Notes under the pieces: generated by a model
Databases searched by the model: none
The model's input: the letters and a program-made list of their open reading frames with translations, nothing else
What the model was told of the DNA's origin: nothing
Shown: piece by piece, positions 1 through 64,000 of the stretch
Layout of the letters: every line of letters starts with the position of its first letter
How positions within the stretch are numbered: the stretch's first letter is position 1
Origin: a virus
Taxonomy: Duplodnaviria; Caudoviricetes
IMG/VR virus record: IMGVR_UViG_3300033463_000020
Length of the DNA: 64,000 nt
Strand: one strand, 5' to 3'
Program-made: the position numbers and the translations under genes

Positions 1-1
1 C

Positions 2-3000
2 ATAGGCAAGGCCGCGTGGAGTAGGGTATTCGCAGGTTTGGGCGGTGCTAATGCAGCAGTGCCCGAAGTGCCTTATCGTATAACATGGAGTGATGCGATG
101 TGGTCGTTCGATACACTTAACACTGGGACAGAAGCGCGTATTAAATTGGGGGCACCGCCTACGGCTATAGATGACTATACATATGCCATTAGTGGGGCCG
201 CTGTTAATGGTGTCGGTAAAATAGGGACCGTTACCGATCATAGTGGTGCTGCTATCACGTTACCCGCGACTTTTGACAGTAGTGCCCTGTATTTCTGGGT
301 TTTGAATGCCAACGCTCCTTTGCGACTATATTTCCCGGTGGAGACTGTGGTCACTGCAGATTATACTAATCCTTATGTCTTAATTCCTACGGGAGACACA
401 GAATTAGTCGTTGGAGCCAATCATACTGCATATGATCTTTTGGTGGTCACTAACAATGCAATGGCCGCAGAGTCGAATCCGGCCTATGTTGTTGCGGGCA
501 ATGGCGCGGCTGCCATTACACGCTTGGATTTCATATTCCCTGCGGATTATAGTGCCCCTCCGAGTACTGTTGTGAATACTGACTATGTCAAGGTAGACAT
601 ATAGGGTACATCGGGTAGTGTAACATTTTCTTGGGTACGCGATGATGCGTCACATGGGCATGTGTTATTATCTGGGGTTACTGCACCATTGAAAGTTGCC
701 ATTTCTGGTATGTTGCGCCTGGCAGCGCCCACCCTAAGTCGTAGTGCGCCCACCAGTACCGTATTAGTTTGGACCAGTATACCGAACGCTACCGCGTACG
801 AGGTATACTTGGACGGCACATTGGTGACTACTACAAGTGCGCAAACATATGATTATGCTGACTATACTGGTACACCCACAGCTGGCTAGCATTTCTGGAC
901 AGTCTGTGCGGAGACAACGACGGGGGCATTTTCGAAAGAAACCTCCCCAGTTATCGCACAGTGGTATACGATCGTTAGCCAGTGTGCACGTTGCGAAGTC
1001 CGTCCGGGCTCAGATAGTGGTACTTGGGATTATACGTCGGCTACAATCTATTATGTGTTTGACACTAGCACGAATTTGGCTTGTCCATGGCAAGTTCCCA
1101 TGAGTAATGGTTAGCCCGGGGTCTGGTAGTGGACGTATTATAACTCGAGTTCGGGCAGCTTGTATATCTTGGGCGAAGATATGGCGGGTCTTGCAGCAGA
1201 TGGTGTCATTACGCAAAATACTTTATATATTAATGTGGGCGCAGTACCTAGGATCACTGCCCCGGTAATTTCATAGCGCGGCACGGTGATTTACTGGAGC
1301 ACGAGAGCCGAAGTAGAGAAATATCGTGTGTATGCCGATTACGGGACGGACGTGTTCACTGTTGATCTCCCCAGGCCCGCCAGTGGTGGTAGGTGCCAGT
1401 ATGATCTCTCCGATTATTTGACTCAAGCTACGACTTATGATATTTCTGTGGTGGCGTTTGGTACCAAGGGTCGTTTTTATGGCACCAGTCTACCTAGCAA
1501 TGTTATTACGGTCACACAAGAAGCGATATATGCTACCACCGAGAACGGTGCTACGGCCGAGGCGTCGAATCCTGATATGATATGGCATGGAACCTCTGTT
1601 GTGTTGAAATATTGGTTTGACGGCGTGAATTATATCTGTCCAACTACTGCGCCAACTGTTACGGGTGCGACAGGCAGCTGGACAAAAATTAGCGACCTGT
1701 ATGGTGAACTAACTATTTCGTCGCCTACTGGTTCGGTAGTATTCACTATTTCTGGCGTACCTGGCGTAAGTACTAGTTATACAACCGTCTGGGATACGGT
1801 GATCGAAGCAAGTGGTACTGCGGGTACGCCGCCCGCGGCCTGGGATGTCACTGAGTCAAGCTTGGCGTATTCATTTATTAGCAATAGCATTGCTTATACT
1901 GGTATTTATATCGACGAATATGGGTGTATGTATTATACGGCGAATAATATAAATACGCTTGTTTTTGATACGGTAGGTGCCGTGGGGCCCACTGGCTGGC
2001 AGGATGAGGGTTATCGCACCATTGTGTCTACCGTAGATCCCGACACAGTATTCTTGCAAGACTGGGCGGTTTTCTACGATAAAAATACCGACGGTGTGAT
2101 TCCCACCCCCTTGTTCCCCGTGCAATGGAACTTTGTCATGGAAACCGAGAGTCCTACAGATGTTGCGAACTATTGGACGGTCCTCGGTTCCTATGTTAAT
2201 GTTGGGTTCTACAGCAATGGCACGTCCTATACACGGTTCTCCGTTGACAGCGATGGTAGCATTTATTATGGTACGACGTCTAGTAACACACTTGTATATG
2301 ACTATATTGCTGGTTGGGTACTGCCTGCATACCGGACAATAGCATGTGAAACGAACCCTGAACTATCTTTTGTTGGCAGTGATTGGAGCGGTTTCTATCG
2401 CGCTAATACTGTCCAAACCTAGTGGAGGAGCAGTCTAGACACTGGTTTAGAAGTTGATGGCGGCTCTATTTGGGGCGTTAGAGACGAGACATTGTCGATT
2501 ACTTTTGTATCTAATAGCACGACATACTCGTCTATTTATATTGATACTGAGGGCAGCATGTATTATGGTGGCACCATGGTATATGAGTATCAGACCGGCT
2601 GGGTGAACGACGAGTATCGCATCATTACGACGGCGCAGCCCGCTACAACCGCATTCAATCACGGCGACTGGCTCACTTTTTATTATGCGAATACCGGCGC
2701 AGTGACGTATTGGCGCAGCAGATTGGAACCTTCAGGAGAGGATATGTCATATGAGGTGCTGAATCGGACCCTGTATTGTGCATTTATGTGCAATGGTACG
2801 ATGTATGCATCGCTGTCTTTTGATAATGCGGGTAATTTTTATTACAACACGGCCCGGTAGTTTGGTGGAGGTACCAAAGTTTACGACAACAATAGTGGCT
2901 GGGTACAGGGCGCCTATCGCTTGATCGCCACCGCTAGCAGCGGTAGCGAAGTCTTTGGCTTTGATGACCAAGACTGGTCAGATTTTTACGACGCGAATGC

Positions 3001-3022
3001 TAACATTACAGATGAAGATTAA
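2..3022 (+). CDS. Large virion structural/tail protein (5' truncated), FN3-like segments plus 4 C-terminal ~75-aa repeats; TAG=Gln
   Basis: ORFs 38-604, 662-889, 1286-2422 and 2492-2860 share one frame and are separated only by TAG; the first TAA is at 3020-3022. Repeat consensus F.SN.T.Y...D..G..YY...VYD..GW...YR.I...DW..FY..N. Confidence 0.75.
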
Positions 3023-3044
3023 AATTTAAAAGGAGGGGGATCTG

Positions 3045-4304
3045 ATGAGTACAACGACTCACTATGTTAATCTTAGTAGCGGCGACACCTTGGCGTTCAC
3101 GATTAATGACGAGGACGCTTTGGGTTATTATGCGAATGCCGGAACGGATATTGCGTGGTTGCAAAATGCTATCTCGGATAATACCGTTCAGGCTATTTTT
3201 CGGATTTATGTTTTATATCCCGACGAAACTATTGCTTATGAGATCCCCCGCGATCGCATTAAGTCTGGCGGTAGCTATAATGAAAATTATCAAAATGGCT
3301 AGCGGCGCACCTTGTCATTTACGTTGTACAACGAGGATGGACAGTACACCCCCAATGTTAATCAATTTTGGGTGGGTACGAAATTGCGTTTAGATATGGG
3401 GCTGTTATTGCCTTCGGGTAATAGCGTGTGGTTCCAAAAAGGCATTTTTGTGATTACCACCGCAGCCCCTTCTAAGGTCCCCGGGGCGCACGAGGTGAAT
3501 ATCTCTGCGGCAGATAAATATTGTTTGTTTGAGCAGGGGCGAGGAGTTTTAGGAAGTACATATGTTGTTCCGGTGAACACCGATATCTATGGTCTTATTT
3601 CGTCGATCTTATTTACCGACGGCGGGAACGGATATCTACTAGATTCAACACCGTTTTTGTTTAACCGTGCGCTGGAAACGAAAAAGACCTAGGCTGAAAT
3701 TACCAAAAGCGCCGGCGATAATTTGGGCAGTATCTTGTCAGATATTGCCCTGCAAATTAATGCTGAGGTTTTTTATAATTCTACAGGCCAATTGGTTTTT
3801 GCTCCGATCCCCGAAGTCACTGCTGATATTAATAAGCCCATTTTATACCATTATGAGACGCCCAAGGGTGACCTGAGTTAGCTGGACTTTAACTTGGATT
3901 ACGCTAATATTGTAAACCGAGTGGTGGTCATTGGCACGTCGTCGTCTGGAGGAACCTTTAGCTATGTGGTCGCTAATGACGATGCAACGTCGCCATTATG
4001 TTGGCAACGGATAGGTTTCCGTACCGGCGAGGTGATTACGGATACTAATATTTATTCGATGTAGCTAGCCAAAGAACGCGCCGAGTATGAGTTGAGATAG
4101 CGCTTAATTTTAACCAGTTCCGTAAATCTCACGATTATGTGCAACCCGTTTTTGTCGGTGAATAATTTAATTACGATTTCTGATGAGTTTTATGGTTTAA
4201 ATCGTGAAAAATTCTTAATTCAGTCTGTGGGATGTGCGTTGGATTTCTCGAACCAGATGCAAATTAGCGTAACAAATATTCGGAACCTACCATTTTTAAC
4301 TTGA
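3045..4304 (+). CDS. Putative baseplate hub/tail protein; TAG=Gln
   Basis: RBS GGAGG; 3045-3302 and 3312-3692 join through TAG to TGA at 4302-4304. Motifs (G.F.I...P, FYN..G.L.F, NRVVVIG, A.ERAEYELR) resemble phage tail hub proteins. Confidence 0.6.
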
Positions 4305-4329
4305 CCTGGGCTGTTTGCCCCAATATAAT
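4301..4329 (+). promoter_or_regulatory. sigma70-type promoter with CCCAA extension
   Basis: TTGACC-17bp-TATAAT; CCCAA directly before the -10 box. Confidence 0.8.
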
Positions 4330-4377
4330 ATCACAGACCCGTAGGGGGCCAATGCAATTATCAGGAAAGGATAAGAT

Positions 4378-4629
4378 ATGGACAAGATTATTGCACAGGA
4401 CTGCACAGAACACGTTAATCATCCACAACACTACAATGTGGGGACAATCGAAACAATTGATTATTTACACAGTGTGCTAGGCCCGGAGGGGTGCTACGAT
4501 TTTTGTGTCGGCAACGTTTTGAAATACGTCAGCCGTGCCAAACACAAAGGCAAACCTCTCGAGGACTTGCAGAAGGCCGAATGGTATTTGCATTATGCTA
4601 TGCAGGTGCTGCGTGAGTCTGAAAAATAA
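4378..4629 (+). CDS. DUF3310-family protein
   Basis: VNHPQHY...IETID...GNVLKYVSRAKHKG...EDLQKAEWYL signature. Confidence 0.85.
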   Translation: MDKIIAQDCTEHVNHPQHYNVGTIETIDYLHSVLGPEGCYDFCVGNVLKYVSRAKHKGKPLEDLQKAEWYLHYAMQVLRESEK

Positions 4630-4632
4630 CAG

Positions 4633-4661
4633 TTGACGGTTGCCCCCGATCCCAATATAAT
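4633..4661 (+). promoter_or_regulatory. sigma70-type promoter with CCCAA extension
   Basis: TTGACG-17bp-TATAAT. Confidence 0.85.
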
Positions 4662-4713
4662 ATCTACGATGAGCTATACTCGTCACATTTTTTAATGCAC
4701 AAAGGAGCAAATT

Positions 4714-5646
4714 ATGCCTGAAAAACAGAAAAACAGATACGCTAATTCGGTTCGTATCGTTGGTTATTTGAAGGAGAACAATCTTGAAACCGTTACAAAC
4801 ACTCGTGGAGACCAGGTCATTCGAGGGGCGCTAGTAATCGCTACGACTAAAACCAGCAGCTACAAGGTCCAGTTTTATGTAGCCGCAATGACATCAGCGA
4901 ACGAGCCCTCGCAGGACTATGAACGACTGTCGGCGCTGCTGCCCGCCAATACCACGACGGTTGCGTCTCTCTTGAAAGCAGACAGTAATACTGATTTTGA
5001 TAGCGCGATCGCCAATGCCACAAAGGTGTGGGTAATGGCGCGTTTGGACGAGTATGCGTCCCGCAGCGGTGAACGCGAGACTTCCATGATTACCATCAAG
5101 GGCTTCCGGGGCGGTATCGCCAGCGAAGATAAATTCAGACCCTGTGCGGAGTTTGAAGCCGATGTGTATATCGAAACGCTGGCCGAAGAGGTGAACGGTG
5201 CTAACGAAAAGACGGGCCGTCTGTCTCTGGGTTGCGTCGTTCCGAAGTACAAAGAGATCATGGATCGCATTGATTTCATCGCGGGAACCGAGGGCAACGC
5301 TGCTCAGTTTATTGCCAGCCACTGGAAGGTCGGCGACACAGTGCACATCGGTGGCGACCTGGTCAATCTTCAGGAGCGTGTATTGGTGGAATCGGAGACC
5401 CCGAGCGAGGGCTTCGGACGTCTCACGGAGCCGCAGTACGAAACGCGGTTTGTTCGGGAGCGTGTTATTACCACTGGCGGACCGTGCAAGTGTGACCCGA
5501 TCACTAAGGCGATGGTCAAGGAGGGGCTGGCCCAGCGAGAGCTGCTTATGCAGAAAAACGGTGCACGCGCCAAGCAGTCTCCAAATGCGAACGCTAACAC
5601 CAGCGCAGCTCCGGCAAAGGCCGACCTGAGTGAGATGGATTTCTGA
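4714..5646 (+). CDS. Single-stranded DNA-binding protein (double OB-fold type)
   Basis: N.V.IVG.LKE start, second OB-like half, acidic/aromatic C-terminus (SEMDF), position in the recombination module. Confidence 0.6.
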   Translation: MPEKQKNRYANSVRIVGYLKENNLETVTNTRGDQVIRGALVIATTKTSSYKVQFYVAAMTSANEPSQDYERLSALLPANTTTVASLLKADSNTDFDSAIANATKVWVMARLDEYASRSGERETSMITIKGFRGGIASEDKFRPCAEFEADVYIETLAEEVNGANEKTGRLSLGCVVPKYKEIMDRIDFIAGTEGNAAQFIASHWKVGDTVHIGGDLVNLQERVLVESETPSEGFGRLTEPQYETRFVRERVITTGGPCKCDPITKAMVKEGLAQRELLMQKNGARAKQSPNANANTSAAPAKADLSEMDF

Positions 5647-5656
5647 GGGGCATAAT

Positions 5657-6061
5657 ATGACCGCCGATAAAAACGAGAACACGCCGTCGCTGGTCGACTT
5701 TGATTAGTTGGCCTGCTAGTTGATGGCAGTGCCGGGATCTCCCAAAGAGCTAGTAGCTTCGCCGGAGTTTTCGGAGCGGTATATAGAGCTTACCAATGCT
5801 TTAGCTTCTTTACAGGAACTAAAGAAAAACGTGGACGGCATGATTAAGGACGTGCTTCGTGAATAGTACTATGAAAATGGTGAAAATAGCATTGTCACGC
5901 CAGAGTGTCGTTATACCTATGTGCCTGTTGGCACGCGGGAAACGTTCGACTCCAAGGCGCTAAAGATTGCCGATCCCGAAACATATTGTCGTTATGTAAA
6001 AGTTGCGCAGGTGAGCGATTCTATACGTATTACTAAAAATCGTACTGATGGCACCCAGTAA
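5657..6061 (+). CDS. Hypothetical protein hidden by 3 in-frame TAG
   Basis: ATG after GAGG; frame is open under TAG=Gln. C-terminal RETFDSKALK..DPETY..YVK resembles small proteins associated with phage exonuclease/recombinase genes. Confidence 0.7.
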
Positions 6062-6692
6062 CATGAAGTCCTGGGAGCGGCATGAACTACCCAACGGTGA
6101 GCTGGTCATGTTTAATGCAGACGAGCATGCGTATATCGTACGTGACTAGGTAGTGCCCAGCGTCACAACGCTATTATAGACGGTTTATGGCAATCCATAT
6201 ACCGGCGTGAATCCGGAAACTCTGGACCGCGCAGCGAGATATGGCACTGCGGTACATAGCGAGCTAGAATCGTTGGTAAGCTATCGACAGGAGTGGGGGG
6301 AGGCCCCCACTCCGGAGATGATGCATTTTTAGGAAGTATAGAATTATTTTACCTATATTGAACCTATTTATTAGATAGTGCCGCAGCTCTTAGAGCGCGT
6401 GGTGGTGTTATATGATGCTGCTTAGCGCCCGGTCTCGGCCGGGCGTTTTGATATGCTGTGCACAGTAGCGGGGAAACCCTGTTTGGCCGATTTTAAGACT
6501 ACGTCGGCGATCCATCGCCCCCAAGTTACTGCATAGCTAAACTTATATCGGCGTGCTGCCGAGCAGTCGGGTTATTTGACCCAGGTTGGTTCGGTGTCGC
6601 TGGGGGTGATACACTTGCATGGCGAAACCAGTCGCTTTTTCCCTATCCCTATTTTGGGCGAGAATTTTCTAGAGCGATTTATCCCCAGTTGA
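6048..6692 (+). CDS. PD-(D/E)XK exonuclease hidden by 7 in-frame TAG
   Basis: F...H.Y...VPSVTTLL, YGTAVHSELE, AGRFDML, LADFKTT and A(TAG=Q)LNLY motifs. Absent from the ORF track. Confidence 0.85.
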
Positions 6693-6717
6693 CGGGGGAC
6701 TTGCATCCCAATATAAT
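6689..6717 (+). promoter_or_regulatory. sigma70-type promoter with CCCAA extension
   Basis: TTGACG-17bp-TATAAT. Confidence 0.85.
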
Positions 6718-6754
6718 GTGGGTAAAGTCCATGAAGTAAAAGGAAGGGTAAAAC

Positions 6755-7615
6755 ATGAATTTTCCTCTGCTGACCTCTGAAGACATCGAGGTCAAAGTCA
6801 AGACCATTACCAAAACAGGCGCGCTCTTGCTGCTATATAAAACGGCGCGCGTAGACGCCAAAATTTTGGATGAAACCGTAGGCCCGCTGAACTGGTGCTG
6901 TGACTATGAAGAAATTAAAGGTAATCTATTTTGCAGGGTCGGAGTGCGTGAAAGCGCCGACCAGGATTTTGTGTACAAAAGCGATTGCGGCATTGAGTCG
7001 GGCCAGGATGATGGCAACGAGAAGAAAGCCGAGGCCAGTGATGCATTTAAACGCGCCTGCAGCCGCTGGGGCATCGGACGCGAGTTGTACGACAGCTCTC
7101 TGCAGATCTGGGCTGAGGTAGCGACAGTTGAGCGCAATAACAAATGGTATTTACAGGATCCGTTTGCGCGTTATGTCGTAACGTCAATCGAGTATAATGA
7201 GCAGACTCGTGTAATTACGGCGCTCGAAATTTGCAATGCCAAAAGTAATGTGTGCGTCTTTTCATGGCGGCGACCGTCAGAAGGCGCCCTGGGGCGCAAA
7301 ATGGTGAAGACCTGGGGCGGGAATAATGAGTCTACTGATTCTCCGGCCAATACTGAGACGACGCCGAAAGCAGCGCCCAAGACGGTAGCTCAAGCCGAAA
7401 CCACGGATCGGATCCCGTTGGCACAGCTGATCAGCGATATCGGCGGCATGGTTAAGACGATGATGGCTAAAGACGGTGGGGCGGGCGCTTACAAGGACAT
7501 CGTGGCACGCATTGCGGGCAGCGCGTCGTTCCGCTGCAACACTGCCACGGAAGAGCAGTATGATATCGTAAAGGGTATCTACGACGCTCTTGCTGAGGCA
7601 GGATATGGCAACTAA
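6755..7615 (+). CDS. Rad52/Sak-like single-strand annealing protein
   Basis: LLLYKTARVD..ILDETVG...W and KAEASDAFKRACSRWGIGRELY motifs. Confidence 0.85.
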   Translation: MNFPLLTSEDIEVKVKTITKTGALLLLYKTARVDAKILDETVGPLNWCCDYEEIKGNLFCRVGVRESADQDFVYKSDCGIESGQDDGNEKKAEASDAFKRACSRWGIGRELYDSSLQIWAEVATVERNNKWYLQDPFARYVVTSIEYNEQTRVITALEICNAKSNVCVFSWRRPSEGALGRKMVKTWGGNNESTDSPANTETTPKAAPKTVAQAETTDRIPLAQLISDIGGMVKTMMAKDGGAGAYKDIVARIAGSASFRCNTATEEQYDIVKGIYDALAEAGYGN

Positions 7616-8087
7616 AATTTGCCGCGGGTGTAATCAGCATATCGTTGGGATGAACTATGGATACGGTGGCGCTACTTATTGTGCCGCTTGTTTCCAGAAA
7701 CTCCAAGATCGTCTGGCCCACGACGAGGGGGATCGCAGGTTATTATATGACACGATACGTCGTATTTTCAATGTTACCGAGATTCCCGATGAAGTGGTAG
7801 CTGCGGTTAATCGTGAAGTGAAGGCCGGCCGCAAATTGACCGGCCTTACTGCCACCTTACGTTATTATTATGATCTTGAGGGACACGTACCGGGCGGCGT
7901 GTATAGTGCTATTCCGGTATTCCGTGAACAGTACGAGAACGCACGGGATTATGCCCGTAAAATGGCGCAAATTGCGGAGCGTAATCAAAACATAGACCTT
8001 GACGTCCCCCCGACGATAGTAACGGTCACCCCCGAAAGTTTGCGACCTATTCGGCAGCGTCCGACTATCAATATTGAAGATTTGTAA
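7605..8087 (+). CDS. Zn-finger protein upstream of helicase (possible loader)
   Basis: CxxC...CxxC N-terminus; overlaps the Sak stop and precedes DnaB. Confidence 0.55.
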   Translation: MATKICRGCNQHIVGMNYGYGGATYCAACFQKLQDRLAHDEGDRRLLYDTIRRIFNVTEIPDEVVAAVNREVKAGRKLTGLTATLRYYYDLEGHVPGGVYSAIPVFREQYENARDYARKMAQIAERNQNIDLDVPPTIVTVTPESLRPIRQRPTINIEDL

Positions 8088-8113
8088 ATTGACGGAGAGG
8101 AGGAAGTCCGTTT

Positions 8114-9724
8114 TTGGATAACATACAGTCCGTAGAACTACAGACAGGGGTAGCCTCGAATAAACTGGCTATCATGCATGTTTTGGCAGGATTAATTGAC
8201 GACCCTCTTCGTTTTGCTAATAACGCCTACTCCTTTAGCGAGGACGACTTTCCTGAGCGTTTTCATAAGATAGTGTTTGCAGCCATTCAGCATTTGGCGA
8301 TGAATGGAATGGAGCACATAGGGTATATTGATATTGATCAATTTCTTAAGCAGTATGCCGTACAATACAAGGTGTTCTGCGCCAATCGGGGCGTGGAGTA
8401 TATTCAAAACATCATGGCAATGTACGACCCAAAGAAATTTGACTACTATTATCATACACTTAAAAAATATAGTCTGATTAATGACTTAAATGCGAAGGGA
8501 ATCGACACCAAAGATATCTACAATCCCGATATTATTGACCCCATTGAGAGTGAAAAGATGTATCGGACATTCGATAGTCTCACGGTCAATGACATTCTGT
8601 TAACGGAAGAAACTAAAATTATTCTGGCCAAAGAAAAATTTGGTAGCAATAGTGACCGTGTCGAGAACAAGGCCGGTGATGGTCTGCGTGCCTTAAAAGA
8701 GCGCTTCAAAGAAACCCCGGATATGGGGTTGGGATTGTTATCGCCCAAGCTGACCACTATTTTACGCGGGCAGCGTCGAGGGTGTCTGTTTATTGAATCG
8801 GGCGGATCTGGCTTTGGTAAGTCACGTCGTGGCAATGGTGAGGCCTGTCATTTAGCTATCCCCGAATATTATGATACTCAAAAAAAGACCTGGGTGAACA
8901 CCGGGCTGCATGAGAAAGTTCTGATGATTTCCACCGAGCTGGAAGAGTTTGAGTGTCAGCAAATGTGGATGGCTTTCGTCGCGGGTGTTTCCGAGGCGCA
9001 TATCAAAGACGGACGTTACGCCCCGGGAGAGGAAGAGCGCGTTGATAAGGCCATAGATTTAATTGAACGTTCGGAATTATATTTCGTTAGTATTACGAAC
9101 TATGATACGGACGATATTGTCAATATTATCAAGAAATATAAGCAATTGCATGATGTGAACTATGTCTTTTTTGACTATTTGGGCGAGACATTAAAGATCA
9201 CATCATCCGCAACGCGTCAAACCCGGGTGCAGGGGCTGCGTACCGATCAGATCTTGCTTTTGTTATCATCTGCATTGAAAGACACGGCCAAAACACTGGG
9301 TATTTATATCTGGACTGCTTCACAGCTGTCGGGCGATTACAAAAATGCCAAGGATTTAGACGCTGCGTATCTACGATCGGCGAAATCAATCGCTGATAAA
9401 GTGGACGCTGGTTTAATCTTAATGCCCGTGCGCGAAGCCGATCAGCCCGTTATTGATACGTATTGTGCGCGTGGTTTTGAGTTGGCGCCGAATTTTGTTA
9501 TCACAGTCTATAAGGTACGTGCTGGCAGCTATCAAAATATTAAAGTGTACGTCTATTTTGACCGGGCTACGTGCCAAATGTTTGACTGTTTTGTGACCGA
9601 CCGCGATGGTGCGATCCTGCCGATAGAGGACACTAATGTTGACCTGGTGTTGGATGACACGCGGACCGAGGCTTTCTTAGAGGCTTACGATCTCAAGGCT
9701 GGCGATGAGGATTTTGATTTTTGA
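8114..9724 (+). CDS. dnaB: Replicative DnaB-like helicase
   Basis: Walker A SGGSGFGKS, ISTELE, VFFDYL, TASQL, LRSAKSIADKVD, KVRAG. Confidence 0.9.
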   Translation: MDNIQSVELQTGVASNKLAIMHVLAGLIDDPLRFANNAYSFSEDDFPERFHKIVFAAIQHLAMNGMEHIGYIDIDQFLKQYAVQYKVFCANRGVEYIQNIMAMYDPKKFDYYYHTLKKYSLINDLNAKGIDTKDIYNPDIIDPIESEKMYRTFDSLTVNDILLTEETKIILAKEKFGSNSDRVENKAGDGLRALKERFKETPDMGLGLLSPKLTTILRGQRRGCLFIESGGSGFGKSRRGNGEACHLAIPEYYDTQKKTWVNTGLHEKVLMISTELEEFECQQMWMAFVAGVSEAHIKDGRYAPGEEERVDKAIDLIERSELYFVSITNYDTDDIVNIIKKYKQLHDVNYVFFDYLGETLKITSSATRQTRVQGLRTDQILLLLSSALKDTAKTLGIYIWTASQLSGDYKNAKDLDAAYLRSAKSIADKVDAGLILMPVREADQPVIDTYCARGFELAPNFVITVYKVRAGSYQNIKVYVYFDRATCQMFDCFVTDRDGAILPIEDTNVDLVLDDTRTEAFLEAYDLKAGDEDFDF

Positions 9725-9735
9725 GGTGGTGAGCC

Positions 9736-10857
9736 ATGTTAGATAGCAATAAAGTCAAAAAGCGCTTGACCACCGAGAATGTCATTGAGCTATGCTGCAC
9801 GCTACAGGATGACCGGAACGTGTTATATGATGCGCAGGGGCATCCGATTTTCAATACGTGTCTTTGCCACGGGGGAGACAGCGATAAGTTATATTATTAT
9901 CCCGAAACGCAATTGTTCCACTGCTACACCTGCGGTGATAGCTATGATATATTTTCGTTGGTTCAGCGCGCCAAGGGATGCGAATTTCGCGATGCGTTTC
10001 GGTATATCGTTGATTTTTTTAAGCTGAGAGGATTTCGAGACGACAGTGATGAAGATCCTCCGCTGAGCGATGACTGGGATATTTTCCAGCGCATTAAGGA
10101 CTGCGAAACCAATGGGGTCGTGCGCGAAGAAGCGCCCCCGATGCCCGAAAATCTATTGGAATTTTTCTACCCGCTCGCCGCGCCTCAGGAGTGGCAGCGC
10201 GATGGCATCAGCCCACAGGTCATGCGTGCCTTCGGCATTCGGATAGATAGTGCCTTGCAGCATATCATTATCCCGCACCGTAACGTGCGAGGTGAGCTTA
10301 TTGGGATCCGGCGGCGCTCTTATGATCCGCTGGAAGTAGCCGGTGGTAAGAAGTATATGCCGGTAATGATCGAGGGCGATATATATCGTCATAGTCTAGG
10401 CAGCAATTTATTTGGGCTATATGAAAATCAGCGTGTTATTCATAACACGCAAAAAGTTTTAGTAGCCGAATCCGAGAAGTCGGTTTTGCAACTCGCTAGT
10501 ATGTACGGGCTCGATCAGTGCTGGGCAGTTGCGACATGTGGCTCGTCGTTTTCACAGACGCAGATGAGCCTGCTACTGGAGCTCGGAGTATCTGAAGTGG
10601 TTTTGGGATTTGACCATGAGTTTACTGGTGGCCGCGGCGCAGATGATACTGTGGCGTATGAGGCTAAGCTTTTGAAAGTGGTGGCCCCTCTATTACCATA
10701 CGTCAATGTTTCGGTAATCATGGACTATGATGGATTGACGAAGTATAAGGACTCGCCCACTGATTGTGGCCGCGAGATTTTTGAACAACTTTATCACCAG
10801 CGGATACGGTTGTATACTTATGATGAAAAAAGAAAGACGAGGAAAAGGAATGGCTGA
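9736..10857 (+). CDS. dnaG: DNA primase (CHC2 Zn finger + TOPRIM)
   Basis: CH...FHCYTC Zn finger; IIIPHRN..GELIGIRRR; VAESEKS; LGFDHE. Confidence 0.85.
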   Translation: MLDSNKVKKRLTTENVIELCCTLQDDRNVLYDAQGHPIFNTCLCHGGDSDKLYYYPETQLFHCYTCGDSYDIFSLVQRAKGCEFRDAFRYIVDFFKLRGFRDDSDEDPPLSDDWDIFQRIKDCETNGVVREEAPPMPENLLEFFYPLAAPQEWQRDGISPQVMRAFGIRIDSALQHIIIPHRNVRGELIGIRRRSYDPLEVAGGKKYMPVMIEGDIYRHSLGSNLFGLYENQRVIHNTQKVLVAESEKSVLQLASMYGLDQCWAVATCGSSFSQTQMSLLLELGVSEVVLGFDHEFTGGRGADDTVAYEAKLLKVVAPLLPYVNVSVIMDYDGLTKYKDSPTDCGREIFEQLYHQRIRLYTYDEKRKTRKRNG

Positions 10858-11833
10858 AAAATTTTCTTATTCCAAGCTGAATACTTTTGAAGCCTGTGGG
10901 TGGAAATATAAGCTATAGTATGTAGATGGACATTATATTTCTGCAGATTCGCTGGCTATTTAGCTCGGTCTGCTGGTGCACGGGATCGAGGAAGAGATCG
11001 CACGCACTATTCAAATGGGGGGCAAGCCGGACTACGACAAACTGAAAGATAAATTTCAAAACGCGGGGATGGGTGGTGCTGCAACACCGGATCATCGTAG
11101 TGCCCTACAGGGGATTAAAGTTCTGTAGGAAAAATTCAAAGAAGATTTCTTTGAGCCCGATGACCGGGGTGCTTCATATCACACTCGCACGGAAGATTAT
11201 TTAGCTTATGGCATTTATCGCCTGGAGCGTTATTTGGCCCAGCATCCAACTTTAGAGATCTCGGGCATTGAGCAGTTCTTCTCTATAAATTTCCAGGGGA
11301 ATGTTCTGAGTGGTTATATCGACCGTGTCTTCCATGACCGCGAAACCAATATGTATTATGTCGAAGATATCAAAACACGGGCCAAGCCCTTCCGCGATAC
11401 CGAGCTTAATACTCCGTTACAGTTTGTTATATACGTGTATGCCCTGGCCGAGAATCTGGGGTTGGATTACAGCCATTTCCAATGCGCTTATGATCTTCCC
11501 TTTTTGGATACGAAACAAGTTGCAGGATCCTCCGGCTTTATGTCGCGAGGTCTGAAGAAAATACGTGAAGCGTTTGGAGATATCAAAGATAAAAACTTTG
11601 TGCCGTCACCGTCGCCACTGTGCCGGTGGTGCCAATTTTCTCCAACCAACCCCGGACAGCCGGAGGCCGGTAAATTATTGTGTCCATATTATTCGTTATG
11701 GACTCAAGAAAATCGGATCCACACAGTGGCTCACAAGTGGGAGGGCATTGAGCGTCATCCGGCTATTATGGCGGATGAAGTGCGGGCCCAAACGGCGAGT
11801 GAATCCAAAGTCTTGTCTGAGTTCGACTTCTGA
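10850..11833 (+). CDS. PD-(D/E)XK nuclease, Cas4/AddB-like with 4 Cys; 3 in-frame TAG
   Basis: FSYSKLNTFEAC N-terminus joined through TAG to GYIDRV, EDIKT, LQFVIY, CRWC...C. Confidence 0.85.
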
Positions 11834-11845
11834 AAGGATTAAAGC

Positions 11846-12316
11846 ATGGGGAACGTAGTGCACGAAATTAGTCGTGTGACTTTGAATTTTGACGCCCTGG
11901 AGGAATGGCGGGATACTGCCGCTGATGATATTCCTATTTGTAGTTTACTAGGGCTATATCGCGCTGCCGGCATTGTGGAAATTATGTCAGAGTATGCGGC
12001 ACAACATTCCGGTATGCAGTTCTGTGCATTGGACAATTTGTCGTGTAATTTCTACACCTTGTAGCACATACGGCGTTTTGTGACCGACAATTGGCGTAAA
12101 TTTTCTTTGCGCCTAGAGGGGGATTGCAAGATCCGGTGGGATACGCATCGTTATGCGAAAGGTGTGGCGCACCGTCCATTCAATTTAAAGGCCAAGGTGC
12201 AGCACAGCCTCAATCTAGACTTTGCGAACTTTTGTCCGGCCATAGATGATGAGCTGCCCGATGATGTGATCGTATTTGCGGTCCCTGGGGCTCCGGAGAG
12301 CGACGATAAAACTTGA
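11846..12316 (+). CDS. Hypothetical protein (1 in-frame TAG)
   Basis: 11846-12064 and 12080-12316 share a frame and join at TAG 12062. Confidence 0.65.
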
Positions 12317-12341
12317 CGAATAAGTTGTACCCCAATATAAT
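12313..12341 (+). promoter_or_regulatory. sigma70-type promoter with CCCAA extension
   Basis: TTGACG-17bp-TATAAT upstream of dnaE. Confidence 0.85.
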
Positions 12342-12372
12342 GATAGTGAATAACAAAGAAAGGCACGTAGTC

Positions 12373-15300
12373 GTGAGTAATTTTGTTTCCTTGCACAATC
12401 ATAGTTGGGCCAGCAACTTGAGATTTTTAGATTGTATAAACCGGCCCAAGGAAATGGTGGACAAAGCCCTCTCCTTGGGCTTTTCGGGTCTGGCGTTTAC
12501 TGATCACGAAGCGCTATCAGCGGCTGTCGAGATTCTGAAAGCCCGCGATGCTATTCGGAAGGATCATCCCGATTTTAAGATTATCTTCGGCAATGAGATA
12601 TACTTAATTGATCAGACTGAAGTTGGACAAACACGTGATTTTTATCACTTTATTTTGTTGGCCAAAGATTTAACGGGCTGGGACCAGTTGCGCGCCCTGT
12701 CTTCCCGTGCTTGGGAGCGAGGCTACGTAGATCGTGGGCAACGGAGAGTGCCGACCACCTATCAGGATCTCGAGGAAATTGTGAAAGCCAATCCCGGCCA
12801 TCTCTTGGCTAGCACTGCTTGTTTGGGCGGGCGCCTGGCTAAGGCCATTTTGGCTCATGATGTTCAGGGTGCCAATGAATTTGTGCGTTGGTGCATCGAC
12901 GTGTTCGGGAGCGAGAATTTTGCGCTCGAATTGCAGCCGGCAAATTCCGACGAGCAGATCCAGGTGAATCACACCTTGCTGCGTTTTAGCCAGTATTATA
13001 ATATTCCATATATTATTACGACGGATAGCCATTATTTGAACAAAGAGGACTTCGTTGTTCATTCGGCTTTTTTAAATAGTAAACAGACCACTGATCGGGA
13101 AACGGATAAGTTCTATCGTTTCACGTATATGATGAGCCTGGAGGAAATGCGAGAGATCTTGCAGGCTTCAGGACTGACGAACGATGAGATTGAGCGGGGT
13201 TTTCAAAATACAGTAGAGCTGACCGCAGCAATGGAAGATTATGATTTCCGTCATGGAACTATTGTCCCGCGTATTAAGATCCCCGATTTTCAACTCAGCA
13301 AAATTTTATATGCATATGATGGCTATCCGGCCATTCGTAAACAGTATGATAGTGCCGATGACCAAGACCGTTATTTGATGTATCAAATCGAACAAGGTTT
13401 GCAGCATAAGCATGTTACTATCACCACAGTGATACTTGAACGTATTGATGCCGAGTTGGATATTCTTCAGTATATCAGTGAACAGATTGGACAGAACCTC
13501 AGTTCTTATCTGAATTTGACTGTAAATATCGTTGATATCGCGTGGCAGGTTAGCTTGGTTGGGACTGGGCGTGGATCTGCCTGCGGTTTCTATATTAATT
13601 ATCTTATTGGTATTACGCAGGCTGATCCTCTACAATATAATTTGGCGCACTGGCGGTTCCTTAATAAGGAACGCGCGGAGCTACCAGATGTCGACGAAGA
13701 TTTTCAGCCGGAAAAAACGGACGACATCGTACGGTTATTGCGCGAAGCTTACGGCGAAGATAACGTGTTAAATTGCGCTACCTTTAAAACGGAAAGCTTA
13801 AAGAGTGCGATCCTTAGCTGTGGGCGTGGCCTGGGATACAATAATGATGAGATGCAAGCTTTGGCGGCACTGGTGCCGGAGCATCGTGGACACTTTTATA
13901 CCTTAGACGAATGCCTGGTCGGCGATACCGAAAAGGGTTTCGATCCTGTGCCGGGCTTTGAGGGTAAATTCGTGGCGTACCCGGGCCTGCTAGAAGCCGT
14001 TCGTAAGATCGAGGGGCTGCCTACCAATTCCAGCATTCACGCTAGTGCTCTATATGTTTTTAATAACGGGTTTTTAGCTCAAAACAGCATGATGCGCGCG
14101 CCCAACGGTACTAAGATCACAGCTTTTAATATGCACGATAGTGACGACCTGGGCGCTTTAAAGATGGACGTGCTTCGAACCGATGCCCAGTCTAAGATCG
14201 CGAAATGCATGGAGCTCTTGTTGGCTGATCAGCAGATGGAATGGAAGGGTTCGTTACGCGCGACCTATGATTACTATCTGCATCCCGATGTCTTGCAGTA
14301 TGACAACCCACAGATGTGGGCTGATATGGCAGACGGGAAGATCGCCAATTTGTTCCAGTTCGAGACTCAGGTCGGGGCTGTCTGCATTAAGAAAGCGCGT
14401 CCCACTGATGTTATGGAGCTGGCCGAAATTAACTCTATCATGCGTCTGCAGGCGGACGAAGGCGAACAGCCTATTGATCGGTATGTGCGTTTTCGGAACA
14501 ATCCGGTGGCGTGGGATCTCGAGATGATTGAAGAGGGGCTGACCACTCACGAAATGGACATCCTTAAAAAGTATCTTTCCGGGAGTCATGGAGTGTCCGG
14601 TTCCCAGGAAGTGCTTATGCGCATCTTGATGGATCCGGAGGTTTGTGGATTCACGCTGGGGGAAAGTAACGCGGCCCGTAAGGCGATTGCTAAAAAGATC
14701 GCCACGAAACTTATTCAGTTAAAAGCCGACTTTTATGAAAAGGGCGGACAACGAGCCCGCAAGGAGTTCCTGGACTATGTCTGGACCTATTGTATTGAAC
14801 CTCAGTTGGGCTATTCGTTTTCCATTAACCATACCCTACCGTACTCTTTAATTGCCCTGCAGGAAGCTAACCTGGCCACCCGCTGGGATCCGCTATATTG
14901 GAAGTGCGCATGTCTTTGCGTGAATTCAGGCAGCTATGTGGGCGCCATGGGCGACGAGGACGATGAAGCCGACGATAGCGAAGGGGTAGATGAGAGTGCC
15001 GATGGTAAACGCCATGTTGCGCCTAACTATGGCAAGATCAGCCGCGCCATTACGGACGCGCAGCGAGCAGGGGTAAATATCGAACTACCGGATATTAATC
15101 GGGCTCAGGCGGATTTTGTACCTGATATAGAAAATCAAAGTATTCTCTATAGTTTGCGGGCTGTTACCGTTGTGGGCGATAACTTATTGGCTGCAATTAT
15201 CGCGGGGCGTCCTTATCAGTCCATGCAAGATTTTGTTACGCGCGTACAGCCTACACGTGCCCAGATGATCGGTCTGATTAAAGCGGGATGCTTTGACGCT

Positions 15301-16251
15301 CTTGAGGGGCAGCCGCGTATGCGCATTATGACGCGTTATCTGCAGCAACTTGCCGACGAGGACTACCCGTTAAAAGATAAGCTGACCCTGGTACAGATAC
15401 GTAAGGCAATTGATATGGGGTGGACCACCCCGGAATTTGCGGAGTCGATACGTATTTTAAAATTCAAGCAATACGTAGAGGCGCACTGCCAGGATACGGA
15501 AAATAAAAGGCTTCTTTTATCAGACGATAAATGCATTAAATTTTTCGAACAGTATATTATGAACCAGCTGAACCTGACTAAGGGAGAGTACAGCGTGCTG
15601 CCCGGGGGACGGTTGGCTGTAAAACTCACAGCGTTCCGAAAAGTGATTACCGCGTTGCTGGCGCCGGTGGTAGAGTATTTTAATACCGAGGCCGGGCGAC
15701 AGGCATATAAAGATTTGCTGCAGGGGGCCTTCCTAAAGGAAATGTGGGAGACCAAGTGTGCGGGATCGATTTCACGCTGGGAGATGGAAACATTAAACTT
15801 TTACTATAGCGGGCACGAATTGCGCAGTGTCGGTAAGGCCAAGTATGGCATCGGTAGCTTCTTTGCGCTGCCTGAGCGTGGTGATAATCCGCGCATGATT
15901 GCACTGGTTGGTACGGTAACCGACACGAACAATACCCGGCATACTATCAGTCTATTAACACCTGAAGAGGGTGTAGTTGACGTAAAGTTCTATGGCGGTA
16001 CTTATGCGCAGTACAACCAGCGGATCAGTATTATTGACGCCGCTACACAGAAAAAAACTGTTGTGGACGAAAGCTGGTTGAAGCGGGGTACGTTATTACT
16101 CATATATGGTATCCGAAAAGAGAACATGTTCCACGCGCGCACTGACCGTAGCGGTCCACTGCCGCGAACCATCGGTCTGATCGAACAGATACATTCTGAT
16201 GGCACATTAGGGGTCCGGTATGCACGCCGGCGGAAAGTCGAGAGTAAATGA
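12373..16251 (+). CDS. dnaE: DNA polymerase III alpha subunit (family C)
   Basis: PHP domain (LHNHS, FTDHE, TTDSHY), GRGSA, catalytic PDVDED, C-terminal OB fold. Start placed at GTG 12373, downstream of the promoter. Confidence 0.95.
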   Translation: MSNFVSLHNHSWASNLRFLDCINRPKEMVDKALSLGFSGLAFTDHEALSAAVEILKARDAIRKDHPDFKIIFGNEIYLIDQTEVGQTRDFYHFILLAKDLTGWDQLRALSSRAWERGYVDRGQRRVPTTYQDLEEIVKANPGHLLASTACLGGRLAKAILAHDVQGANEFVRWCIDVFGSENFALELQPANSDEQIQVNHTLLRFSQYYNIPYIITTDSHYLNKEDFVVHSAFLNSKQTTDRETDKFYRFTYMMSLEEMREILQASGLTNDEIERGFQNTVELTAAMEDYDFRHGTIVPRIKIPDFQLSKILYAYDGYPAIRKQYDSADDQDRYLMYQIEQGLQHKHVTITTVILERIDAELDILQYISEQIGQNLSSYLNLTVNIVDIAWQVSLVGTGRGSACGFYINYLIGITQADPLQYNLAHWRFLNKERAELPDVDEDFQPEKTDDIVRLLREAYGEDNVLNCATFKTESLKSAILSCGRGLGYNNDEMQALAALVPEHRGHFYTLDECLVGDTEKGFDPVPGFEGKFVAYPGLLEAVRKIEGLPTNSSIHASALYVFNNGFLAQNSMMRAPNGTKITAFNMHDSDDLGALKMDVLRTDAQSKIAKCMELLLADQQMEWKGSLRATYDYYLHPDVLQYDNPQMWADMADGKIANLFQFETQVGAVCIKKARPTDVMELAEINSIMRLQADEGEQPIDRYVRFRNNPVAWDLEMIEEGLTTHEMDILKKYLSGSHGVSGSQEVLMRILMDPEVCGFTLGESNAARKAIAKKIATKLIQLKADFYEKGGQRARKEFLDYVWTYCIEPQLGYSFSINHTLPYSLIALQEANLATRWDPLYWKCACLCVNSGSYVGAMGDEDDEADDSEGVDESADGKRHVAPNYGKISRAITDAQRAGVNIELPDINRAQADFVPDIENQSILYSLRAVTVVGDNLLAAIIAGRPYQSMQDFVTRVQPTRAQMIGLIKAGCFDALEGQPRMRIMTRYLQQLADEDYPLKDKLTLVQIRKAIDMGWTTPEFAESIRILKFKQYVEAHCQDTENKRLLLSDDKCIKFFEQYIMNQLNLTKGEYSVLPGGRLAVKLTAFRKVITALLAPVVEYFNTEAGRQAYKDLLQGAFLKEMWETKCAGSISRWEMETLNFYYSGHELRSVGKAKYGIGSFFALPERGDNPRMIALVGTVTDTNNTRHTISLLTPEEGVVDVKFYGGTYAQYNQRISIIDAATQKKTVVDESWLKRGTLLLIYGIRKENMFHARTDRSGPLPRTIGLIEQIHSDGTLGVRYARRRKVESK

Positions 16252-18641
16252 AAAACAACGTTAGTGGCTTAGATTCTTTGATTGACCAGCCGGTGGTCGC
16301 CAAGGTAACGCTGCATAATTATCGTTTTCCCAAAGATCGTGCGCATAGCTCGGGTGAGTTTGCGATTGTCATTTTAGATGTCTTAGAGGTACAGCGGGGC
16401 ACCATTGCTGAAGAATGCTATCTAGCAGATCGGCGTATTGTTGTGTCGGGGCGGATACCCCGGCTTGAGGACGATATGGAATATATCTTCACGGGTCGTT
16501 TACGCGTTGATCCCAAGTGGGGGCCTCAATACACTTGTGACGAGATACATGCAAACTATAATATGAACGATCCCGCCGAGCAGCGAACGTTTCTCGGGTA
16601 TTTCTTAACCGAGCGTCAAATCAATTTGCTATACAAGACCTGCGCCGATCCTATTAACTTGATTCGCCAGCATAACCTGAGCGAGCTCATAAAAGTTAAG
16701 GGTATCGGACCGACCACAGCAGAGCGCATCTGCACTCGGTTTGCGGACAATATTCAGAATAGCCGAGCTTATGTGGAATTGGCGAATTTGGGACTAACCA
16801 AACGCGCGATTGACACAATTGTGCAGCAGATCGGCTCGGCAGACATTGCCATTGACATGATCAAGGCAAATCCCTATACATTAATTCGTTTAGTGCGGGG
16901 ATACGGCTGGGAACGCGCAGATCGTCTCGCGCTAGCTCAAGGTTTTGGTAGAGGGTGCAAAGAACGGTGCCTGGCGTACGCCGAGTATAAGTTAAACACG
17001 CTTGCCATGGACGAAGGCAACTCGCGGTTGCCCATAGACGAACTTTTAGACGAGCTAGCTCAAGTCTGCGCGCCCACAGATCGCGCTCAAATCGCCGAGT
17101 GGATTAAGAGCGTGACAGTAGGAGAGCAGGATTTCGAACAGAGATATCAGGAGTACCAGCAGACGCAAAAGGATGCAGACCCGCCGCTGCTCTTCTACTC
17201 AAAGACAGCGCGCTGCATTGGCTTGTACAGTCTGCGCATGGTAGAACGACGGATTACGGGCGAACTGGTGCGTTTAAAGAGCGCACCGCACGCTTGGAAT
17301 TTTGATCACAAACAATGCGAACAAATCATTGGCCAGGTGGAGGCCGAACAGGGATATCAGTATACACACGAGCAGAGACGGGCCATTTGGAATATTTTAG
17401 ATTCTAACGTCAGTATTTTGACAGGTAGCTCCGGATGCGGTAAGTCAAGCACTTTGAAGCCGCTGATCCGTATTTTCCATCAGGCAGGAATCTCGGTAGC
17501 CCAGTGTGCATTGTCTGGACGTGCGTCGAGTTTACTCACGGAGTATACGGGGCTAGAAGGGAAAACCATCCACCGACTCTTGGGATACGACCCAGAACGC
17601 GAGCAGTTCATCCACAGTGCCCGGAATCCTTTGGAGGCTGACGTGATTATCTTGGATGAGACTTCCATGGTTGGCGAAGAATTGTTTTTATCATTGATCA
17701 GTAGTATCAAAGATGGAGGCAAGCTTTTGTTGCTGGGCGATACAAAACAGTTGCCCCCGATTTCCGTGGGGAATGTTTTGGGCGACTGCATTAGGTCGGG
17801 CTACGTACCGACCAATACGCTAACTATTGTGTAGAGACAGGCGCTTAAAAGCGGTATTGTTTCCCAGGCGATCCGTGTGTGCGAAGGGAAGTCGATTGTG
17901 AAAACCGACTTCTCCGGCAGTGAGATTCGCGGCGAACTTAACGATTTTAAGTTAATTGCGCGTGACGATGCCGCCCTAGTCCACGCACAGGCGGTAGAGG
18001 AGTTCAAACGCCTGTGGAATAAAGGCATTTCTGCCGACGATATACAGATTATTGTCCCCGTGCGTTCGCGTGGGATTAACAGTTGCCGAGTGTTTAATAG
18101 CGAAATTCAGGCCTTGGTTAATGGCGCCCCCTCCTCCAAAGCGGTTACGGTTGACGTTTTTGACAATGGCTTGAAATTCGAAGTTACATATAAACCCGGT
18201 GATCGGATCTTGGTACTGAAAAATAACTACCATGCCCGTACATTGAATGGCACCGAAACAGCGATTTTCAATGGCAATATGGGGCACATTGTAGATTTGG
18301 ATCCCGATAATATGATTATCCAGTTACAGGATACGTCAAACATTATTATTCCACGTGAAAGCTGGGATAATATTGGCTTAGCGTATGCTGTCACCTGTCA
18401 TAAGTGCCAGGGGAGCCAGGCCCCGTACGTAATTGTGAGCCTAGACTACTCAGGTTATTCATTATTAATGCGTGAGTGGTTATATACCGCGCTGACTCGT
18501 GCGCAAAAATTTTGTGCTTTGGTGGGACAGCCGAAGGCTATTAACCTAGCCACGCGAGTCAGCAACGTAAAGGTTAAGAACACCTGGCTAAAAGATGAAC
18601 TCCACGAGTGCTACCAACGAGAAATAGGAGTTCTTGTTTAA
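16248..18641 (+). CDS. recD2: RecD2-like SF1B helicase (1 in-frame TAG at 17832)
   Basis: HhH KGIGPTTA, GSSGCGKS, LDETSM, GD.KQLP, V(Q)RQA..SGI, AVTCHKCQGSQ, LYTALTRA. Confidence 0.92.
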
Positions 18642-18657
18642 GAAGAAAGGATCGATT

Positions 18658-19227
18658 ATGGCTATTTGGGTAACGAGTGATTGGCACTTCAATCACGGAA
18701 ATATTCTTCGCTTTTGTCGCTCATAGTTTGCGAATATCGAAGAACACAACGCTCTGATTATTGAGCGTTATAATGCGGTTGTAGGGCCAGACGATTTAGT
18801 TTATGTGTTGGGTGACGTTGGGTTCACCCCCGTGGGTGGCATCGCCGGCTGCGTTGAACAATTGAAGGGGCGCAAAGTCCTGTTAATTGGCAACCACGAT
18901 AAGCTACAAGATAGCATGTATCGTAAAATGGGCTTTATCAGTGTCGTACGTCATCCAATTTATTATACAACTAATATTATTTTAAGTCATGTTCCAATTA
19001 TAGAATGCTTAAACAATCCGTGGGCAATTAATGTCCACGGACATTTACATAAGAGCTATGTAAATTTACCCAACTATTTCAATGCAAACGTGGAGTTGCG
19101 CGATTTCGCTCCGGTCAATATGGACGAAATTGTAGCAATGGCGGACGGCATGTGTCGTCCATCTCGGTATGAACAATATACGCAGGAGTGGTACGCCGCC
19201 TGGGAGACCCGTTTACCGAATAGTTGA
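18658..19227 (+). CDS. Calcineurin-like metallophosphoesterase (1 in-frame TAG)
   Basis: SDWHFNH, LGDV, GNHD, HGHLH motifs. Confidence 0.88.
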
Positions 19228-19252
19228 TTTTGTTATGGCACCCCAATATAAT
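19224..19252 (+). promoter_or_regulatory. sigma70-type promoter with CCCAA extension
   Basis: TTGATT-17bp-TATAAT. Confidence 0.75.
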
Positions 19253-19290
19253 ATGGATGTAAAGAAATACTATATAGGAGGTACAGTGTT

Positions 19291-19572
19291 ATGACGATTA
19301 ACGGTATTAAGCAAATTTTTCACAATGTGGCGACACAGAAAGGTTATCAACTCGAAGAGCGCCCCTCGCTTTCCACCAATTCTTATTATTTCAAGTTGCT
19401 TGGAGCATCTAGTTCAATTCTGTTTCGTGTTTCGGATCATGCTACACGAGACAATGTAATTACTTTGCGTATTGATAAGAAATTAAATGTGGATCGTGTG
19501 CGCGGATTTATTCTAAATCGTTGTGCGGATTTAAGTGTGCGCCAGCGGGACAGATATTTTGCGCAACTGTGA
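19291..19572 (+). CDS. Hypothetical protein
   Basis: RBS GGAGG; S.Y...RVSDH motif common in small phage proteins. Confidence 0.65.
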   Translation: MTINGIKQIFHNVATQKGYQLEERPSLSTNSYYFKLLGASSSILFRVSDHATRDNVITLRIDKKLNVDRVRGFILNRCADLSVRQRDRYFAQL

Positions 19573-19581
19573 GGGAAAATT

Positions 19582-20781
19582 ATGACCAGTATATATTTGG
19601 ACGGGGCTGCTAATACCCCACTCTCAAGGGCTGCATTCCGTGCTATGCGGCCCTTTTTACGGCACGGGCTAGGGAACACTATGTCTGTGCACCATTTTGG
19701 CGTCGCCATGTTTACAGCGTTGGAGTAGGCGCGCGATACTATTGCCACGCTAACGCATGCGCGCCCCGAGGAGATTTTCTTTACTTCTGGAGCCACCGAA
19801 GGCAACAATTAGGCGATTATGTCTGCTGCCCAGCAATGGCGGGCCACGCACGAAACGGGAGGCCATATTATTTGTTCGGCGTTGGAGCACGATTCGGTAT
19901 TAAAGTGTTGTGTTAGAGTCGCCGAGATAATGCATTTTGATGTTTCTTTTGTACTGCCCAAGCAGGAAAATGGCTATCGTATAGACATGGCGGATATCAC
20001 CCCTTTGCTTCGACCGGATACTTTTCTGATCTGTGTTATGGAAGTAAACAACGAGCTGGGGACACGGAATCATGTGGCTCAAATTGCTTAGGAAGCCACT
20101 CTGCGCGGTATTGCCACACTAGTAGATTGTACCCAAGGGATTAGTACCGGGGGATCAAGTGTGGCTATCGCCAGTCGTATACCCTGTGCCACTTATTTAA
20201 CTTGTTCTGCGCATAAATTTTATGGCCCCACAGGCGTAGGGCTGTTAATTGCTCGGCGTGCGTTGGAACCGCTGATTGTCGGTGGAGGGCAAGAATAGGG
20301 GGCACGCGGCGGCACCCACAATTTGGCGGCTATCGTAGGCATGGCCGCAGCGCTAAAAGAATTGCACCGGACAGATTACTCGGGTCATTACCAGGCGTTA
20401 ACTAATCACCTGTGTGTGCGTTTAGCAACCAGCCTACCAGATGCCAGATTTAATGTGTGGCCCGACGCGCCCGGCATTGTAAGCCTTAACTGTGGCGCTA
20501 TGATCACCAGCGGACATTTAGCCAGCATGCTGGATAGTTATGGTATCGCAGTGAGTGCGGGTTCGGCATGTGATGCTGATCACGATGAAACCGCGGGGCA
20601 ATTTCACGCCTCTCACGTGTTAACTGCTCTTGGTTTGAGCGAAACGGAAATTCGTAACACAATACGCGTATCCTTTATTCGTACGACAACCATGAGGGAT
20701 ATTGATCGATTAGTGTTTGCGTTACGAGATTTATATGATTTATATTATTCTTCTGCAAAGGAGCCAAATGTTACAGTATGA
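19582..20781 (+). CDS. iscS: Cysteine desulfurase IscS/NifS (4 in-frame TAG)
   Basis: IYLD.AA, FTSGATEGNN, LEHDSV, VNNELGT, PLP-binding SAHKFYGP, GGGQE.G.RGGT, catalytic SAGSAC. TAG at 19726, 19810, 20089 and 20296. Confidence 0.92.
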
Positions 20782-21284
20782 TCAGGTTTGAAAAGGTAAG
20801 CTTCGAAGAGTTTTCACGGGCGTTAATTGAAAGTTGCGGTATTTTTCTCTCCACGGATGAACGGCGTGCATATTACGATGCAATTAAATTGCCTACGCGC
20901 AGCACGCCCGGAAGTGCGGGTTACGATATCGCGACTCCCATTCCAATTAATATACCCACAGATGGGCGTTATATTTTGGTACCGACGGGGATACGGTTCG
21001 TAACGGATCGTTCCGATATTGTCTTGTTATGTGCGCCGCGCAGCGGTTTGGGTTTTGGCAGAGGTGTCCGTTTGCGTAACACCCTGGGTGTGATTGATAG
21101 CGATTTTCAATTTTCAACTACGACGGGGCATATCATGCTAAAGCTGGGAGCTGACGAACCCTGTGAACTACCGGCAGGTCGAGCGTGTGTACAGGGGATC
21201 TTTGTTCCCTTTCTCACGGTAGATGACGAGACCACAGAGGGCATGGTACAGCGGACCGGCGGACTCGGTAGTACGGGGCGCTAA
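20778..21284 (+). CDS. dut: Trimeric dUTPase
   Basis: SAGYD, PRSGLG, GVIDSDF, RTGGLGSTG motifs. Confidence 0.92.
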   Translation: MIRFEKVSFEEFSRALIESCGIFLSTDERRAYYDAIKLPTRSTPGSAGYDIATPIPINIPTDGRYILVPTGIRFVTDRSDIVLLCAPRSGLGFGRGVRLRNTLGVIDSDFQFSTTTGHIMLKLGADEPCELPAGRACVQGIFVPFLTVDDETTEGMVQRTGGLGSTGR

Positions 21285-21285
21285 A

Positions 21286-21669
21286 ATGCGTATGACCAAT
21301 CTGTACAAAGAAACTGAATAGGTACTGGCTCGGCATAAATTAAAATGGAGCCATATTCGATTTGTGTGCGATAGTACAGGGGTGATCCCTTTGGCGGATT
21401 TTACTCGGCGCGCAGCCGTCATCGATTATGACGCCGACTATGGTGTGGTGTATATCGATCCCTCGCTGAAAATTGTTGGGGGCACCTGGTGGTTAGAGCG
21501 GGCGAACTATGACGGCCTGGAAGGCTGGGTTTTTCGGCGTAAGCCGGAGCAACCGGGAGTCTATGCTACTCCCGGACGTTTAATGGCAGAGCACCCGTTT
21601 GACGACAAAGGGTGGCAAGACGAGATTGAATTGTATGATCCACAAGAGCCACTGCGGTGGCATGTGTGA
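21286..21669 (+). CDS. Hypothetical phage protein (1 in-frame TAG)
   Basis: ATG 21286 joins ORF 21364-21669; YD.DYG...WWLER.NYDG.EGW motif. Confidence 0.65.
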
Positions 21670-21677
21670 GGCAATGG

Positions 21678-21887
21678 ATGGAAGATACTATAATTATTAA
21701 AAATCCCGATACGACCCTGGTAAAGGAGATCCAAGAAGCAATTGCGGCCAATGATGGTTACTGTGTGTGTGCCATTGAGCGCACGCCAGAGACCAAATGC
21801 ATGTGCAAGTTTTTTCGCGAGCTCCCGGAGGGACCGTGTCATTGCGGCCTATATATAAAAGTGAAGAAGGACGGTACGAATTCGTGA
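21678..21887 (+). CDS. Ferredoxin:thioredoxin reductase catalytic-subunit-like Fe-S protein
   Basis: GYCVC...KCMC..F....GPCHCGLY pattern (CxC, CxC, CHC). Confidence 0.75.
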   Translation: MEDTIIIKNPDTTLVKEIQEAIAANDGYCVCAIERTPETKCMCKFFRELPEGPCHCGLYIKVKKDGTNS

Positions 21888-22444
21888 ACATTTATTTGGC
21901 AGGGCCTATTTTTACCTATGGGGATTTACTGCGTAATACGGAGTGGGCAGCGAAAGTGCGTGCTGCGTTTCCTGGCGTAAACCTGTATTCGCCGGTGGAG
22001 AACACGGAGATCAACGGGGTCGAGGGCAAAAAGAAGTTTGCCGGATCTCAGGCGATCGTTAACGGGGACAATGCGCGACTGGACCACACAGACGTTTTGC
22101 TGGCATGTATTGACGGAGACGTTATCCCCGCGGGGACGGCAGCCGAAATTGGAAAATTCCACGAAAAAATTATGCGTGGTGATCGCAAGTGGATCGTAGG
22201 CATTTGCACTGACAATCGTCAGTGTCACTTGACTCATAGCGCAGCAAAAGATGCGGGCGGTGCATCGGCACCCGGAGAGCAGCAATATTCTTACCATAAC
22301 TTATATGTGACCGGGCTAATTAAACAGGCCGGCATTTTAGTAGACAATATTGATGACGCGATTGCGTTCATCCGTGACAATTGTGTCTGTAGAAAGGAGA
22401 CGGGCGACGAAATTGAAGGCGAAGTCTTCAATGATCGTTCATAA
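21884..22444 (+). CDS. Nucleoside 2'-deoxyribosyltransferase family protein
   Basis: IYLAGPIF, YSP.EN, D...L..TD...A.IDG, GTAAEIG, NLYV.G. Confidence 0.85.
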   Translation: MNIYLAGPIFTYGDLLRNTEWAAKVRAAFPGVNLYSPVENTEINGVEGKKKFAGSQAIVNGDNARLDHTDVLLACIDGDVIPAGTAAEIGKFHEKIMRGDRKWIVGICTDNRQCHLTHSAAKDAGGASAPGEQQYSYHNLYVTGLIKQAGILVDNIDDAIAFIRDNCVCRKETGDEIEGEVFNDRS

Positions 22445-22448
22445 GACC

Positions 22449-23753
22449 ATGAGTAATTTAATTTATGGGGTAACTGAGAGGCCCCGCAAGTTATCTGAGT
22501 GGATCGGATATATCGCGCAGTACTTTTTCTGTGTTTTACCGGCAACTATGCTGATCTCACGCATCTGCGGGACCAGTATTGCAGCCGGACTGGTGTCGGC
22601 AGGTCTGGGTACACTAACCTTCCTTGCCATCACAAAAATGCGCTGTGCGATGGTAACCAGTAATTCAGGCGCAACCGTTAGCGCGATCGTTGGTACAATG
22701 GCCTTGAGCAAAACCGTAGAAGCGGGTATGACAGGGGTCGTTGTGGGCGGCTCCATTATGATGCTCGTTTATATGATCGCGGCTATTCTGGTCAGAAAAT
22801 TCGGCACCAATTGGCTTAACAAGTTAATGCCTCCCGTAGTGTCGGGATCTACCATTATTGTAATTGGTGCGTCGCTTACTCTCTTTATTCCCGCATATGC
22901 GCAGGTCAACGGTCAGTTCTCTTATTGGGGCGTGGCTGTCTGCCTGTGTACCATGGCGGTCGCAGCCTTGGTCGGTCATTATGCTAAAGGAATTTGGAAA
23001 ACACTGCCCTTCTTGGCAGCGATCATTGTCGGTGACGTCCTGGCCATTGTTATTACGCTGTGCGGACTGGCTCCGCTGGTTGATTTTGCTGCGATGGTTC
23101 CCCATTCGGTCCTGTCGCTTCCCGAGCTCGCTTTCCTCCATCTAGATTTTGTAAACTTTGAGTGGTCGACGCTGCCCCAGATCTTACTGATGTTTGGGTT
23201 GGTGGCGCTATCGGCAATGACAGAGCACGTGGCTGATGTCACCACCGCCGGCAAAATTGCGGAACAAAATTATCTGCAGGATCCCGGGTTGCATCGAACG
23301 TTACTTGGTGACGGAGTGAGTTCGTTTGTGGGCTCCCTGACGGGCACACAGATGACCACTACTTATAGTGAGTACACGGGCACAATGGCCGTAAGTCGTG
23401 TGGCAAGTGCCTGGGTGACCCTGGGAACGGCTGTGGCATTAATTGTGTTTGCTTTTATCACACCGTTTACAAATTTCCTGGCGTCATTGCCCAACTGTAT
23501 TATTGCTGGAATTAGTATTTTAGCATACGGTGCTATTGCTAATACCGGGGTGCGAACATTGATCGATGCAAAGGTGAATTTTACACAGAATCGTAACTTG
23601 TTTATTTTTGCAGCCATGTTCTCCGCGGGTATTAGTGGCTTGGCCATTCCTATTACTGAAAATTTTGCAATTAGCGGCATTGTATTTGCAATGATCGTCG
23701 GTATTGTCTTAAATCTCATTTTACGAGAGCGGAAGGGTGACAGTAAAGAATGA
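22449..23753 (+). CDS. NCS2-family nucleobase permease (UraA/PyrP-like)
   Basis: Many TM segments; PPVVSG, EHVAD, DPGLHRTLLGDG, TTYSE..G...VSRVAS. Confidence 0.9.
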   Translation: MSNLIYGVTERPRKLSEWIGYIAQYFFCVLPATMLISRICGTSIAAGLVSAGLGTLTFLAITKMRCAMVTSNSGATVSAIVGTMALSKTVEAGMTGVVVGGSIMMLVYMIAAILVRKFGTNWLNKLMPPVVSGSTIIVIGASLTLFIPAYAQVNGQFSYWGVAVCLCTMAVAALVGHYAKGIWKTLPFLAAIIVGDVLAIVITLCGLAPLVDFAAMVPHSVLSLPELAFLHLDFVNFEWSTLPQILLMFGLVALSAMTEHVADVTTAGKIAEQNYLQDPGLHRTLLGDGVSSFVGSLTGTQMTTTYSEYTGTMAVSRVASAWVTLGTAVALIVFAFITPFTNFLASLPNCIIAGISILAYGAIANTGVRTLIDAKVNFTQNRNLFIFAAMFSAGISGLAIPITENFAISGIVFAMIVGIVLNLILRERKGDSKE

Positions 23754-24037
23754 ATGAGCCCAACACGCGAGAAGTGATTGGCGGCGCAACGCGGGCGGTT
23801 CGAGAATATTATGTCAATATGTATCCTCGGACCACCGCTATTTTACCGGATATTGACGTAACACTGATTTCATGCACCCAAATCCAGGGAGCCTGGTCAT
23901 TATTATTTGAGGTTTCTATGCCGGTAAGTGCTTTGTGCCGAGTTGAGGCTACATATATTCGAGAAGCATATTGTTATGAGATCACGGAGTTTTTGAAAAC
24001 TAATTCCGCATCTATAGTTCCGCATATTCCTAGTTGA
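23750..24037 (+). CDS. Hypothetical protein
   Basis: ATGA overlap with the permease stop. Confidence 0.55.
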   Translation: MNEPNTREVIGGATRAVREYYVNMYPRTTAILPDIDVTLISCTQIQGAWSLLFEVSMPVSALCRVEATYIREAYCYEITEFLKTNSASIVPHIPS

Positions 24038-24062
24038 TAATTGTAGCACACCCCAATATAGT
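24034..24062 (+). promoter_or_regulatory. sigma70-type promoter with CCCAA extension (variant)
   Basis: TTGATA-17bp-TATAGT. Confidence 0.65.
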
Positions 24063-24095
24063 AAGTATAATGTTTGAGGAAGGAACAAGATTTTT

Positions 24096-24563
24096 ATGAA
24101 AAATCCAGCTGTGAACCAGCAGTACTTTTCTGCTGAGAGAGTAAAATCTGGCGCCATGTCTGCTTTTATTCAAACCCTATTAACATTCGCATATGATACG
24201 GATGACAAGGATACTGCTACATATAACGATGTGCATGTGTATCCCGCGGATTGCGGCGCATTTATGGTTGAATGGGCACAGGAGCCCTGGAGCCGTGAAT
24301 ACGGTGGTAGTTTCCAGTACGTTGACGAGGATCAGGTTGTCGTACTAGAACGGGCATTTCCTGATGGGACATATGAGTATTTTGCGTCAGAAGAAGAGTT
24401 CACTACAGCTCTCAATGATTGGCTCGTGGAGCATCCGGAGTATCATCGCAATCAATGGGGCATGTGGACCACGAGCAGTGACGCATCTGATGAGGATACT
24501 GAGGATGATGAGGACGACGAACCCGATGAGGAGTCTTCAGAGGAGCAGCACATAGACGAATGA
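24096..24563 (+). CDS. Acidic hypothetical protein
   Basis: RBS present; very D/E-rich C-terminal tail. Confidence 0.65.
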   Translation: MKNPAVNQQYFSAERVKSGAMSAFIQTLLTFAYDTDDKDTATYNDVHVYPADCGAFMVEWAQEPWSREYGGSFQYVDEDQVVVLERAFPDGTYEYFASEEEFTTALNDWLVEHPEYHRNQWGMWTTSSDASDEDTEDDEDDEPDEESSEEQHIDE

Positions 24564-25114
24564 GTCGTAAGAGATTTAGTGACTGGGACGATTACGATGA
24601 GTTCGAGGACACAGGCGGATACACTAAACTGTCCAAAAGCGATAAGCGTCGTCAGCATGAATTAGAAAATGTACGGCGTCCTAAGCGCGGTCATCGGCAC
24701 AGTCCCACTTTAGATTGGGAGATCCTCGATGATCCTATTCCGGAACCGATAGAGTCGCCTGTAACGCCAGTAGAGTCGCCCGCAGAACCGCCCCCGTCTG
24801 TTACGCCTCCCGCCGTAGTGTTTGACCCCGATGCTACCACATTTGGTACGCCTAAGGGATTAACTGACATGAATACCCGGGTGGTGAAGGGGAATGAAAT
24901 CAACTATGATCGCGTGGTAGACATGTGCAAAGTCGAAAACGACCACAACGGTCGTTTGACCTATGGAATTAAGTTCACATTCTTTGGGACTACCGCGCAA
25001 CGAGAGTTATCACGTATTGCTTGGTTCAACATTAACCAAGCTGAGCGTGACCGTTTATATACTCAAGAACGCAAATTTTGGCAGTCTCTTCAGGGAGATA
25101 GAAAGGATAGTTAA
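24560..25114 (+). CDS. Hypothetical protein
   Basis: Overlaps both neighbours (ATGA and TAATG); Pro-rich linker. Confidence 0.6.
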   Translation: MSRKRFSDWDDYDEFEDTGGYTKLSKSDKRRQHELENVRRPKRGHRHSPTLDWEILDDPIPEPIESPVTPVESPAEPPPSVTPPAVVFDPDATTFGTPKGLTDMNTRVVKGNEINYDRVVDMCKVENDHNGRLTYGIKFTFFGTTAQRELSRIAWFNINQAERDRLYTQERKFWQSLQGDRKDS

Positions 25115-25773
25115 TGAAGAACCGTATGTGTACTGGTACCGAGGTAGCTGTAGTGGGGCTTTCCGACGTATTGTCTGAGCTGCCCCTGGCCGAAATGGCG
25201 GCCCTGCCGGCGCCGAGCACGCTAATGTATTACCTTGATCGCAACGATCGGATGTTGTGGCTCGAAGGCGACGTTGACGAGGACGTTTTGAGCCTCGAAA
25301 AGCAGATCTTATATTTTAATCGGTGCGATGCCGGGATCCCCCCCGCAGAACGCAAGCCTATCAAACTGCTGATCTATAGCTATGGCGGAGATGGGGTGGC
25401 TAGCTTCAGCTTAATCGACGTGATTTTGAATAGCCAGACGCCCATTTACACCATTAATATGGGTGTGGCTATGAGTGCGGCGTTGGTCATTCTGTTGGCC
25501 GGGCACAAGCGCTATTGTTTGCCTCGGTCTGTTGCATTGATCCACTCTGGTTCGGGTGGTACCAATGGAACCTATGAGCAGAACGAGGCTCAGATGAAAG
25601 ACTACCAGCACTTCGTAGGTGTAATGCGCGATTTCATTCTAGAACGCACCTCTATTACCGCCAAGACCTTCAATAAACAGAAGGGCAAGGAATGGTATCT
25701 TTATGCCGCAGATCAGGTATCACACCACGTCGTAGACGCTGTGATTAATAGTCTAGACGAAATTAACCCCTGA
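25114..25773 (+). CDS. clpP: ClpP-like serine protease subunit
   Basis: PIKLLIYSYGG, catalytic AMSAA, LIHS, WYL.A. Confidence 0.88.
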   Translation: MKNRMCTGTEVAVVGLSDVLSELPLAEMAALPAPSTLMYYLDRNDRMLWLEGDVDEDVLSLEKQILYFNRCDAGIPPAERKPIKLLIYSYGGDGVASFSLIDVILNSQTPIYTINMGVAMSAALVILLAGHKRYCLPRSVALIHSGSGGTNGTYEQNEAQMKDYQHFVGVMRDFILERTSITAKTFNKQKGKEWYLYAADQVSHHVVDAVINSLDEINP

Positions 25774-25779
25774 TTTAAG

Positions 25780-25808
25780 TGGACAAATGAAATCCACCCC
25801 AATATAAT
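25780..25808 (+). promoter_or_regulatory. sigma70-type promoter with CCCAA extension, upstream of the tRNA island
   Basis: TGGACA-17bp-TATAAT. Confidence 0.75.
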
Positions 25809-25863
25809 GGGGATGTCAGCCGGGGCGCGGCCAGTTGAGCCAGATTCTAACGCCCCGGCGTAT

Positions 25864-25940
25864 GGGACGGTAGCCCAACGGCAGCAGGCAGCAGACTCAA
25901 AATCTGCCAAGTGAGGGTTCGAATCCCTCTCGTCCCACCA
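25864..25940 (+). tRNA. tRNA with CAA (Leu) anticodon but short variable loop
   Basis: GGGACGG/TCGTCCC-A-CCA acceptor; GCAGA-CTCAAAA-TCTGC anticodon arm; TTCGAAT T-loop; 5-nt variable region. Confidence 0.88.
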
Positions 25941-25954
25941 ATTGCTCTGTGATC

Positions 25955-26128
25955 TTTGCGGATTAGGAGACGCGTCGGAAGCGCAAACTTCGTGGATGCG
26001 GGTGCCAGTCTATGAAGGCTCGCAGGTGAAGTCGCCCTCGGGCGATAAGGCCGTCCCTTGTTGCAGGACGGGGAGCGTATAAAGGGCAAATCTGGCAACG
26101 GCCGGTACCTGAGACCACGAATCCGGCC
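25955..26128 (+). ncRNA. Candidate pseudoknotted structured RNA of unknown class
   Basis: At least 7 short complementary helices, two of them crossing; no + strand ORF. Confidence 0.5.
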
Positions 26129-26138
26129 ATCTGAATAA

Positions 26139-26213
26139 TGGGGTGTAGTATAAAGGTCAGTACAACGGTCTCTAAAACCGAGAATCTCAGTTCGAGTCTG
26201 AGCGCCCCCGCCA
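26139..26213 (+). tRNA. Amber suppressor tRNA (anticodon CUA), probably Gln-charged
   Basis: CGGT-CTCTAAA-ACCG arm with CTA at 26172-26174; CTCAG-TTCGAGT-CTGAG T arm; G2:C71, G3:C70, G73, unpaired 1:72, encoded CCA. Confidence 0.93.
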
Positions 26214-26219
26214 TTACAC

Positions 26220-26286
26220 GGGGGCGTAGCCGGATGGCTAGGCGGTGGTTATTCCACTAAGGCAAGGTCCCTCCTTGCCGCCCCCT
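26220..26286 (+). ncRNA. Degenerate tRNA-like element
   Basis: 7-bp acceptor GGGGGCG/CGCCCCC plus D and T stems, but 5-nt anticodon loop, aberrant T loop and no CCA. Confidence 0.6.
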
Positions 26287-26294
26287 CAACACTT

Positions 26295-26369
26295 AGGGAT
26301 GTAGCCAAGTGGTAAGGCAATGGACTTTGACTCCATCACTCGTAGGTCCGAATCCTGCCATCCCTGCCA
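26295..26369 (+). tRNA. tRNA-Gln(UUG)
   Basis: ATGGA-CTTTGAC-TCCAT arm, G73, CCA. Confidence 0.93.
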
Positions 26370-26409
26370 ATATGTTCGCTTTGCGCGAACGATTCTTTAG
26401 GAGGTAAGC

Positions 26410-26610
26410 ATGAAGAAGTTTATTGCACTTGGCCTAGCCCTTCTTTGCATACTGGTTTGTGTGATCGGATGCGATAAGAAGAAGGGAGAAGAGGAGACCA
26501 CCGTCGAAGAGACTGAAGAGATCGTGGAAACCACGGAGGCTCCTGAGACAAACGAGGATACCACCGAAGTTGTCGAGCCCGTTACCGAGATAGAAACGAC
26601 GGCTGTTTAA
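26410..26610 (+). CDS. Small acidic lipoprotein
   Basis: RBS GGAGG; MKK + hydrophobic stretch + VIGC lipobox; E/T-rich tail. Confidence 0.75.
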   Translation: MKKFIALGLALLCILVCVIGCDKKKGEEETTVEETEEIVETTEAPETNEDTTEVVEPVTEIETTAV

Positions 26611-26624
26611 GTAATATTATACCC

Positions 26625-26987
26625 ATGGTAATCTGCGGAAAGCCCATGAAAGACAGAGATTTGCGGATCTGTGGGCGATCGGATGAGTCTGAAGCCCTTA
26701 ATGCGAAAGGTACAGTATTAACTTTTATCTAGAGACGATGGCCGGATGCGGCCGCGCACTGGACGGATGGTAACTGTTACTGGTTTGCGCAGATATTGAT
26801 TATGCGTTTTCCTTGGCTGTAGTTATATTACATGCCGACGATTGGACATTTCGTTGCTGGTGCGCCGCCGTAGTATTATGATGCTAATGGTTTAAACACC
26901 GAAAATGATGAACACATTCTATTCAGTACGTTGGCGCGGCAAGATCCGGCCTGGGCTGATCGAATTCTACGAGATTGTAGAGACTAA
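26625..26987 (+). CDS. Hypothetical phage protein hidden by 3 in-frame TAG
   Basis: Open under code 15; GNCYWFA.IL..RF...GHFV motif. Start uncertain (26625 or 26646). Confidence 0.65.
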
Positions 26988-27174
26988 TATTTGCCAGTTC
27001 GCAAGCTGCACTCTTGCGTGAGGCCCGTGCAGGGGCCAAAAGGTGAGCAACTACCCTAAAGAGAGCGCCGGACATCTCGCCCGTTGAGGAGAAAAGAATG
27101 GGTCAAATACTCCTATCCCATCACCAGCACGCAAGGGCATGCGGAAGAGTCAGGTTAAAGTTGGAGTCTTTTAT

Positions 27175-27261
27175 GCCAGTGTGGCGGAATCGGCAGACGC
27201 AACGGACTTAAAATCCGTTGTCCGCAAGGGCGTATGGGTTCAAGTCCCATCACTGGTACCA
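27175..27261 (+). tRNA. tRNA-Leu(UAA)
   Basis: Class II cloverleaf, ACGGA-CTTAAAA-TCCGT, A73, CCA. Confidence 0.95.
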
Positions 27262-27272
27262 GCGCCTCATAT

Positions 27273-27388
27273 GGGGAAGTATGTTGGAAGCCAAAGAAGG
27301 AATGATGACAACATTTCATAGATACGGCTCATTAGCAAACGGTTAGTTCGTCACTAAAGTCGAGGGTGCAAATCCCTTCTCTCCACCA
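27273..27388 (+). ncRNA. tRNA-like element (acceptor + T arm, atypical interior)
   Basis: 5' GGGGAAG pairs with 3' CTCTCC-A-CCA; GAGGG-TGCAAAT-CCCTT T arm. Confidence 0.5.
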
Positions 27389-27395
27389 ATATTTT

Positions 27396-27486
27396 GCAGG
27401 GATACCCAAGCGGCCGAAGGGGGCTGCCTACTAAGCAGCTAGGCTTGGCAACGAGTGCCTGGGTTCGAATCCCAGTCCCTGCGCCA
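27396..27486 (+). tRNA. tRNA-Ser with rare ACU anticodon
   Basis: GCTGC-CTACTAA-GCAGC arm, long variable arm, G73, CCA. Confidence 0.88.
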
Positions 27487-27946
27487 ATTAGGGAGATTCC
27501 TTCCGCAGTCGGATCAACTCCCTCCGGGTGATGCCGGGCAAAACAAATGGATCGACGGGGCGTATTCAGGCAGGGCCGATGACCACAGCATTAACCCTCC
27601 AGTTCATGAACGGGTTGGCAAACCTCTCGCGAGAGGAAGCTTCCATCAAAATGCCCTTGCTCGGGTCTGAAGCATTGAGAAGACCATATGATGCTCAGGA
27701 TGAAACGCTTGGTGGTGAGAGCGGCTGACCCGAGAATTATTGGGGCGACAAAATCCGGGAGATGTACCGACATCTGTGCTCGAGGGCTGAGGCAACGAGT
27801 GAAAACAAAGACCCCAGAAAAGTTTTCGGAAATAACTATAAACCGACATAGAGTTCAAGGGTTGGCGGTCTGTGCCCCTCGGTTGCAAGCGGGAGACGAG
27901 AAGGACCACGCATGGAAATGAACGGCAGTGCGAAAAACCGCCATTT

Positions 27947-28023
27947 GGCTCATTAGCTCAGTTGGTCAGAGCGAGTGACTGTTAATCATTAGGTCATAGG
28001 TTCAAGTCCTATATGAGCCTCCA
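27947..28023 (+). tRNA. tRNA-Asn(GUU)
   Basis: AGTGA-CTGTTAA-TCATT arm, CCA; atypical U73. Confidence 0.9.
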
Positions 28024-28026
28024 CAT

Positions 28027-28123
28027 ATCCACCTAGCTCAACACGGTAGAGCCTGTTGCTTTCGGAGCGGTATATGCAACATAAACGCGCTCGATGCGGG
28101 TTCGAATCCCGCGGTGGGTACCA
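28027..28123 (+). ncRNA. tRNA-like element with expanded anticodon arm
   Basis: Canonical acceptor, D arm, GCGGG-TTCGAAT-CCCGC T arm and CCA, but stem TGTTGC/GCAACA closes a 16-nt loop. Confidence 0.7.
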
Positions 28124-28490
28124 AAAGACGGGTGTAGACACCCGCGAACAGTAATTGTTCTATACTGTTTAGCCGATGACGGAAGTTGTTTGGTTAGGGA
28201 AGCGACTTTCAGAGGGCCTATTACAATGGTTAGCGCTGATCCAATGCCTGACTAGGTAAGTGAGCACTTACCGAAAGAAAAGCGTAACTCTCGACCAAAT
28301 AATCGGGGTGCAGATGCACTTCTTACCAGCCCGCCCGGTGGCGCGAGAGTTCATTTTTAGACAAAAAAACTTAAGGTGCTACGGACCTCTCCCCACTAGG
28401 CCTTGGACTTGGACGAACTGGCGATGGGTAGAGCTTAGCGTAACGGCCGGGCAGTAGTTAAATGGAGTTCGATGAACAGCCTTAAGATAC

Positions 28491-28669
28491 AATACAGTGG
28501 CGGAATAGGTAGACGCTTAAAGAGTTGGTTGAGAGGTTCGAGTCCTTAACAAGCCTCATAGGTATAGGGTGTATACAACGTGAGATACACTCAATGGGGC
28601 AGTGCAATCGGAGCGCACCATTTAAAGGTCGTAACTTCTCATATAAGGTGCAAATCCTTATCTGTATTA
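28491..28669 (+). ncRNA. tRNA-like element with ~120-nt insert
   Basis: AATACAG/CTGTATT-A acceptor, Leu-type D arm (TGGCGGAATAGGTAGACGC) and T arm ATAAGGTGCAAATCCTTAT flank a long insert. Confidence 0.65.
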
Positions 28670-28677
28670 AATTATAA

Positions 28678-28754
28678 TGGGGTGTCGCCTAACGGTATGG
28701 CGCTTGATTTGGGATCAAGAACCAAAGCAGGTCCGACTCCTGTTACCCCAACCA
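28678..28754 (+). tRNA. tRNA-Pro(UGG)
   Basis: CTTGA-TTTGGGA-TCAAG arm; acceptor TGGGGTG/TACCCCA; CCA. Confidence 0.85.
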
Positions 28755-29125
28755 GGCCATTGTAGCATTAAAGGCCTCGATTCTAATTGGTGGATAGGGA
28801 ATTAAAGCAGTCCACCCCGGCAAGCAGAGAGATAACCGTTGCTACGCGGAAAGCGCTCCCTAGTCTGCATCAAATTGCTGGCAACCTCAGGTGCGCTCCT
28901 GAGATTGGTCCATACAACGGTAGACAAGCATTGAAAGTCAGGAAGAAAATAACAGCGGGATCTAAAGTTGGGACACATTGAGATCCACCTTAACAGGGTT
29001 AGATGACCCAGTACCAAGGAAGTGCACCCCAAGCCCGCCCCGTGTGATTGAGCCGACGCGCACGGCAACTGCACACCCGGTGTATGATTTAGCGCAATTT
29101 TTATTGGCCAATGGAGGACACAAAC

Positions 29126-29404
29126 ATGGATGATCGTTGGTTTTTGATTGAGTTGCAGAACCGGCCGGATGGAATTACCAATTCCACCATAAACAGTTAC
29201 AGCACTCAGCAAACCACCCGCGCGATGTTTTATCAGCGTTGTGCTGCGGCATGCAGCAGCCAGCAGTTTGTTACTGTTTCGCTGATCATCGTGGATTCAC
29301 ACGGGAACATTATCGAAGACAAAGAGTTGATGACTTCTTATGTTCCCCCGGAACCCGAGCCCGAACCTGAGCCGGAGCCGGAACCGGAACCCGATCCGGA
29401 ATAA
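29126..29404 (+). CDS. Small protein with (PE)n tail, paralogue of 60801-61055
   Basis: RBS GGAGG; LIELQ.RPDG..NS.I..YST...MFYQRCAAA shared with the paralogue. Confidence 0.75.
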   Translation: MDDRWFLIELQNRPDGITNSTINSYSTQQTTRAMFYQRCAAACSSQQFVTVSLIIVDSHGNIIEDKELMTSYVPPEPEPEPEPEPEPEPDPE

Positions 29405-29446
29405 TAATCTATTGCAGAGTAGCGGACGTTTCCGCTCTCTGCTCAT

Positions 29447-29531
29447 GTCGGAATGGTGAAATGGCAGCCACGCGAGATTTAGGATCTCGTTCCGAGAAGG
29501 AGTGCAGGTTCAAGTCCTGTTTCCGACACCA
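29447..29531 (+). tRNA. tRNA-Leu(UAG)
   Basis: CGAGA-TTTAGGA-TCTCG arm, long variable arm, A73, CCA. Confidence 0.93.
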
Positions 29532-29585
29532 AAAAAACATATTATAAAATAGTGCTTTTATTTGGCACGGAAGGAAGGGTAAACA

Positions 29586-29909
29586 ATGAAAATTATTGAA
29601 ACAGCTAATGGACAGCAGCAGGTGGTGGGAGTTTCGGAGTGCGAACTCCGTGAAACCAGTGATGGCCTCATTTGGGCGCCCTGCCTTTCGGCCCGGGACT
29701 ATGCGGAGATTTGTGAGATTGCACCGCATGATACACAGGCTCCGGCACGAGCCGCAATGTCCACAGAAGAATACGTCGCCAGTTTAGACGACCGTGAAAT
29801 ACAGGCGCAGGCAACTTATGCCGCATATCTCAGTGAAAAGATTGCGGATGGTGAGGCCCTCCAGGCCTTTCTGAGTACGCAAGGAGGAGGCATGTATGTC
29901 AGAAGCTAA
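29586..29909 (+). CDS. Hypothetical protein
   Basis: RBS present; overlaps the next gene. Confidence 0.6.
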   Translation: MKIIETANGQQQVVGVSECELRETSDGLIWAPCLSARDYAEICEIAPHDTQAPARAAMSTEEYVASLDDREIQAQATYAAYLSEKIADGEALQAFLSTQGGGMYVRS

Positions 29910-32900
29910 TAAGTAGTATTAGGTTAATTCGAACGATCTTATCACCGTTGCCGACGCCATTCGCTTGCGGACGGGAGAGACGCGCGATTTGATCTTCCCC
30001 GACGAATTCGTCGTGGGCATTAATAGTATAGCCGGCACATGGCGGCCAATCCATGTAAATGGTACCGAAATTTTATCGACAGATCCGGCTAGCGGTTTTT
30101 TGAATCTCAAGATCGCTTCCGGATCTGTTAATATATTGGGCATTACCGCCACCTCTGCAACTGGAGGACAGAATGCCGAATTTGGGATTCGTGTCAATCC
30201 TACTTATTTCTCCTCCGACGCTTAGAACGGGCTCAGCCTGGCAAATTCATGGATTTCGACGCTCGTCACGAATCCTATGCAGGCCGCGAATGACCTGATC
30301 GTCGGTGGCACGTCGGGGGCTCCCACTCGTTTGGCGGGTGGCTCCGTCGGCCAGGTACTGGGGATTGACTCCAACGGCAACATAGGATGGCTTAGTGAAG
30401 CTCATACGGGCACCGTTACTTCGGTAACGCTAACCTAGGGTGCCGGTATCACGGTGTCGGACTCTGGGGTGGCGATTACCTCGTCTGGCACACGCGAGAT
30501 TAGCTTAAATATCGCTAGTACATCCGCGTTGGGCGGCATAAGAGTTGGCGAGGGGTTGATGGCGACCGCTGCCGGTGTGCTAAGCATTGATTCTACGACA
30601 GCCACAGAAGGTGACGTATTCATTCGGGACACCGACGGTTTTGCGTGGACTCATCAGTATACTGCATACAATACATCGTCGATTCCCTGGGGTAAGGTCA
30701 ATACCACATCGACCTCGACACTCTTCACCGCGACGGTGCCGGGTGTTTCAGCATATCGCGATGGAGTCTCTTTCTGGCTTAAGAACGGAGTCGTAACTTC
30801 GGCCTCTGGGTTTACAATCAATATTAATGGTTTGGGTGCCAAAAAGGTTTATTCCAACATGGCCCCTACGACGCGTGATACAACCATTTTTAATATTAAC
30901 TACACGATGTTATTCGTGTACGACGCTGCGCTTGATGATGGAGCTGGCGCTTTTGTTTGCTACCGAGGTTATGATGCCAACACTAACACCATTGGTTATC
31001 AGATTCGTACGGGCGGCTCAGCTTTGGTAGCGCAAGCTAAGTTTTACCGCTATCGTTTGCTATTCACATCAGCTGATGGAACGCAATGGGTGCCGGCGAA
31101 TACTAGCACTTCAACGAATGCCACTGCTGTACGTGCTGTTAACCAGTCGCCCATAGATCCTTTTGGGGCAATTGTCTGGTATGGCACGACGACGGCGGTC
31201 GAAGCCAACGCCGTTCCCAGTACCTCGTATTTATGGCAGCAAATGTATGGTAGCTCGACGTTGATCGGGTATTCTTTCAACAGAACAGGTGCGGCAGCGA
31301 CGATGACAGCGCACTTGCCAATTTATATTAAATGCGCGCCGTAGTCTGACGGATCGGCGATCATTGATGCCGATACACCATATGTGCAGACGTTGCCCGC
31401 CACTGACGATGGTAAGATCTATATCATGCTAGGCCGGGCAGTCGACGCGACACATTTTGAAATTCTATTGAACCACCCGGTCTACACGCACGTGAATGGG
31501 CATGTTCAATTGTGGACACCCTATGCAGCGATCGCTGGCAGCGCCGGTGCAGCAACCAGTGCCATCTATGATGGCGGCTTAAATCCATAGCAAAAAATCT
31601 CAGAATGGTATGGGCATAGCATATCAGTTAGCGGTCACACTTTGACCCTGGAGGATGCGAATGGCGATGAGTTAAACGCTATTACATTACCAGATGACAA
31701 TACAACCTATACCTTAGGTACGGGGCCACAGACTGTCACCTTGACTCCCAGTAGTGGTTCGGTGCAGAGTATTACCGTACCCTACGCCACCAGTGCATTA
31801 AATGACGATGGTGGAAATTAGATCACAACTCATTACGGCCATATATTAATAACCAATGGTAATACCGTCGGTTTAGAGGATGGCAACGGTGATGAAATTA
31901 CGGGTAGTTTTATCACGGTACCATACGCCACCAGTGCCGGAAGCGCCAGCAGTGCAACCAGCGCGATATATGATGGTGGTCTGAACCCCACTCAAAAAAT
32001 CTCAGAGTGGTACGGACACTCGTTATCATTGAGTAATGGCGTTCTCGCGCTAGAGGACGCAAACGGGGACAGTTTAAGTACTGTGACGTTACCCGAAGGC
32101 GTGACGTATACACTTGGCACGTCGGGCAACAACGTAACCCTTACTCCAAGTACGGGATCGGTGCAGAGTATCACCGTGCCGTACGCTACTAAAGCCTTGG
32201 GCGACGATGGTGGAAATTAGATCAGCACTTATTATGGGCACAAGTTAATAATTTCAGGGAATACCCTGGGGCTCGAAGATGGTAACGGTGATGAGATCAC
32301 CGGTAGTTTTGTCACAGTGCCATATGCCACGGCGGCTGGATCTGTCGCTTGGGCTAATGTGTCCGGACACGCCGCCGGCGTGAAGGACGATCTGGGAATT
32401 GCAGCCTCTGGCACTACATTCTTGCGCAAAGATGGAACATGGGCTACACCCACTGATACGAATACTACATACAGTTTATCGGGGGCCCTGGGGTCACATA
32501 AATTTACAACCACATTAACGGCGACCAATCCCTCGGGAACCAGTACGTCGGTCATTGAGTTCGTCGCGGGTAGTAATGTCACTTTAACGGATGACACCAC
32601 CAATAAGAAGATCACAATTGCCGCGACAGACACTACTTATACGCTGGGAACGGGCGTCAATACGGTTACACTTACTCCCAGCTCGGGGAGTGCGCAAAGT
32701 ATTACTGTACCGTATGCTACGGCAGCGCGGAATGACGACGGGGGCAATTAGATTTCTGCCACGTACGGCCACTCTCTCGTGGTCAGCGGGACTACCGTTG
32801 GTTTAGAAGATGGCAACGGAGATGAAATTACTGGCAGTTTCGTTACTGTACCCTATGCATCTTCCGCTGGTTCAGTGGCCTGGGATAATGTATCGGGACA

Positions 32901-35900
32901 CCTCGCTGGAGTTAAGGCAGATCTGGGCATTGAATCTAGCGGGTCTACTTTCTTACGTAAAGATGGTACCTGGGCGACGCCGACCGATACTAATACTACC
33001 TATGCGATTTCTGGTGCGCTGGCGAGCCACAAGTTCACCACGACTCTAACTGCCACGAACCCATCGGGTACCAGTACCGCTGCTATTGAATTTGTAGCGG
33101 GCAGTAATGTGACCCTGACAGACGATACGACCAATAAGAAAATCACTATTGCGTCCGCGAATACCACTTATACGTTGGGTGTGGGAACCAACACAGTCAC
33201 ACTCACGCCAAGTTCTGGCAGTGTACAGACGATTACAGTACCTTATGCCACCAATGCTCGGAACGATGATGGGGGCAATTAGATTAGTACCACCTATGCT
33301 CACTCTTTAATAGTTAGTGGTAATACGGTGGGGCTGGAAGATGGCAATGGCGACGAAATTACTGGCAGCTTTGTGACGGTTCCTTATGCCTCTTCTGCTG
33401 GTTCTGTCGCGTGGGCCAATGTTGATGGGCACCTCGCTGGTGTGAAGGCAGATTTAGGTATCGAGTCTACAGGATCAACATTTTTACGCAAAGATGGTAC
33501 CTGGGCCACGCCAGCTAATACTACATATACGCTTTCGCATCCTGCAGATACGTATAACCTGGTCTTAAGTGCTGGGGGCACCGCCCAAGACACTATTACG
33601 TTGGGCGCAAATGCTTGGAATAGCACTGCCATCCCCACCGTTTATATTAAGAGCGCTGCGGTAAGTGGCAGTACGTTGACCTTGACCAAGTCGGACAACA
33701 CGACTGTTACATTTTCTGACACGGACCTAAATACGTGGCGTCCGATTAAGTATGGATCAACGACGCTTAATGATACGGCAACAACATTAGAGTTTGTGGC
33801 TGGCAGCAATGTGGGGTTATCTTTCAGTAGCGGCAAGCTAACGATCAGCAGCAGCTATACCAATACGACGTATACGTTGGGGACCAGTGGTAATACAGTT
33901 ACGCTGACACCGAGCTCCGGGAGCGTGCAGAGCATCACTGTGCCCTATGCAACTAAGGCTCTTGGCGACGATGGCGGGCATCAAATCAGTACTCATTATG
34001 GCCATCTTTTAGTTATCAGCGGCAACACTATTGGATTAGAGGACGGTAACGGCGATGAAATCACAGGTAGTTTCATTACTGTTCCTTATGCAACTGCTGC
34101 TAACACCGCGACCACTGCAGATAGCGCAAATTCTGTTGCGTGGGCTAACGTGTCTGGCCATGCCGCTGGAGTCAAAGCAGACATTGGTATCGCGACCACT
34201 GGCACTACCTTCTTACGCAAGGACGGTACCTGGGCAACCCCAACAGACACTAATACGACATACGCTATTTCGGGCGCTCTTTCGAGCCATAAATTTACCA
34301 CAACTTTAACAGCAACCAACCCTTCGGGCACAAGTACTACCAGTCTGGAGTTGGTCGCCGGTACGAACATTACACTAACCGACGACACCACCAACCGGAA
34401 GATCACGATCGCATCCGCTAATACCACATATACCTTAGGAACGAACGGAAACTCTGTGACTTTAACGCCCAGTTCTGGATCCGTACAGAGTATTACAGTT
34501 CCCTATGCCACCAACGCAAAAAATGACGACGGAGGCAACTAGATTTCTACAACTTACGGGCACGCACTGATAGTTAGTGGAAACACTGTGGGGCTCGAAG
34601 ACGGAAATGGCGATGAGATCACAGGCAGTTTTGTAACTGTTCCCTATGCTACTGCCGCGGGATCGGTTGACTGGGCAAACGTTAATGGTCATGCCGCCGG
34701 GGTAAAAGCCGATTTGGGCATTGCATCTTCAGGCGCGACTTTCTTGCGCAAGGATGGACAATGGGCGACGCCCGCAAATACGACTTATACTCTAACGCAT
34801 CCGACCAATACTTACAATCTTGTCCTAAATGCTGGCGGGACCGCGCAAGACACGATTACGCTGGGGGCGAATGCGTGGAACAGCACCGCGATTCCTACAG
34901 TCTATATCAAGAGTGCATCTGTAAGTGGGAGCACCTTAACTTTAACCAAATCCGACGATACGACAGTCACCTTTTCAGACACCGATCTGAATACCTGGCG
35001 GCCAATCAAATACGGCTCCACCACGCTCAATGACAAGACTACGACGCTGGAGTTTGTAGCCGGCAGTAATGTTGGGCTATCTTTTAGCTCAGGCAAACTA
35101 ACTATTTCTAGTAGCTATACTAACACCACCTATACGTTGGGCACCAACGGGAATACCGTGACGCTGACACCGAGCTCTGGCTCTGTACAAAGTATTACTG
35201 TTCCATACGCCACCAAGGCTTTAGGGGATGACGCCGGCAATCAGATTACGACAACTTATGGTCACGCTTTGGTTGTTAGTGGGAATACCGTAGGCTTGGA
35301 AGATGGCAACGGAGATAGTATTACAGGTAGTTTTATCACAGTCCCCTATGCAACGGCCGCGGGTAGTGCAACGACAGCAACAACGGCTGACACTGCTAAT
35401 TCTGTCGCATGGGCAAACGTGTCGGGGCATGCGGCCGGAGTCAAAGCCGACATTGGCATTGCCACCAGCGGAAGCACTTTTTTACGGAAAGACGGACAGT
35501 GGGCGACACCAACCGATACTAATACTACGTATAGTCTTTCTGGTGCCCTCTCAAGCCATAAGTTCACCACGACCCTTACGGCCACGAACCCGTCCGGGAC
35601 GAGTACTTCAGCAATTGAATTTGTGGCTGGGGGCAACATCACGTTAACCGATGACACGACTAATAAGAAAATCACCATTGCCGCCACCGATACCACATAC
35701 ACGTTTTCGGCCCCCTTATCAAAGAACAGCTCTAATGTTGTTAGTTTGTCCCTGGGTACCGGACTAACTACTTCTAGCAACGCGCTAGTGGTTGATTCTG
35801 GATGGTTGGAGGATGAGATTTCCGATGCTTTGACGGGTTATGTGACGGGCAGTGGCACTAGCGGGTATTTAGCCAAGTGGAATGGCAGCGGGTCGCTTAC

Positions 35901-36213
35901 CAACGGCCCATAGCTGGGAAGTTCCACCACAACTTATTTACGCAACGATGGTACTTGGGCAACTCCCACGGATACGAATAATGCGGTAACGCAAACCGCT
36001 ACCACCACCAATGCAACGTATGAGGTTTTGTTTAGTAATACTGCGGACAATACCACACGCACCGAGGGGGCGCGGAAAAATAGTAACCTGTTATTCAATC
36101 CTTCGACGGGTACAATGAGCACTGTGATCTATACCATGATGGTGGGCACCACAGCCAAAGCACGTATGAACTATGATAATACTGTCGAGGCAATTAAATT
36201 TACATTTGTGTGA
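29896..36213 (+). CDS. Giant (2105 aa) repetitive tail-fibre-like protein; TAG=Gln
   Basis: RBS AGGAGG; nine same-frame ORF pieces joined only by TAG; T/S/G-rich repeats (TYTLGT..VTLTPSSGSVQSITVPYAT, DDGGNQI, FLRKDGTWATP). Confidence 0.85.
31700..35700 (+). repeat. Intragenic modular protein repeats (7 DDGGNQ modules) with diverged codons
   Basis: Amino-acid modules are near-identical while third codon positions differ heavily between copies. Confidence 0.85.
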
Positions 36214-36225
36214 GAGAGGTGGAAC

Positions 36226-37965
36226 ATGGCTTTAAAAATTTGGATGCCATTTGTTAATGATACTGAAAATTAGGGCTTGTGTTCCACCGCCACGCTGTAG
36301 AAAACCGTCGACGCCTATACCGCATAGACCGACGGTAAACTGGGGGGTGCCTATTCCGGCTATAGTTTATACCACGCCAGCGAGGAATTCCTGGGCAATC
36401 AATGGAGTGTGGCAGCTTGGGTGAATGCGGTCTCCTTCGGGTAGTATAACAATATTATTTTTTGTAAAAATATTAGTAGTAGTACCGATTGCCACATTTA
36501 TTGGTCTGTAATTTCGAACAATACTTACAATATTGGGGTGAACGGTCCGAGCGGAACTACGACATGTTCCTATACATTCGCCACCAATACCTGGTATCAT
36601 CTTGCTACAACTTATGATGGATCACGCATTAAAATGTATATTAATGGGGGCCTAGTGAAAGATGTGGCTTATGCTTCTACGCAACCAACTGGTTGTTTAA
36701 ACTTCGGCTTAGGTGCCCGCTCCAGTAACGCGGCGGGCACCAGTGCCACGGCTGCGGGTAACTGGAAGTTCAATGATTTCCGGCTATATGATACGGCAAT
36801 CTCAGCCAAAGAGGTAGAAGAGCTGGCACGCGGTTTGGTGCTGCACTATAAGTTAGACGGCGGTATCATGCGGGGTTAGAATCTAATTGCTAACAGCAAA
36901 CTAGATGCCACGTGGCCGTTTCCGACCTCATCATACTCGGATAAATATTCCCCGACCACTCTTTCTGTACCGACAGGGGACGTGTACACGCTGTCATTTG
37001 ACGCAAAATCTACTGTTGCGGGCGACGTTATTAGAACGCATTACTATAGCCCCAACACTACTACAACCTGTATCTCTAGCCAAGGAACTACGCGCACGGC
37101 CAGCGATGGCTATATGACTTTCACCTTATCGAAGGAGTGGCAAAGGTACTGGGTGACATATTATTAGACAACGACAACTGCGGTTAAACATATTATTTGT
37201 CCCCGACTTATGAGCGGTGAGGGCACAGGATCTGTATCGATAAAAAACGTGAAATTTGAAGAGGGGAAAACGGCTACTGCGTGGTCTCCGGCGCCATCGG
37301 ATGCCTTATATGATACGGCCTATAGCAGTAGAGTGTGTGATTGTTCAGGCTATAAGCATCACGGCAGTATTGTCAACACTTTGGCTACTAGTTCCAATAC
37401 GCCGCGTTATACTGCTTCAATCAAAATACCCGCAGCTTCTAGCGGTGTCAAATTGTCCAATTTTTCTATCGGTAATGTTTGGTCCATGGGGTGTTGGTTT
37501 TACTACCCATCGAAGGACAATACGGGTTGGAAAGCGCTCGTTATTTTAAACAATAATGGCGGTGATGCCGATTTATAGTTTGGGAATTTTATTAACTGTA
37601 GCGGAACCAACTTGCAATATAGCGCCAATGGTAAGTATACCACGAGTGTCAGTTTCACCTATGGAACGTGGAACCATGTTTTCAATACCTATGATGGTAC
37701 CGTTTTGCGGTGCTATCTGAATGGCCAATACCAAACGTCGGTCACTCCAGGGCAAACCTTGTTGCGATCGAACTTGGGGATTGGTTTTAAAAGCTCCGCC
37801 ACTGATTTCAGCACCTATGGGAATTCGGCGACGAATGCCCAAATCAGCGATGTGCGTATCTATGCAACCGCTTTGAGCGACAAACAAGTGTTGGAGTTAT
37901 ACAATGAAAGTGCGGCAATTGACCGTTCTGGCACATATTATACAAGGGAGGTGATTGAACAATGA
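36226..37965 (+). CDS. LamG/concanavalin-A domain tail protein; TAG=Gln
   Basis: MALKIWMP...N(Q)G start; two WYHLA.TYDG..K.YING...DFRLYD.A LamG domains plus a CBM-like middle region. Confidence 0.85.
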
Positions 37966-38543
37966 ATGGTTTGGATATAACGCGTACTGGCCTTTCTTGT
38001 GCCAATCGCTTCCAAGAACTATATGAAGACCAGGATGGCAATAGGTTTATGATGCTACTCTGGCATGATAATAAATAGGGTAATCAATTGTTTACCCAAT
38101 CGAATGCTACGAATAATGAAGAGCCGGGCCTATTCTCGCGGTTATATTTACTCGAGAGTGCGCCCGCGCTCTTCCAAACAAGTGGCGCTTTCGAATTCAT
38201 CGCCTTTATGCCCGACGATAATGATCTGATCTATCGGTGGAAACAAACCTCCAATCCGATGACAACGACCAGCGTATCGGGATTTACAAATATCTCGAAT
38301 AGTACTGCCGGGCTGTCAAAATATAATAGTAACACATATTTGCGCACGCAGGCCACATGGTGGGGGGCGGTTGGATGTTGGACCGCATACACACAAGGTG
38401 GCCGCCGTGGTATCCCCGGCTTCGGAGGAAATAGCGACGCCAATGTGTGTACGGGTTTAATGTTGTTATTCGCGAAAATTAATGAGAAGTCTGTAATGGA
38501 CTTTCCTACATTATTACTTGCCAATGATTTTCAAGAATATTGA
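37962..38543 (+). CDS. Tail-associated protein (1 in-frame TAG)
   Basis: ATGA overlap; RWKQTSNP and WWGAVG motifs. Confidence 0.65.
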
Positions 38544-38545
38544 AG

Positions 38546-38574
38546 TTGACTTTTTGGGCACATGCCCTTATAAT
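38546..38574 (+). promoter_or_regulatory. sigma70-type promoter
   Basis: TTGACT-17bp-TATAAT. Confidence 0.7.
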
Positions 38575-38600
38575 ATAATAAAAAAGGAGGAAGTGGCACA

Positions 38601-41123
38601 ATGGCATAGTTAAAAGATTTAATGGTTTATGGCGATGCCAAATTTTTAGCAAATGCCATGTTAGACCATGATCCCACCCTTAACCTTGAGGCTGCAACGA
38701 AACATTATGTGGACTAGGCGGTTGCTGGTACCATCACCGGATCGGGTACTAACGGGTATTTGACCAAATGGAGCGGCGGTAGCTCTATCACGAATGGGCC
38801 ATAGTTGGGCTCCAGTACGACAACCTATTTGCGGAATGACGGCAGTTGGGCTACGCCGCCCAATACCACCTATACATTGGGCACGGGGACAAAAACGGTC
38901 ACCTTAACGCCGAGCCCCGGATCAGAGCAGAGCATTACCGTACCTTACGCCACAAGTGCTCGGAATGATGACGGCAACAATTAGATTAGTACCACATATG
39001 GACACAGTTTATTGCTTAGTGGCGGCAAGCTTAGCTTAGAGGACGGTAACGGTGATGAAATTTCGGGTAGTGGGGTCACCATTCCGGGTTGGCGACCAGT
39101 TAGTCCACGTGATTTTACGAATGGCACGCTAATCAAAACCAGCATTAATTATGCGGTATCCGACGGCGCGGCGTTTTATTTGCACATTTTAAGTGATGGA
39201 TACGGCACTGCTGACATCGATACTGTGGCAACAGGATATATTTATAGTAGTAGTTACCTATACGCCACTGGTATCACCAATTATGGGCGTTAGATTCTCC
39301 CCGAATTAAAAGCCATGAATATCGACGGTAATTTATGTTTCTGGTTTGCGCGCATTGGCTACTGGCAGTCTTTTGCATGCGAGTGTTATTCGGCGAGTTC
39401 AGGAAATTATAATTCGAATTTAGTCACTGAGGTGAGTAATTCGGCTGACCCCTCATCCTCTGCTACCAAAGTGGTGGTGCTAGGGACGGGGGGGTCATCT
39501 CCCAAGGGCATTAATAAAAGCGTATTTGCTCATTCTGCAGGGTCGCAAACTACTAATTATTTGACAAAATGGTCTGCTGGTAATACCATTACTGATGCTG
39601 CGGCCTATGACACTGCTGCGAGTAATAGTACAATAGCGCAACGCACTGCTAACGGCTATTTATATGCTACTTACTTCAATAATTCTAATTCAGCAGTAAA
39701 CATCGCGAGTTACACCGTACGAGGGGTTAATTTTACTTCTTCTGATGGCTTCGTCCGCAATACACCTAAAGCCAACTTTACTAGTTGGCTAGGACTCGGA
39801 GAACTTGCTTATCTCAGCGGTACGAGCGGTAACGAAAATAAATATTTAATATTTGATGGCTCTAGCGAATATAGCTGGGGCGACGTGAAGAGTTTAACGG
39901 GTTGGTCAGCTCTTTCTACAACAACCGCAGTTAATGATTTTATGACTGGCAACACTCTTAAATTTGCCGAAGTTAAATCTTATACTACTGCCGCGCTTGA
40001 TGGCAACGACGGAGTACTACTTTCTGTTGGATATCCAGGGACTACCAATGGTTATGGTATGCAAATACTTATGGATGATAATAACGCAAAAACCACCATA
40101 TATGCGCGCGGTCGTAAGGCAACCAACTATGACACATGGCGGAAAATCGCTCATAGCGGCAATCTAACATTAAGTATTAGTAGTAATAATTTATCATTAA
40201 AAGTAGATGGCACAACAGTGTCTACTGTGACACTACCGAACACCTGTTTAGCCGAAGGCACAAAGATTTTAATGGCTAACCATACAGAAAAGAATGTCGA
40301 AGATATAGCAGCAGGAGATTCTATTCTTTCATATGATCCTAATACAAATTAGCTGATTGAGGCTATAGTAGTAGGCAATTATGAAACAGGAGTTTCTGAT
40401 GATTTTGTTAATTATTATTTTGACGATGGTTCTTTTGTGACTATTTTTGGCAAGCATTGTTTGTATAGCGTTACTGAAGGAACAGCACGTGGTGTAGATT
40501 TTTGGGAGCCAGGCTGGGAAAGCATTAACGATAAAGGAGAAACAATTACCTACATTGGCTCTGAAGATATTCATAATGCTGGTCGTAAACGTCACTTCGA
40601 CCTTCACAGTTCCAACAAATTATATTTCGCGAACGGTATCCTGAATGCCCAGTCGCTGACTCTCGACTATCCGTTGTATAAAGACGGCGAACTTCCTAAA
40701 GAATTCATCGCCGCTCTTAAGGCTGACTTTGATTCTTCGGCGAATCTCCACACGCATCAGTTCGATAAGAAGACTGGCTCTATTCTCGCCCCTATCCTCA
40801 AAGAGCTCAAAGTTCAGAAGAAGGTTATGGACGACAACAAGAAGCTTCTTGCCGATTCTGATTACCTGGTCGCGAAATTCACCGAGGGGCTTATCAGCGC
40901 CGCTGAGTGGCTCAAGGCGAAAGCTGAACGCGCGGGCTGGAGAAGTGCTGTCAACAAAGCAGAACCTCTGTACGCCGCGGCTCAGGAGCGTTATGAGGCG
41001 TTTAAAGCCAAGTATGCACCGACCAACACAAAGCGCGAAAGATTCAACGCAGCCGTCGCGCGAGACAACGCTTGCCTAGGCGCGCTGAAGGCTTATTACA
41101 AATCAAAGAACGAATTAAAATAA
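38601..41123 (+). CDS. Tail fibre protein with Hint (intein-like) domain and C-terminal chaperone-like domain; TAG=Gln
   Basis: RBS AGGAGG; MA(Q)LKDLMVYG start. The joined frame includes CLAEGTKILMA..TEKNVEDI..GD.ILSYD...LYFANGIL. Confidence 0.82.
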
Positions 41124-41219
41124 GAAATCGTAAAACTCTTCGCAGCGACCGAAATAAAAACACCATTTTATCTTATAATATTGCCCCCTTTTAGGGCGAT
41201 CATTAATTCAAAAATTCAC

Positions 41220-41241
41220 GGGGGCGGTTCATTCCGCCCCC
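41220..41241 (+). terminator. GC hairpin after the fibre gene
   Basis: GGGGGCGG-TTCATT-CCGCCCCC; lacks a clear U tract. Confidence 0.4.
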
Positions 41242-41266
41242 GATCCCATGAACGGAGGAAAAAACC

Positions 41267-41482
41267 ATGGCACAACGAATGGAAAACGAACCCAATCACA
41301 TTTTGGTAGAATCTTCACATCGCGCGCAGGCCGAAGACAGGTTGTGGTATGTAATGGACGACAACGACCTCGACACACTGAAGTCGGAGCAGACGGTTTA
41401 TTTTGGAGACAAAGCCTATGTGATCAAAGCGCAAAAATTCTACATTATGGGTAACGACGACACTTGGTATGAATTGCCCTAA
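41267..41482 (+). CDS. Hypothetical protein
   Basis: RBS GGAGG; G.KAYVI....YIM..D..W motif of small virion proteins. Confidence 0.65.
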   Translation: MAQRMENEPNHILVESSHRAQAEDRLWYVMDDNDLDTLKSEQTVYFGDKAYVIKAQKFYIMGNDDTWYELP

Positions 41483-41493
41483 GGAGGGCTAAA

Positions 41494-41727
41494 ATGGGAA
41501 TGGATTTTAGACGTCCCAACTATGTAACGGGATTTCGCTGGGGCAAAGCCCTAATTTGGGCTGCTAATGAAAGCGGCGGCAAAGGGAGACCAAATCCGCT
41601 CGATGAACCAATTGCAGAATTAGTAACACCTTAGCCGCTATCTACTGCTGAGGGGGACAATACTTTAACAGTTGCCGCGGAAGTAGATGACATATCCTTG
41701 GATGACACGTCTGTGAAGCATAAATAA
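41494..41727 (+). CDS. Hypothetical protein (1 in-frame TAG)
   Basis: RBS AGGAGG; open under code 15. Confidence 0.55.
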
Positions 41728-41774
41728 TCTACGAATAGGCGTAATTCTTAATTTTAACCCGTGGAGGTTCCCGT

Positions 41775-42608
41775 ATGGGTATTTATCTAGGTTACCGTGA
41801 GCTTGTTTTAACGGATGACGAGCTGTCAGATTTTTATTCCGGGTTATATGAATTTCCTGCCGATCTGGCACGGAATGAATATGTGATAATTAAGAATGTT
41901 GAAGGAGAAATTGTAGCAAAAACGCGATACGACGGTGAGGCAATGATTCAAGTACGCTACCCCACCATCACCAATCGCAATATGACTGTTTGTGGGCGTA
42001 ATGAATATCAGCATTGTGCAATCGACTTGCTATTGGCACGCAATGTCCCGGTCAAGTTATTATTGGGGGAGAGCGGAAGTGGGAAAGATTATTTAATGTC
42101 CGCTGCCGCCATGGCCCTCATAGATCGGGGAAAGTTCCAAAAAATCGTGTACATTCGTCCGAATGTTACCATTGATGGGGTGCCCGACATTGGCTACCGT
42201 AAAGGCGACACCTTCCAAAAATTAGCGTGGACCCTGGGGCCGCTGATAGACAAATACGGAGGGTAGCAAGCTATTGAAAACCTCATTCGTCGTGAAATTC
42301 TGGAATTAGTTCCCTTAATGGAAATTCGAGGACGTTCATTTGACAATGCGATTATTTATGTCAGTGAGGGGCAGAACCTAACGACCAATGTATTGCGCTC
42401 AATTATCACACGCGCTGGAGAAAAAACAGAAGTGTGGTTAAACGGTGATATTGCTTAGATCGACCGTGAAATTTATCGCGAGCATAACGGTATTACTCAA
42501 ATGGCCAACAAGTTTCGGGACAATCCCATGTTTGGCTGTATGTATTTGCCAATTGTAGAACGTTCCGCGGTTGCGAAATTAGGCGGTTTGCTAGAAGAGA
42601 CTGAATAA
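41775..42608 (+). CDS. phoH: PhoH-like ATPase (2 in-frame TAG)
   Basis: GESGSGKD, IRGRSFDN, EGQNLT, ITRAGE, NGDIA(TAG=Q)ID. Confidence 0.9.
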
Positions 42609-42626
42609 TGGATGGAGGATAATGAG

Positions 42627-43481
42627 ATGTTTTTACATACCCTAGATGATACCAGTTGGTCTATCGCCGACATTATCGGCCCTATTGGTACTGGTACCCA
42701 TAATTTTTTCATTAATTTCACTGCGAACGAGACCGAGTATGCATCGATCCGTTTTGTGGGCGATGCGAATAGCGGTCACGTGTATTACGACGACACTTTG
42801 GTCGCATCCTACCCCCTGACCGTGTGGGAGGATGCTGCATACCAGCAGGTCGCAATAGCTGGCGGCATAGACGCCACGAATCCCACTCTGTTAGCTTGGT
42901 TTAAGCAGTATGCGAAGAATGCTACGCCGAGCGGTGGAGATGCGGATATTATCAGTGCCCTAAATGATATCGCAGAGGCGATTTCTGGTGGTGGATCTGG
43001 CGGTGGGCTTCCCGATACCACTGATGCATCCGCAGGAGATGTCCTTGCTCTCGACGAGGACAAGCAGCCTACTTGGGCAGAGCCCAGCGGGGGAGATGGG
43101 ATACAGCAGTATCGTGCTGGCAATCCTGGCGAAGTGCTCTTTTGTATGCCGGGCGACACACCTACGGGGTATTGGCAACCCGCTATACAATTAATCTTAT
43201 TTGACGAACAATACTTGGGAGCCAATAAGGTGTATGCTTGCAATTCAGCAAACCTATCCACCGTGAAATCCAATACTACTCTGGCGGGTTATCTGCCTAT
43301 TGCGAGGATACGAAATCTGGCTGAGACTGAAATTAAGTACTGGTACCCGTCTCGCGTAACGACCGAAGATTTATATTTCCACGATCCCATGACCGAGACT
43401 GAATATCGAGCCGTCATTTAGATATATAATGACCAAACGTATATCGTTTTATAGCCAGTCGGTCCAGATGCAGAGGTCTAA
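42627..43481 (+). CDS. Virion fibre-like protein, paralogue of 61077-61907; TAG=Gln
   Basis: Shares N-terminal ~150 aa with 61077; reads through TAG to TAA at 43479. Confidence 0.7.
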
Positions 43482-43579
43482 TCACCGCAGACTGACACTG
43501 TGATAAAATAATTGTTTTATATAATAAACAAAACAGGCATTTTTGTCTATAATAATAAACATATTAAGGAGGTGGGCAC

Positions 43580-44392
43580 ATGCCTACACTTGGATGTATT
43601 CCTTCTCCCCCGGATGTCCGGGATTATAAACTAGTGGTTGCCGGCTCTGCCGGGCCATTGCCCGAATCTTTCGAGCTAATTCCGCCCAAAGTTAAAAATC
43701 AGGGCGGCACCTCCTCGTGCGTCGCTCATGCGGCATCTTCGGCGGTGGAGTATTTCCACGCGCAAGAGCACGAAGCTGTTGCACAGTTTTCAACCGAATT
43801 TATTTATGGCTACCGCCCCAAAGACTACTATCAGGGCAACGGTATGATCATTCGTGAGGCGTTGCAAACTCTGGCGCAGCTGGGAGATGTTTTTTGGATT
43901 AATTTACCGGGCAACCATCAGGTGGAAGAAGCTCGCGCTAATGTGGATAAACACCTCGAAGCGTTGACGCCTTTAGCGGCGCCGCATAAAATAGCGGAAT
44001 ATTATCGCTGCCGTGGTGCGGAAGAAATGAAACGTGCATTGGTTACGGGACACCCGCTGATCTGCTGTATTGCAGTACGCCAGGGCGACCATTTGGATTC
44101 CACCCATGTTTGGCGCACGGATCCCAAAGCGAACATCACGGGGTACCACGCGTTAATGATTTATGGTTATAACACAGTGGGGTTCTTAACACAGAACTCC
44201 TGGGGCACAGTTTGGGGCAACGGCGGGCGTTTTATACTACCCTACGATTTTGAACTTGGAGAGGTCTGGGGTCTTCGTGATCAGGCCGATCCTGACGCCG
44301 AGAATGATATCAAACGCCCCTTCCGCTCATTTATTGGCCAAATCATTGCTAAAGTTATTAATTTCTTCTTAAGACTTGGTCGCAAGTAGTGA
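43580..44392 (+). CDS. Papain-like (C1A) cysteine peptidase
   Basis: NQG.TSSCVAHA, GYHALMIYGY, QNSWGT.WG.GG catalytic motifs; ends TAG-TGA. Confidence 0.88.
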
Positions 44393-44413
44393 TATTTACA
44401 AGGAGGAACAACA

Positions 44414-44644
44414 ATGATCTTAATTGATTATGTTAACCAGTCCTGGCAGACTACTTACGTGTTGTATGCCGACACGTAGGCGGAGGTGCCGCGCACTGGC
44501 TTGGAAACGGCCGCGCTGGTCGACCTAAAAGATTTACCCACCAGCTCAATGATCTATACCTCCTATGGCGATATCGCTATTTTAAACAGTTCTGACGTTT
44601 GGATTTGGAAGGGCACTGAGGAACCAGTTTAGGTTGACCCTTGA
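44414..44644 (+). CDS. Small hypothetical protein (2 in-frame TAG)
   Basis: RBS AGGAGG; open under code 15. Confidence 0.65.
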
Positions 44645-44655
44645 GGTGAGTTGCA

Positions 44656-45387
44656 ATGACGAAAGACCTGCTTCTTGCCATTGCTCTGAGCGGCGGGTCG
44701 GGGGGATCTTCCCCAGCGCACGGTCAGGTTGACTGGAATGAAACGAATCCGAATTCCGCTGCCTATATCAAACATAAACCGCGCATAAATGGAGCGACAC
44801 TGACCAGTACCACGACCTCATTTGATCTTGGATTGATGGACGCCCCTGATGAACCAGGGGCGCCCAACGCCATTCTTAAAAATACAATGAGCGGATGGCC
44901 CTCATGGGCGAATGCAGCATTGGTTGCTGAGACGGAGGGGTCGCGCAGTACGCCCGGCACAACTGTTATTATGGCAGGGAATGCCTTGGACCCGCATAGC
45001 GGGGAGGGTAAAATCGGCATGTTCCGGATGCTGTATGCTTCTGGCAATAATGTAGCGAATGTCACGATATGCGCGGCAGCTCCCACGAGCGGGGCATTTG
45101 CCAAAACTTTTCTTTTTGGTGCCCAAACTCCGGCGGGAGATGCATATGTAATTTCAAGTTCTAGAGCCGAAAATGCGCCCGGAGCCCTGGCAAAATTTGA
45201 GGATGGGTTGTCGGTGGTTGCGGGGAACTTGGTCGAGGAAGACATCGAAGTTCGAACCAATAAAGTTACATCAGTTTCAGCTCAGTCTACTGATACCCAA
45301 TATCCGTCAGCAAAGTGCGTATATGACGCTATCGACAATGCTACCACATCTATCTCGGACGCTGAAATAGACGTGATTTGTCAATAA
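44656..45387 (+). CDS. Virion structural/fibre protein
   Basis: Q.DWNE.N..S.AYIK.KP, NKVTS....STDTQYPSAKCVYD, IS.AEID motifs. Confidence 0.7.
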   Translation: MTKDLLLAIALSGGSGGSSPAHGQVDWNETNPNSAAYIKHKPRINGATLTSTTTSFDLGLMDAPDEPGAPNAILKNTMSGWPSWANAALVAETEGSRSTPGTTVIMAGNALDPHSGEGKIGMFRMLYASGNNVANVTICAAAPTSGAFAKTFLFGAQTPAGDAYVISSSRAENAPGALAKFEDGLSVVAGNLVEEDIEVRTNKVTSVSAQSTDTQYPSAKCVYDAIDNATTSISDAEIDVICQ

Positions 45388-45421
45388 AATTTTAAGAATT
45401 GCTTACGAAGGAGGCTAACAA

Positions 45422-46810
45422 ATGAGCGAAAAGTATTTGGATTAGGCCGGTCTATAGAGAGTCTGGGATAAAGTTAAGGGACTTATTCCTACGAACACTT
45501 CCGATCTGACCAACGATGGTAGCGATGGCACTTCAACTTATGTTGAGGCCGATGATCTCGCAACCGTTGCTACTAGCGGTAGCTATAACGACCTATCTAA
45601 TAAACCTACGATTCCCACAGTAAACAATGCCACCCTTACTGTTCAAAAGAATGGCACCTCTGTGGGCACCTTTACCGCAAACTCGAACACGAATACAGAG
45701 ATCAATATTACCGTCCCAACAAGTGCGGCTGACGTATCGGCGCTTCCGGCCAGCACCAAATATGGCGCTAGTATTAGTGTCTCTATTAATACTACTAACT
45801 ATCAAATCACCACCACGCTGAAAGATCAGGACGGCAATACATTGGGTACCGCCCAAACGATCGATCTACCGCTTGAAAGCGTGGTCGTCAATGGTTCTTA
45901 CGATAGTACCAATAAAGAAATTGTCCTTACACTTCAAAATGGCAACACCATTGAGATTCCTGTGAGTGACCTGGTGTCGGGATTGCAATCCGAGATTACC
46001 GCCCAGAACAAACTGAGTGCTGATCTTGTTGACGATACCAACACCACCCATAAATTCACTACAGCAGCCGAGAAGACCAAACTGGCAGGTATTGCGACCG
46101 GAGCGCAGGTAAACGTTATTGAGACGGTAAAGGTTAACGGTACTGCTCTGACGGTTACCAGTAAAGCCGTAGATGTCACTGTACCAACGCAGACTTCTGA
46201 TTTGACTAATAACGGTGCGGACGGCACCTCCACTTATGTTGAAGCGGATGACCTGGCGACTGTAGCGACATCTGGCTCGTATAATGACTTGTCTAACAAG
46301 CCGACCATTCCTACGGTCAACAATGGTACCTTAACGATTCAACGCAACACTACCACTGTTGGCACCTTTACGGCAAACCAGTCGGGTAATACAACCGTAG
46401 ATATTACTGTGCCCACGAAGACCAGCGATCTCACCAATGATAGCGGTTTTATCACTTCCGCCGATGTTGGTGTAACATCGTTCAATGGCGCGACTGGAGC
46501 AATTGTATATCACGGTATCGTGTATATCGAGAGCAGTGATTTGAGCCTGGCTACTTACAGTGCTTTAGCAGCTTATATTTCTGCTGGTAGTCTTCCCATA
46601 ATTCTTGACGGGACCAATTTACTATATTTTGCAAATATGGGGTCGGCCAATGAGCTGATCTTCCATCCGATTAGACCAACAAGCGCTACATATACTTATC
46701 GTTATATCACAAGTGATAATGTCTGGCACACCGCTACGGCGGCTGGTTTAATGTTATAGGGGGATATGGTAGCATTGACCAATGCTGAAATAGACGCTAT
46801 TTGTGTCTAA
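45422..46810 (+). CDS. Fibre protein (head/tail fibre type); TAG=Gln
   Basis: KYLD(Q)AGL(Q)RVWDKVKG start; LATVATSGSYNDLSNKPTIP repeats. Confidence 0.8.
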
Positions 46811-46828
46811 TAAATAAAGGAGGCTGCT

Positions 46829-49800
46829 ATGCCTGAGAAATATCTAAATGAAAGTGGCCTATCTCATGTATGGGACAAGATAAAGGGGATCCTCCCCAAT
46901 GGCGCATATTATGTCGAGGGAACGGGGTCCGCGGCAGCAGTGACTAGCAAGCCTTACTATTCAGCCCGTTGGAGAGGCAGTAATGCCAATATTACCTCGC
47001 TTTACTCGGGGTTAATGATTAATTATAAATTGGATGTGGCGGGTAACGGCTCATATTACACGGTGCTCGATCTCAACGGTTTGGGGGAGCACCCGGTATG
47101 TTCAAATGTGAACTCCGCTATTTCTACGAAGTATGCCGTTGGCTGTATTATCCCTCTAGTATATGATGCCACTTAGACTGCCTCTGCTTATATTAATGCA
47201 AATAGCGCCACTACCATTACCGGCGTATGGAAGATGGCCGAGTATGACTCGACTATTACCTATCGATTAACCAACTATTACTATAATCCCAAGACAACTA
47301 CCGCGCTGCATCGTTACCAGTTTTTGTTTCATAGCTATGATTTAAGCCACGTTATTCCAGCAAGTACGGCGAATAATCAACCATCGACATATACTAAAGC
47401 GCTAACCAGCGTAGGTTTTGATCCATTTGGGCCGATATATTACTATGCTTCTACGACCGATAAAGCGGCCGAAGAGGCGCTTAGTTCAAACGTGGCTGCC
47501 GCGCAGTACTTAACAGATGTGCGATATTCTTTTAATATCAACAGTAGTGGTACTGCTGGGACGACCGCTTTAACGGCAGGATTACCAGTTTTTATTAAAG
47601 CACGGTATAATAAGACGACACACTTGGCTTATTTTGTGCAAGACACAACTTCAGCCTCATATTTCACACGTAGTAGTTTAACACAGACCTTGCCAGTCTC
47701 CAATCCTAACGACGATGCGGGTTTGGGCTATATTTTCATCTATATTTATCTGGGGCAGGCCTACAATAAGTATCAGATGGATCTGCTAGTTAATCATCCT
47801 GTATATTATTGGGACACAGCAGCGGGCAAGATTGAGCAGTTAACCGCCGGTCCGCTCCCTGGTACGCTGGATACGACAGCAACGACAGCATAGAGTACAA
47901 ATGCTGCTGAACCTTTAAATGGCGCCGTCACGCTCCATAAAATCGCTAAAACTGGTACTTATTCAGACCTAATTGGGACGCCCAATTTAGCAAGTGTGGC
48001 TACTTCGGGGTCTTATAATGATTTGAGCAATAAGCCTACCATTCCAACTGTTGGTACGCTTAAGACTGATAATACATCGGCTCAATCAGCTAGCGCTTCT
48101 GAGTCGTTTGGGGGTACCATTAATTTGCATAAAGTTGCAAAAACAGGTACATATTCGGATCTTATTGGCACCCCCACGTTAGCAACTGTAGCCACTTCCG
48201 GCAGTTATACTGACTTATCGAATAAACCAACTATACCTAGCGCTCCTGGAACCTTAAATACGACAGCGACAACGGCGCAGTCTACGAGTGCTTCTGAGGC
48301 TTTAAGTGGCTCTATTACATTGCATAAAATTGCTAAGACCGGCACATATTCAGATCTAATTGGTACACCGACACTAGCGACCGTAGCCACCTCGGGCTCG
48401 TATAACGATCTAAGCAATAAACCCACGATCCCCTCTGCCCCTGGAACGTTAAACACAACGGCGACATCCGCCTAGAGCACGGCGGCGGCAGAGGCGCTTA
48501 GCGGTTCTGTCACTTTGCATAAAATCGCAAAAACTGGTAGCTACAATGATTTAAATAATAAACCTACGATCCCCACAGTTGTTAGTACATACTCTGCCAC
48601 GGGTACCGATGCAGTTAATGGCACCGCTGTTGCGGCGGCGCTCGCAACATTGCCGACGCCTATGCAATTTATTGGTACTGTTGGCACTAGTGGAACAGTC
48701 ACGTGGGCCAATTTACCCGCCGCATCCACATGTTAGGGATATACGTACAAAGTTATTACGGACCATTCTACTGCGCCGATTTGCAAAGCAGGAGATACCA
48801 TCGTTTCTAATGGCACAGAATGGGTTGTCATTCCTTCGGGCGATGAACCCAGTGGAACGGTTACCTCGGTGGCGGTCTCTAATGGTGGGGGACTATCGGT
48901 TTCTGGCAGTCCAATCACCTCATCTGGAACCATTACCATCTCGCACGCTGACACTAGTTCGCAAGCTACTGTCACCAATAGTGGCCGCACATATATTCAA
49001 AGCGTAACGTTAGATACTTATGGGCACGTGACCGCCCTGTCGAGCGCAACCGAAACAGTTACTGACACCAACACTACATACACTTTGAATGTAAGCGGTA
49101 CTGGTACTAATGCTAATAAAGTAGGTTTAGTTGCCGGTGGTTCTGGTTCGGGCACAACCTGGTATACAATTCCATACGCAACAGCGGCTGGCAGCGCCGA
49201 TGTTGCTGCTAGTGCGACCACCGCTGGCACAGCAGATGTGGCAAATTCTGTCGCATGGGCCAATGTCTCGGGGCACGAAGCAGGTGTTAAGGCAGATATC
49301 GGTATTGCAACGAGCGGCACAACTTTCCTTCGTAAAGACGGGACCTGGGCGACACCAACAGATACAAATACTACTTATGCCTTATCTGGCGCGCTGTCAA
49401 GTCATAAATTCACATCTACTTTGACGGCGGGCGGCTCTGGATCGGGCACAAGTACTACTGATCTTACACTTGCGGCTGGTAGTAACATTACATTAACAGA
49501 CGACACCTCAAATCGCAAGATCACCATTGCGGCGACTGACACAAATACGACTTATACCCTAAACGTCAGTGGCACTGGTGATAACGCAAATAAGATCGGT
49601 CTTGTTGCTGGCGGATCGGGCTCTGGCACCGCATGGTATACAGTTCCCTATGCAACAAGCGCAGGCACTGCGGCCTCTGCCAGTTCGGTTGCCTGGGCGA
49701 ATGTGTCGGGACACGATGCTGGTGTTGATGCTGATTTAGGGATCAATACTTCGAGTGGTGACACCACAAAGTTCCTCAATGCTAAAGGCGGATGGGCGGT

Positions 49801-50455
49801 GCCAGCTGGTACATATGTTCATCCCGCTTATGATACAGCCACTGCGGCTGCTGTTAAAATCGGGCGTGACTCCACGGGGCATGTAACGATTGGTGCTGCG
49901 TTAACCGCGGCAGATGTTGGTGCGGCCACCAGTGGACACACTCATACATATACTCTAAATGGTGCGTCGACTACATCGTTATCGTTCTATGCACCAACCG
50001 GAGCCGGTACTTCGGGGCAATATTTAAAGTCAAACGGAAGCGGCGCACCATCCTGGACAAACTTCCCGACGATCCCGTCAATTACATTAAACGGCTCTTC
50101 GACTACCTCGCCGGCATTTTATGCGCCAACAGGCGCGGGTACCTCAGGACAATATCTAAAATCTAATGGATCGGGTGCTCCTACGTGGGCAACTCTTCCT
50201 ACTGTTCCAACCATTACATTGAATGGCTCGGCTACTACCTCACCATCTTTCTACGCACCAGTATCCGCAGGCACATCTGGATATGTGCTACAATCCAACG
50301 GATCAGGTGCCCCGAGTTGGGTTACTCCTCCGTCGGGACTACCAGCGGTAACCGTAGCTGATAATGATAAGGTTTTAGCCGTTGTAAATGGAGCCTGGGC
50401 GCCTTCAACTGCTGGCTCGGCCTCAATAATATTTAGGGAGTGGGTAACATCATGA
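46829..50455 (+). CDS. Large (1208 aa) fibre protein; TAG=Gln
   Basis: Five same-frame pieces joined by TAG; LHKIAKTGTYSDLIG and FYAPTGAGTSGQYLKSNGSGAP repeats; shares modules with the 29896 gene. Confidence 0.82.
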
Positions 50456-51336
50456 TTTTAAAATTAGGCGATTAGACTGTTTGCCCGGTAGTTACAGTAA
50501 CGCCAACGAGCTATACACTATAGGCAAAAAATGCTGCCCCCTCTACTTCGAGTCAAACTATTTCTCCTGACACAGGATATTACGGCTTATCAAGTGTAAC
50601 TCTTGGTGCTGTAACATCGGCCATAGACCCTAATATTGTTGCTGGGAATATTAAACAAGGAGTGACAATATTAGGGGTGGCCGGTACCGTTCAAGAGGGC
50701 GGCACCATCCAGAGTAGCAAAACTGCGACCCCCTCAACGAGTAGTCAAACAATTGCTCCTGACTCAGGATATGACGGGTTAGGACAGGTAATTGTTAATC
50801 CGGTTACTGCATCCATTGACTCGAACATTGCAGCGGGAAATATTAAGTCAGGCGTGTCTATTTTGGGGGTGAGCGGGTCGTTAACGCCAGCGTCGTTAAC
50901 CACCTAGACTATCACCCCCACCACTTCTGCGCAAACAGTGACTCCAACTTCTCCATACAACGGATTTTCTTCGGTAACCGTGCCCGCAGTTACTGCGGCT
51001 ATTGATTCGAATATTGCAGCGGGAAATATTAAGTCGGGTGTGACCATTTTAGGAGTGAGTGGAACTCTATCACCAGCCTCGTTGACTACTTAGACTATTA
51101 CTCCTTCTACCTCCTCTCAAACAGTGACCCCCACCTCTCCCTATAACGGATTTTCGTCCGTAACAGTTCCGGCAGTTACTGCAGCAATTGATTCGAACAT
51201 TGCGGCGGGAAATATTAAGTCAGGTGTGACCATTCTTGGTGTACAAGGTAGTCTTGTGGTACAAAATTATTACACAGGGTCTAGTACGCCTGCATCGTCT
51301 TTGGGCTCGAATGGGGATATTTATTTATAGATATGA
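50452..51336 (+). CDS. Tail fibre-like repeat protein; TAG=Gln
   Basis: Four IDSNIAAGNIKSGVTILGV repeats with ~186-nt period; ends GDIYL(Q)I-TGA. Confidence 0.8.
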
Positions 51337-51346
51337 GGTATAATTA

Positions 51347-52912
51347 ATGGCAACAATTAGATTAGTGCCAAGCACTTATGCAGTAAATCATAGCAGTTAT
51401 GTTAGTGTTACTAATCCATCTAATATGTATAATAATACTGACCATACGAGTAATTATGCCTCAATTAAAGGACGTAATAATAGTAGTAATACATATTATT
51501 GTTATGTAAGAGGCTTTAATTTTGATGATGTACCTAGTGGCGCTATTGTATCCGCTTTTTCAGTTAAAATTCGTGCTTATCGAAATAGTTATTTAAATAC
51601 AAGTTCAAGTTATTATTTAAGCCTTTGTAACGGTACTTCTGCTATTAGTAATACCGCTTTAACGTCTGCTCTTACAACAACCTCTACAGTTTATACTTTT
51701 CCAACTACTACTTTATCATGGGATACTATTAAAGGTTACGGCTCTGACTTTGGGATATATATACCATTACGTAGAGGTAGTAGTAGTGGCACACCTTATG
51801 TATATGTATATGGTATTGAGATTGAAGTTACTTATGCTCTGGCTAACCCTCGCACTATTACATCTACTTTAACTGGTAGCGGCACGATTAACCCCAGTGG
51901 AGCCTAGACGTATTACGATGGTGATACCTATACTTTAACTATTACTCCCACTGACACAGCGTCTGCTGTTACAGTAACTAAAGATAATGTTGATGTTTCA
52001 TCTAACTTGATAGCTCACTATCATAGAGAAGGGGGCACATCAAGTAGTACTAGTGTGACGTTAGGCACTTATGCATTAGTGAGTGGAGGATTTAACGGGT
52101 CGGGCGCTTCATATTTTTCTGGTTTAGTAGGAAAAAGCCATACAAATTCTTCTGGTTCAAGTAACTATTATTCTAGCGGTAGTGGTACAATTGCAGTATT
52201 TACTTATGATGTTGGAGTAACCTTACCAAGCGATGCCGAGATTACTGGAATTACAGTTTAGGTAAGTGGCCATGCGGAAAGCACATCATAGTCTTCAGAA
52301 TATATGTGCGCATAGTTAGTATCGAGTGATTTAAATACTGAATTTACTAGCGAATTAAATTTTAAAAGTATCGGAACCTCTAACTCAGTACAAACATTAA
52401 CAGCCACTACCTTACCAACCGTTGCTTAGGCGGCAAATATGAAATTACAATGCCGTTTAGGTTATTATGGTGGAGCGTTAGGTGGAGCAACAGTAACTGT
52501 AACTTATACTACTGGTGGTACTTAGGTATTAGATTACTATACGTATTCATACACGGTCAGCGGCGACGCAACTATTAATGTTACCATTGTATCTCCTGTC
52601 GCTGCAACGGTTACGTCGACTCTTACGGGGTACGGAACGATCAGCCCCAGCGGCGCGACGAGTACTTACGAGGGGCGAAGCTATACTTTAACAATTACGC
52701 CTGATGAGAGTACTTATATAGTAACTGCTACAAAAAATAATGTAGATATTACAAGCAGTCTTGTTAATCATACTACGTATTATACCTATACTTATACTGT
52801 AGATGGTAATGCGACGATTGCTGTTGTTATAACCAGACCTGCTAAATTATGGGTGAAAATCAACGCGGGTAACGAGGTCTTTATCGGCACCGCTTATTAT
52901 CACGAGACCTGA
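51347..52912 (+). CDS. Tail/adhesin protein with Ig-like repeats; TAG=Gln
   Basis: Frame open under code 15 to TGA at 52910; two TSTLTG.GTI.PSGA...YTLTITP repeats; AT-rich. Confidence 0.75.
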
Positions 52913-52922
52913 GGAGAGGGGC

Positions 52923-53339
52923 ATGGGAACCAAAACATTTAATATCGCGACTTTAAGTCAATTTAATAATGGCGATCTCTGCCATGTAATCGGTCATGTG
53001 GGTATCATGGACTCTGGCGTTGCTAGAGCGGTAGCGAGCATTGATTCGACCTTTTTTTGGTCCAATAATAATGAGATTACCGCCAGCGGTACCTGGACAG
53101 GGCATGGCAGTGCGTCTTATACCATTACCCTGACATCGTCATAGCTGATTTTTAATTATACTGCAACCTGGTCCTCGGGATGGTCAGACGTTAATTTAGA
53201 CGTGTATAAGGTGACGAGCCCCTGGGTTGCAGCGCAAAAAGCCTATAAAAAGCAAAATGGCGCATGGGTGGAAATAACCGATATGTCTTAGGTATTCGAT
53301 CCCAATGTGTCATACCAAAGAGCGGAAGAGACAAACTAA
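52923..53339 (+). CDS. Small tail-associated protein (2 in-frame TAG)
   Basis: RBS present; C-terminal KAYKKQNGAWVE motif. Confidence 0.6.
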
Positions 53340-53380
53340 ATTTGATTTTTAGCAGTAGTATAAAAGGGAGGTGATAGAAT

Positions 53381-53983
53381 ATGATACCGCCTACAGACAA
53401 AATGCCTGACGTACGAGGGGCAACATAGTATATTGCCTCAAGTGATTCAAATGGTACAATTAATTATCTTTATCCCTCTGTGACACAAGCGAACCCACTT
53501 TATATTCACTATTATTATGGGCTAGGTATTGCTGGTTCCGGAGAGACCCCCGTGGCGAGAGAGCTACAATTTGATGAAGATGTTGTGATGTATTTTGAGG
53601 AAGAATCTTATCCTCGTTTGGCTGTAATTATTAATGGTACTCGATATTACTTTGGGTGGAATTAGGCACAATTTACTTTACGGGTGGCGTCTTTCTCGCC
53701 TATTCGGTCACTACCACGGATGACTTCGTCTACTATGGATCCTCTTGCTCCTCAATCATAGTTAATTATTAACAAAATGTCTCTTGAACAATATGAGGCA
53801 ATCGATCATAATCGTTTTGAATTTTATGTGGTGGACGACGGAATTGAATACCAGACTGTGCATAACAAGCTGGCCGTTCTTAACACCGCCGCGACGCACA
53901 ATGAGTACCCCTCGGCTAAAGCCATTTATAATTTAGCCCAGGGAGGTTGTGTAGCGCGGGACGCCACGTACGTTAAATACTGA
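53381..53983 (+). CDS. Virion protein; TAG=Gln
   Basis: RBS GGAGG; NK......T..EYPSAKAIY motif. Confidence 0.62.
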
Positions 53984-53992
53984 GGTGGCATA

Positions 53993-55063
53993 ATGGCACG
54001 AGAACGTCATATAACTTATTATAAAAATGATGGCAGTGGTACCACCCTGTCATGTGTACACTCTGGCACCGGCGCCGTACAGCTGGACCCCATCGATGCT
54101 GTTGGGGAGTTCTGGGGCGAGATTCCATAGGACTGGTCGCGCACGGCATATGCCTGGGTTTGCTGGAATACAGCGGAGGATGGTAGCGGCACGTCGTATG
54201 GTGTAGGCGAGAATCCAACAGGCACACAAATTGTTGTATACGCAATTTGGCAATATTAGCCATACATAGAACACAACGTGTCGTAGGGGGTCATTAATCT
54301 GTTGTCGCAGGATCAGTACGAAGGTGCGACACTATCAAATACTGAGTTTTATATTGTAAATGACGGGCTGGAATATGAATTGGCGAGTAATTTGTATCCG
54401 GCTTTCGAGGGCTCGGTATCAACAATCGTTTCGCCCCTATATTAGCTGCCCAGCCAAACATCTTTTAATGGTTCTAGTACTTATATTGATACTGGGATCT
54501 CGATCTTAAGCACAGATTAGGACTTTACCATTTTTTTAGATTTTCAATATAATTCTTCGACGGATCGCATGTCGGTTATGCACTGTATGAATGAGACTTC
54601 GCCCTGGCCTGGTATGACTTTTAACGTGTACAATTCAAACTTTGAAGCGCAATATTACGGTGCCAAAGCCCTGGCCCCATATGACACTAATAGACACAAA
54701 ATAATCTATGTGCACACTGCTGGAACAACTAGTGCGTGTGTCTTATATTTCGATTCGACAACCGGAATGGCCAATACTGTCGATAGGGCGTATTCCAATA
54801 TTTCGCAACATGTCCTATTGGGCTGTTATCAGGCGTCCAACGGAACCAAGGGACGGTGGTTTAATGGTACCCTGTATGACGCGTGCATATATGATGTAGT
54901 ACCGTCTACAGAAGTAATTGCGGGTTTAATGTCGCAAGGTTCCAAGAACACGCCGGTGACCAAGATGGTTCCGATTGATAAGGATATATATTATCCATCA
55001 GCCAAAGCGGTGTACGATGCGTGGGTCGAGGGGTCATTCAACGCAAATAACAAATATTATTAA
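53993..55063 (+). CDS. Virion protein with InlB-B/Listeria-Bacteroides repeat and LamG-like domain; TAG=Gln
   Basis: WNTAEDGSGTSY...VYAIW; FNGSSTYIDTG; YPSAKAVYD. Confidence 0.72.
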
Positions 55064-55080
55064 AGAGGAGGGCTGTGCGC

Positions 55081-58000
55081 ATGGATGAGCTTCCTTATGT
55101 TGAACGTGAAGTTCAACCTATTCTTGTAAATATTGTGCCTAGTGTCGAAGCTTCTACTGCTTTGCCCGTCTCCTCTGACCAGCTATGTTTGGTTAAAGAC
55201 GATTATTTTGAAACCACCAATCACAAGGTATCCGCGGTTACGGCCACTAGCACAGAGACCGATTATCCCACGATCAATGCGGCCAGAGCGGGTTTATGTG
55301 CCACCGATCCGTTGTATATTGAAATGTTGGAGAACGGTTATGTTGGGTTTAAGCAAGAGGGGTCGGTTGGTAGCGGCAAGGCAATCTCATACTCTACTGA
55401 CCGAGTAAATTGGATCGACACTACCCTTGCAGCCGTTACGGGGACTGGTAATTTAATTGCGGTGTCTAGCGGGTAGAGGATTTATTTTAAATCTAGTGAT
55501 AATATTGAGCTGCACGCTAGTACTTTTAATTATATTCGTATGGTCGTGGTTCAAACAAACGCGGTGGACGGTACTATTGCTTCTTACAATGTTGGGGGCG
55601 CGCTAGCGTCTTTGTTTAATTACATGCCCCCGGATGGTCTATCTGGTGTTACGAGTAACTTTTTTCGAGAGTCCGGTGTAGTAAGTGCTGAAGATCTGGA
55701 TGTAAGCGTAGGAGGGATTGGCTATCCATGTCGGGCCATGTTTTATGGCTGTGCATCATTAATAGCTGCGCCGACGTTATCAGCGAGCACGCTCCGTCCT
55801 TACGCGTATCTAGACATGTTTCGTAATTGTACCGCTTTAACTAAAGCGCCAGCGTTACCGGCTCCAATAATGACGAATTATTGCTACGAACGCATGTTTA
55901 AGGGGTGTACCGCTTTGGTCGACATGCCCGTGATTGGCGCAACTGTTACGGCTGATTACTGCTGTGAGGAAATGTTTGCCGACTGCGCTGCTTTAACGAC
56001 AGCGCAACCACTGTGGGCGTCCACCATGTCTTTACAGTGTTATAAAAACATGTTTAAGAACTGCACGGCCTTAGTATAGCTTCCCTAGCTACCGGCCACC
56101 GTATTGGCTGAAAGTTGTTATTATGGAATGTTTGACGGGTGCTCGAACATTAAATTATCTGCCACCCAAATAACTCCATACTTAACTTTGTATAAAATAC
56201 CAAATACCCCAGTATTTTATTATGACACCTTGTGGAACACTACTATAACGACTACGCCCGACTCCGAAGCAACTATGGCCAATACGCTCTTCACTTATTC
56301 GCCGGCGGCCGTCACGCTATCCACGGCACGCTATGTGCGTGATACGACTAATGGGAGCAGCGCCAACGCATCCAACCACTGGAATGAAATAAAAATTTGG
56401 TATAATGGTGAGAATATTGGTAAATCTAAACCAATCTATGGAAGCAATGGCACCACATACACTAATTCAGTAGCCAATGATGATGTAATAAATAATAGTT
56501 ATATCGATTTAGGCTCTGGGGAAAAATCGGTCATTGTAGATTTGGGAGCCTCTTATGCTATTGGTGCTGTGTTTATCTGGCATTATTATGCTGATGGGCG
56601 GACATATTATGGTAATGTGACAGAAATATCTGATGACGGGGAGAATTGGGGTGTTATTTATTCGGGCCAAAAGAAAGAAACTTCCAGTGGTAATCAAATT
56701 GAATTTACATTGCCGGGCACCTTTACGAACAGGACTGGAATGAACGTCCGAGGTTGTACATTAACAGGCCTGACATTCGCTTCGAATTCGACTAATTATG
56801 ATAGTATGTATTGTGACTCTGCTGGTAATTTTTACTATGGTTCCAATGGGATCAATACCAAAGTCTACGATATATCTACTGGTTGGGTTAATAGCGCATA
56901 TTAGAATTTGATCGTGCCGGGCGATAAGAGTCAGTTTGAAAATTTATTTGCGAATAATAGTAGTAATTTATATGATCCCACTGCTGTAACCACCGGATAT
57001 TATATTAATGCCTCCGGAGTGCTAACGTCAGATAGTACTTCTTAGGCATCTGCTTATATTTCTGTCGTACCTGGACATTCCTATACTTGGACTGGAGTAT
57101 CTGGTAAAACAGGCACCAATAATAAAAGAGCCGTGGGATATGCTACTAATGATTAGGCCACGGGTACTGCCATCAATTCTGTTGCCGTAACAGGAACGGG
57201 TGTGGATTATAATAACACTTTTACCGTGCCCACTGGTATGAACTATGTTAGGTTGTCATTTAATATTGCCGATACAGATGTTGTATTGATAGATAATGAT
57301 GCCACTGATATGGGAGATTGGTTGACTTTTAAGCAGTAGAATCTAACAATTGTCTATGGATGGGATATTAAAGGGCAGTCTCTTACCATGCCTTTTACCT
57401 CTAATTCTACTGATTATTCAGTTTTAAGTGTTGATGCCACTGGCAATATACTTTATGACACCACTATCGCGTATAATGCTTCGTCTGGATGGGTCAATAA
57501 TAATTATAAAACAATTCGTACTACCTTCCATACTTCCCCCGCATTTGTTGGCGCCGATACTTGGCTTCCCTTCTATACCGCTAACAAATTTTCAGTGACG
57601 GGCCCTACTACTATTACAGTTCCTACCAACGCATTAACTGATATGTTTGCTAATACAGGGGGCTTGTTTACGGGCACCCCCACTATTAATACAGCATATT
57701 GGTTATCTATACCCACTATTGAACGGGTGTTTGAATGGGATTACACAGATGGTAATAATGGATTATTATCTGTCGGCTCCAGCGTTGCAGATGCAGCTTA
57801 TGAATATAGATCAAATGGATTATATTTATATTCGGGTACAACATCATGGCAAGGTATCAATGTTGGTTTTCCAAGCGCGCTTTATTCAAGATTAAAAAAC
57901 ACAATCACTTCAATATCGATTGAGATAAGCTATATTGATCATGATACAACCAAAGGGCAGCTCGACGCTGTAATAATACCAACTACTAGAACTACGAACA

Positions 58001-58296
58001 TATGTAGTGCAAAGATTTATTTTTTAGCGAACGGTGGCATGCGAGGTTCCGGTCGAGGCAATCTATGGAATTTTAGCGACTCCCATCCATCAGCAGGTAC
58101 CGTTAAAGCAACCGTAGATTTTAGCACCGACATGTTTACGGCTTTTTTAGATGGCACGCAAGTTGGTACCATTAGTGAAATTACAACTAATTTAGGTAAT
58201 AATGGTTCAGCCTTGTTATCTGTGACCAACAATGGTACCGTGGGTACTGCCACGATTACACATATTCGTATAACTTGGCAAGAAGCTTCGCTGTAA
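55081..58296 (+). CDS. Multi-domain adhesin (1071 aa): Cys-rich BspA-like LRRs, F5/8-like and CBM-like inserts; TAG=Gln
   Basis: P.LPA..L...CY..MF.GCT.L repeats; RYVRD..NGS..N..NHW.EI discoidin-like motif; pieces joined by TAG. Confidence 0.78.
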
Positions 58297-58307
58297 GGAG
58301 GTGCGCA

Positions 58308-59234
58308 ATGGCTTAGGTTCAAATACAAGAGCAATACTTGATAAACATTGCGAGCACGCTGCGGCGAAAATGGCATAGTACCGATACCTGGCTACCCGCA
58401 GAAATGCCATCACTTATTACACCACTGGGTATGTGGGACTGGGTTAAAGATGATGGCTCCCACTATTTTTATCTGACTATTGATGAATAGTGGCAATTGA
58501 CACAAGTATTGAATTTAAAGTTGACTGGTACTATTGATTGGGGTGATAATGCTACTACGTCATGTGCCCATACTGCGGTCACCCAAGAATCCCATACCTA
58601 TCTCAATTATGGTACTTATGTTATCCATGTTACTAGCACTGGTAATAGTATGATTTGGGGCGCAAATAATTTTAATTCAAACGCCATAGCGCGGTTGGCT
58701 GTAAAATATTATGAATTGGGAAGAGGTTGGACGTATGAAAGTAATGCTTTTGCCAATTTGTAGGCGGTAAAATGTATCTTTTTTCATGCCAGCGATCTCT
58801 CACAAGGGACTGACGGGGCCTTATTGAATTTGGCGGCCTCATGGACGGGATATACGTCATTAAATTATATTAAAAGTATAACGCCCATTACTATGACCAG
58901 TTCTGTAAGTACCTACTTTCCGCAGTTACTCGGATTTGATTGTCCCAGTGTAACTGCTAATGGTGCTACATACTATGCTGATCCATGTAATTATCATTTA
59001 ACACCTTTTGTCCCAAATACTATAGGACAATATAAACGGGTGGTCACTGGGGCCATCTCGTCCAACATGACAGTGGACGAGCTGCATATGACGCCCACGA
59101 CCCCTCCATCTTTAAGTGGGACAATCTCGTTTATGAACCTTAACTCTAAAATTTTTGTACCCACGAGTGCAGTGTCCGCTTATTAGTCTGCAACGAACTG
59201 GGCAAATTATGCAGACCGTATAGTAGGTGAATAA
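58308..59234 (+). CDS. PKD + degenerate BspA-LRR protein; TAG=Gln
   Basis: RBS AGGAGG; MA(Q)VQI start; IDWGD...HTY...G.Y; PTTPPSL...KIFVP...AY(Q)SATNW. Confidence 0.75.
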
Positions 59235-59236
59235 TC

Positions 59237-60328
59237 ATGGGACAAGTAACTATTTCTGAAACAACACTGGCAAAAATTGGCCACGCGACTCGCACAGCCA
59301 TGTCTGTACCATCTTATAATATACCGATAGGTGATTGTCGTTTTAGGGATTTGGAAAATGTCGAATATGATTTAGCGCATATCGATACTGAACATATGTG
59401 GGACTGGGCAGTTAATGATGGCGGAACTTATTTGCATCTTGTAGTAGTGGACCCTGGATATTTAACCGTGACTATTTTTGTCAAGATAACTGGTACTTTA
59501 TACTGGGGCGACGGTAGTGCGGTAGAAACTTACACGGACTCTGCCGCTACGTATCATACTCATACTTATCCCGCCATCGGACGATACGTAGTCAAACTTA
59601 GTGGTACAATTGTCTTGGGAACTTCATCTCATTGTATGGCGGGGTCGGAGGCATTGGTGTAGCGATATCTACAAAAAATCGAAATAGGCGCAAACACCAC
59701 CTTTTCTTCTGGCGGAGTAAATGCTCCGCAAGCGTGGTTCATTTATTTTTCAAATACTTCAAATGGAAGTAACAACTATAACTGGCAAGAGAGCCCATTT
59801 AGATTTATGTATATCAATAAGGTAACCGTTCAAGTGCCCACTTATGGCATGTCGGGCTATAGAGGGTGCCAATTAAAAGCGATCTATGGAGATGGGTATA
59901 TAAAGATGGAGGGTACCCATGCATTCCGGGGTACCGCCTTTTATACAATGGATCATGTAGAGGTTGATTTGGCAACAGCGTCACCAAATAGTAGATATTT
60001 TAATTATGGTGGTTAGCTATGCAACCGTCTACATTTTAAAAATCCCCTTGGAACTTCATAGGGTATGCCTAATTATGTAACGGGATCATACTACTATATT
60101 AATTTTCCATCAAATCTCACTTCATTTAATGATTCAACTTCTTCCTTAACTATTTTATCCGAGGGAGAGCTTCATTGCCAAGCAACTACTCCGCCTACGC
60201 TTCGCTCTGGCTCAATTACTTGTTAGGCTGGTGCAAAAATATATGTCCCTGTTGGATACCTAGCCACCTACCAAGCAGCTTCAAACTGGTCTGCTCTCGC
60301 GGATTACATGCAGGAGGAACCATCATAA
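59237..60328 (+). CDS. PKD + degenerate BspA-LRR protein, paralogue of 58308; TAG=Gln
   Basis: WDWAV.D.G..Y..L, WGDG, HTYP, TTPPTL...KIYVP...YQAASNW. Confidence 0.75.
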
Positions 60329-60564
60329 TGCTAATTATCGACAATAACTATAAAACAAGAGGAGACGGCGTGGTTCTCAAACGTACCTATTCCGATTCTA
60401 ATCGTTACATCGTAACGTCCGCTGGCATCTACTATAATGAGGCCGTCGATGTGCCGGGGTGCCCCAATGTATATTTTGAGACGCCATTTTCAATCGACGA
60501 ATATGATATTTGTGGAGATGGCATCCGTAAGAAACCCGCCAGGGACGGGGGGGACCAATTATAA
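60328..60564 (+). CDS. Small phage protein
   Basis: RBS GGAGG; R.DGV.L.RTYSD...G..Y.EAVD motif. Confidence 0.7.
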   Translation: MLIIDNNYKTRGDGVVLKRTYSDSNRYIVTSAGIYYNEAVDVPGCPNVYFETPFSIDEYDICGDGIRKKPARDGGDQL

Positions 60565-60776
60565 TGTACTATCTTTTGGAATATCGTCAAAATCTGGATG
60601 GGGTCTATAACACAGCAATTTATACGTATGATAATGAAATTGACGCCAGGGCTGACATGTATTCAAAAATGGCCGCCCTTATCACGAGCGGAGACTATAT
60701 CGGCGCCTTTTTGTAGGTTGTTACCCCGGCCGGTGTCCCGTTATATGAAATAGCGTGGCCAGAAATGATCCCCTAA
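60564..60776 (+). CDS. Small protein, distant paralogue of 60801 and 29126 (1 TAG)
   Basis: YYLLEYRQNLDG...AIYTY...MYSKMAA. Confidence 0.62.
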
Positions 60777-60800
60777 AAAGTCAAAGGAGACAAAGAATAA

Positions 60801-61055
60801 ATGGAAGAAAGAACCTATCTTATTGAGCTGCAGCTCAGGCCGGACGGACAGATCAACAGCGCAATTAGCACCTACAGTACACCTACAACCACCCTGGCCA
60901 TGTATTATCAGCGCTGTGCTGCTGCCGTCAGTTCTACACAATTTACCAGCGTGACGCTCATGATCGTTGATCTCGAGGGCCGCCTCGTACAGTCGATCAA
61001 ACTCAAGACCTCGTACGTCCCGCCGGAGCCCGAACCCGAAGAAGATCCAGAATAA
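60801..61055 (+). CDS. Small protein with PE tail
   Basis: RBS AGGAG; paralogue of 29126. Confidence 0.75.
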   Translation: MEERTYLIELQLRPDGQINSAISTYSTPTTTLAMYYQRCAAAVSSTQFTSVTLMIVDLEGRLVQSIKLKTSYVPPEPEPEEDPE

Positions 61056-61076
61056 TTATAAGGGGGAATAAAATAC

Positions 61077-61907
61077 ATGTTTTATTTGCGGACTTTAGAT
61101 GATACGGCCTGGTCGATCGCAGACGTAACAGGGCCGATAGGAACTGGCACGCACATTTTTGAGATCAATTTTACTGCGAACGATCAGGAGTACAATTCTA
61201 TCCGTTTCGTAGACGGAGCGGATTCCGGTAAAATTTATTTCGGTGCCACGCTTGTGAACGAGTATCCACAGGGTGGTTGGGTCAATACGGCATATCAAAA
61301 TGTCAAGATCGCCGGTGGTGTGGATGCCACCAATCCCTCCCTGCTATCTTGGTTCCGGCAAAATGCGAAGAATCTAACCCCCAGTAACGACGATGCTAGT
61401 ATTACCCAGGCCTTGCAAAATATCGCCGAGGCCATCTCGGGCGGAGGTGGCGGCGGTGGGCTGCCCGATCCTTCGGAAGCATCTGCGGGTGATGTCCTCT
61501 CCCTTGACGAGGACAAAAAGCCTACATGGGCGGCTCCGAGTGGGGGCGGGGGAAGGGTTGTTAAATGCACGGGAACGGCGGCTGCCATTGAACCCGGAAT
61601 TATAATCCCGTTGGATATTTACCCCGAAGAATTTATAGCCGCATTCACAGCCGCCACGGCATCTCCGTTGTATATACTCCTGCCGAGAATAACCGCGGAA
61701 TCTCCTTATTATTCGTATGATGATGAGGGAGCCCCAGATTGGTTTGGGATGTATCTTATAGACGGACGCTCAAATGGGTTTGGCAATTACAAGATAAACA
61801 GCTCGCAAGATTATGTTACAAGTAATGCAAGAGTTTCCGATCTTTCCGTGGTGATCGGTGACTCACTCGATGATCAAATGCTTTTGTTGATCCCGAGCGG
61901 TAAATGA
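61077..61907 (+). CDS. Virion fibre-like protein, paralogue of 42627
   Basis: Shared N-terminus and GGLPD.S.ASAGDVL linker. Confidence 0.72.
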   Translation: MFYLRTLDDTAWSIADVTGPIGTGTHIFEINFTANDQEYNSIRFVDGADSGKIYFGATLVNEYPQGGWVNTAYQNVKIAGGVDATNPSLLSWFRQNAKNLTPSNDDASITQALQNIAEAISGGGGGGGLPDPSEASAGDVLSLDEDKKPTWAAPSGGGGRVVKCTGTAAAIEPGIIIPLDIYPEEFIAAFTAATASPLYILLPRITAESPYYSYDDEGAPDWFGMYLIDGRSNGFGNYKINSSQDYVTSNARVSDLSVVIGDSLDDQMLLLIPSGK

Positions 61908-61929
61908 ACGGTCATAAAATAAATAACAG

Positions 61930-61958
61930 TTGACGGTACGTACCCATCCCAATATAAT
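61930..61958 (+). promoter_or_regulatory. sigma70-type promoter with CCCAA extension
   Basis: TTGACG-17bp-TATAAT; AAATAACAGTTGACGGT is identical to the 4633 promoter. Confidence 0.85.
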
Positions 61959-62033
61959 ACGGGTGATAACGAGACAGCCAATTCTCGCGATCACCGTTTC
62001 AATACTCACTTTTAAGAAAGAAGGACTAGTCGA

Positions 62034-62384
62034 ATGAAACTTTCTACCATTATCGGTGCCCGCAATACTCTCAGTGGAATCACTGCAGAGCTTCCGTTCA
62101 GTGTCGCGTACAAGATCGCGAAATTCGTGGAGAGCACCGAGGCCGCGGCCAAGCTGTTTGACGACAAGAGACAGGCTCTCGTGGAAGAGTACGTTGTCGG
62201 CGAAGGCGAGGCGCGCCACATTCCTGATGAAAAACTCAACGAGGTCAACGAGAAGCTGACCGATCTGGGCAACGAAGACATTCCGGATATCAAGCCGATC
62301 TTCGAGCTCAAGGATCTGGACGAGCTCAAGTTCACACCCGCGCAGGCCTATGCTCTGCTCGAACTTGTAAAGCCCATAGAGTAA
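62034..62384 (+). CDS. Hypothetical phage protein
   Basis: Has its own promoter, RBS and terminator; LPFSVAYKIAK...R..LVEEY motif. Confidence 0.75.
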   Translation: MKLSTIIGARNTLSGITAELPFSVAYKIAKFVESTEAAAKLFDDKRQALVEEYVVGEGEARHIPDEKLNEVNEKLTDLGNEDIPDIKPIFELKDLDELKFTPAQAYALLELVKPIE

Positions 62385-62396
62385 TTACCGGGATGA

Positions 62397-62436
62397 GGGA
62401 GGCGCACGGGGATCTCCCGTGCTCCTCCTTTTTTTA
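62397..62436 (+). terminator. Rho-independent terminator
   Basis: GGAGG(C)GCACGGG-GATCT-CCCGTGCTCCTCC followed by T7. Confidence 0.8.
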
Positions 62437-62488
62437 CCCCCCTGTCATCTTTTGTTCATATTTGATTCATAAAAAGGAGAGCCTAAAA

Positions 62489-62710
62489 ATGCGAAAATTT
62501 AGAAGAGAAATGCTTCGGCGCGAGGCCGTAAAGCAGAAGGTCAGTCCGAGCAAATATGTTCGTCTGGCCTGGGATATTATGCAGAAAAAGCTTGTCGGTG
62601 AGAATATTCGCAAGCGTAATCAGGCCCGCGGAACCCACAAAAGGAGCACCTGGAAGGCCCGGATGACGGCCTCCACACGCATCCAAAAAGCTATCAAGAG
62701 CAAGGAATAA
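62489..62710 (+). CDS. Small basic protein
   Basis: RBS AAGGAG; K/R-rich. Confidence 0.6.
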   Translation: MRKFRREMLRREAVKQKVSPSKYVRLAWDIMQKKLVGENIRKRNQARGTHKRSTWKARMTASTRIQKAIKSKE

Positions 62711-62718
62711 GACCGGGC

Positions 62719-62898
62719 ATGGACATCAAAACCTGCGAAGAATACGTGCTGGCGGAGCTGAAACAGGCCCAGCTGGAGGCCCGCTATTGGCATAAACGCG
62801 CCAGTATTCTGGCCTAGAAACTCGCCATCTACGAGGCGGCTGCCAAACTCCGCAAGGGGCCTCGCCCCACCCCGGAGTCTCCGCCTCCCACCGATTAA
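62719..62898 (+). CDS. Small hypothetical protein (1 TAG)
   Basis: MDIKTCEEYVLAEL start; open under code 15. Confidence 0.55.
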
Positions 62899-62910
62899 CG
62901 CTTTCCGGCC

Positions 62911-63159
62911 ATGAGTCGTTCCACCAAAATCCCGTTTTTCGACACCTTCTACGCGGTGTACACCCTTACCATTCTGGCGGCCCTCTTCCTGATCGGTGCG
63001 CTGGACGGTACCCTCCAGGGTACGCTCTTAGCTCTCTACCAGCTGCCCCTGGCCTATATCGCCTTCCACAACAACCCGATCATCGACCTCCTCCACTCTC
63101 CCACTCCCTCCCTCACCCCCGACGACTCTGATGACTCCCGTTTTGACCAGCGCGGCTGA
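62911..63159 (+). CDS. Small membrane protein
   Basis: Two hydrophobic segments. Confidence 0.45.
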   Translation: MSRSTKIPFFDTFYAVYTLTILAALFLIGALDGTLQGTLLALYQLPLAYIAFHNNPIIDLLHSPTPSLTPDDSDDSRFDQRG

Positions 63160-63360
63160 TCCCGGGGGCGACCAGGGAAGGGAACCTTAAGGAGGGATAG
63201 GTAGGGTGGGGGTACCCCCCACACCCCTTATACATCCATAGAGTCTTCTTTACTCCATAGATACTCCGTAGGACTGGAAGAATAATCCTCGTAATATAGT
63301 CTGCGAGTGTAACGAGCAGATTATATTTCTTCAGGATGGGGTTCTAGGGGGAGAGCCCCC

Positions 63361-63430
63361 TTTCCTCCCGTTTCGTCTGTCCTCATCCCATTTCGCTCGA
63401 TTTCGCTTAATTTCGTCTCCGTTTCGCTTA
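63361..63430. repeat. Helically phased TTTCG repeats
   Basis: TTTCG at 63371, 63391, 63401, 63411 and 63422 (TTTC at 63361). Confidence 0.65.
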
Positions 63431-63532
63431 CGGAGTTTTCAGATCTCCCCCCATCCCTTTCAACCCCGTATTACCCCGTATCCGATTTTACCCTACCATT
63501 CCCAAATCCTCGAAGGAGCCTATGTCGATATC

Positions 63533-63823
63533 ATGAACCCTCAGGAATTCTGCTCAATCGTCAAGAACAAAGCAGCCGCATTTCTTAATTTCCGTTTTTG
63601 GGACAGAGGAGAGCACCAGTTCACCCCGGACGACATTTCCGTGGTTTGGGATGCCCAGGTTCTCCAGAACCACCTGGCCGTTGCCATCGTCCCCCTCCAC
63701 CCCACTCTTTTTTTCGAGTTTACCTATGACGGGGACAAAGACGAGCTTCGCATGGACATATACATGAAGACGGACAGCGTCTGCACCCCCCACCCCCGGG
63801 CATCGTGCCCAGACATGTTCTGA
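63533..63823 (+). CDS. DUF6275-like phage protein
   Basis: VVW..QVLQN..A...FEFTYDGDKDEL..DIY.K signature. Confidence 0.7.
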   Translation: MNPQEFCSIVKNKAAAFLNFRFWDRGEHQFTPDDISVVWDAQVLQNHLAVAIVPLHPTLFFEFTYDGDKDELRMDIYMKTDSVCTPHPRASCPDMF

Positions 63824-64000
63824 GCCATGACCGCCCGTTTAAGCCAATAAAAACAGGTTTAGGCTAAAAATACCCCCCAACCTTTCCAAAACACCCCTCA
63901 GGACAGTATGCTTTTGTTCATGTTTGGTGTGTTTTTAGCCCAAACCCTGAATTTCCAATATCTGCAACCGGAATTTACACCCCATCGGGTATGGTCCCGG

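Follow-up and report, generated by a model that had tools for sequence, protein, structure and literature searches.

The window analysed here, a 64,000-nt stretch of a viral genome (IMGVR_UViG_3300033463_000020), holds a long array of genes all credible members of which lie on the plus strand (Table 1). Of the 51 genes that are at least 75 aa long, 34 contain one or more in-frame TAGs, and the plus strand genes end in TGA (36) or TAA (33). The tRNA cluster of this phage includes a gene with the anticodon CUA, placed between tRNA-Leu(CAA) and tRNA-Gln(UUG).

Table 1. Features of the window (positions in nt from its first letter)
Feature	Position	Strand	Description
Recoded gene array	2..62898	+	~65 genes, ~135 in-frame TAG codons
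Exonuclease (phrog_298)	6048..6692	+	TAG at 7/12 Gln-type codons; not seen under code 11
TAG-poor replisome block	6755..18641	+	Rad52-like, DnaB, DnaG, DnaE (Pol III alpha), RecD2-like helicase; TAG at 6/170 Gln-type codons
Class-V aminotransferase (cysteine desulfurase-like)	19582..20781	+	4 in-frame TAGs; one continuous PDB-chain alignment spans all
TAG-free block	20778..25114	+	dUTPase, nucleoside deoxyribosyltransferase, xanthine/uracil-family permease, small ORFs; TAG at 0/33 Gln-type codons
Promoter-like site	25780..25808	+	TGGACA-17-TATAAT; 11/12 consensus matches; 55 nt 5' of the first tRNA of the Leu/Sup/Gln trio
Nine-tRNA cluster	25864..29531	+	Leu-CAA, Sup-CUA, Gln-UUG, Leu-UAA, Ser-ACU, Asn-GUU, Arg-UCG, Pro-UGG, Leu-UAG
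Amber suppressor tRNA, anticodon CUA	26139..26213	+	ARAGORN; Rfam 51.7 bits
tRNA-Gln(UUG)	26295..26369	+	81 nt 3' of the suppressor
Terminator-like hairpin	26373-26391		After tRNA-Gln(UUG), closing the Leu/Sup/Gln trio
Repeat protein, tail-like, 2105 aa	29896..36213	+	12 TAGs; internal repeat with TAG in 5 copies, CAA/CAG in 2
PhoH-like ATPase	41775..42608	+	2 TAGs; 42456 on the conserved Q of GDxxQxD
Structural-module protein, 521 aa	51347..52912	+	TAG at 6/8 Gln-type codons
Tandem paralogues	58275..60328 (58275-59234, 59237-60328)	+	4 TAGs each

In this window, TAG is a sense codon. With a uniform greedy gene caller, code 11 leaves a coding density of 72.7%; reading TGA as sense (code 4) brings it to 79.3%, TAA to 82.5% and TAG to 93.9%, the last a gain of 21 points over code 11. 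Kienbeck et al. (bioRxiv 10.1101/2023.06.13.544163) assign code 15 to genomes whose density gains more than 5-10 points over code 11; the rise found here is also greater than that obtained with any other reassignment. The coverage by ORFs of at least 200 aa is 0.48 under code 11 and 0.80, 0.56 and 0.66 with TAG, TGA and TAA as sense, respectively. Downstream of the 45 plus strand ORFs that end in TAG, a median of 76 codons pass before the same frame closes, compared to 14 downstream of TAA and 7.5 downstream of TGA (Mann-Whitney P = 7e-9). The TAGs are evenly scattered along the length of the genes, and the base 3' of TAG has a distribution similar to that 3' of CAG. Single HMMER alignments span four TAGs in the cysteine desulfurase and two in PhoH.

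These results bear out the window-wide recoding of TAG to Gln put forward by the sequence-only reading, the coordinates of which are all exact. Its observation that the joined genes all close with TAA or TGA is correct, partly by construction of the joining, and can be given the firmer form that no gene needs a TAG stop. The genes it described as invisible in the standard ORF track (5630-6061, 6048-6692, 26625-26987 and 44414-44644) are absent from the table-11 ORFs of at least 80 aa and present when TAG is read as Q. It could be argued that the code is standard and that the TAGs either terminate translation in an element undergoing decay or fragmentation or are assembly errors, given that many ORFs of 80-500 aa persist under code 11. 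However, the frames are broken by TAG only, never by TAA or TGA; homology carries on past the TAGs; seven TAG positions are kept in a relative whose proteins show 45-90% identity to those of the window across the shared genes; the window contains a dedicated CUA tRNA; and reading through TAG brings the coding density to 94%. Together, these observations refute the standard-code explanation, to which we assign a vanishingly small probability.

The meaning of TAG is glutamine. For 44 TAG sites, orthologous positions could be aligned in two relatives, one using the standard code (G001) and the other TAG-recoded (G002). Gln is found at 16 of the 44, compared to a background of 2.95% (binomial P = 6e-14), in line with the Gln enrichment of TAG columns anticipated from the sequence, and this fraction is near the 44% at which ordinary Gln codons are conserved there. 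The log-likelihood of the TAG meaning is maximal for Gln (-109), which is ahead of Lys (-144) by 35 nats and of Trp (-198) by 89 nats. The standard-code relative, a complete genome of 150 kb in which TAG is the stop of 22 of the 152 genes, is syntenic with positions 3045-25773 of the window and has CAA opposite 9 of the 21 aligned TAG sites. The recoded relative has 7 TAGs in common with the window and Gln at 7 further sites. In the 521-aa structural-module protein, CAA or CAG is present in 7 of 10 aligned relatives at 51905 and in 7 of 8 at 52427.

Paralogous sequences within the window also pair TAG with Gln codons, as the sequence-only reading had pointed out. The repeat Y-A-T-x-A-x-x-D-D-G-G-N-[x]-I-S-T has TAG at 31819, 32218, 32749, 33280, 34540 and 38982, the sixth of these copies belonging to the protein encoded at 38601-41123, and CAA at 33982 and CAG at 35242, and TAG 59184 (AY*SATNW) of one tandem paralogue pairs with CAA 60272 (TYQAASNW) of the adjacent one. 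The two conserved glutamines that were thought to be encoded by TAG hold as well: TAG 6534 in the QL motif of the nuclease is opposite CAA in the standard-code relative (VTAQLNLY), and TAG 42456 of PhoH falls opposite the Q in the GDITQVD sequence of PDB 3b85.

Two TAG columns of the cysteine desulfurase count against this meaning, as TAG does not fall on Gln there. The TAG column of Q-E-[R]-G is occupied by R in the PDB homologues and by F in the relative, and that of N-N-[L/I]-A by W in the relative; both columns are deeply conserved, yet variable within the phage lineage.

Lysine is the next commonest partner of TAG (7 of 44 sites), and LysRS can mis-acylate U35 amber suppressors (PMC9976931), so that decoding of TAG as Lys or as a Gln/Lys mixture has to be considered, along with pyrrolysine, the label that ARAGORN attached to the CUA tRNA as it does to any tRNA with this anticodon. 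Nevertheless, Lys is well behind Gln in likelihood, exchange between Gln and Lys is frequent at ordinary Gln codons as well, and G73 of the suppressor disfavours LysRS, which uses A73 (PMC9976931). With regard to pyrrolysine, the tRNA folds as an ordinary cloverleaf, and neither pyl genes in the window nor matches to Pyl-related families among its proteins were found. Ambiguous decoding or insertion of any of these other residues is therefore very improbable.

CUA suppressor tRNAs are carried by ~40% of code-15 phage genomes, and we propose that the decoder in this phage is its own CUA tRNA. This tRNA has a short variable loop, unpaired U1/C72, G2-C71, G3-C70, G10, U35, A37, G73 and an encoded CCA end; CCA is encoded in all 9 tRNAs of the cluster, several of which match codons enriched in the TAG-bearing genes (TTA, CTA, CCA, CAA). 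The unusual detail is that the TAG-reading tRNA looks rebuilt from a tryptophan tRNA. Its backbone is of the Trp type: in a BLAST search against 121 Christensenellales genomes, the sole significant matches are tRNA-Trp(CCA) (E = 2.5e-5, 85% identity, nt 2-41), and the best match among 46 reference tRNAs is E. coli tRNA-Trp, with a global identity of 55/75, compared to 54 for a Christensenellales tRNA-Trp and 50 for the best tRNA-Gln. In the anticodon arm, 14 of 15 bases are the same as in E. coli tRNA-Trp, C35U being the sole change. The suppressor thus appears to descend from a Clostridia-type tRNA-Trp through the change of C35 to U (CCA to CUA) and the replacement of A1-U72 by the unpaired U1/C72.

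This ancestry raises the alternative that TAG encodes tryptophan, in a code-32-like manner, with TrpRS still charging the suppressor. The nearest bacterial tRNAs are indeed tRNA-Trp, the Trp identity elements G73, G2-C71, G3-C70, G4-C69, G5-C68 and A9 (PMC9976931) are consistent with such charging, and Kienbeck et al. (bioRxiv 10.1101/2023.06.13.544163) report that 19.4% of the amber suppressors of theta-ribozyme phages are predicted to be of Trp isotype. However, Trp is found at only 2 of the 44 aligned TAG sites compared to 73% conservation of ordinary Trp in the same alignments, its log-likelihood is 89 nats below that of Gln, and the tRNA has lost C35, a major TrpRS determinant, to U35, as well as A1-U72 to U1/C72. 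Tryptophan as the meaning of TAG is exceedingly improbable.

The bacterial Gln identity set comprises G73, U1-A72, G2-C71, G3-C70, G10, U35 and A37, and amber tRNA-Trp becomes aminoacylated with Gln (PMC9976931). The suppressor has all of these elements save U1-A72, in place of which it has a weak 1-72 pair. Judging from the sequence, U1/C72 would take away a Trp determinant and mimic the weak 1-72 pair favoured by GlnRS. By analogy with E. coli su+7, we propose that the host glutaminyl-tRNA synthetase charges the suppressor with Gln, and that the charged tRNA would then compete with the host RF1; a search of the proteins of the window yielded neither a release factor nor a synthetase or an RF1 inhibitor. 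The candidate host family possesses a GlnRS-type domain. The similarity of the tRNAs, along with a 56%-identical permease, hints at a host near Christensenellales/Clostridia. The 89 nats by which Gln is favoured over Trp at UAG, a figure of sequence inference only, correspond to insertion of the su+7 type. We somewhat favour the specific hypothesis that the suppressor is a natural su+7, in which a Clostridia-type tRNA-Trp was made Gln-inserting by C35U and the broken 1-72 pair (U1/C72), combined with an exonuclease and a RecD2-like C-terminus that are gated by TAG. If this is the case, the "Trp-isotype" amber suppressors, which isotype predictors find in about one-fifth of recoded gut phages, would insert Gln rather than Trp, and assigning "code 32" to such phages would be an artefact.

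The use of TAG is uneven, its share of Gln-type codons differing among genes (chi-square 100, 34 df, P = 2e-8); neither this unevenness nor the CUA tRNA figures in the sequence-only reading. This share is 4% at 6.7-18.7 kb, 0% at 20.8-25.1 kb and 29% at 29.9-60.4 kb. DnaE has TAG at none of its 63 Gln-type codons (P = 7.5e-7), and the RecD2-like helicase has a single TAG, at 17832. The 0-6.7 kb stretch, with a TAG share of 30%, is an exception to the concentration of TAG in structural and late genes; it includes the exonuclease, which is among the top two genes for density of recoding. The core replisome and nucleotide-metabolism genes avoid TAG, so that the standard machinery of the host could translate them. 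The suppressor would be needed by the genes for structural and tail proteins, by those for the recombination exonuclease, cysteine desulfurase, PhoH and ClpP, and by the RecD2-like helicase for its C-terminal third. Taken as a whole, we consider it highly probable that this large tailed phage uses code 15 with TAG as Gln and TAA and TGA as the sole stops, that its own CUA tRNA, a former tRNA-Trp charged by GlnRS, decodes TAG, and that the core genes avoid this codon.

Whether such a distribution implies a switch in timing is a separate matter. TAG could mean Gln with the suppressor made from the start of infection, the TAG-free blocks then reflecting either history, through modules swapped with phages of the standard code, or selection acting on genes of high expression. 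In agreement with this possibility, the tRNA trio lies behind the near-consensus promoter-like site, which is sigma-70-like by consensus match only; within the 0-20 kb module, genes that contain TAG are interspersed with genes free of it; the TAG-free genes have a codon style of their own, with CAG accounting for 72% of Gln codons and a higher GC3; and the replication module is common to the standard-code phage, but the structural module is not. On the other hand, TAG is found at 0/63 in DnaE versus 7/12 in the neighbouring exonuclease, and avoidance of TAG in the replisome recurs in unrelated recoded phage clades (Borges et al.), which suggests selection. We therefore regard recoding without any timing switch as unlikely, albeit a serious contender. 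A simple early/late switch is weakened by the TAGs in the interleaved recombination and metabolic genes and by the host-type promoter-like site at the suppressor. Given that TAG would gate the recombination exonuclease and the RecD2-like C-terminus, recoding may control the mode of recombination and replication, besides lysis and assembly.

Phages that read TAG as Gln with their own suppressor tRNAs are already well described (bioRxiv 10.1101/2021.08.26.457843; PMC9523058; PMC10607447), in accord with the statement of the sequence-only reading that code-15 gut phages are known. A close parallel is with the recoded gut phages of Borges et al., in which in-frame TAG likewise aligns with Gln, the phage encodes its own CUA suppressor tRNA, the replication genes are mostly in the standard code and recoding affects the structural genes, codes 11, 15 and 4 all occur among close relatives, and the source is the animal gut; the likeness to their Agate clade, which is defined by the large-terminase (TerL) phylogeny at a bootstrap support of at least 95%, consists in the mixed codes among relatives, TerL being outside the window. 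Unlike in those phages, TAG is dense here in the recombination exonuclease and is also present in metabolic genes, and no RF2 or synthetase is seen in this window. Furthermore, with a GC content of 47%, this phage lies well above its relatives, at 34% and 42%, and above the low-GC state through which recoding has been proposed to arise. Among GenBank phages, there is no nucleotide match for the DnaE/RecD2 region of the window.

The gut phage phAss-1 (~136 kb; proposed Phassvirus), in which 28% of the ORFs are TAG-broken and which was re-annotated with table 15 (PMC10607447), resembles this phage in having CUA suppressor tRNAs, no dedicated synthetase and table 15, but it has three suppressor copies of predicted Gln isotype as opposed to the single one with a Trp-type backbone found here. 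The suppressors linked to theta ribozymes (Kienbeck et al., bioRxiv 10.1101/2023.06.13.544163) are also amber suppressors of code-15 gut phages; in contrast to these, all nine tRNAs here encode CCA, and an 81-nt spacer that folds in a cloverleaf-like manner follows the suppressor on its 3' side. A search for HDV-like or theta ribozymes beside the tRNAs (25700-29700) yielded no Rfam ribozyme match at E up to 1, with the proviso that Rfam 15 may lack a theta model. The suppressor of Prevotella phage Lak-B2 and those of related IMG/VR contigs, all from TAG-recoded genomes, are CUA tRNAs that share its D-arm and anticodon arm (78.7% identity over 61 nt), but the Lak tRNA differs in its T-arm, pairs U1 with A72 and lacks an encoded CCA, and the Lak phages are otherwise unrelated (~550 kb, 25% GC). 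An analogue of the tRNA itself is E. coli su+7 (supU; in PMC9976931), with the same tRNA-Trp backbone, the same change of C35 to U and Gln at UAG. Compared to su+7, the suppressor described here is natural and phage-borne, would be charged by GlnRS, and combines the anticodon change with U1/C72 in place of A1-U72.

Reading TAG as a sense codon shifts the ORF landscape of the window (47.4% GC, no N) far more than the same treatment of TGA or TAA. The fraction of the window covered by ORFs of at least 200 aa is 0.48 for code 11 and rises to 0.80 when TAG is read through, compared with 0.56 for TGA and 0.66 for TAA, and the longest ORF extends from 1314 to 2113 codons on TAG readthrough. The sequence-only reading had proposed window-wide TAG-to-Gln recoding (code 15), and the gain in coding density over code 11 is indeed seen: using a uniform greedy gene caller, density rises from 72.7% (code 11) to 93.9% (code 15), compared with 79.3% under code 4 and 82.5% with TAA as sense, and mean gene length increases from 205 to 331 aa between codes 11 and 15. 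All credible genes are on the + strand, where the gene set under TAG = Q consists of 69 ORFs with about 135-138 in-frame TAGs and is 95.7% coding. As the same reading had held, the joined genes end in TAA or TGA (33 and 36, respectively) and four genes said to be invisible in the standard ORF track are missing from the table 11 ORF list; the coordinates that it listed all proved exact on recheck. TAG terminates 45 of the + strand code 11 ORFs of at least 80 codons, and the median same-frame opening past the stop is 76 codons for TAG versus 14 for TAA and 7.5 for TGA (Mann-Whitney P = 7e-9).

A few small ORFs of the tRNA cluster in the TAG = Q set are probably spurious. The three listed in the table lack family matches and share positions with tRNAs or the drum RNA; given that they are probably not genes, including the one that overlaps the drum RNA, their 9 TAGs are not to be counted as recoded codons. 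This genome has to be annotated with table 15; table 11 drops about one-fifth of its coding sequence and overlooks or shortens genes such as those for the exonuclease, a YunG-like protein and most of the tail proteins.

Features of the window discussed in the text, with TAG counts given as fractions of Gln-type codons
Position	Feature	Observation
0-6.7 kb	genes including the exonuclease	TAG 22/73 (30%)
6048-6692	exonuclease	TAG 7/12
6.7-18.7 kb	Rad52-like, DnaB, DnaG, DnaE, RecD2-like	TAG 6/170 (4%)
20.8-25.1 kb	dUTPase, deoxyribosyltransferase, permease	TAG 0/33 (0%)
22350-23753	permease, xanthine/uracil family (Pfam E = 7e-51)	TAG-free
25780-25808	promoter-like TGGACA-17-TATAAT	consensus match only
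25864-29531	nine tRNAs	ARAGORN, Rfam
25941-26138	spacer, tRNA-Leu(CAA) to suppressor	198 nt, gene-free
26139-26213 (+)	suppressor tRNA	CUA anticodon
26214-26294	spacer, suppressor to tRNA-Gln	81 nt
26373-26391	terminator-like hairpin with T-rich tail	consensus match only
27218-27670	small ORF	probably not a gene
27396-27486	tRNA-Ser	unusual anticodon ACU (A34)
27762-28016	small ORF	probably not a gene
28027-28123	tRNA-Arg(UCG)	97 nt, long unpaired insert in place of variable loop
28094-28549	small ORF	probably not a gene
28171-28289	drum RNA (RF02958), inside tRNA cluster	Rfam 46.0 bits vs gathering score 43, full length
29.9-60.4 kb	tail and structural genes	TAG 77/269 (29%)
38601-41123	840-aa protein, 6 TAGs	weak Hint-domain match (Hom_end_hint, residues 549-584, E = 1e-4, below cut-off)
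42456	TAG of PhoH	aligned with Q of GDITQVD in PDB 3b85
43580-44392	papain-family (Peptidase_C1) protease	terminal TAG followed at once by TGA
51347-52912	521-aa structural-module protein	TAG 6/8
51905	TAG of the 521-aa protein	CAA/CAG in 7/10 more distant relatives
52427	TAG of the 521-aa protein	CAA/CAG in 7/8 more distant relatives

The residue decoded at TAG is clearly glutamine, judging from alignments in which TAG was translated as X to avoid bias toward Gln. Two IMG/VR relatives are far more informative on TAG sites than twelve others (L001-L012), whose shared content with the window is limited to the 521-aa protein and repeat proteins and which offer few orthologous TAG sites. The first, G001 (IMGVR_UViG_3300028048_000063; 150,079 bp, rated complete, 34% GC), uses the standard code, with TAG stops in 22 of its 152 genes, and is syntenic with positions 3045-25773 of the window at 38-76% amino acid identity. 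The second, G002 (IMGVR_UViG_3300028914_000231; 33.9 kb, 42% GC), is TAG-recoded and matches the window at 29-61 kb. At aligned TAG sites, G001 has CAA in 9 of 21 cases, the remainder being scattered, and G002 has TAG in 7, Gln in 7 and Lys in 5. Among the 44 pooled TAG sites aligned to sense codons, 16 are occupied by Q and 7 by K, with every other residue found at most twice. The resulting Gln share of 36%, against a background of 2.95% (binomial P = 6e-14), bears out the claim that TAG stands for Gln and is close to the 44% at which ordinary Gln codons are conserved in the same alignments. The 8,032 aligned pairs of these alignments supply substitution frequencies under which the log-likelihood of the TAG meaning is -109.0 for Q, -144.0 for K, -153.8 for R and -197.7 for W. 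Also confirmed are the interchange of TAG with CAA and CAG in the internal repeat and in tandem paralogs, and the TAG at the conserved Gln of PhoH. Some TAGs fall on non-Gln columns of distant homologs, e.g., the R of the Q-E-R-G motif in cysteine desulfurase; because the standard-code relative G001 has F at this position, the column is variable in this phage lineage.

TAG accounts for 20% of the Gln-type codons of the window but is used very unevenly across genes (chi-square 100.4, 34 df, P = 2e-8). The exonuclease and the 521-aa protein are the genes densest in TAG, and DnaE has none among 63 Gln-type codons (P = 7.5e-7). In TAG-free genes, CAG makes up 72% of the Gln codons, whereas the Gln-type codons of TAG-bearing genes are divided among CAA (38%), CAG (34%) and TAG (28%), which indicates that TAG mainly replaced CAG. 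The base following TAG is distributed much like that following CAG, and TAG positions are even over the length of genes. TAG-bearing genes make heavier use of TTA, CTA, CCA and CAA, codons read by tRNAs that the phage itself encodes. That the replication core keeps the standard code and structural genes are recoded fits the published picture; a timing switch is unproven here, given that recoded recombination and metabolic genes are interleaved and that a host-type promoter-like site is located ahead of the suppressor. Separately, the last TAG of the papain-family protease gene may encode a C-terminal Gln or may be a remnant stop codon.

In four of the distant relatives (L005-L008; IMG/VR 3300028591_000180, 3300028887_000119, 3300031993_004496 and 3300033463_000039), whose version of the 521-aa protein is 46-49% identical, ORF coverage increases when TGA is treated as sense, and 13 in-frame TGAs of the last one, L008, are aligned with W. 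By this comparison, TGA appears to stand for Trp in the more distant relatives that have this protein. Given that G001 uses the standard code and the window is TAG-recoded, codes 11, 15 and 4 are all represented among the relatives of this phage, and the family of the 521-aa protein spans phages of all three. Mixed codes within several phage clades have been reported (Borges et al., bioRxiv 10.1101/2021.08.26.457843). The three-way comparison of a 47% GC TAG-recoded phage, a 34% GC standard-code relative in the replication module and distant TGA = Trp relatives in a structural protein supports the view from the literature that the genetic codes of phages change rapidly.

Among GenBank phages, there were no matches to the DnaE/RecD2 region by megablast or to the 521-aa protein by tblastn, and an IMG/VR pattern search with DnaE gave pattern matches and no confirmed relatives. 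Among cultured phages, the SPbeta-like Bacillus phages have the closest DnaE, YorL (37% identity, 99% of the length aligned). In the G001 loci that correspond to window positions 8114-16251 (L020-L027), which are much longer, the DnaB and DnaE alignments span only parts of the window proteins: about 600 codons precede the DnaB C-terminal match, versus 236 in the window, and about 8 kb separates the N-terminal 800 aa of DnaE from RecD2. This arrangement suggests that G001 has inteins, introns or inserted genes in the DnaB/DnaE region.

Gut phages that recode TAG to Gln and carry suppressor tRNAs of their own have been described (Borges et al., bioRxiv 10.1101/2021.08.26.457843); such recoding was proven through proteomics (PMC9523058) and recurs in phAss-1 (PMC10607447). 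The recoding found here, which the sequence-only reading had rightly placed among known code 15 gut phages, is thus correct but ordinary, an established phenomenon. Three features go slightly beyond the standard account, namely the comparatively high GC, the densely recoded recombination exonuclease and a suppressor with a Trp backbone that nonetheless goes with Gln decoding.

The suppressor is the only one of the nine tRNAs with a CUA anticodon. The promoter-like site precedes, and the hairpin follows, the trio of tRNA-Leu(CAA), suppressor and tRNA-Gln(UUG). The predicted fold of the spacer between suppressor and tRNA-Gln is a four-way cloverleaf with a 6-bp closing stem and three hairpins (loops of 4, 5 and 5 nt; MFE -38.4 kcal/mol, z = -3.5, equalled by 0 of 200 shuffles); neither ARAGORN nor Rfam calls it a tRNA, and it may represent a degenerate tRNA or serve in processing. 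For the spacer upstream of the suppressor, the MFE is no better than that of shuffles (z = -0.59; nested folds only), which gives a pseudoknotted RNA there no thermodynamic support, and Rfam gave no matches there and no theta/HDV-like ribozyme beside the tRNAs. No release factor, synthetase (aaRS) or Pth2-like amber-gated gene was found within the window.

The suppressor folds as an ordinary cloverleaf whose variable loop is short, a shape that speaks against both a pylT-type tRNA and a bacterial identity as Leu, Ser or Tyr. It has unpaired U1/C72, G2-C71, G3-C70, G10, U35, A37, discriminator G73 and an encoded CCA. Derivation from tRNA-Gln was considered and rejected in favor of a tRNA-Trp backbone: in comparison with 46 reference tRNAs (E. 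coli trpT, gln and neighboring tRNAs, 30 tRNAs of a Christensenellaceae MAG, and those of the window and of G001), E. coli tRNA-Trp ranks first in global alignment, with 55 of 75 positions identical, versus 50 for the best tRNA-Gln. In an unbiased BLAST of the 75-nt suppressor against 121 Christensenellales genomes, the only significant matches were to tRNA-Trp(CCA) (E = 2.5e-5, 85% over nt 2-41), in which the D-arm and the 5' acceptor strand are nearly identical to those of the suppressor. Compared with E. coli tRNA-Trp, the 15-nt anticodon arm has a single difference, at the middle anticodon base. A blastn search against E. coli genomes gave no matches, and an exact-pattern search of IMG/VR detected no tRNA-Trp(CCA) on the suppressor backbone; the CUA version of the pattern matched only Lak-like contigs.

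The permease, adjacent to the dUTPase and nucleoside deoxyribosyltransferase genes, is 56% identical to a gene of a Christensenellaceae MAG and may be a host-derived nucleobase-uptake gene. In this MAG, an anticodon-binding domain of the GlnRS type is present and GatB went undetected. Combined with what the tRNA comparisons show, these observations hint, but only hint, at a Clostridia host possessing GlnRS.

The bacterial Gln identity set comprises G73, U1-A72, G2-C71, G3-C70, G10, U34/U35/G36, A37 and U38, and the Trp set G73, A1-U72, G2-C71 to G5-C68, A9 and C34/C35/A36 (PMC9976931). Given these sets and the Trp backbone, the suppressor looks like a natural counterpart of su+7, the E. coli tRNA-Trp amber suppressor with a CUA anticodon that is aminoacylated with Gln. 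The phage tRNA has one further change, U1/C72, which removes a Trp determinant and mimics the weak first pair preferred by GlnRS. GlnRS is predicted to charge this tRNA with Gln. Such a Trp-derived, Gln-inserting suppressor is a concrete, testable route to a new codon meaning through host enzymes alone, and it cautions that tRNA isotype predictors should not be the sole basis for assigning the amino acid. Trp-isotype amber suppressors have been listed previously, with the amino acid left open (Kienbeck et al., bioRxiv 10.1101/2023.06.13.544163), and the TAG-recoded Lak megaphages carry a related CUA tRNA, with 78.7% identity over 61 nt and an unchanged D-arm and anticodon arm.

Follow-up and report, generated by a model that had tools for sequence, protein, structure and literature searches.

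The window, by which we mean the whole 64,000-nucleotide stretch of DNA analyzed here, belongs to a cattle-gut phage in which TAG encodes glutamine, and it carries a suppressor tRNA with the anticodon CTA downstream of a module of replication, recombination, and nucleotide-metabolism genes (positions 4714 to 25773; Table 1). Glutamine leads the next-best residue for TAG by 51 log-likelihood units in the window; glutamate was tested for the window and rejected. Plus-strand ORF coverage increases from 50 to 68 kb once TAG is taken as sense, and in the ortholog alignment one TAG of the exonuclease gene falls at the invariant glutamine of a QxxxY motif. No Rfam family was matched by a structured region on the 5′ side of the suppressor tRNA. 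Recoded codons are depleted in the replication module of the window (20 TAG in 6759 codons) relative to its late genes (86 TAG in 11423 codons), and three relatives likewise show a bias that is low in the module and high in the late genes.

Table 1. Genes, promoter-like sites, and suppressor tRNA in and around the replication module of the window.
Feature	Coordinates	Strand	In-frame TAG	Remarks
Promoter-like site, TTGACC-17-TATAAT with CCAATATAAT box	4301..4329	+		Ahead of DUF3310 gene
DUF3310 gene	4378-4629		0
Promoter-like site, unit 1 (SSB, RecE-C-like, exonuclease)	4633..4661	+		Conserved in relatives
Predicted two-OB-fold SSB	4714..5646	+	0	Acidic C-terminal tail
RecE C-terminal-like protein (RecE-C)	5657..6061	+	3
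Putative PD-(D/E)XK exonuclease	6048..6692	+	7	214 codons
Promoter-like site, unit 2	6689..6717	+		Exonuclease stop codon inside −35 box
Rad52/Erf-type single-strand annealing protein	6755..7615	+	0
Zinc-ribbon protein	7605..8087	+	0
DnaB helicase	8174..9724	+	0
DnaG-type primase	9736..10857	+	0
Cas4/RecB-like PD-(D/E)XK nuclease	10850..11833	+	3	Predicted Cys cluster
156-codon gene (unk156)	11846..12316	+	1
Promoter-like site, unit 3 (DnaE, RecD2, phosphoesterase)	12313..12341	+
DnaE-type polymerase, YorL-like	12373..16251	+	0	GTG start, 1292 codons
RecD2 helicase	16248..18641	+	1	TAG at codon 529
Calcineurin-like phosphoesterase	18658..19227	+	1	From ATG 18658
Promoter-like site, unit 4	19224..19252	+
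IscS-like cysteine desulfurase	19582..20781	+	4
dUTPase	20778..21284	+	0
Conserved 127-codon gene (unk127)	21286..21669	+	1
Nucleoside deoxyribosyltransferase (NDT) and xanthine/uracil permease	21797..23753	+	0
Promoter-like site, unit 5	24034..24062	+		One −10 box mismatch
ClpP-like protease	25114..25773	+	0	Start ATG 25114
Promoter-like site upstream of tRNA cluster	25780..25808	+
Suppressor tRNA, anticodon CTA	26139..26213	+

We checked the gene labels in the module against Pfam and PHROGs, and the labels hold. The product of the exonuclease gene is a putative lambda Exo/RecE/YqaJ-like enzyme by its catalytic motifs and profile match: GRFD, DFKT, and QLNLY are kept across the ortholog alignment, and it matches a PHROG annotated as exonuclease (E 9e-18), with a Pfam PDDEXK_1 score of 18.9 bits that lies below the cut-off of 22. 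The Cas4-like gene scores 76 bits against the same cut-off, and its predicted four-cysteine cluster (one N-terminal cysteine and a C-terminal CxxC...C) is kept in orthologs. A Pfam search with the SSB was without a match. Its predicted structural model (pLDDT 85) has the two-OB SSBs of Deinococcus and Thermus as its top fold matches (E 1e-8) and its tail ends in ...SEMDF, and assignment as a bacterial-type SSB holds by predicted fold and acidic tail. Two TAGs, at 25099 and 25108, precede the start codon of the ClpP-like gene.

An earlier sequence-only reading of this DNA held that TAG spares the core replisome and gates DNA-degrading enzymes in the same operons. Our recount agrees that the SSB, annealing protein, DnaB, primase, DnaE, dUTPase, NDT, permease, and ClpP-like genes contain no in-frame TAG, and it reproduces the counts given for the exonuclease, RecE-C-like, Cas4-like, RecD2, phosphoesterase, and IscS genes. 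The TAGs of the Cas4-like gene do all lie in its N-terminal third (codons 23, 38, and 93 of 327). The list of TAG-bearing genes was incomplete, having missed unk156 and unk127.

We considered whether chance, local base composition, or glutamine content alone sets where TAG occurs, and we give this explanation almost no credence. The spread of TAG over the module genes departs from a length-proportional multinomial expectation with P about 5e-6. DnaE has no TAG among its 63 glutamine-type codons (P about 1e-9 at the late-gene fraction of 28%), and the nuclease genes match or exceed the late-gene rate of TAG use. In the exonuclease, TAG makes up 58% of glutamine-type codons, compared with that 28% in late genes; the density of its seven TAGs is 4.4-fold that of the late genes (P 0.0014) and above that of every late gene in the window. 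GC content is equal in TAG-bearing and TAG-free genes (about 0.48–0.49), and a TGA version of the same split is seen in relatives of 29–32% GC. Off-frame TAG is slightly denser in TAG-bearing than in TAG-free genes (10.7 versus 7.9 per kb, means of per-gene values), which leans the other way. Gene conservation was also examined as a cause and amounts only to a weak trend: mean identity to the relative L001, computed by hand, is 44.6% for TAG-bearing and 50.8% for TAG-free genes, and the SSB, zinc-ribbon, and unk156 genes diverge like the nucleases yet contain zero or one TAG.

The module is divided by a conserved, sigma-70-like promoter class (TTGACn-N13-CCAATATAAT) that has seven exact matches, on the plus strand only, where chance predicts 0.5 strong sites per strand. 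Relatives keep these sites at corresponding gene junctions, and the class also occurs upstream of the tRNA cluster of the window and of the suppressor tRNA in three relatives. Inside the module the sites are confined to the heads of predicted units, the first gene of each unit is TAG-free, and start/stop overlaps pack TAG-free and TAG-bearing genes together within units, in line with the placement in the same operons by the sequence-only reading. It is improbable, in our judgment, that the nucleases are ordinary late genes made mainly from unrecognized late promoters, in which case TAG would follow the known late bias and there would be no gene-level control within a shared transcript. The Cas4-like gene shares its first 8 bases with the end of the primase gene, and the exonuclease gene shares its first 14 with the end of the preceding gene, so there is no intergenic room; the units abut, moreover, with the upstream stop codon inside the next −35 box. 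In favor of this explanation, our promoter scan covered sigma-70-like sites only, and the phage has RNA polymerases of its own.

To compare the module with recoded relatives we used whole-contig maps of three of them. Relatives were not found by a single-protein search of viral_contigs with DnaE, and an alignment-based search was needed; similarly, a DNA-similarity search found no suppressor tRNA in the relatives, but ARAGORN on the fetched contigs found that they encode tRNA(CTA) or tRNA(TCA). The split between nucleases and replisome is seen again in two TAG-recoded and two TGA-recoded related lineages. In a gene-level permutation over five lineages, nucleases received 8 hits versus 2.3–3.0 expected (P 1e-4 to 1e-3), and the core replisome (DnaB, primase, DnaE, and annealing protein) received 0 versus 4.0–6.6 expected (P 1.5e-5 to 6e-3). 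In a 133-kb TAG relative, TAG among the module orthologs is confined to the exonuclease (3) and Cas4-like (4) genes. In two TGA relatives, TGA accounts for 4/8 and 1/5 of the tryptophan codons of the Cas4-like gene, a late-like share, and for 0/14 and 0/15 of those in DnaE; the TGA-lineage exonuclease genes are uninformative because they have no tryptophan codons. Recoded positions are largely independent among lineages: 3/7 exonuclease TAG positions are common to the window and L008, and the recoded sites of the Cas4-like gene all differ between lineages. Further nuclease families are heavily recoded as well: in a distant clade a RecJ-like exonuclease has 4–14 TAGs, and in a 131-kb relative a NUMOD3 gene has 8 TGAs and a DUF2726 gene has 3. 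The sparing of the core replisome is not universal: the primase has 2–8 TAGs in a distant TAG-recoded DnaE clade, and the C-terminal part of DnaE has 1 in one relative.

We propose that suppressor-gated nucleases lie beside host-code replisome genes on shared transcripts, which would both delay and attenuate the end-processing enzymes, and we put the probability of this reading at roughly 0.6. The phage tRNA(CTA) would read TAG as glutamine, the replication module would be a run of five or six transcription units placed back to back, each with its own promoter of the sigma-70-like class, and the tRNA cluster that includes the suppressor would be driven by the same class. From these transcripts an unmodified host would translate the first gene of each unit, the SSB, annealing protein, DnaB, primase, DnaE, and most of the nucleotide-metabolism genes. 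Translation of the RecE-C-like protein, the PD-(D/E)XK exonuclease, the Cas4-like nuclease, and a few others would halt at an early TAG for as long as charged suppressor tRNA is lacking, with nuclease yield dropping further with each added TAG. Because the replisome genes are free of TAG and the adjoining nuclease genes are full of it, the nucleases are probably not completed before the suppressor tRNA works, and DNA-end-processing enzymes would thus lag behind the replisome and be less abundant despite sharing its transcripts. The delay could be minutes or less, because the suppressor has the early promoter class, and premature termination at TAG might also cause polar loss of downstream transcription. 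We infer co-transcription and the order of appearance from these arrangements, as well as a selective reason, which could for example be that the single incoming genome is protected or that recombination-dependent replication is postponed. That the codons act as a timer on potentially toxic enzymes, as the sequence-only reading had it, is conjecture in both its timing and its toxicity.

A bolder view, which we think somewhat unlikely, is that the pattern is a selected and convergent lock on nucleases: PD-(D/E)XK exonucleases, Cas4-like and RecJ-like enzymes, and homing endonucleases would gain TAG or TGA independently so that end-processing enzymes follow the replisome, and suppressor-dependent genes would sit at unit ends before a re-initiating promoter, sparing essential downstream genes from polarity. 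For the placement of TAG genes at unit ends as a guard against polarity, the tests are no more than suggestive (within-window rank test P 0.17, first-gene test P 0.05), and two observations contradict it: L057 lacks a promoter between its 7-TAG exonuclease and the annealing protein, DnaB, and primase, and in the TGA lineages the zinc-ribbon gene lies upstream of DnaB.

Neutral tolerance offers another account, which we consider somewhat unlikely: purifying selection would clear recoded stops only from genes needed before the suppressor, all others would drift to the late rate, and the apparent lock would be a by-product. Several observations fit it. Nuclease genes in two relatives are near the late-gene rate and not far above it; the nearest lineage (L008/L057) has no TAG in its Cas4-like gene, and only in the window is RecE-C recoded. 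Non-nucleases, too, are recoded in a lineage-specific manner, namely IscS (no TAG in any relative), the zinc-ribbon protein (3 and 1 TGA in two TGA-recoded relatives), NrdD/NrdG, a permease, and the distant-clade primase. These genes, together with RecD2, unk156, unk127, and the phosphoesterase in the window, also show that TAG is not confined to DNA-degrading enzymes, which counts against our proposed reading. Neutral tolerance does not, however, predict that many dispensable-looking genes (among them small unknown genes, dUTPase, NDT, and ClpP) are TAG-free in all lineages, that TAG is denser in the exonuclease than in any late gene of the window, or that recurrent nuclease hits surpass what gene number or length would give.

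The arrangement resembles known systems in part. In Streptomyces, bldA-type control relies on the rare UUA codon and a developmentally expressed tRNA-Leu; our proposed gating by suppressor is similar in that some genes carried by transcripts that are otherwise ordinary await a single tRNA species, and differs in that a virus encodes the suppressor that reassigns a stop codon, whereas in Streptomyces a cell uses a rare sense codon. Lambda Red and RecET-type modules, like the module here, pair a PD-(D/E)XK-class exonuclease with a single-strand annealing protein beside replication genes. Their timing is set by transcription (a delayed-early operon), and unlike in them, the annealing protein here is TAG-free and its nuclease partner alone is suppressor-dependent. 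The closest precedent is the code-switch model of Borges et al. for stop-codon-recoded gut phages, in which replication genes are standard-code-compatible and structural genes are recoded (doi 10.1101/2021.08.26.457843). In their proposal, recoded stops are selected for in some gene families and against in others, and they described a group I intron endonuclease, encoded within an early gene, whose preferential recoding defers its production to the late phase (doi 10.1101/2021.08.26.457843). The claim of a gene-level timer beyond the described bias is weakened, because gene-family-specific enrichment, including that endonuclease, was already reported there (doi 10.1101/2021.08.26.457843). The families they tested were lysis, tail, and integrase, and recombination nucleases are not mentioned (doi 10.1101/2021.08.26.457843). 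Our phage is like theirs in encoding a suppressor tRNA, and its family resembles their cattle "Agate" clade in that TAG-recoded, TGA-recoded, and standard-code phages are closely related. Our phage differs in that recoding in the early region falls on its own RecE/lambda-Exo-like and Cas4/RecB-like nucleases and that the split is mapped to single transcription units defined by a promoter class.

The finding is thus well supported as a further example of a published principle; new here are the promoter-unit map, the within-family comparison of TAG with TGA recoding, and the TAG-rich primase of a distant clade, which serves as a counter-example. It refines the code-switch model from early and late blocks to single genes within shared early units, and it names a functional class, recombination and end-processing nucleases, that is repeatedly suppressor-dependent under TAG and TGA recoding alike. 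Were this pattern under selection, the order of replication before recombination within one transcript would be set by the genetic code itself. For annotation, applying one code per block would break exactly the TAG-bearing nuclease genes.

The window belongs to a cattle-gut phage of roughly 150 kb, and its plus-strand ORFs cover 68 kb when TAG is read as sense, against 50 kb otherwise. To find the amino acid inserted at TAG, we recorded which residues face the window's TAG positions in alignments with relatives lacking in-frame stops in the replication module (4714-25773). Glutamine was the most frequent partner (26/113). When likelihoods were compared using empirical substitution profiles, it beat the next residue by 51 log units; glutamate, 79 log units worse, was rejected. 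One exonuclease TAG matched the invariant Q of the QxxxY motif in the alignment.

Recounting the genes reproduced every TAG count of the sequence-only reading, and added one conserved TAG-bearing gene that it had overlooked (unk127). Functions were named from Pfam and PHROGs. Gene 4714 was named SSB from its confident structural model (pLDDT 85), whose best fold matches are Deinococcus and Thermus SSBs with two OB folds. We placed the DnaE start at the GTG rather than at the ATG of the database gene call because conserved PHP-domain histidines lie upstream of that ATG; ClpP starts at ATG 25114, and two TAGs upstream fall outside the gene.

Features of the replication module and tRNA cluster, all on the plus strand; each unit is headed by a predicted promoter, and unkN is a gene of N codons without assigned function
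Feature	Coordinates	In-frame TAG	Predicted unit
SSB	4714-5646	0	1
RecE C-terminal-like (RecE-C)	5657-6061	3	1
PD-(D/E)XK exonuclease	6048-6692	7 in 214 codons	1
Rad52/Erf-type annealing protein	6755-7615	0	2
Zinc-ribbon protein	7605-8087	0	2
DnaB	8174-9724	0	2
Primase	9736-10857	0	2
Cas4-like nuclease	10850-11833	3 (codons 23, 38, 93)	2
unk156	11846-12316	1	2
DnaE (GTG start)	12373-16251	0	3
RecD2	16248-18641	1	3
Phosphoesterase	18658-19227	1	3
unk93	19291-19572	0	4
IscS	19582-20781	4	4
dUTPase	20778-21284	0	4
unk127	21286-21669	1	4
NDT, permease, three small genes without assigned function, ClpP	21797-25773	0	4 (NDT, permease, unk95); 5 (unk155, unk184, ClpP)
Suppressor tRNA, anticodon CTA	26139-26213		6 (tRNA cluster)
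Rfam drum RNA (RF02958) match	28171-28289		
Putative promoters, TTGACn-N13-CCAATATAAT	4301, 4633, 6689, 12313, 19224, 24034, 25780, 61930		
Exact CCAATATAAT	4320, 4652, 6708, 12332, 19243, 25799, 61949		
One-mismatch CCAATATAAT	24053		
SSB C-terminal tail	5620-5646		
Zinc-ribbon C-terminal tail	8070-8087		
Cas4-like C-terminal tail	11810-11833		

The distribution of TAG within the module is not homogeneous (length-proportional multinomial, P about 5e-6). The module holds 20 TAGs in 6,759 codons for the originally listed genes, or 21 in 6,931 with unk127 and a DUF3310 gene included, and the late/structural genes of the window hold 86 in 11,423 codons, or 28% of glutamine-type codons. At that late fraction, the 0/63 TAG among the glutamine-type codons of DnaE has a P of about 1e-9. 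TAG is 4.4 times as dense in the exonuclease as in late genes overall (P 0.0014), and no single late gene in the window reaches the exonuclease density. Local composition does not account for the difference, as GC content is equal in TAG-bearing and TAG-free genes. CAG stays the chief glutamine codon in the TAG-free genes (171 CAG versus 72 CAA in the module) and is scarce in TAG-bearing and late genes, as expected if TAG took over part of its place.

Syntenic loci were found in viral and metagenome contigs by alignments of DnaE homologs and DnaB, and recoded stops were counted within tblastn alignments to the window proteins. Among TAG-code loci, L008/L057 carried 7 in the exonuclease and 0 in the Cas4-like gene, and L011-L017 carried 2-3 in the exonuclease, 4 in the Cas4-like gene, and 0-1 in RecD2. 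Of two TGA-code contigs, L005 had 4 in the Cas4-like gene, 3 in the zinc-ribbon gene, and 1 in the permease; L048 had 1 each in the Cas4-like, zinc-ribbon, and phosphoesterase genes. No recoded stop was found in SSB, the annealing protein, DnaB, primase, or DnaE in any of the five lineages, the window included. In gene-level permutations across these lineages, nuclease genes gave 8 hits versus 2.3-3.0 expected (P 1e-4 to 1e-3) and the core replisome 0 versus 4.0-6.6 (P 1.5e-5 to 6e-3), an outcome that holds without L057. Across a whole 133-kb TAG-code contig, the only module orthologs with TAG were the two PD-(D/E)XK nucleases.

The recoded positions are mostly independent across lineages, judging from the alignments: 3/7 exonuclease TAGs are common to the window and L008, the remaining sites all differ, and the Cas4-like sites differ in all four lineages carrying any. 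In the DnaE tree the window groups with L008/L057, and the two TGA lineages fall in another clade; L011, L071, and the standard-code L009 have no resolved placement. The Cas4-like gene of the TGA relatives uses TGA at 4/8 and 1/5 Trp codons, close to the genome-wide rates of 48% and 37%, and DnaE at 0/14 and 0/15. The exonuclease and RecE-C genes of these lineages are uninformative because they have no Trp codons. In the 131-kb TGA relative, DnaE and RecD2 are free of TGA, yet next to them lie a NUMOD3 (homing-endonuclease-type) gene of 287 codons that includes 8 in-frame TGAs (L220:5600-6463) and a DUF2726 gene that includes 3 (L214:65-598). The 150-kb L009 contig appears standard-coded, and no suppressor tRNA was found on it. 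This single phage family (DnaE 52-75% identical; relatives G001-G004) spans GC contents of 29% to 49% and includes members recoded at TAG, members recoded at TGA, and others that appear to keep the standard code.

A distant TAG-recoded clade (L101, L045, L027, L023, L036; DnaE identity 35-37%) sets the limits of the split. DnaE (0-2 TAG) and DnaB (0-1) are again spared and a RecJ-like exonuclease is loaded (4-14), so this part of the split is robust. That the whole core replisome is spared, or that only nucleases are recoded, is not, because primase and NrdD each carry 2-8 TAGs in this clade and the small contig L071 has one TAG in the C-terminal part of DnaE. NrdG is TAG-rich there too.

The suggestion that nucleases and replisome share operons can be made concrete with predicted promoters. 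A sigma-70-like scan gave seven 11/12 matches on the plus strand versus 0.5 expected per strand; an extended -10 box is common to five of them and the 10/12 site at 19224, and the exact decamer CCAATATAAT occurs seven times, on the plus strand only. Five of the -35 hexamers contain the TGA stop of the preceding gene. Relatives, standard-code ones included, have the same predicted junction promoters, with lineage-specific bases ahead of TATAAT, and all 3 recoded relatives examined have a strong promoter-like site upstream of the suppressor tRNA. The tRNA cluster is preceded by the same predicted promoter class, so the suppressor and the replisome genes are probably transcribed together. Every unit opens with a TAG-free gene, and TAG-bearing genes lie distally in units 1-3; this order is weakly significant within the window (P 0.05 and 0.17) and is confounded with gene function. 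Polarity avoidance as a rule for it is contradicted by L057, which has no promoter after the exonuclease.

In each nuclease gene a TAG precedes the catalytic motifs, so the suppressor would be needed for full-length enzyme, and several TAGs per gene would lower yield. If the host terminates at TAG, nucleases would thereby be delayed and attenuated relative to the replisome, as the proposed translational timer has it. On one reading this is a selected lock that shields the single incoming genome or puts off recombination-dependent replication, and the very high TAG density of the exonuclease and the recurrence of independent gains favor selection. On the other, purifying selection acts only on genes needed immediately and the recoding of nucleases is its side effect, a view favored by nuclease rates in relatives that are late-like, not higher, and by the many non-nucleases recoded as well.

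The pattern belongs to an already published kind, and the refinement is modest. Borges et al. (doi 10.1101/2021.08.26.457843) described standard-code replication genes with recoded late genes, gene-family-specific enrichment of recoded stops, and cattle phages, TGA-recoded and standard-code, that are close relatives. They also reported a group I intron endonuclease, situated within an early gene, with preferential recoding that would make it a late product. Unlike in their code-switch model, the recoded genes here are the phage's own recombination nucleases, which neither that paper nor the phAss-1 paper (PMC10607447) mentions.

DnaE, a single gene in the window, consists of two ORFs divided at residue 803/806 in several relatives, adjacent and in different frames in L011 and L071 and 6-7 kb apart in L009 and L043 (L043/L093). 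Intein and homing-endonuclease domains are present in other DnaE homologs, and the two-ORF form may represent a phage DnaE that is naturally split or trans-spliced. One relative's DnaE (P0083) bears an NCBI Methanobrevibacter MAG label, probably a binning artefact because promoters of the sigma-70 type point to a bacterial host. The drum RNA match (46 bits; gathering score 43) lies within the tRNA cluster. Conserved acidic-aromatic C-terminal tails, of SSB (...SEMDF), of the Cas4-like nuclease and its orthologs (...(D/E)FDF), and of the zinc-ribbon protein (...IEDL), may be shared docking peptides. The IscS-like cysteine desulfurase has its four TAGs in the window phage only; speculatively, the Cas4-like nuclease, which is just as dependent on TAG, could receive the sulfur of its Fe-S cluster from this enzyme.

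Follow-up and report, generated by a model that had tools for sequence, protein, structure and literature searches.

A nucleoside 2-deoxyribosyltransferase (NDT) and an NCS2 permease, encoded in a gene block of a cattle-gut phage with a recoded stop codon (TAG), form a strongly co-conserved pair that lies side by side in about 80 related rumen phages and probably serves to turn scavenged bases into DNA precursors. When about 170 related loci were compared, the block could be split into units, and it is probably better regarded as a nucleotide-supply island of separable parts than as a single pathway.

Organization of the gene block

The block lies within a stretch of phage DNA of 64 kb, the whole of which was analysed and is referred to here as the window. 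All of the genes named in an earlier, sequence-only reading of the window proved to be real, as judged by domain matches with TAG read as Q, and two more genes that it had not listed, encoding the 101-aa and 93-aa proteins, were found in the block (Table 1). The tight packing described behind the promoter-like site at 19224 was also borne out. ATGA overlaps were present at 20778 (IscS stop/dUTPase start) and 23750 (permease stop/95-aa gene start), a GTGA overlap at 21884-21887 joined the stop (TGA) of the FTR-like gene to the start (GTG) of NDT, and the junctions without overlap had gaps of 4-9 nt. The next comparable promoter-like site on the plus strand is located at 24034, and a suppressor tRNA with the anticodon CTA is encoded at 26139-26213.

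Table 1. Features of the gene block, with positions in the window
Feature	Position	Strand	Evidence or remark
Promoter-like site	19224..19252	+	TTGATT-17-TATAAT, 10/12 consensus positions; consensus match only
93-aa protein, function not assigned	19291..19572	+	Directly upstream of IscS
IscS/NifS-type cysteine desulfurase, 399 aa	19582..20781	+	Pfam Aminotran_5 1.3e-58, full length
Trimeric-type dUTPase, 168 aa, ~35-aa N-terminal extension	20778..21284	+	Pfam 2.4e-11; PHROG 2.6e-30
101-aa protein, function not assigned (phrog_3972)	21364..21669	+	PHROG 7.6e-8
Stand-alone FTR/FDR-like Cys-rich domain, 69-76 aa	21657..21887	+	CVC..CMC..CHC
NDT-family enzyme, 186 aa	21884..22444 (ORF from 21797)	+	Pfam Nuc_deoxyrib_tr 2.6e-11
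NCS2/NAT nucleobase:cation symporter, uracil-permease-like, 434 aa	22449..23753 (ATG 22449; ORF from 22350)	+	Pfam 6.6e-51
95-aa protein, function not assigned	23750..24037	+	Last gene before next promoter-like site

The dUTPase is an ordinary one, scoring 43.9 bits in Pfam against a cut-off of 22 and matching PDB 3h6x (1e-18) with the AGYD, PRSG, GVIDSD and RTGGLGSTG motifs aligned. The 101-aa gene is kept after dUTPase in the family to which the phage belongs, tblastn having detected it in 7 of the 12 family loci. The 95-aa protein had no family match in Pfam, NCBIfam or PHROG, and a homologue with 39% identity occupies the same position in one related locus (L001).

Pairing of NDT with a nucleobase permease

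The NDT, which likely starts at the GTG codon at 21884, scored 44.1 bits against the Pfam cut-off of 28.8, and the enzymes of related loci begin with M(K/N)IYLAGP. It resembles bacterial NDTs (7m5h, CtNDT and that of L. leichmannii) over its full length, and the match to 7m5h (4e-18) brings the nucleophile Glu (GTAAEIG) and the Tyr of YLAGP into alignment; also common to bacterial and phage enzymes are the ALAD/NGD-motif Asp and, at the C-terminus, NLY..GLIK. Unlike the solved NDT, which has Asp at this position, all phage members carry a Pro six residues before the nucleophile, and they further differ from bacterial NDTs in a 3-residue insertion (NGVEGKKKF). The equivalent residue of CtNDT, D82, contacts the 5'-OH of the sugar (PMC10913048), hence the sugar or nucleotide specificity of the phage NDTs may be unusual. 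Close relatives were almost confined to phage-like contigs, with only nine loci retrieved from about 185,000 species genomes. In the literature, the role of phage NDTs has been put no more precisely than 'nucleotide recycling' (PMC6669764).

Gene neighbourhood supported the connection of base import with deoxyribosyl transfer that was proposed in the sequence-only reading. NDT and permease were found together in 73 of the 80 NDT-bearing viral loci, in both gene orders and with a median gap of 142 bp (maximum 1354 bp), and were neighbours in 7 of 9 loci from genomes or MAGs, where the pairing persisted at an NDT identity of 36-40%. Among the seven viral loci without a permease, four end just after NDT, two (L060 and L080) encode a PnuC-like transporter instead, and one has neither. 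A second, divergent type of NDT is likewise paired with a permease (L001 and L171). The usual context in related loci is NrdD-NrdG-[FTR-like::DUF4406]-NDT-NCS2-...-dUTPase, and in four loci (L031, L069, L071 and L075) NDT is followed by an NT5C deoxyribonucleotidase, which would be a supplier of donor deoxynucleosides.

Lactococcus phages of the 949 group (949, WRP3, AM4 and P1048) also carry an NDT, 31-34% identical to that of the window, directly beside a small-molecule importer. Their partner is a PnuC-like transporter, an exact arrangement shared by L060 and L080, whereas the window and the 73 related loci pair NDT with an NCS2 symporter, a protein of another fold and another substrate class. 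PnuC-like proteins are nicotinamide riboside transporters, and the NDT fold also occurs in ADP-ribosyl cyclases, which perform base exchange. Both observations would suit an enzyme that swaps pyridine bases, for instance nicotinamide brought in by the permease or PnuC, so that NAD precursors are rebuilt when host defences deplete NAD+. We nonetheless consider this highly improbable, as the window enzyme aligns end to end with a true NDT, it belongs to a neighbourhood of deoxynucleotide metabolism (NrdD, dUTPase and NT5C), neither an NMN adenylyltransferase nor an NR kinase was seen, and we know of no NCS2 protein that transports nicotinamide.

Substrate of the permease

The permease scored 173.7 bits against Pfam Xan_ur_permease and 209 bits (7.6e-62) against the NCBIfam uracil permease model, far under the cut-off of 477. 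Its best solved relative is UraA of E. coli (3qe7 and 5xls), matched over the full length at 1.4e-41. The uracil-binding residues E241 and E290 of UraA are kept in the phage permeases. Their NAT motif begins with a uracil-type Glu, a signature that suggests a uracil- or thymine-like pyrimidine as the likely substrate. All 67 phage permease homologues have one binding-site signature in common, which departs from UraA at two substrate-site positions, F73 being Gly and H245 being Asp, and the positions of G289 and N291 vary among them. These pocket changes and the score of 209 against 477 bits were counted against our preferred explanation. The description of such a permease as unusual phage cargo was accurate for deposited phage genomes, in which none exceeded 35% identity, but not for rumen viromes, in which the permease is common.

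The pocket altered in every member (F73G, H245D) would also accommodate a sulfur-free version of the non-canonical base route raised in the sequence-only reading, in which a modified base is imported, loaded onto deoxyribose by NDT and incorporated into virion DNA by salvage. In keeping with this are the family-wide change at the sugar-contact position of NDT, the lack of thymidylate synthase in these genomes and the higher identity of NDT (63-88%) than of the polymerase (about 34%) among loci that were fetched by exact NDT peptide patterns. However, no dedicated kinase, canonical-specific dNTPase or modification enzyme was seen beside the pair and the dUTPase is ordinary, such that we regard a non-canonical base as improbable.

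Both ThyX and ThyA are missing from ten large NDT-NCS2 phage records, including eight with a completeness of at least 90%, a hint of thymine salvage. Neither gene was present in any of 12 permease-bearing records and no permease was present in six ThyX-bearing records, an exclusivity drawn from few, phylogenetically non-independent genomes with several records being fragments. L084, which is the nearest relative when polymerases are compared (PolIII 73% identical), carries a ThyX::FTR-like fusion downstream of dUTPase and the 101-aa gene, at the place taken in the window by FTR-like-NDT-NCS2. Along with the Glu that opens the NAT motif, this distribution suggests a sharper version of the preferred explanation, whereby the cassette replaces thymidylate synthase: NDT would join imported thymine to deoxyribose, for example from dUMP-derived deoxyuridine, and host thymidine kinase would then yield dTMP independently of folate. 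We treat this version as tentative, given that two complete relatives (G006 and G008) carry neither ThyX nor permease, the phages have no thymidine kinase of their own and host ThyA could serve every one of them. Since neither a thymidine nor another deoxynucleoside kinase is encoded in five complete NDT-NCS2 phage genomes, the route would in any case depend on host kinases.

IscS as a backbone gene of the phage family

IscS aligned with solved cysteine desulfurases (1.8e-49) at both the PLP lysine (SAHKFYGP) and the catalytic cysteine (SAGSAC), and has kept the overall length of the group-I IscS/NifS desulfurases, a likeness that extends to DndA. NCBIfam matches included NifS (1.3e-71) and DndA (8e-71), every score falling under the equivalog cut-off. 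Unlike known group-I enzymes, it is interrupted by in-frame TAG codons at four positions (19726, 19810, 20089 and 20296), and is thus a single ORF only if these are read through, TAG being recoded in this phage; it is also preceded in the phage family by the 93-aa protein, and it lacks a nearby IscU, Dnd or Tus partner. The 93-aa protein had no Pfam, NCBIfam or PHROG match, and its model (pLDDT 93) shows an alpha-beta3-alpha fold for which structure comparison gave no clear counterpart. The protein has only one Cys, which is not conserved, so that a role as persulfide acceptor is not obvious.

IscS and the upstream 93-aa gene are backbone genes of the phage family, found in 12 of 12 and 11 of 12 family loci, respectively, regardless of NDT-NCS2. 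Only two of these 12 have the pair within the 20-kb locus, and a third has it ~10 kb upstream. As none of the 80 loci fetched with NDT contained IscS, the co-conservation expected of the cluster holds for the NDT-NCS2 pair but not for IscS with the pair, and the proposal of a single five-gene pathway was not sustained.

That proposal had the five genes acting together, with IscS sulfur passing to a thio-base, a DNA phosphorothioate or thiolated phage tRNAs. IscS is intact, matches DndA and NifS equally well and shares the promoter-like site and tight junctions with the other genes, and phage tRNAs lie ~5 kb downstream. We nevertheless give the sulfur route very little credence: no PP-loop thiolase (SGGxDS), DndC-like or radical-SAM gene was found among plus-strand ORFs of the 64-kb window, and family members without NDT-NCS2 still carry IscS. 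Recurrent neighbours of IscS in 80 viral loci were dUTPase, IscU, RNR subunits and glutaredoxin, and none of the neighbour clusters present in at least four loci was thiolase-like, with Pfam runs covering a minority of these clusters. Furthermore, as NDT, permease and dUTPase carry no TAG codons and IscS carries four, their translation may be separated in time. We regard IscS as very unlikely to be part of a base-modification pathway.

A supply of sulfur to Fe-S proteins, also raised in the sequence-only reading, is plausible, while tRNA thiolation found no support. In other phages IscS lies beside NrdD/NrdG/FTR-like, IscU or NrdA/NrdB/glutaredoxin genes, and a Cas4-like nuclease with a C...CxxC...C pattern is encoded in the window at 10766-11833. 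Fe-S proteins are most likely the recipients of IscS sulfur.

The FTR/FDR-like protein

The Cys-rich protein, most likely starting at ATG 21678 to give 69 aa, is a member of the FTR/FDR (ferredoxin:thioredoxin/disulfide reductase) catalytic-domain family and probably binds a [4Fe-4S] cluster. It contains three CxC motifs, with five Cys that were invariant across 11 homologues and a sixth that was nearly so. The best PDB match of its profile was the ferredoxin:disulfide reductase of M. acetivorans (4tpu; E 0.022), with all CxC motifs aligned. Its model (pLDDT 86) had 4tpu and 7pwe as leading Foldseek matches, and VIA comparison gave a Z of 5.8 against each (residues 11-75), suggesting that the predicted fold, like the three-CxC domain, is that of the methanogen enzyme. 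The window protein itself had no Pfam match; a homologue with 48% identity (P0217) passed the FeThRed_B cut-off of 22 with a score of 23.6 bits.

In phage relatives the domain directly follows NrdD-NrdG, as does FDR in the NrdD-NrdG-NrdH-FDR system of M. barkeri (Wei et al. 2015 Biochemistry 54:7019, cited in PMC5704485). In contrast to that system, the window domain stands alone and neither NrdD nor NrdG occurs within the 64 kb analysed, of a genome that extends about 86 kb further, which was counted against the preferred explanation. The phage domains also differ from methanogen FDR in their length (60-70 aa), shorter loops and lack of a rubredoxin/glutaredoxin partner, and in their fusion to NrdG-like activase (P0217 and P0240), ThyX (P0243), DUF4406 (P0124) or NDT-like (P0164) domains. 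The central residue of the third CxC may be H, E, D, R or K, and in some members the first pair has only one Cys. Neighbouring phage genes can also become fused when a stop codon is simply lost. To our knowledge NDT needs no redox partner, and its coupling to the FTR-like protein was likewise counted against the preferred explanation.

Proposed role of the block

The explanation that we favour, with somewhat better than even confidence, is that a base is taken up by way of the phage permease and salvaged through deoxyribosyl transfer, and that IscS sulfur most likely goes to Fe-S proteins. The sequences show the gene identities, the intact catalytic residues, the patterns of co-conservation and the domain fusions, and from these the transport direction, the base, the donor nucleosides, Fe-S binding and the clients of IscS are inferred. 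NDT and the NCS2 permease would constitute the functional core. The permease may be made early, as its gene is without TAG codons, and would sit in the host membrane and import a nucleobase, onto which NDT would transfer deoxyribose from deoxynucleosides derived from host DNA; host kinases would complete the route to dNTPs, and the dUTPase would keep dUTP out of DNA and supply dUMP. Sulfur from IscS would go into Fe-S clusters on the FTR-like protein and the Cas4-like nuclease. The FTR/FDR-like protein may itself be an Fe-S redox module that, in phages of anaerobes, becomes attached to whichever nucleotide enzyme is near, and in the window would be coupled translationally to NDT.

Organization of the gene block

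The long open reading frames of the window are all on the + strand, many of them interrupted solely by TAG; those of the block were translated with TAG as Gln, and domains were assigned by Pfam, NCBIfam and PHROGs. The genes named in the sequence-only reading, and their tight packing, were borne out by domain matches and by gene junctions consisting of ATGA/GTGA overlaps or gaps of 4-9 nt. A replication module encoding DnaB, primase, a Cas4-like PD-(D/E)XK nuclease, PolIII alpha, RecD2 and a metallophosphatase lies upstream of the block, and ClpP and a tRNA array lie downstream. The dUTPase is of the trimeric type (Pfam, 43.9 bits, cut-off 22), with all five motifs (AGYD, PRSG, GVIDSD, a Q-containing motif and RTGGLGSTG) aligning to the solved structure 3h6x.

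Features of the gene block and related fusion proteins (FTR, ferredoxin:thioredoxin reductase; NDT, nucleoside 2-deoxyribosyltransferase)
Feature	Location	Strand	Remarks
Cas4-like PD-(D/E)XK nuclease	10766-11833		
Promoter-like site ahead of the block	19224-19252		next such site at 24034
93-aa protein	19291-19572	+	
Cysteine desulfurase (IscS)	19582-20781	+	399 aa; four in-frame TAG (19726, 19810, 20089, 20296)
dUTPase	20778-21284	+	
101-aa protein	21364-21669	+	phrog_3972
Cys-rich (FTR-like) protein	21657-21887	+	
NDT	21884-22444	+	
NCS2 permease	22449-23753	+	
95-aa protein	23750-24037	+	
tRNA	26139-26213		anticodon CTA
Fusion NrdG-like::FTR	proteins P0217, P0240		sequence and Pfam
Fusion ThyX::FTR	protein P0243; locus L084, 11968-12723		sequence and Pfam
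Fusion FTR::DUF4406	protein P0124		sequence and Pfam
Fusion FTR::NDT-like	protein P0164, from locus L001, 5175-6059		sequence and Pfam

Among the in-frame TAG codons of the desulfurase gene, codon 77 (19810-19812) corresponds to a column occupied by Trp in 17 of 19 homologues (alignment A3), and at the other three the homologues vary, Gln being just one of several residues there. Since the suppressor tRNA is reportedly tRNA-Trp-like, the composition of the codon 77 column suggests that Trp may occasionally, if not more often, be inserted at TAG.

NDT and the NCS2 permease are encoded as a pair

When IMG/VR was scanned for the window NDT by exact peptide patterns, an approach biased toward highly similar NDTs, 80 viral loci were retrieved (NDT identity 63-88%). 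An NCS2 nucleobase permease was found in 73 of these by tblastn and protein clustering, separated from NDT by a median of 142 bp and at most 1354 bp; NDT preceded the permease in 59 loci and followed it in 14. Of the seven loci lacking the permease, four end no more than 640 bp past NDT, one has neither type of transporter, and two (L060 and L080) encode a PnuC-like transporter directly after NDT (Pfam 3e-20, and above the NCBIfam PnuC cut-off). The pair resides in two recurrent neighbourhoods, NrdD-NrdG-c5-NDT-NCS2-...-dUTPase, in which c5 denotes the protein encoded between NrdG and NDT, and ligase-ClpP-PhoH-...-NDT-(Zn-ribbon)-NCS2. It was also recovered in seven of nine loci from approximately 185,000 species genomes, at NDT identities down to 36-40%, with several of the contigs being large and phage-like (128-151 kb) inside MAG bins. 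By this distribution NDT and the permease are a co-conserved pair, and this link is the supported part of the import and deoxyribosyl-transfer cluster proposed from sequence; the membership of IscS in that cluster is not supported, nor, within the window, is a thio-base or tRNA-thiolation role. Nothing specific on a phage module of NDT with a permease or with PnuC was encountered in the literature searched. In Lactococcus 949-group phages, NDT is paired with a PnuC-like transporter.

Several further features accompany the pair. Approximately 20 loci (for instance L006-L011) encode a Zn-ribbon-like protein of 94-197 aa, with a CxxC...CxC pattern, between NDT and the permease, an NT5C deoxyribonucleotidase follows NDT in four loci, and L018, L020 and L046 encode a second, more divergent Xan_ur_permease protein immediately after the first. 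One pair-bearing contig (locus L164, JAFRFD010000012.1, 151 kb) was deposited within a Methanobrevibacter sp. MAG, as was the 145-kb contig encoding an IscS homologue, P0004. Given their bacterial-type replisome, mis-binning would seem more likely than an archaeal host. Across L002-L081, the loci fetched with NDT, this enzyme is 63-88% identical, compared with about 34% for PolIII alpha and about 36% for the adjacent permease. NDT may either be unusually constrained or move by itself, though its high identity derives in part from the pattern-based search.

Both members of the pair depart from characterized relatives at substrate-contacting positions

The window NDT matched Pfam PF05014 (44.1 bits, cut-off 28.8) and the solved NDT 7m5h (4e-18). 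Its nucleophile Glu (GTAAEIG) and N-terminal Tyr (IYLAGP) align to those of 7m5h, and neither residue varies among 15 phage NDTs. All 15 have Pro rather than Asp six residues before the nucleophile (VIPAGT versus TIDAGV); D82, the equally spaced Asp of CtNDT, contacts the sugar 5'-OH (PMC10913048). CtNDT residues D62, D82 and E88 could be placed on the 7m5h chain; for D111 and N118 the numbering disagreed. Another NDT type, divergent and marked by the motif LGYLGGDIM...CETG, adjoins a permease in L001 and in L171, the latter from the same phage as locus L089.

The window permease is full length (Pfam Xan_ur_permease, 173.7 bits, cut-off 27), and its nearest solved relative is the E. coli uracil permease UraA (1.4e-41). 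The substrate-binding glutamates of UraA, E241 (TM8) and E290 (TM10), are invariant in 67 full-length phage permeases, all of which have G in place of F73 and D in place of H245. The phage proteins score best against the NCBIfam uracil permease model, all beneath its cut-off (209 bits for the window permease, cut-off 477). As the relatives' permeases share the two substitutions and both substrate glutamates despite being only 31-45% identical to that of the window, the 67 form one subfamily.

The cysteine desulfurase is associated with a replication backbone

The desulfurase covers residues 4-377 of its 399 in the Pfam Aminotran_5 match (199.2 bits, cut-off 21.5), and solved desulfurases align to it at 1.8e-49. 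Its PLP lysine motif (SAHKFYGP) and catalytic cysteine loop (SAGSAC) correspond to SAHKMYGP and SGSAC in the solved desulfurase 9wep. The protein falls below every named NCBIfam equivalog cut-off, those of NifS (241 bits, cut-off 531), DndA (239, 480), IscS (198, 548) and SufS, and the label 'IscS' is therefore generic.

A direct scan of IMG/VR for IscS with single-sequence patterns gave no match; 80 viral IscS loci were gathered by an alignment-based scan of viral contigs, and homologues of 40-56% identity were present on many contigs of 130-155 kb. Close relatives of neither IscS nor the permease were found in deposited phage genomes, in which all matches were below 37% identity and many lay in unannotated or contaminated records. 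Twelve of the 80 IscS loci (L082-L093; PolIII 43-73% identical) share the backbone of the window, PDDEXK-PolIII-RecD2-metallophosphatase-93aa-IscS-(dUTPase)-101aa, with IscS in all 12 and the 93-aa gene, directly 5' of IscS, in 11. Only two of these 20-kb loci, L082 (which shares its contig with L001) and L093, also contain an NDT-type gene and a permease; the phage of L089 has a type-B NDT and a permease at a distance of about 10 kb, flanked by the nuclease and PolIII genes. Whole-genome searches found no permease in the complete relatives G006 and G008, and IscS was not encoded within 8 kb in any of the 80 loci fetched with NDT. IscS is not part of the NDT-permease unit, and the earlier proposal that IscS, dUTPase, the FTR-like protein, NDT and the permease serve a single pathway is not supported, given this absence and the retention of IscS in backbone relatives without a permease.

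In other phage groups IscS adjoins NrdD-NrdG-FTR-like genes (L112, L135, L150, L152 and L158), IscU (five loci) or NrdA/NrdB/glutaredoxin (five to six loci), and a dUTPase is encoded within three genes of IscS in 15 viral loci. One such group (L096, L097, L100, L104 and L105) has IscS inserted into its class I RNR operon-like cluster, with nrdA on one side and nrdB on the other, and a glutaredoxin gene follows.

The 93-aa protein is predicted to adopt an alpha-beta3-alpha fold (pLDDT 93) that recalls dsRNA-binding domains. It was dropped as a candidate sulfur acceptor for IscS, as its sole Cys is unconserved and the fold matches nothing informative.

A probable role of the phage desulfurase in Fe-S supply

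Among the + strand ORFs of at least 80 aa in the 64-kb window, neither the SGGxDS PP-loop motif nor the CxxxCxxC radical-SAM motif occurs, and by this motif search the desulfurase has no partner there of the PP-loop ATPase or thiolase kind (DndC, ThiI, MnmA or TtcA). Likewise, no thiolase-like neighbour was seen among clusters common to at least four of the 80 viral IscS loci, most of these clusters not having been run against Pfam. The absence of both motifs from the window leaves the roles first suggested for IscS, in thio-base formation, DNA phosphorothioation or tRNA thiolation, without support here, and the thio-base route was dropped. Fe-S supply is left as the most likely role, and two window products are possible recipients: the FTR-like protein and the Cas4-like nuclease (C...CxxC...C pattern). 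The nuclease has a single N-terminal Cys and a C-terminal CxxC-x16-C, a wider spacing than in the usual Cas4/AddB Fe-S motif.

An FTR-like domain is shared among enzymes of nucleotide metabolism

The Cys-rich protein of the window had no Pfam match at E ≤0.01; its CVC, CMC and CHC motifs align with CPC, CPC and CYC of 4tpu, the M. acetivorans ferredoxin:disulfide reductase (FDR), which was also the best PDB sequence match to a profile of the domain (E 0.022). A homologue with 48% identity to the window domain, P0217, matched Pfam FeThRed_B at 23.6 bits (cut-off 22). The AlphaFold model (pLDDT 86) retrieved 4tpu and 7pwe as top Foldseek matches, with E-values of 0.38-0.41 that are non-significant for so short a domain, and VIA gave Z 5.8 to both structures over 64-65 residues (rmsd 2.8-3.2 Å), with no other compared chain reaching Z 2.

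Homologues of the domain form the N-terminus of 12 of 31 c5 proteins. The C-terminal domain of c5 was assigned by Pfam to DUF4406, which belongs to the NDT clan (matches in 16 of 19 members, best E 7e-7); its sequence profile matched nothing in the PDB. Among longer proteins in public data, at least 568 carry the FTR-like domain, and the fusions tabulated here join it to NrdG-like, ThyX, DUF4406 and NDT-like partners. In M. barkeri, FDR passes electrons to the class III RNR (Wei et al. 2015, as cited in PMC5704485). Neither NrdD nor NrdG was found in the window. We read the domain as a portable redox module, probably of Fe-S type, that serves nucleotide metabolism in phages and is also coupled to NDT-fold proteins.

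The pair and thymidylate synthase

In L084, the closest relative by polymerase, the slot following the dUTPase and 101-aa genes is occupied by ThyX::FTR, and the same slot in the window holds FTR-NDT-NCS2. Whole-record searches detected neither ThyX nor ThyA in ten large NDT-NCS2 records of 133-240 kb (those behind L008, L011, L015, L037, L054, L066, L079, L081, L028 and L042), eight of them at least 90% complete, nor in the genome records G009 and G010; the ten mostly have NrdD, NrdG and dUTPase near the pair. No permease was found in six ThyX-bearing records, and two complete relatives have neither ThyX nor a permease. This pattern fits the replacement of thymidylate synthase by thymine salvage, a reading that stays a lead rather than a result because the genomes are few and related. 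Neither thymidine kinase nor deoxynucleoside kinase was found in five complete NDT-NCS2 genomes, and the idea of a salvage route completed by phage-encoded kinases was dropped.

The cassette would build a DNA precursor from an environmental base. In its boldest form, that base would be non-canonical, and virion DNA would owe its modification to salvage instead of dedicated biosynthesis, which we consider improbable; it is left in view by the unusual permease pocket, the altered sugar-contact residue of NDT and the lack of thymidylate synthase in complete genomes.

Significance

No description of the conserved NDT-permease cassette or of the promiscuous FTR-like domain was found in the literature searched. 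Both build on kinds already known (phage NDTs, phage PnuC transporters, FDR-RNR coupling) without defining a new one. The permease subfamily with its changed pocket and the NDT subfamily with its changed sugar contact provide two biochemical targets. The FTR-like fusions suggest that phages of anaerobes integrate ferredoxin-type electron delivery into their nucleotide metabolism, with a bearing on the in vivo reduction of class III RNR and ThyX. Membrane importers encoded by phages are rare and little studied, and here a nucleobase symporter is tied to a base-exchange enzyme in at least 80 rumen phage lineages. The pairing points to a widespread feeding of DNA synthesis from free bases of the gut fluid in phages of anaerobes, possibly without thymidylate synthase.

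Follow-up and report, generated by a model that had tools for sequence, protein, structure and literature searches.

What does a phage gain from a gene that has the acceptor, D and T arms of a tRNA and carries a long unrelated stretch in place of the decoding arm? This question is raised by one locus in a 64-kb stretch of DNA (the window), whose genes include phage replication and head proteins. A preliminary description of the locus had reported a Leu-type D arm and complete acceptor and T arms around an insert; all of these parts were found at the same positions, and the observation is confirmed. Its interpretation, that this is one of four neighbouring tRNA scaffolds expressing cargo RNAs, is partly supported.

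The tRNA-like element occupies 28491–28668 on the + strand (178 bases) and reads, from 5′ to 3′, AATACAG, TG, GCG-GAATAGGTAGA-CGC, a 126-nt insert, ATAAGG-TGCAAAT-CCTTAT and CTGTATT, followed by A (Table 1). Its acceptor and T stems stack to 13 bp, not 12, and CAU at 28640–28642 precedes the T stem. The D arm gave a BLAST match to the 5′ portion of genuine tRNA-Leu(taa) genes in two other loci (L005, L001), and that of the window's own tRNA-Leu(taa) is nearly identical to it (TGGCGGAAT.GG.AGACGC). No CCA is encoded 3′ of the terminal stem (..CTGTATT-A-AAT), whereas all nine tRNAs called by ARAGORN in the surrounding island encode one. This island is a 3.7-kb, nearly ORF-free region between a gene for a ClpP-like protease (25114–25773) and a gene for a giant repeat protein that starts at 29896. 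Its nine tRNAs all lie on the + strand and are accompanied by several long spacers; the phage's tRNA-Leu set comprises taa, caa and tag. The element is adjoined by a 200-nt spacer on one side and by tRNA-Pro on the other, and a consensus scan found no promoter-like site directly 5′ of it.

Table 1 Positions of the parts of the tRNA-like element and of nearby features in the window.
Feature	Position	Strand	Basis or remark
Probable tRNA-island promoter, TGGACA-17-TATAAT	25780–25808	+	Strong promoter-like site in a consensus scan, 11/12 matches
tRNA-Leu(taa)	27175–27261		In the window
drum RNA, RF02958	28171–28289		Rfam
Terminal (acceptor-like) stem, 5′ strand AAUACAG	28491–28497	+	Pairs 7/7 Watson-Crick with 28662–28668
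U8-G9 and leucine-type D arm, TGGCGGAATAGGTAGACGC, with the arm GCG-GAAUAGGUAGA-CGC	28498–28516, D arm 28500–28516	+	BLAST
Purine-rich single-stranded linker UUAAAGAGUUGGU, from D arm to insert helix	28517–28529	+	Unpaired in free and constrained folds
Private structured insert core	28530–28641	+	Constrained ViennaRNA fold; basal helix and hairpins 28553–28600, 28602–28616
Alternative T-arm-like hairpin GAGG-UUCGAGU-CCUU (AGG-TTCGAGT-CCT at 28535–28547)	28534–28548	+	Sequence
GTGTAT/ATACAC stem inside insert	28569–28574 / 28585–28590	+	Sequence
GTGC/GCAC stem inside insert	28602–28605 / 28614–28617	+	Sequence
U48 equivalent, immediately 5′ of T stem	28642	+	Putative Levitt-type pair with A15
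T arm, 6-bp stem AUAAGG/CCUUAU, loop UGCAAAU at 28649–28655	28643–28661	+	G replaces tRNA U55
Terminal stem, 3′ strand CUGUAUU	28662–28668	+	Covariance-model match stops at 28668
Discriminator-like A, then AAU	28669	+	Sequence
tRNA-Pro(tgg)	28678–28754	+	ARAGORN, Rfam; 9 nt downstream of the element, a tRNA-like spacing

ARAGORN made no call at the element, also when introns of 0–400 nt were allowed, and a search of 25500–29700 against Rfam 15 (RF00005 included) returned nothing at it, whether the gathering threshold or a cut-off of E ≤ 10 was applied. A decoding tRNA (RF00005) was ruled out, as neither ARAGORN nor RF00005 matched and the element has no 5-bp anticodon stem with a 7-nt loop; lacking an anticodon arm, it is unable to read codons. 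A tmRNA was ruled out by a negative ARAGORN tmRNA search, by negative Rfam tmRNA families and by a U-A pair at 3-70.

Relatives of the element were found through its 3′ half. The exact 3′ end matched one IMG/VR contig (L006), whose copy has terminal stem, D arm and T arm identical to those of the window copy and a different middle of 66 nt. The 19-base T arm alone was found in 67 viral contigs and 25 genome contigs, mainly of Bacillota, and a T-arm variant, GTRAGGTGCAAATCCTYAC, in more than 120 additional contigs among the matches listed. In nearly all matches, the heptanucleotide that follows the T arm pairs with the one right before a TGG[CT]GGAATAGGTAGAC[GA]C motif. Searching with these two 19-base T-arm patterns yielded at least 194 copies, with a total length of 80–265 nt, and at least 138 non-redundant representatives taken at ≤80% similarity. 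The family, an anticodon-less tRNA-Leu-like phage RNA, was defined by two alignments (A1/A2) and a covariance model (R1).

The copies came from phage contigs, Bacillota genomes and cultured phages, and every one of them was unannotated. The cultured carriers include Leuconostoc phage LN34 and its relatives, Lactiplantibacillus phage H1-Guo, and Enterococcus phage EFDG1 with other Schiekviruses, in which the copy lies in the tRNA region. Bacillus phage SPP1 (NC_004166) carries a copy at about 6648–6755; its genome paper makes no mention of tRNA or non-coding RNA (PMC6316719). SPP1 and B. subtilis are genetically tractable, so that the role of anticodon-less phage tRNA mimics is directly testable. 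Copies in cultured phages were recovered by BLAST only with a 33-nt T-arm query at E ≤ 10; an 82-nt member used as query against the same phages at E ≤ 0.01 recovered none. Neither gathering thresholds nor a cut-off of E ≤ 1 yielded a match between any member and a family in Rfam 15, and a literature search by concept and by motif letters found no description of the family. Taken together, the searches show a family of phage RNAs that is very large and uncatalogued, with no entry in Rfam 15 or in GenBank annotation, that of the model phage SPP1 included. One tRNA-like stable RNA design thus constitutes a very large and strongly conserved family across Bacillota phages, with carriers ranging from 40-kb temperate phages to Herelleviridae, whose RNA genes annotation pipelines overlook or cover with spurious ORFs.

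Other anchors in the window led to no further copies. Five loci reached through the ClpP-like protein (L001–L005, 40–64% identity) have tRNAs, drum RNA and the tRNA-like sequence at 28027 in common with the window and no copy of the element; the nearest relatives of the ClpP-like protein are P0002 and P0003 (78–80% identity). The protein encoded at 29126–29404 had no relatives in the viral contig collection, and metagenome contigs scanned with the 27-mer at this phage's 3′ junction gave no match.

The shell helices were tested in MAFFT alignments of 39 and 48 members, in which 99% and 98% of cells, respectively, were paired. Double-sided changes occurred in 12 of 16 pairs, namely in all seven pairs of the terminal stem, two of the three in the D stem and three in the T stem, where pairs 1–3 covaried as AU/GC, UA/CG and AU/GC. 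The covariation score was 0.656 compared with 0.178 after shuffling and 0.06–0.16 when the partners were slid; over both alignments it was 0.56–0.66, compared with 0.14–0.18 in shuffles. At one T-stem pair, for which a degenerate R/Y pattern admitted all four combinations, 40 A-T, 37 G-C, three G.T and no A.C were counted (no mismatches in 80). Covariation among homologues, which the preliminary description had proposed as a check, is therefore strong in the terminal, D and T stems, its score being reached by none of 500 shuffles, and it shows strong structural selection on the shell of the family. The folding energy of the window copy is unremarkable, with a z-score of only −2.35 when the element is taken as a whole and of −2.1 when the insert is folded alone; the support for a shell beyond chance is comparative, not thermodynamic.

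Among the 138 representatives, U8, A14, A15 (138 of 138) and A17 were invariant and G18/G19 nearly so, G9 and the whole T loop were invariant or nearly invariant, and U stood right before the T stem in 136. The members thus keep the top half of a bacterial tRNA-Leu together with its hinge. The UGCAAAU loop (TGCAAAT in DNA) marks the family, since it occurred in just one of the 457 ordinary tRNAs identified in the same loci. G55 was found in all copies; tRNAs universally conserve U at this position, a departure that speaks against mimicry of a tRNA. The base after the terminal stem was A in 48% and U in 35% of members, no more than the A/T-rich flanks would give, and CCA lay within 5 nt of the stem in seven of 138 representatives. 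An eighth pair could extend the stem in 68% of members; because of this and of the 13-bp acceptor/T stack, the ends of the family are not strictly tRNA-like. About 18% of members carry an extra module within the D loop, between G18 and G19.

The covariance model, trained on 48 members with the window copy left out, matched this copy end to end (28491–28668, model positions 1–112) with 65.4 bits and an E value of 1e-14. Family members scored 50–87 bits and true tRNA-Leu genes 27–42 bits, with the window's own at 27.2 bits. The window copy has the UGCAAAU (G55) loop preceded by CAU and a lineage-specific middle instead of an anticodon stem-loop, both of which the family requires, and by these comparisons it is a full-length member. 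The model left 26220, 27273 and 28027 unmatched. These are the three places that the preliminary description had grouped with the element; its notion of a family of tRNA scaffolds was right in that a real, conserved family exists and wrong in placing four members side by side. The true relatives are the hundreds of copies in other phages.

We then considered the middle of the RNA. In the window copy the whole non-shell middle, linker included, is ~126 nt and replaces both the anticodon and the variable arm. In the MFE fold, with the shell constrained or free, a 16-bp basal helix pairs 28530–28547 with 28625–28641 and carries both inner hairpins. Of the insert structures described previously, the GTGTAT/ATACAC and GTGC/GCAC stems form; the hairpin with a T-loop-like sequence can be read in the letters but is mutually exclusive with the basal helix and is missing from the MFE fold. 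Such an internal T-arm-like hairpin was present in just four of the 138 representatives. The insert had no homologue among the 222 loci compared or elsewhere in the window and forms an insert cluster of size 1. An exact 29-mer of it had no match in the viral contig collection, from which the window's own contig is therefore absent.

Across the family, the 138 representatives fell into 120 insert clusters, 112 of them singletons, and 14 terminal-stem sequences were common to members with unrelated inserts. Inserts were nevertheless folded and kept within sub-lineages, for example in L006 and L083, and the shortest were about 30 nt (L047, L017). By eye, the (C)AU in front of the T stem usually comes directly after the end of a 6–7-bp helix, and other members have a linker of 8–14 nt after the D arm; the window copy fits both patterns.

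Exchange of inserts was also seen close to the window phage itself. The data from sequencing runs are contigs, from which transcript ends and levels are not readable, and a library made from RNA may include DNA as well. One RNA-library contig of 206 nt matched 28455–28516 (62 nt) and 28639–28691 (53 nt) with no differences, and between these exact flanks 91 unrelated letters replaced 122 nt; it represents this same phage carrying another cassette.

These observations bear on the possibility that the RNA is a tRNA scaffold for cargo, in which the shell gives processing and nuclease protection and the insert is an aptamer, sponge or antisense RNA particular to each phage. In engineered tRNA scaffolds, foreign RNA is placed at the anticodon-arm site and the acceptor/D/T shell is left intact (PMC3753655 and previous work of that group), and the inserts of the family sit exactly at this site, are folded into a basal helix and hairpins, persist within the sub-lineages of L006 and L083, and are swapped as cassettes between identical shells. 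The engineered version functions in bacteria (PMC3753655). However, it is man-made with the cargo as its purpose, whereas in the family the shell is the conserved part. A scaffold should drift and tolerate any tRNA, yet all 138 lineages use one tRNA type with a near-invariant loop and T stem. Engineered scaffolds, for their part, reportedly use tRNA-Lys or tRNA-Met shells. The singleton inserts (112 of 120 types) and the inserts of only ~30 nt also argue against cargo, as do three negative searches: 11–14-mers of the inserts matched neighbouring DNA in antisense 38, 11, 1 and 0 times compared with 69, 30, 20 and 14 direct matches, hence no antisense excess; the 64-kb window likewise gave no excess of antisense over direct matches, and no antisense target was seen locally; and no insert matched any Rfam family at E ≤ 1. 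We lean against a pure cargo scaffold, which is weakened by these results and kept alive by the cassette exchange, and regard it as unlikely, if still a serious contender.

If the locus were an interrupted tRNA-Leu gene, its ~120-nt middle would be an intron of an unfamiliar type whose removal gives a working tRNA. Bacterial tRNA-Leu(UAA) genes are a classic home of group I introns, the shell is of the tRNA-Leu type, and the shortest members (80–84 nt) are as long as a class II tRNA. Many contigs indeed join ~28516–28519 to ~28637–28644, but the matching sides are only 20–29 nt and such contigs occur in DNA and RNA runs alike; for both reasons they represent other family members, not spliced RNA, and the joined forms in DNA runs give no sign of splicing. 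No match to Intron_gpI or to any other intron or ribozyme was obtained at E ≤ 10, and ARAGORN with introns of up to 400 nt was negative. A tRNA carrying a group I intron (RF00028) was accordingly rejected, with no match at E ≤ 10, an insert of 126 nt and joined forms in DNA; the same RF00028 search did detect a group I intron in one of the other loci (L005). The preliminary statement that the insert is not a group I or II intron thus holds. Moreover, neither L047 nor L017 has, in its short middle, an anticodon loop of 7 nt on a 5-bp stem, no exon pair restores an anticodon arm in the window copy, and the phage already has three tRNA-Leu genes. An interrupted gene is highly improbable.

Alternatively, the element might be a decaying or chimeric tRNA-Leu pseudogene, broken by insertion or recombination and functionless. 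The insert is private to this phage, its T-arm-like hairpin could be the remnant of another tRNA, and CCA is missing, unlike in the nine adjacent tRNAs. Against decay stand hundreds of independent copies with compensatory changes in all three stems. Contigs from two DNA runs of other studies, which differed from the window by 0.7–2.7% over their whole spans, were collinear across the element, so that near relatives carry it too, and none of the differences listed lay inside it. The presence of G55 in all copies marks a separate selected lineage rather than decay. We give a pseudogene hardly any credence; this reading and splicing are effectively excluded.

The genomic setting of the family differed between types of phage. 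Large phages have their copies within tRNA arrays, frequently close to ROOL or drum RNAs. In 40-kb temperate phages the copies are usually found just 5′ of a module of packaging genes (terS, terL, portal, minor head protein), often 20–30 nt before a ribosome-binding site. For several copies a −10 box ends 7–12 nt before the first stem base, and terminators follow the copies in L006 and L091. This distribution raises the possibility of a cis-acting processing signal, that is, an RNase P or 3′ nuclease site that punctuates long phage transcripts and sets the ends of adjacent tRNAs or of the late mRNA downstream without acting in trans. RNase P-type cleavage needs only the top half of a tRNA. The many copies placed ahead of a ribosome-binding site and ORF, often heading the packaging module, are in line with such a signal, and so is the position of the window copy between the 200-nt spacer and tRNA-Pro. 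However, some copies are self-contained units, each with a promoter and a terminator of its own (L006, L091, L089, L095), and the genes downstream of copies are unrelated to each other, packaging genes being the only recurrent neighbours. The Leu-specific hinge residues and the odd G55 would also be unneeded in a bare cleavage site. A purely cis-acting role is in our opinion distinctly unlikely.

We lean, though not strongly, towards a different reading, in which the element encodes a small non-coding RNA, a non-decoding tRNA-Leu mimic that undergoes tRNA-like processing and acts through its conserved top half. Transcription would start at the promoter near 25800 and cover the tRNA cluster and this RNA together, and the tRNA maturation machinery (RNase P, 3′ trimming, CCA addition), which reads exactly this top half, would excise it. 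The conserved shell might then occupy, or be the target of, a host factor with specificity for the elbow and acceptor end of tRNA-Leu. The insert would be a peripheral domain, freely replaced in each lineage, probably by recombination via the near-identical D-arm and T-arm sequences. Folded inserts conserved in sub-lineages may be more than mere periphery.

The prime candidate for a partner of the putative mimic is leucyl-tRNA synthetase (LeuRS), because the leucine identity elements lie in the conserved parts and the anticodon arm is not needed. In E. coli, these elements are A73, A14, the A15-U48 pair and G18G19, and LeuRS can dispense with the anticodon arm for leucylation and needs it for editing (PMC9976931). 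The hinge identity elements coincide with the invariant positions of the family, and the discriminator position of the window copy is A. Charging by LeuRS throughout the family is weakened as an idea by the low share of A after the stem (48%), by the near absence of an encoded CCA, by the eighth pair that 68% of members can form and by the 13-bp acceptor/T stack.

A more far-reaching scenario, which we consider doubtful, is that the products are CCA-tagged tRNA-like RNAs, perhaps leucylated by the host LeuRS, whose exchanged inserts serve as specificity modules in phage-host conflict. Such modules would, for example, act as sponges or decoys on factors attacking or sensing the acceptor ends and elbows of tRNAs. 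In this scenario LeuRS could not proof-read the RNA, as editing requires the anticodon arm that is missing. If true, the family would be a natural class of tRNA-scaffolded effector RNAs across Gram-positive phages.

The favoured mimic was finally compared with known RNAs. Class II tRNA-Leu (RF00005) has U8, A14, A15, G18 G19, the U48 hinge and a 7-bp terminal stem in common with the element, which differs from it by the lack of an anticodon arm, a long variable arm and an encoded CCA, and by a 6-bp T stem and G55. YrlA (RF02553; PMC4201824) is likewise non-coding, has a tRNA-like module of acceptor, D and T arms and lacks an anticodon, and some phages carry it too. Identity with YrlA was ruled out, since RF02553 was unmatched at E ≤ 10 and the arms of the element follow the order of a tRNA. 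In YrlA, the RNA is said to end within the Ro-binding stem, with the T arm before the D arm (permuted).

Knowledge of phage tRNA-like stable RNAs goes back to the 1970s (T4 species 1 and 2, T5 RNA1), and we know of no function for any of them; among described RNAs, T5 RNA1 and T4 rnaC/rnaD come nearest to the element; rnaC and rnaD of T4 have to our knowledge been without an assigned role for ~50 years. The element is of this kind, as it lies in a tRNA cluster and has a tRNA-like terminal stem and T arm around a non-tRNA middle; these RNAs are a kind and not a sequence family. T4 rnaC and rnaD (species 1 and 2 RNAs; NC_000866 70908–71171) are small stable RNAs whose genes form the end of the T4 tRNA cluster. 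Like the element, rnaC has a middle (roughly 100 nt) enclosed by an acceptor-like terminal stem, and its T arm is canonical, but the two T4 RNAs have no evident Leu-type D arm and were not matched by the family model. T5 RNA1 (NC_005859 30501–30644), annotated as a 'tRNA-like stable RNA with unknown functions', resembles the element in its place in a phage tRNA cluster, its Leu-type D arm CCGGAATTGGTAGACGGG, its terminal stem and its T arm, and has ~78 nt instead of an anticodon arm, following the family plan. Unlike the family, it belongs to a phage of a Gram-negative host, its terminal stem contains two U.U mismatches, and its T arm (GAAGG-TTCAACT-CCTTC) has a 5-bp stem and a normal U55 loop. 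The family model matched T5 RNA1 from end to end with 26.7 bits and an E value of 2e-4, at the level of a real tRNA-Leu (27.2 bits).

One of the three other local tRNA-like scaffolds named in the preliminary description, called as a tRNA-Arg(tcg), is a second conserved tRNA-like RNA, distinct from the family of anticodon-less tRNA-Leu-like phage RNAs. The family model, a covariance model built from 48 members with the window copy left out, gave no match at this locus. A homologue was identified at 10794-10865 in L001, a locus related through its ClpP-like protein. The core GGAGCGGTA...TAAACGCGCTCGATG was conserved between the two RNAs, and the acceptor stem differed in L001 with its pairing kept.

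Coordinates of tRNA-like and neighbouring RNAs in the window and of double family copies in other loci
Feature	Sequence	Coordinates	Details
Miniature cloverleaf	Window	26220-26288	69 nt; flanked by suppressor tRNA and tRNA-Gln
tRNA-like with encoded CCA	Window	27273-27388	T arm GAGGG-TGCAAAT-CCCTT
'tRNA-Arg(tcg)' with over-long middle	Window	28027-28123	97 nt; ARAGORN
Drum RNA (RF02958)	Window	28171-28289	46 bits vs gathering threshold of 43
Two family copies in one phage	L038	718-980	
Two family copies in one phage	L041	1724-1837 and 3320-3453	
Two family copies in one phage	L095	204-308 and 6139-6318	

The CCA-encoding tRNA-like shared the unusual T loop TGCAAAT with the family and lacked a Leu-type D arm; it was unmatched by the family model (loop alone, E 5), and its fold z-score was 0.08. 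A 163-nt RNA-library contig (run X19, record 3) covered 27253-27415 with one difference. The miniature cloverleaf had four tight stems, 'anticodon' and 'T' loops of 5 nt each and no CCA, and its predicted fold reached a minimum free energy of -38.2 kcal/mol (z = -2.99).

For the element itself (28491-28668), another RNA-library contig (run X20, record 11) spanned 28455-28691 with flanks identical to those of the window phage, and 91 different letters replaced 28517-28638. In one family subgroup (L044, L070, L020, L010, L013, L019, L076, L080, L097 and others), a conserved module of 60-100 nt, with ACA at its start, GGTAAAAC inside and AATA at its end, separated G18 from G19 within the D loop; the family shell therefore tolerates expansion at two sites. 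Double copies within one phage lay in tandem or kilobases apart, and their stems, T-arm variants and inserts differed.

In Bacillus phage SPP1 (NC_004166; region 6648-6860), the family member overlapped the minus-strand 'gene 10' ORF, annotated at 6525-6734 and flagged in that record for a conflict with its translation. About 20 nt past this member, the sequence ACGGAC...CGGGTTCAATTCCCG...GTCCGT made up a miniature hairpin of acceptor-plus-T-arm type, with a run of T residues after it.

The drum RNA of the window lay 200 nt upstream of the element, and family members in L046, L030 and L091 also adjoined drum or ROOL RNAs. In L005, a related 132-kb phage contig (listed RNA coordinates 2960-3535, 6764-6836 and 10123-10353), a ROOL RNA (252 bits) immediately preceded a tRNA-like given a 4-base anticodon call; this contig also carried RAGATH-18 RNA, along with a group I intron. 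Within the otherwise non-coding island, reading TAG as Gln revealed an ORF of 120 codons at 26625-26987 that contains three TAGs in frame.
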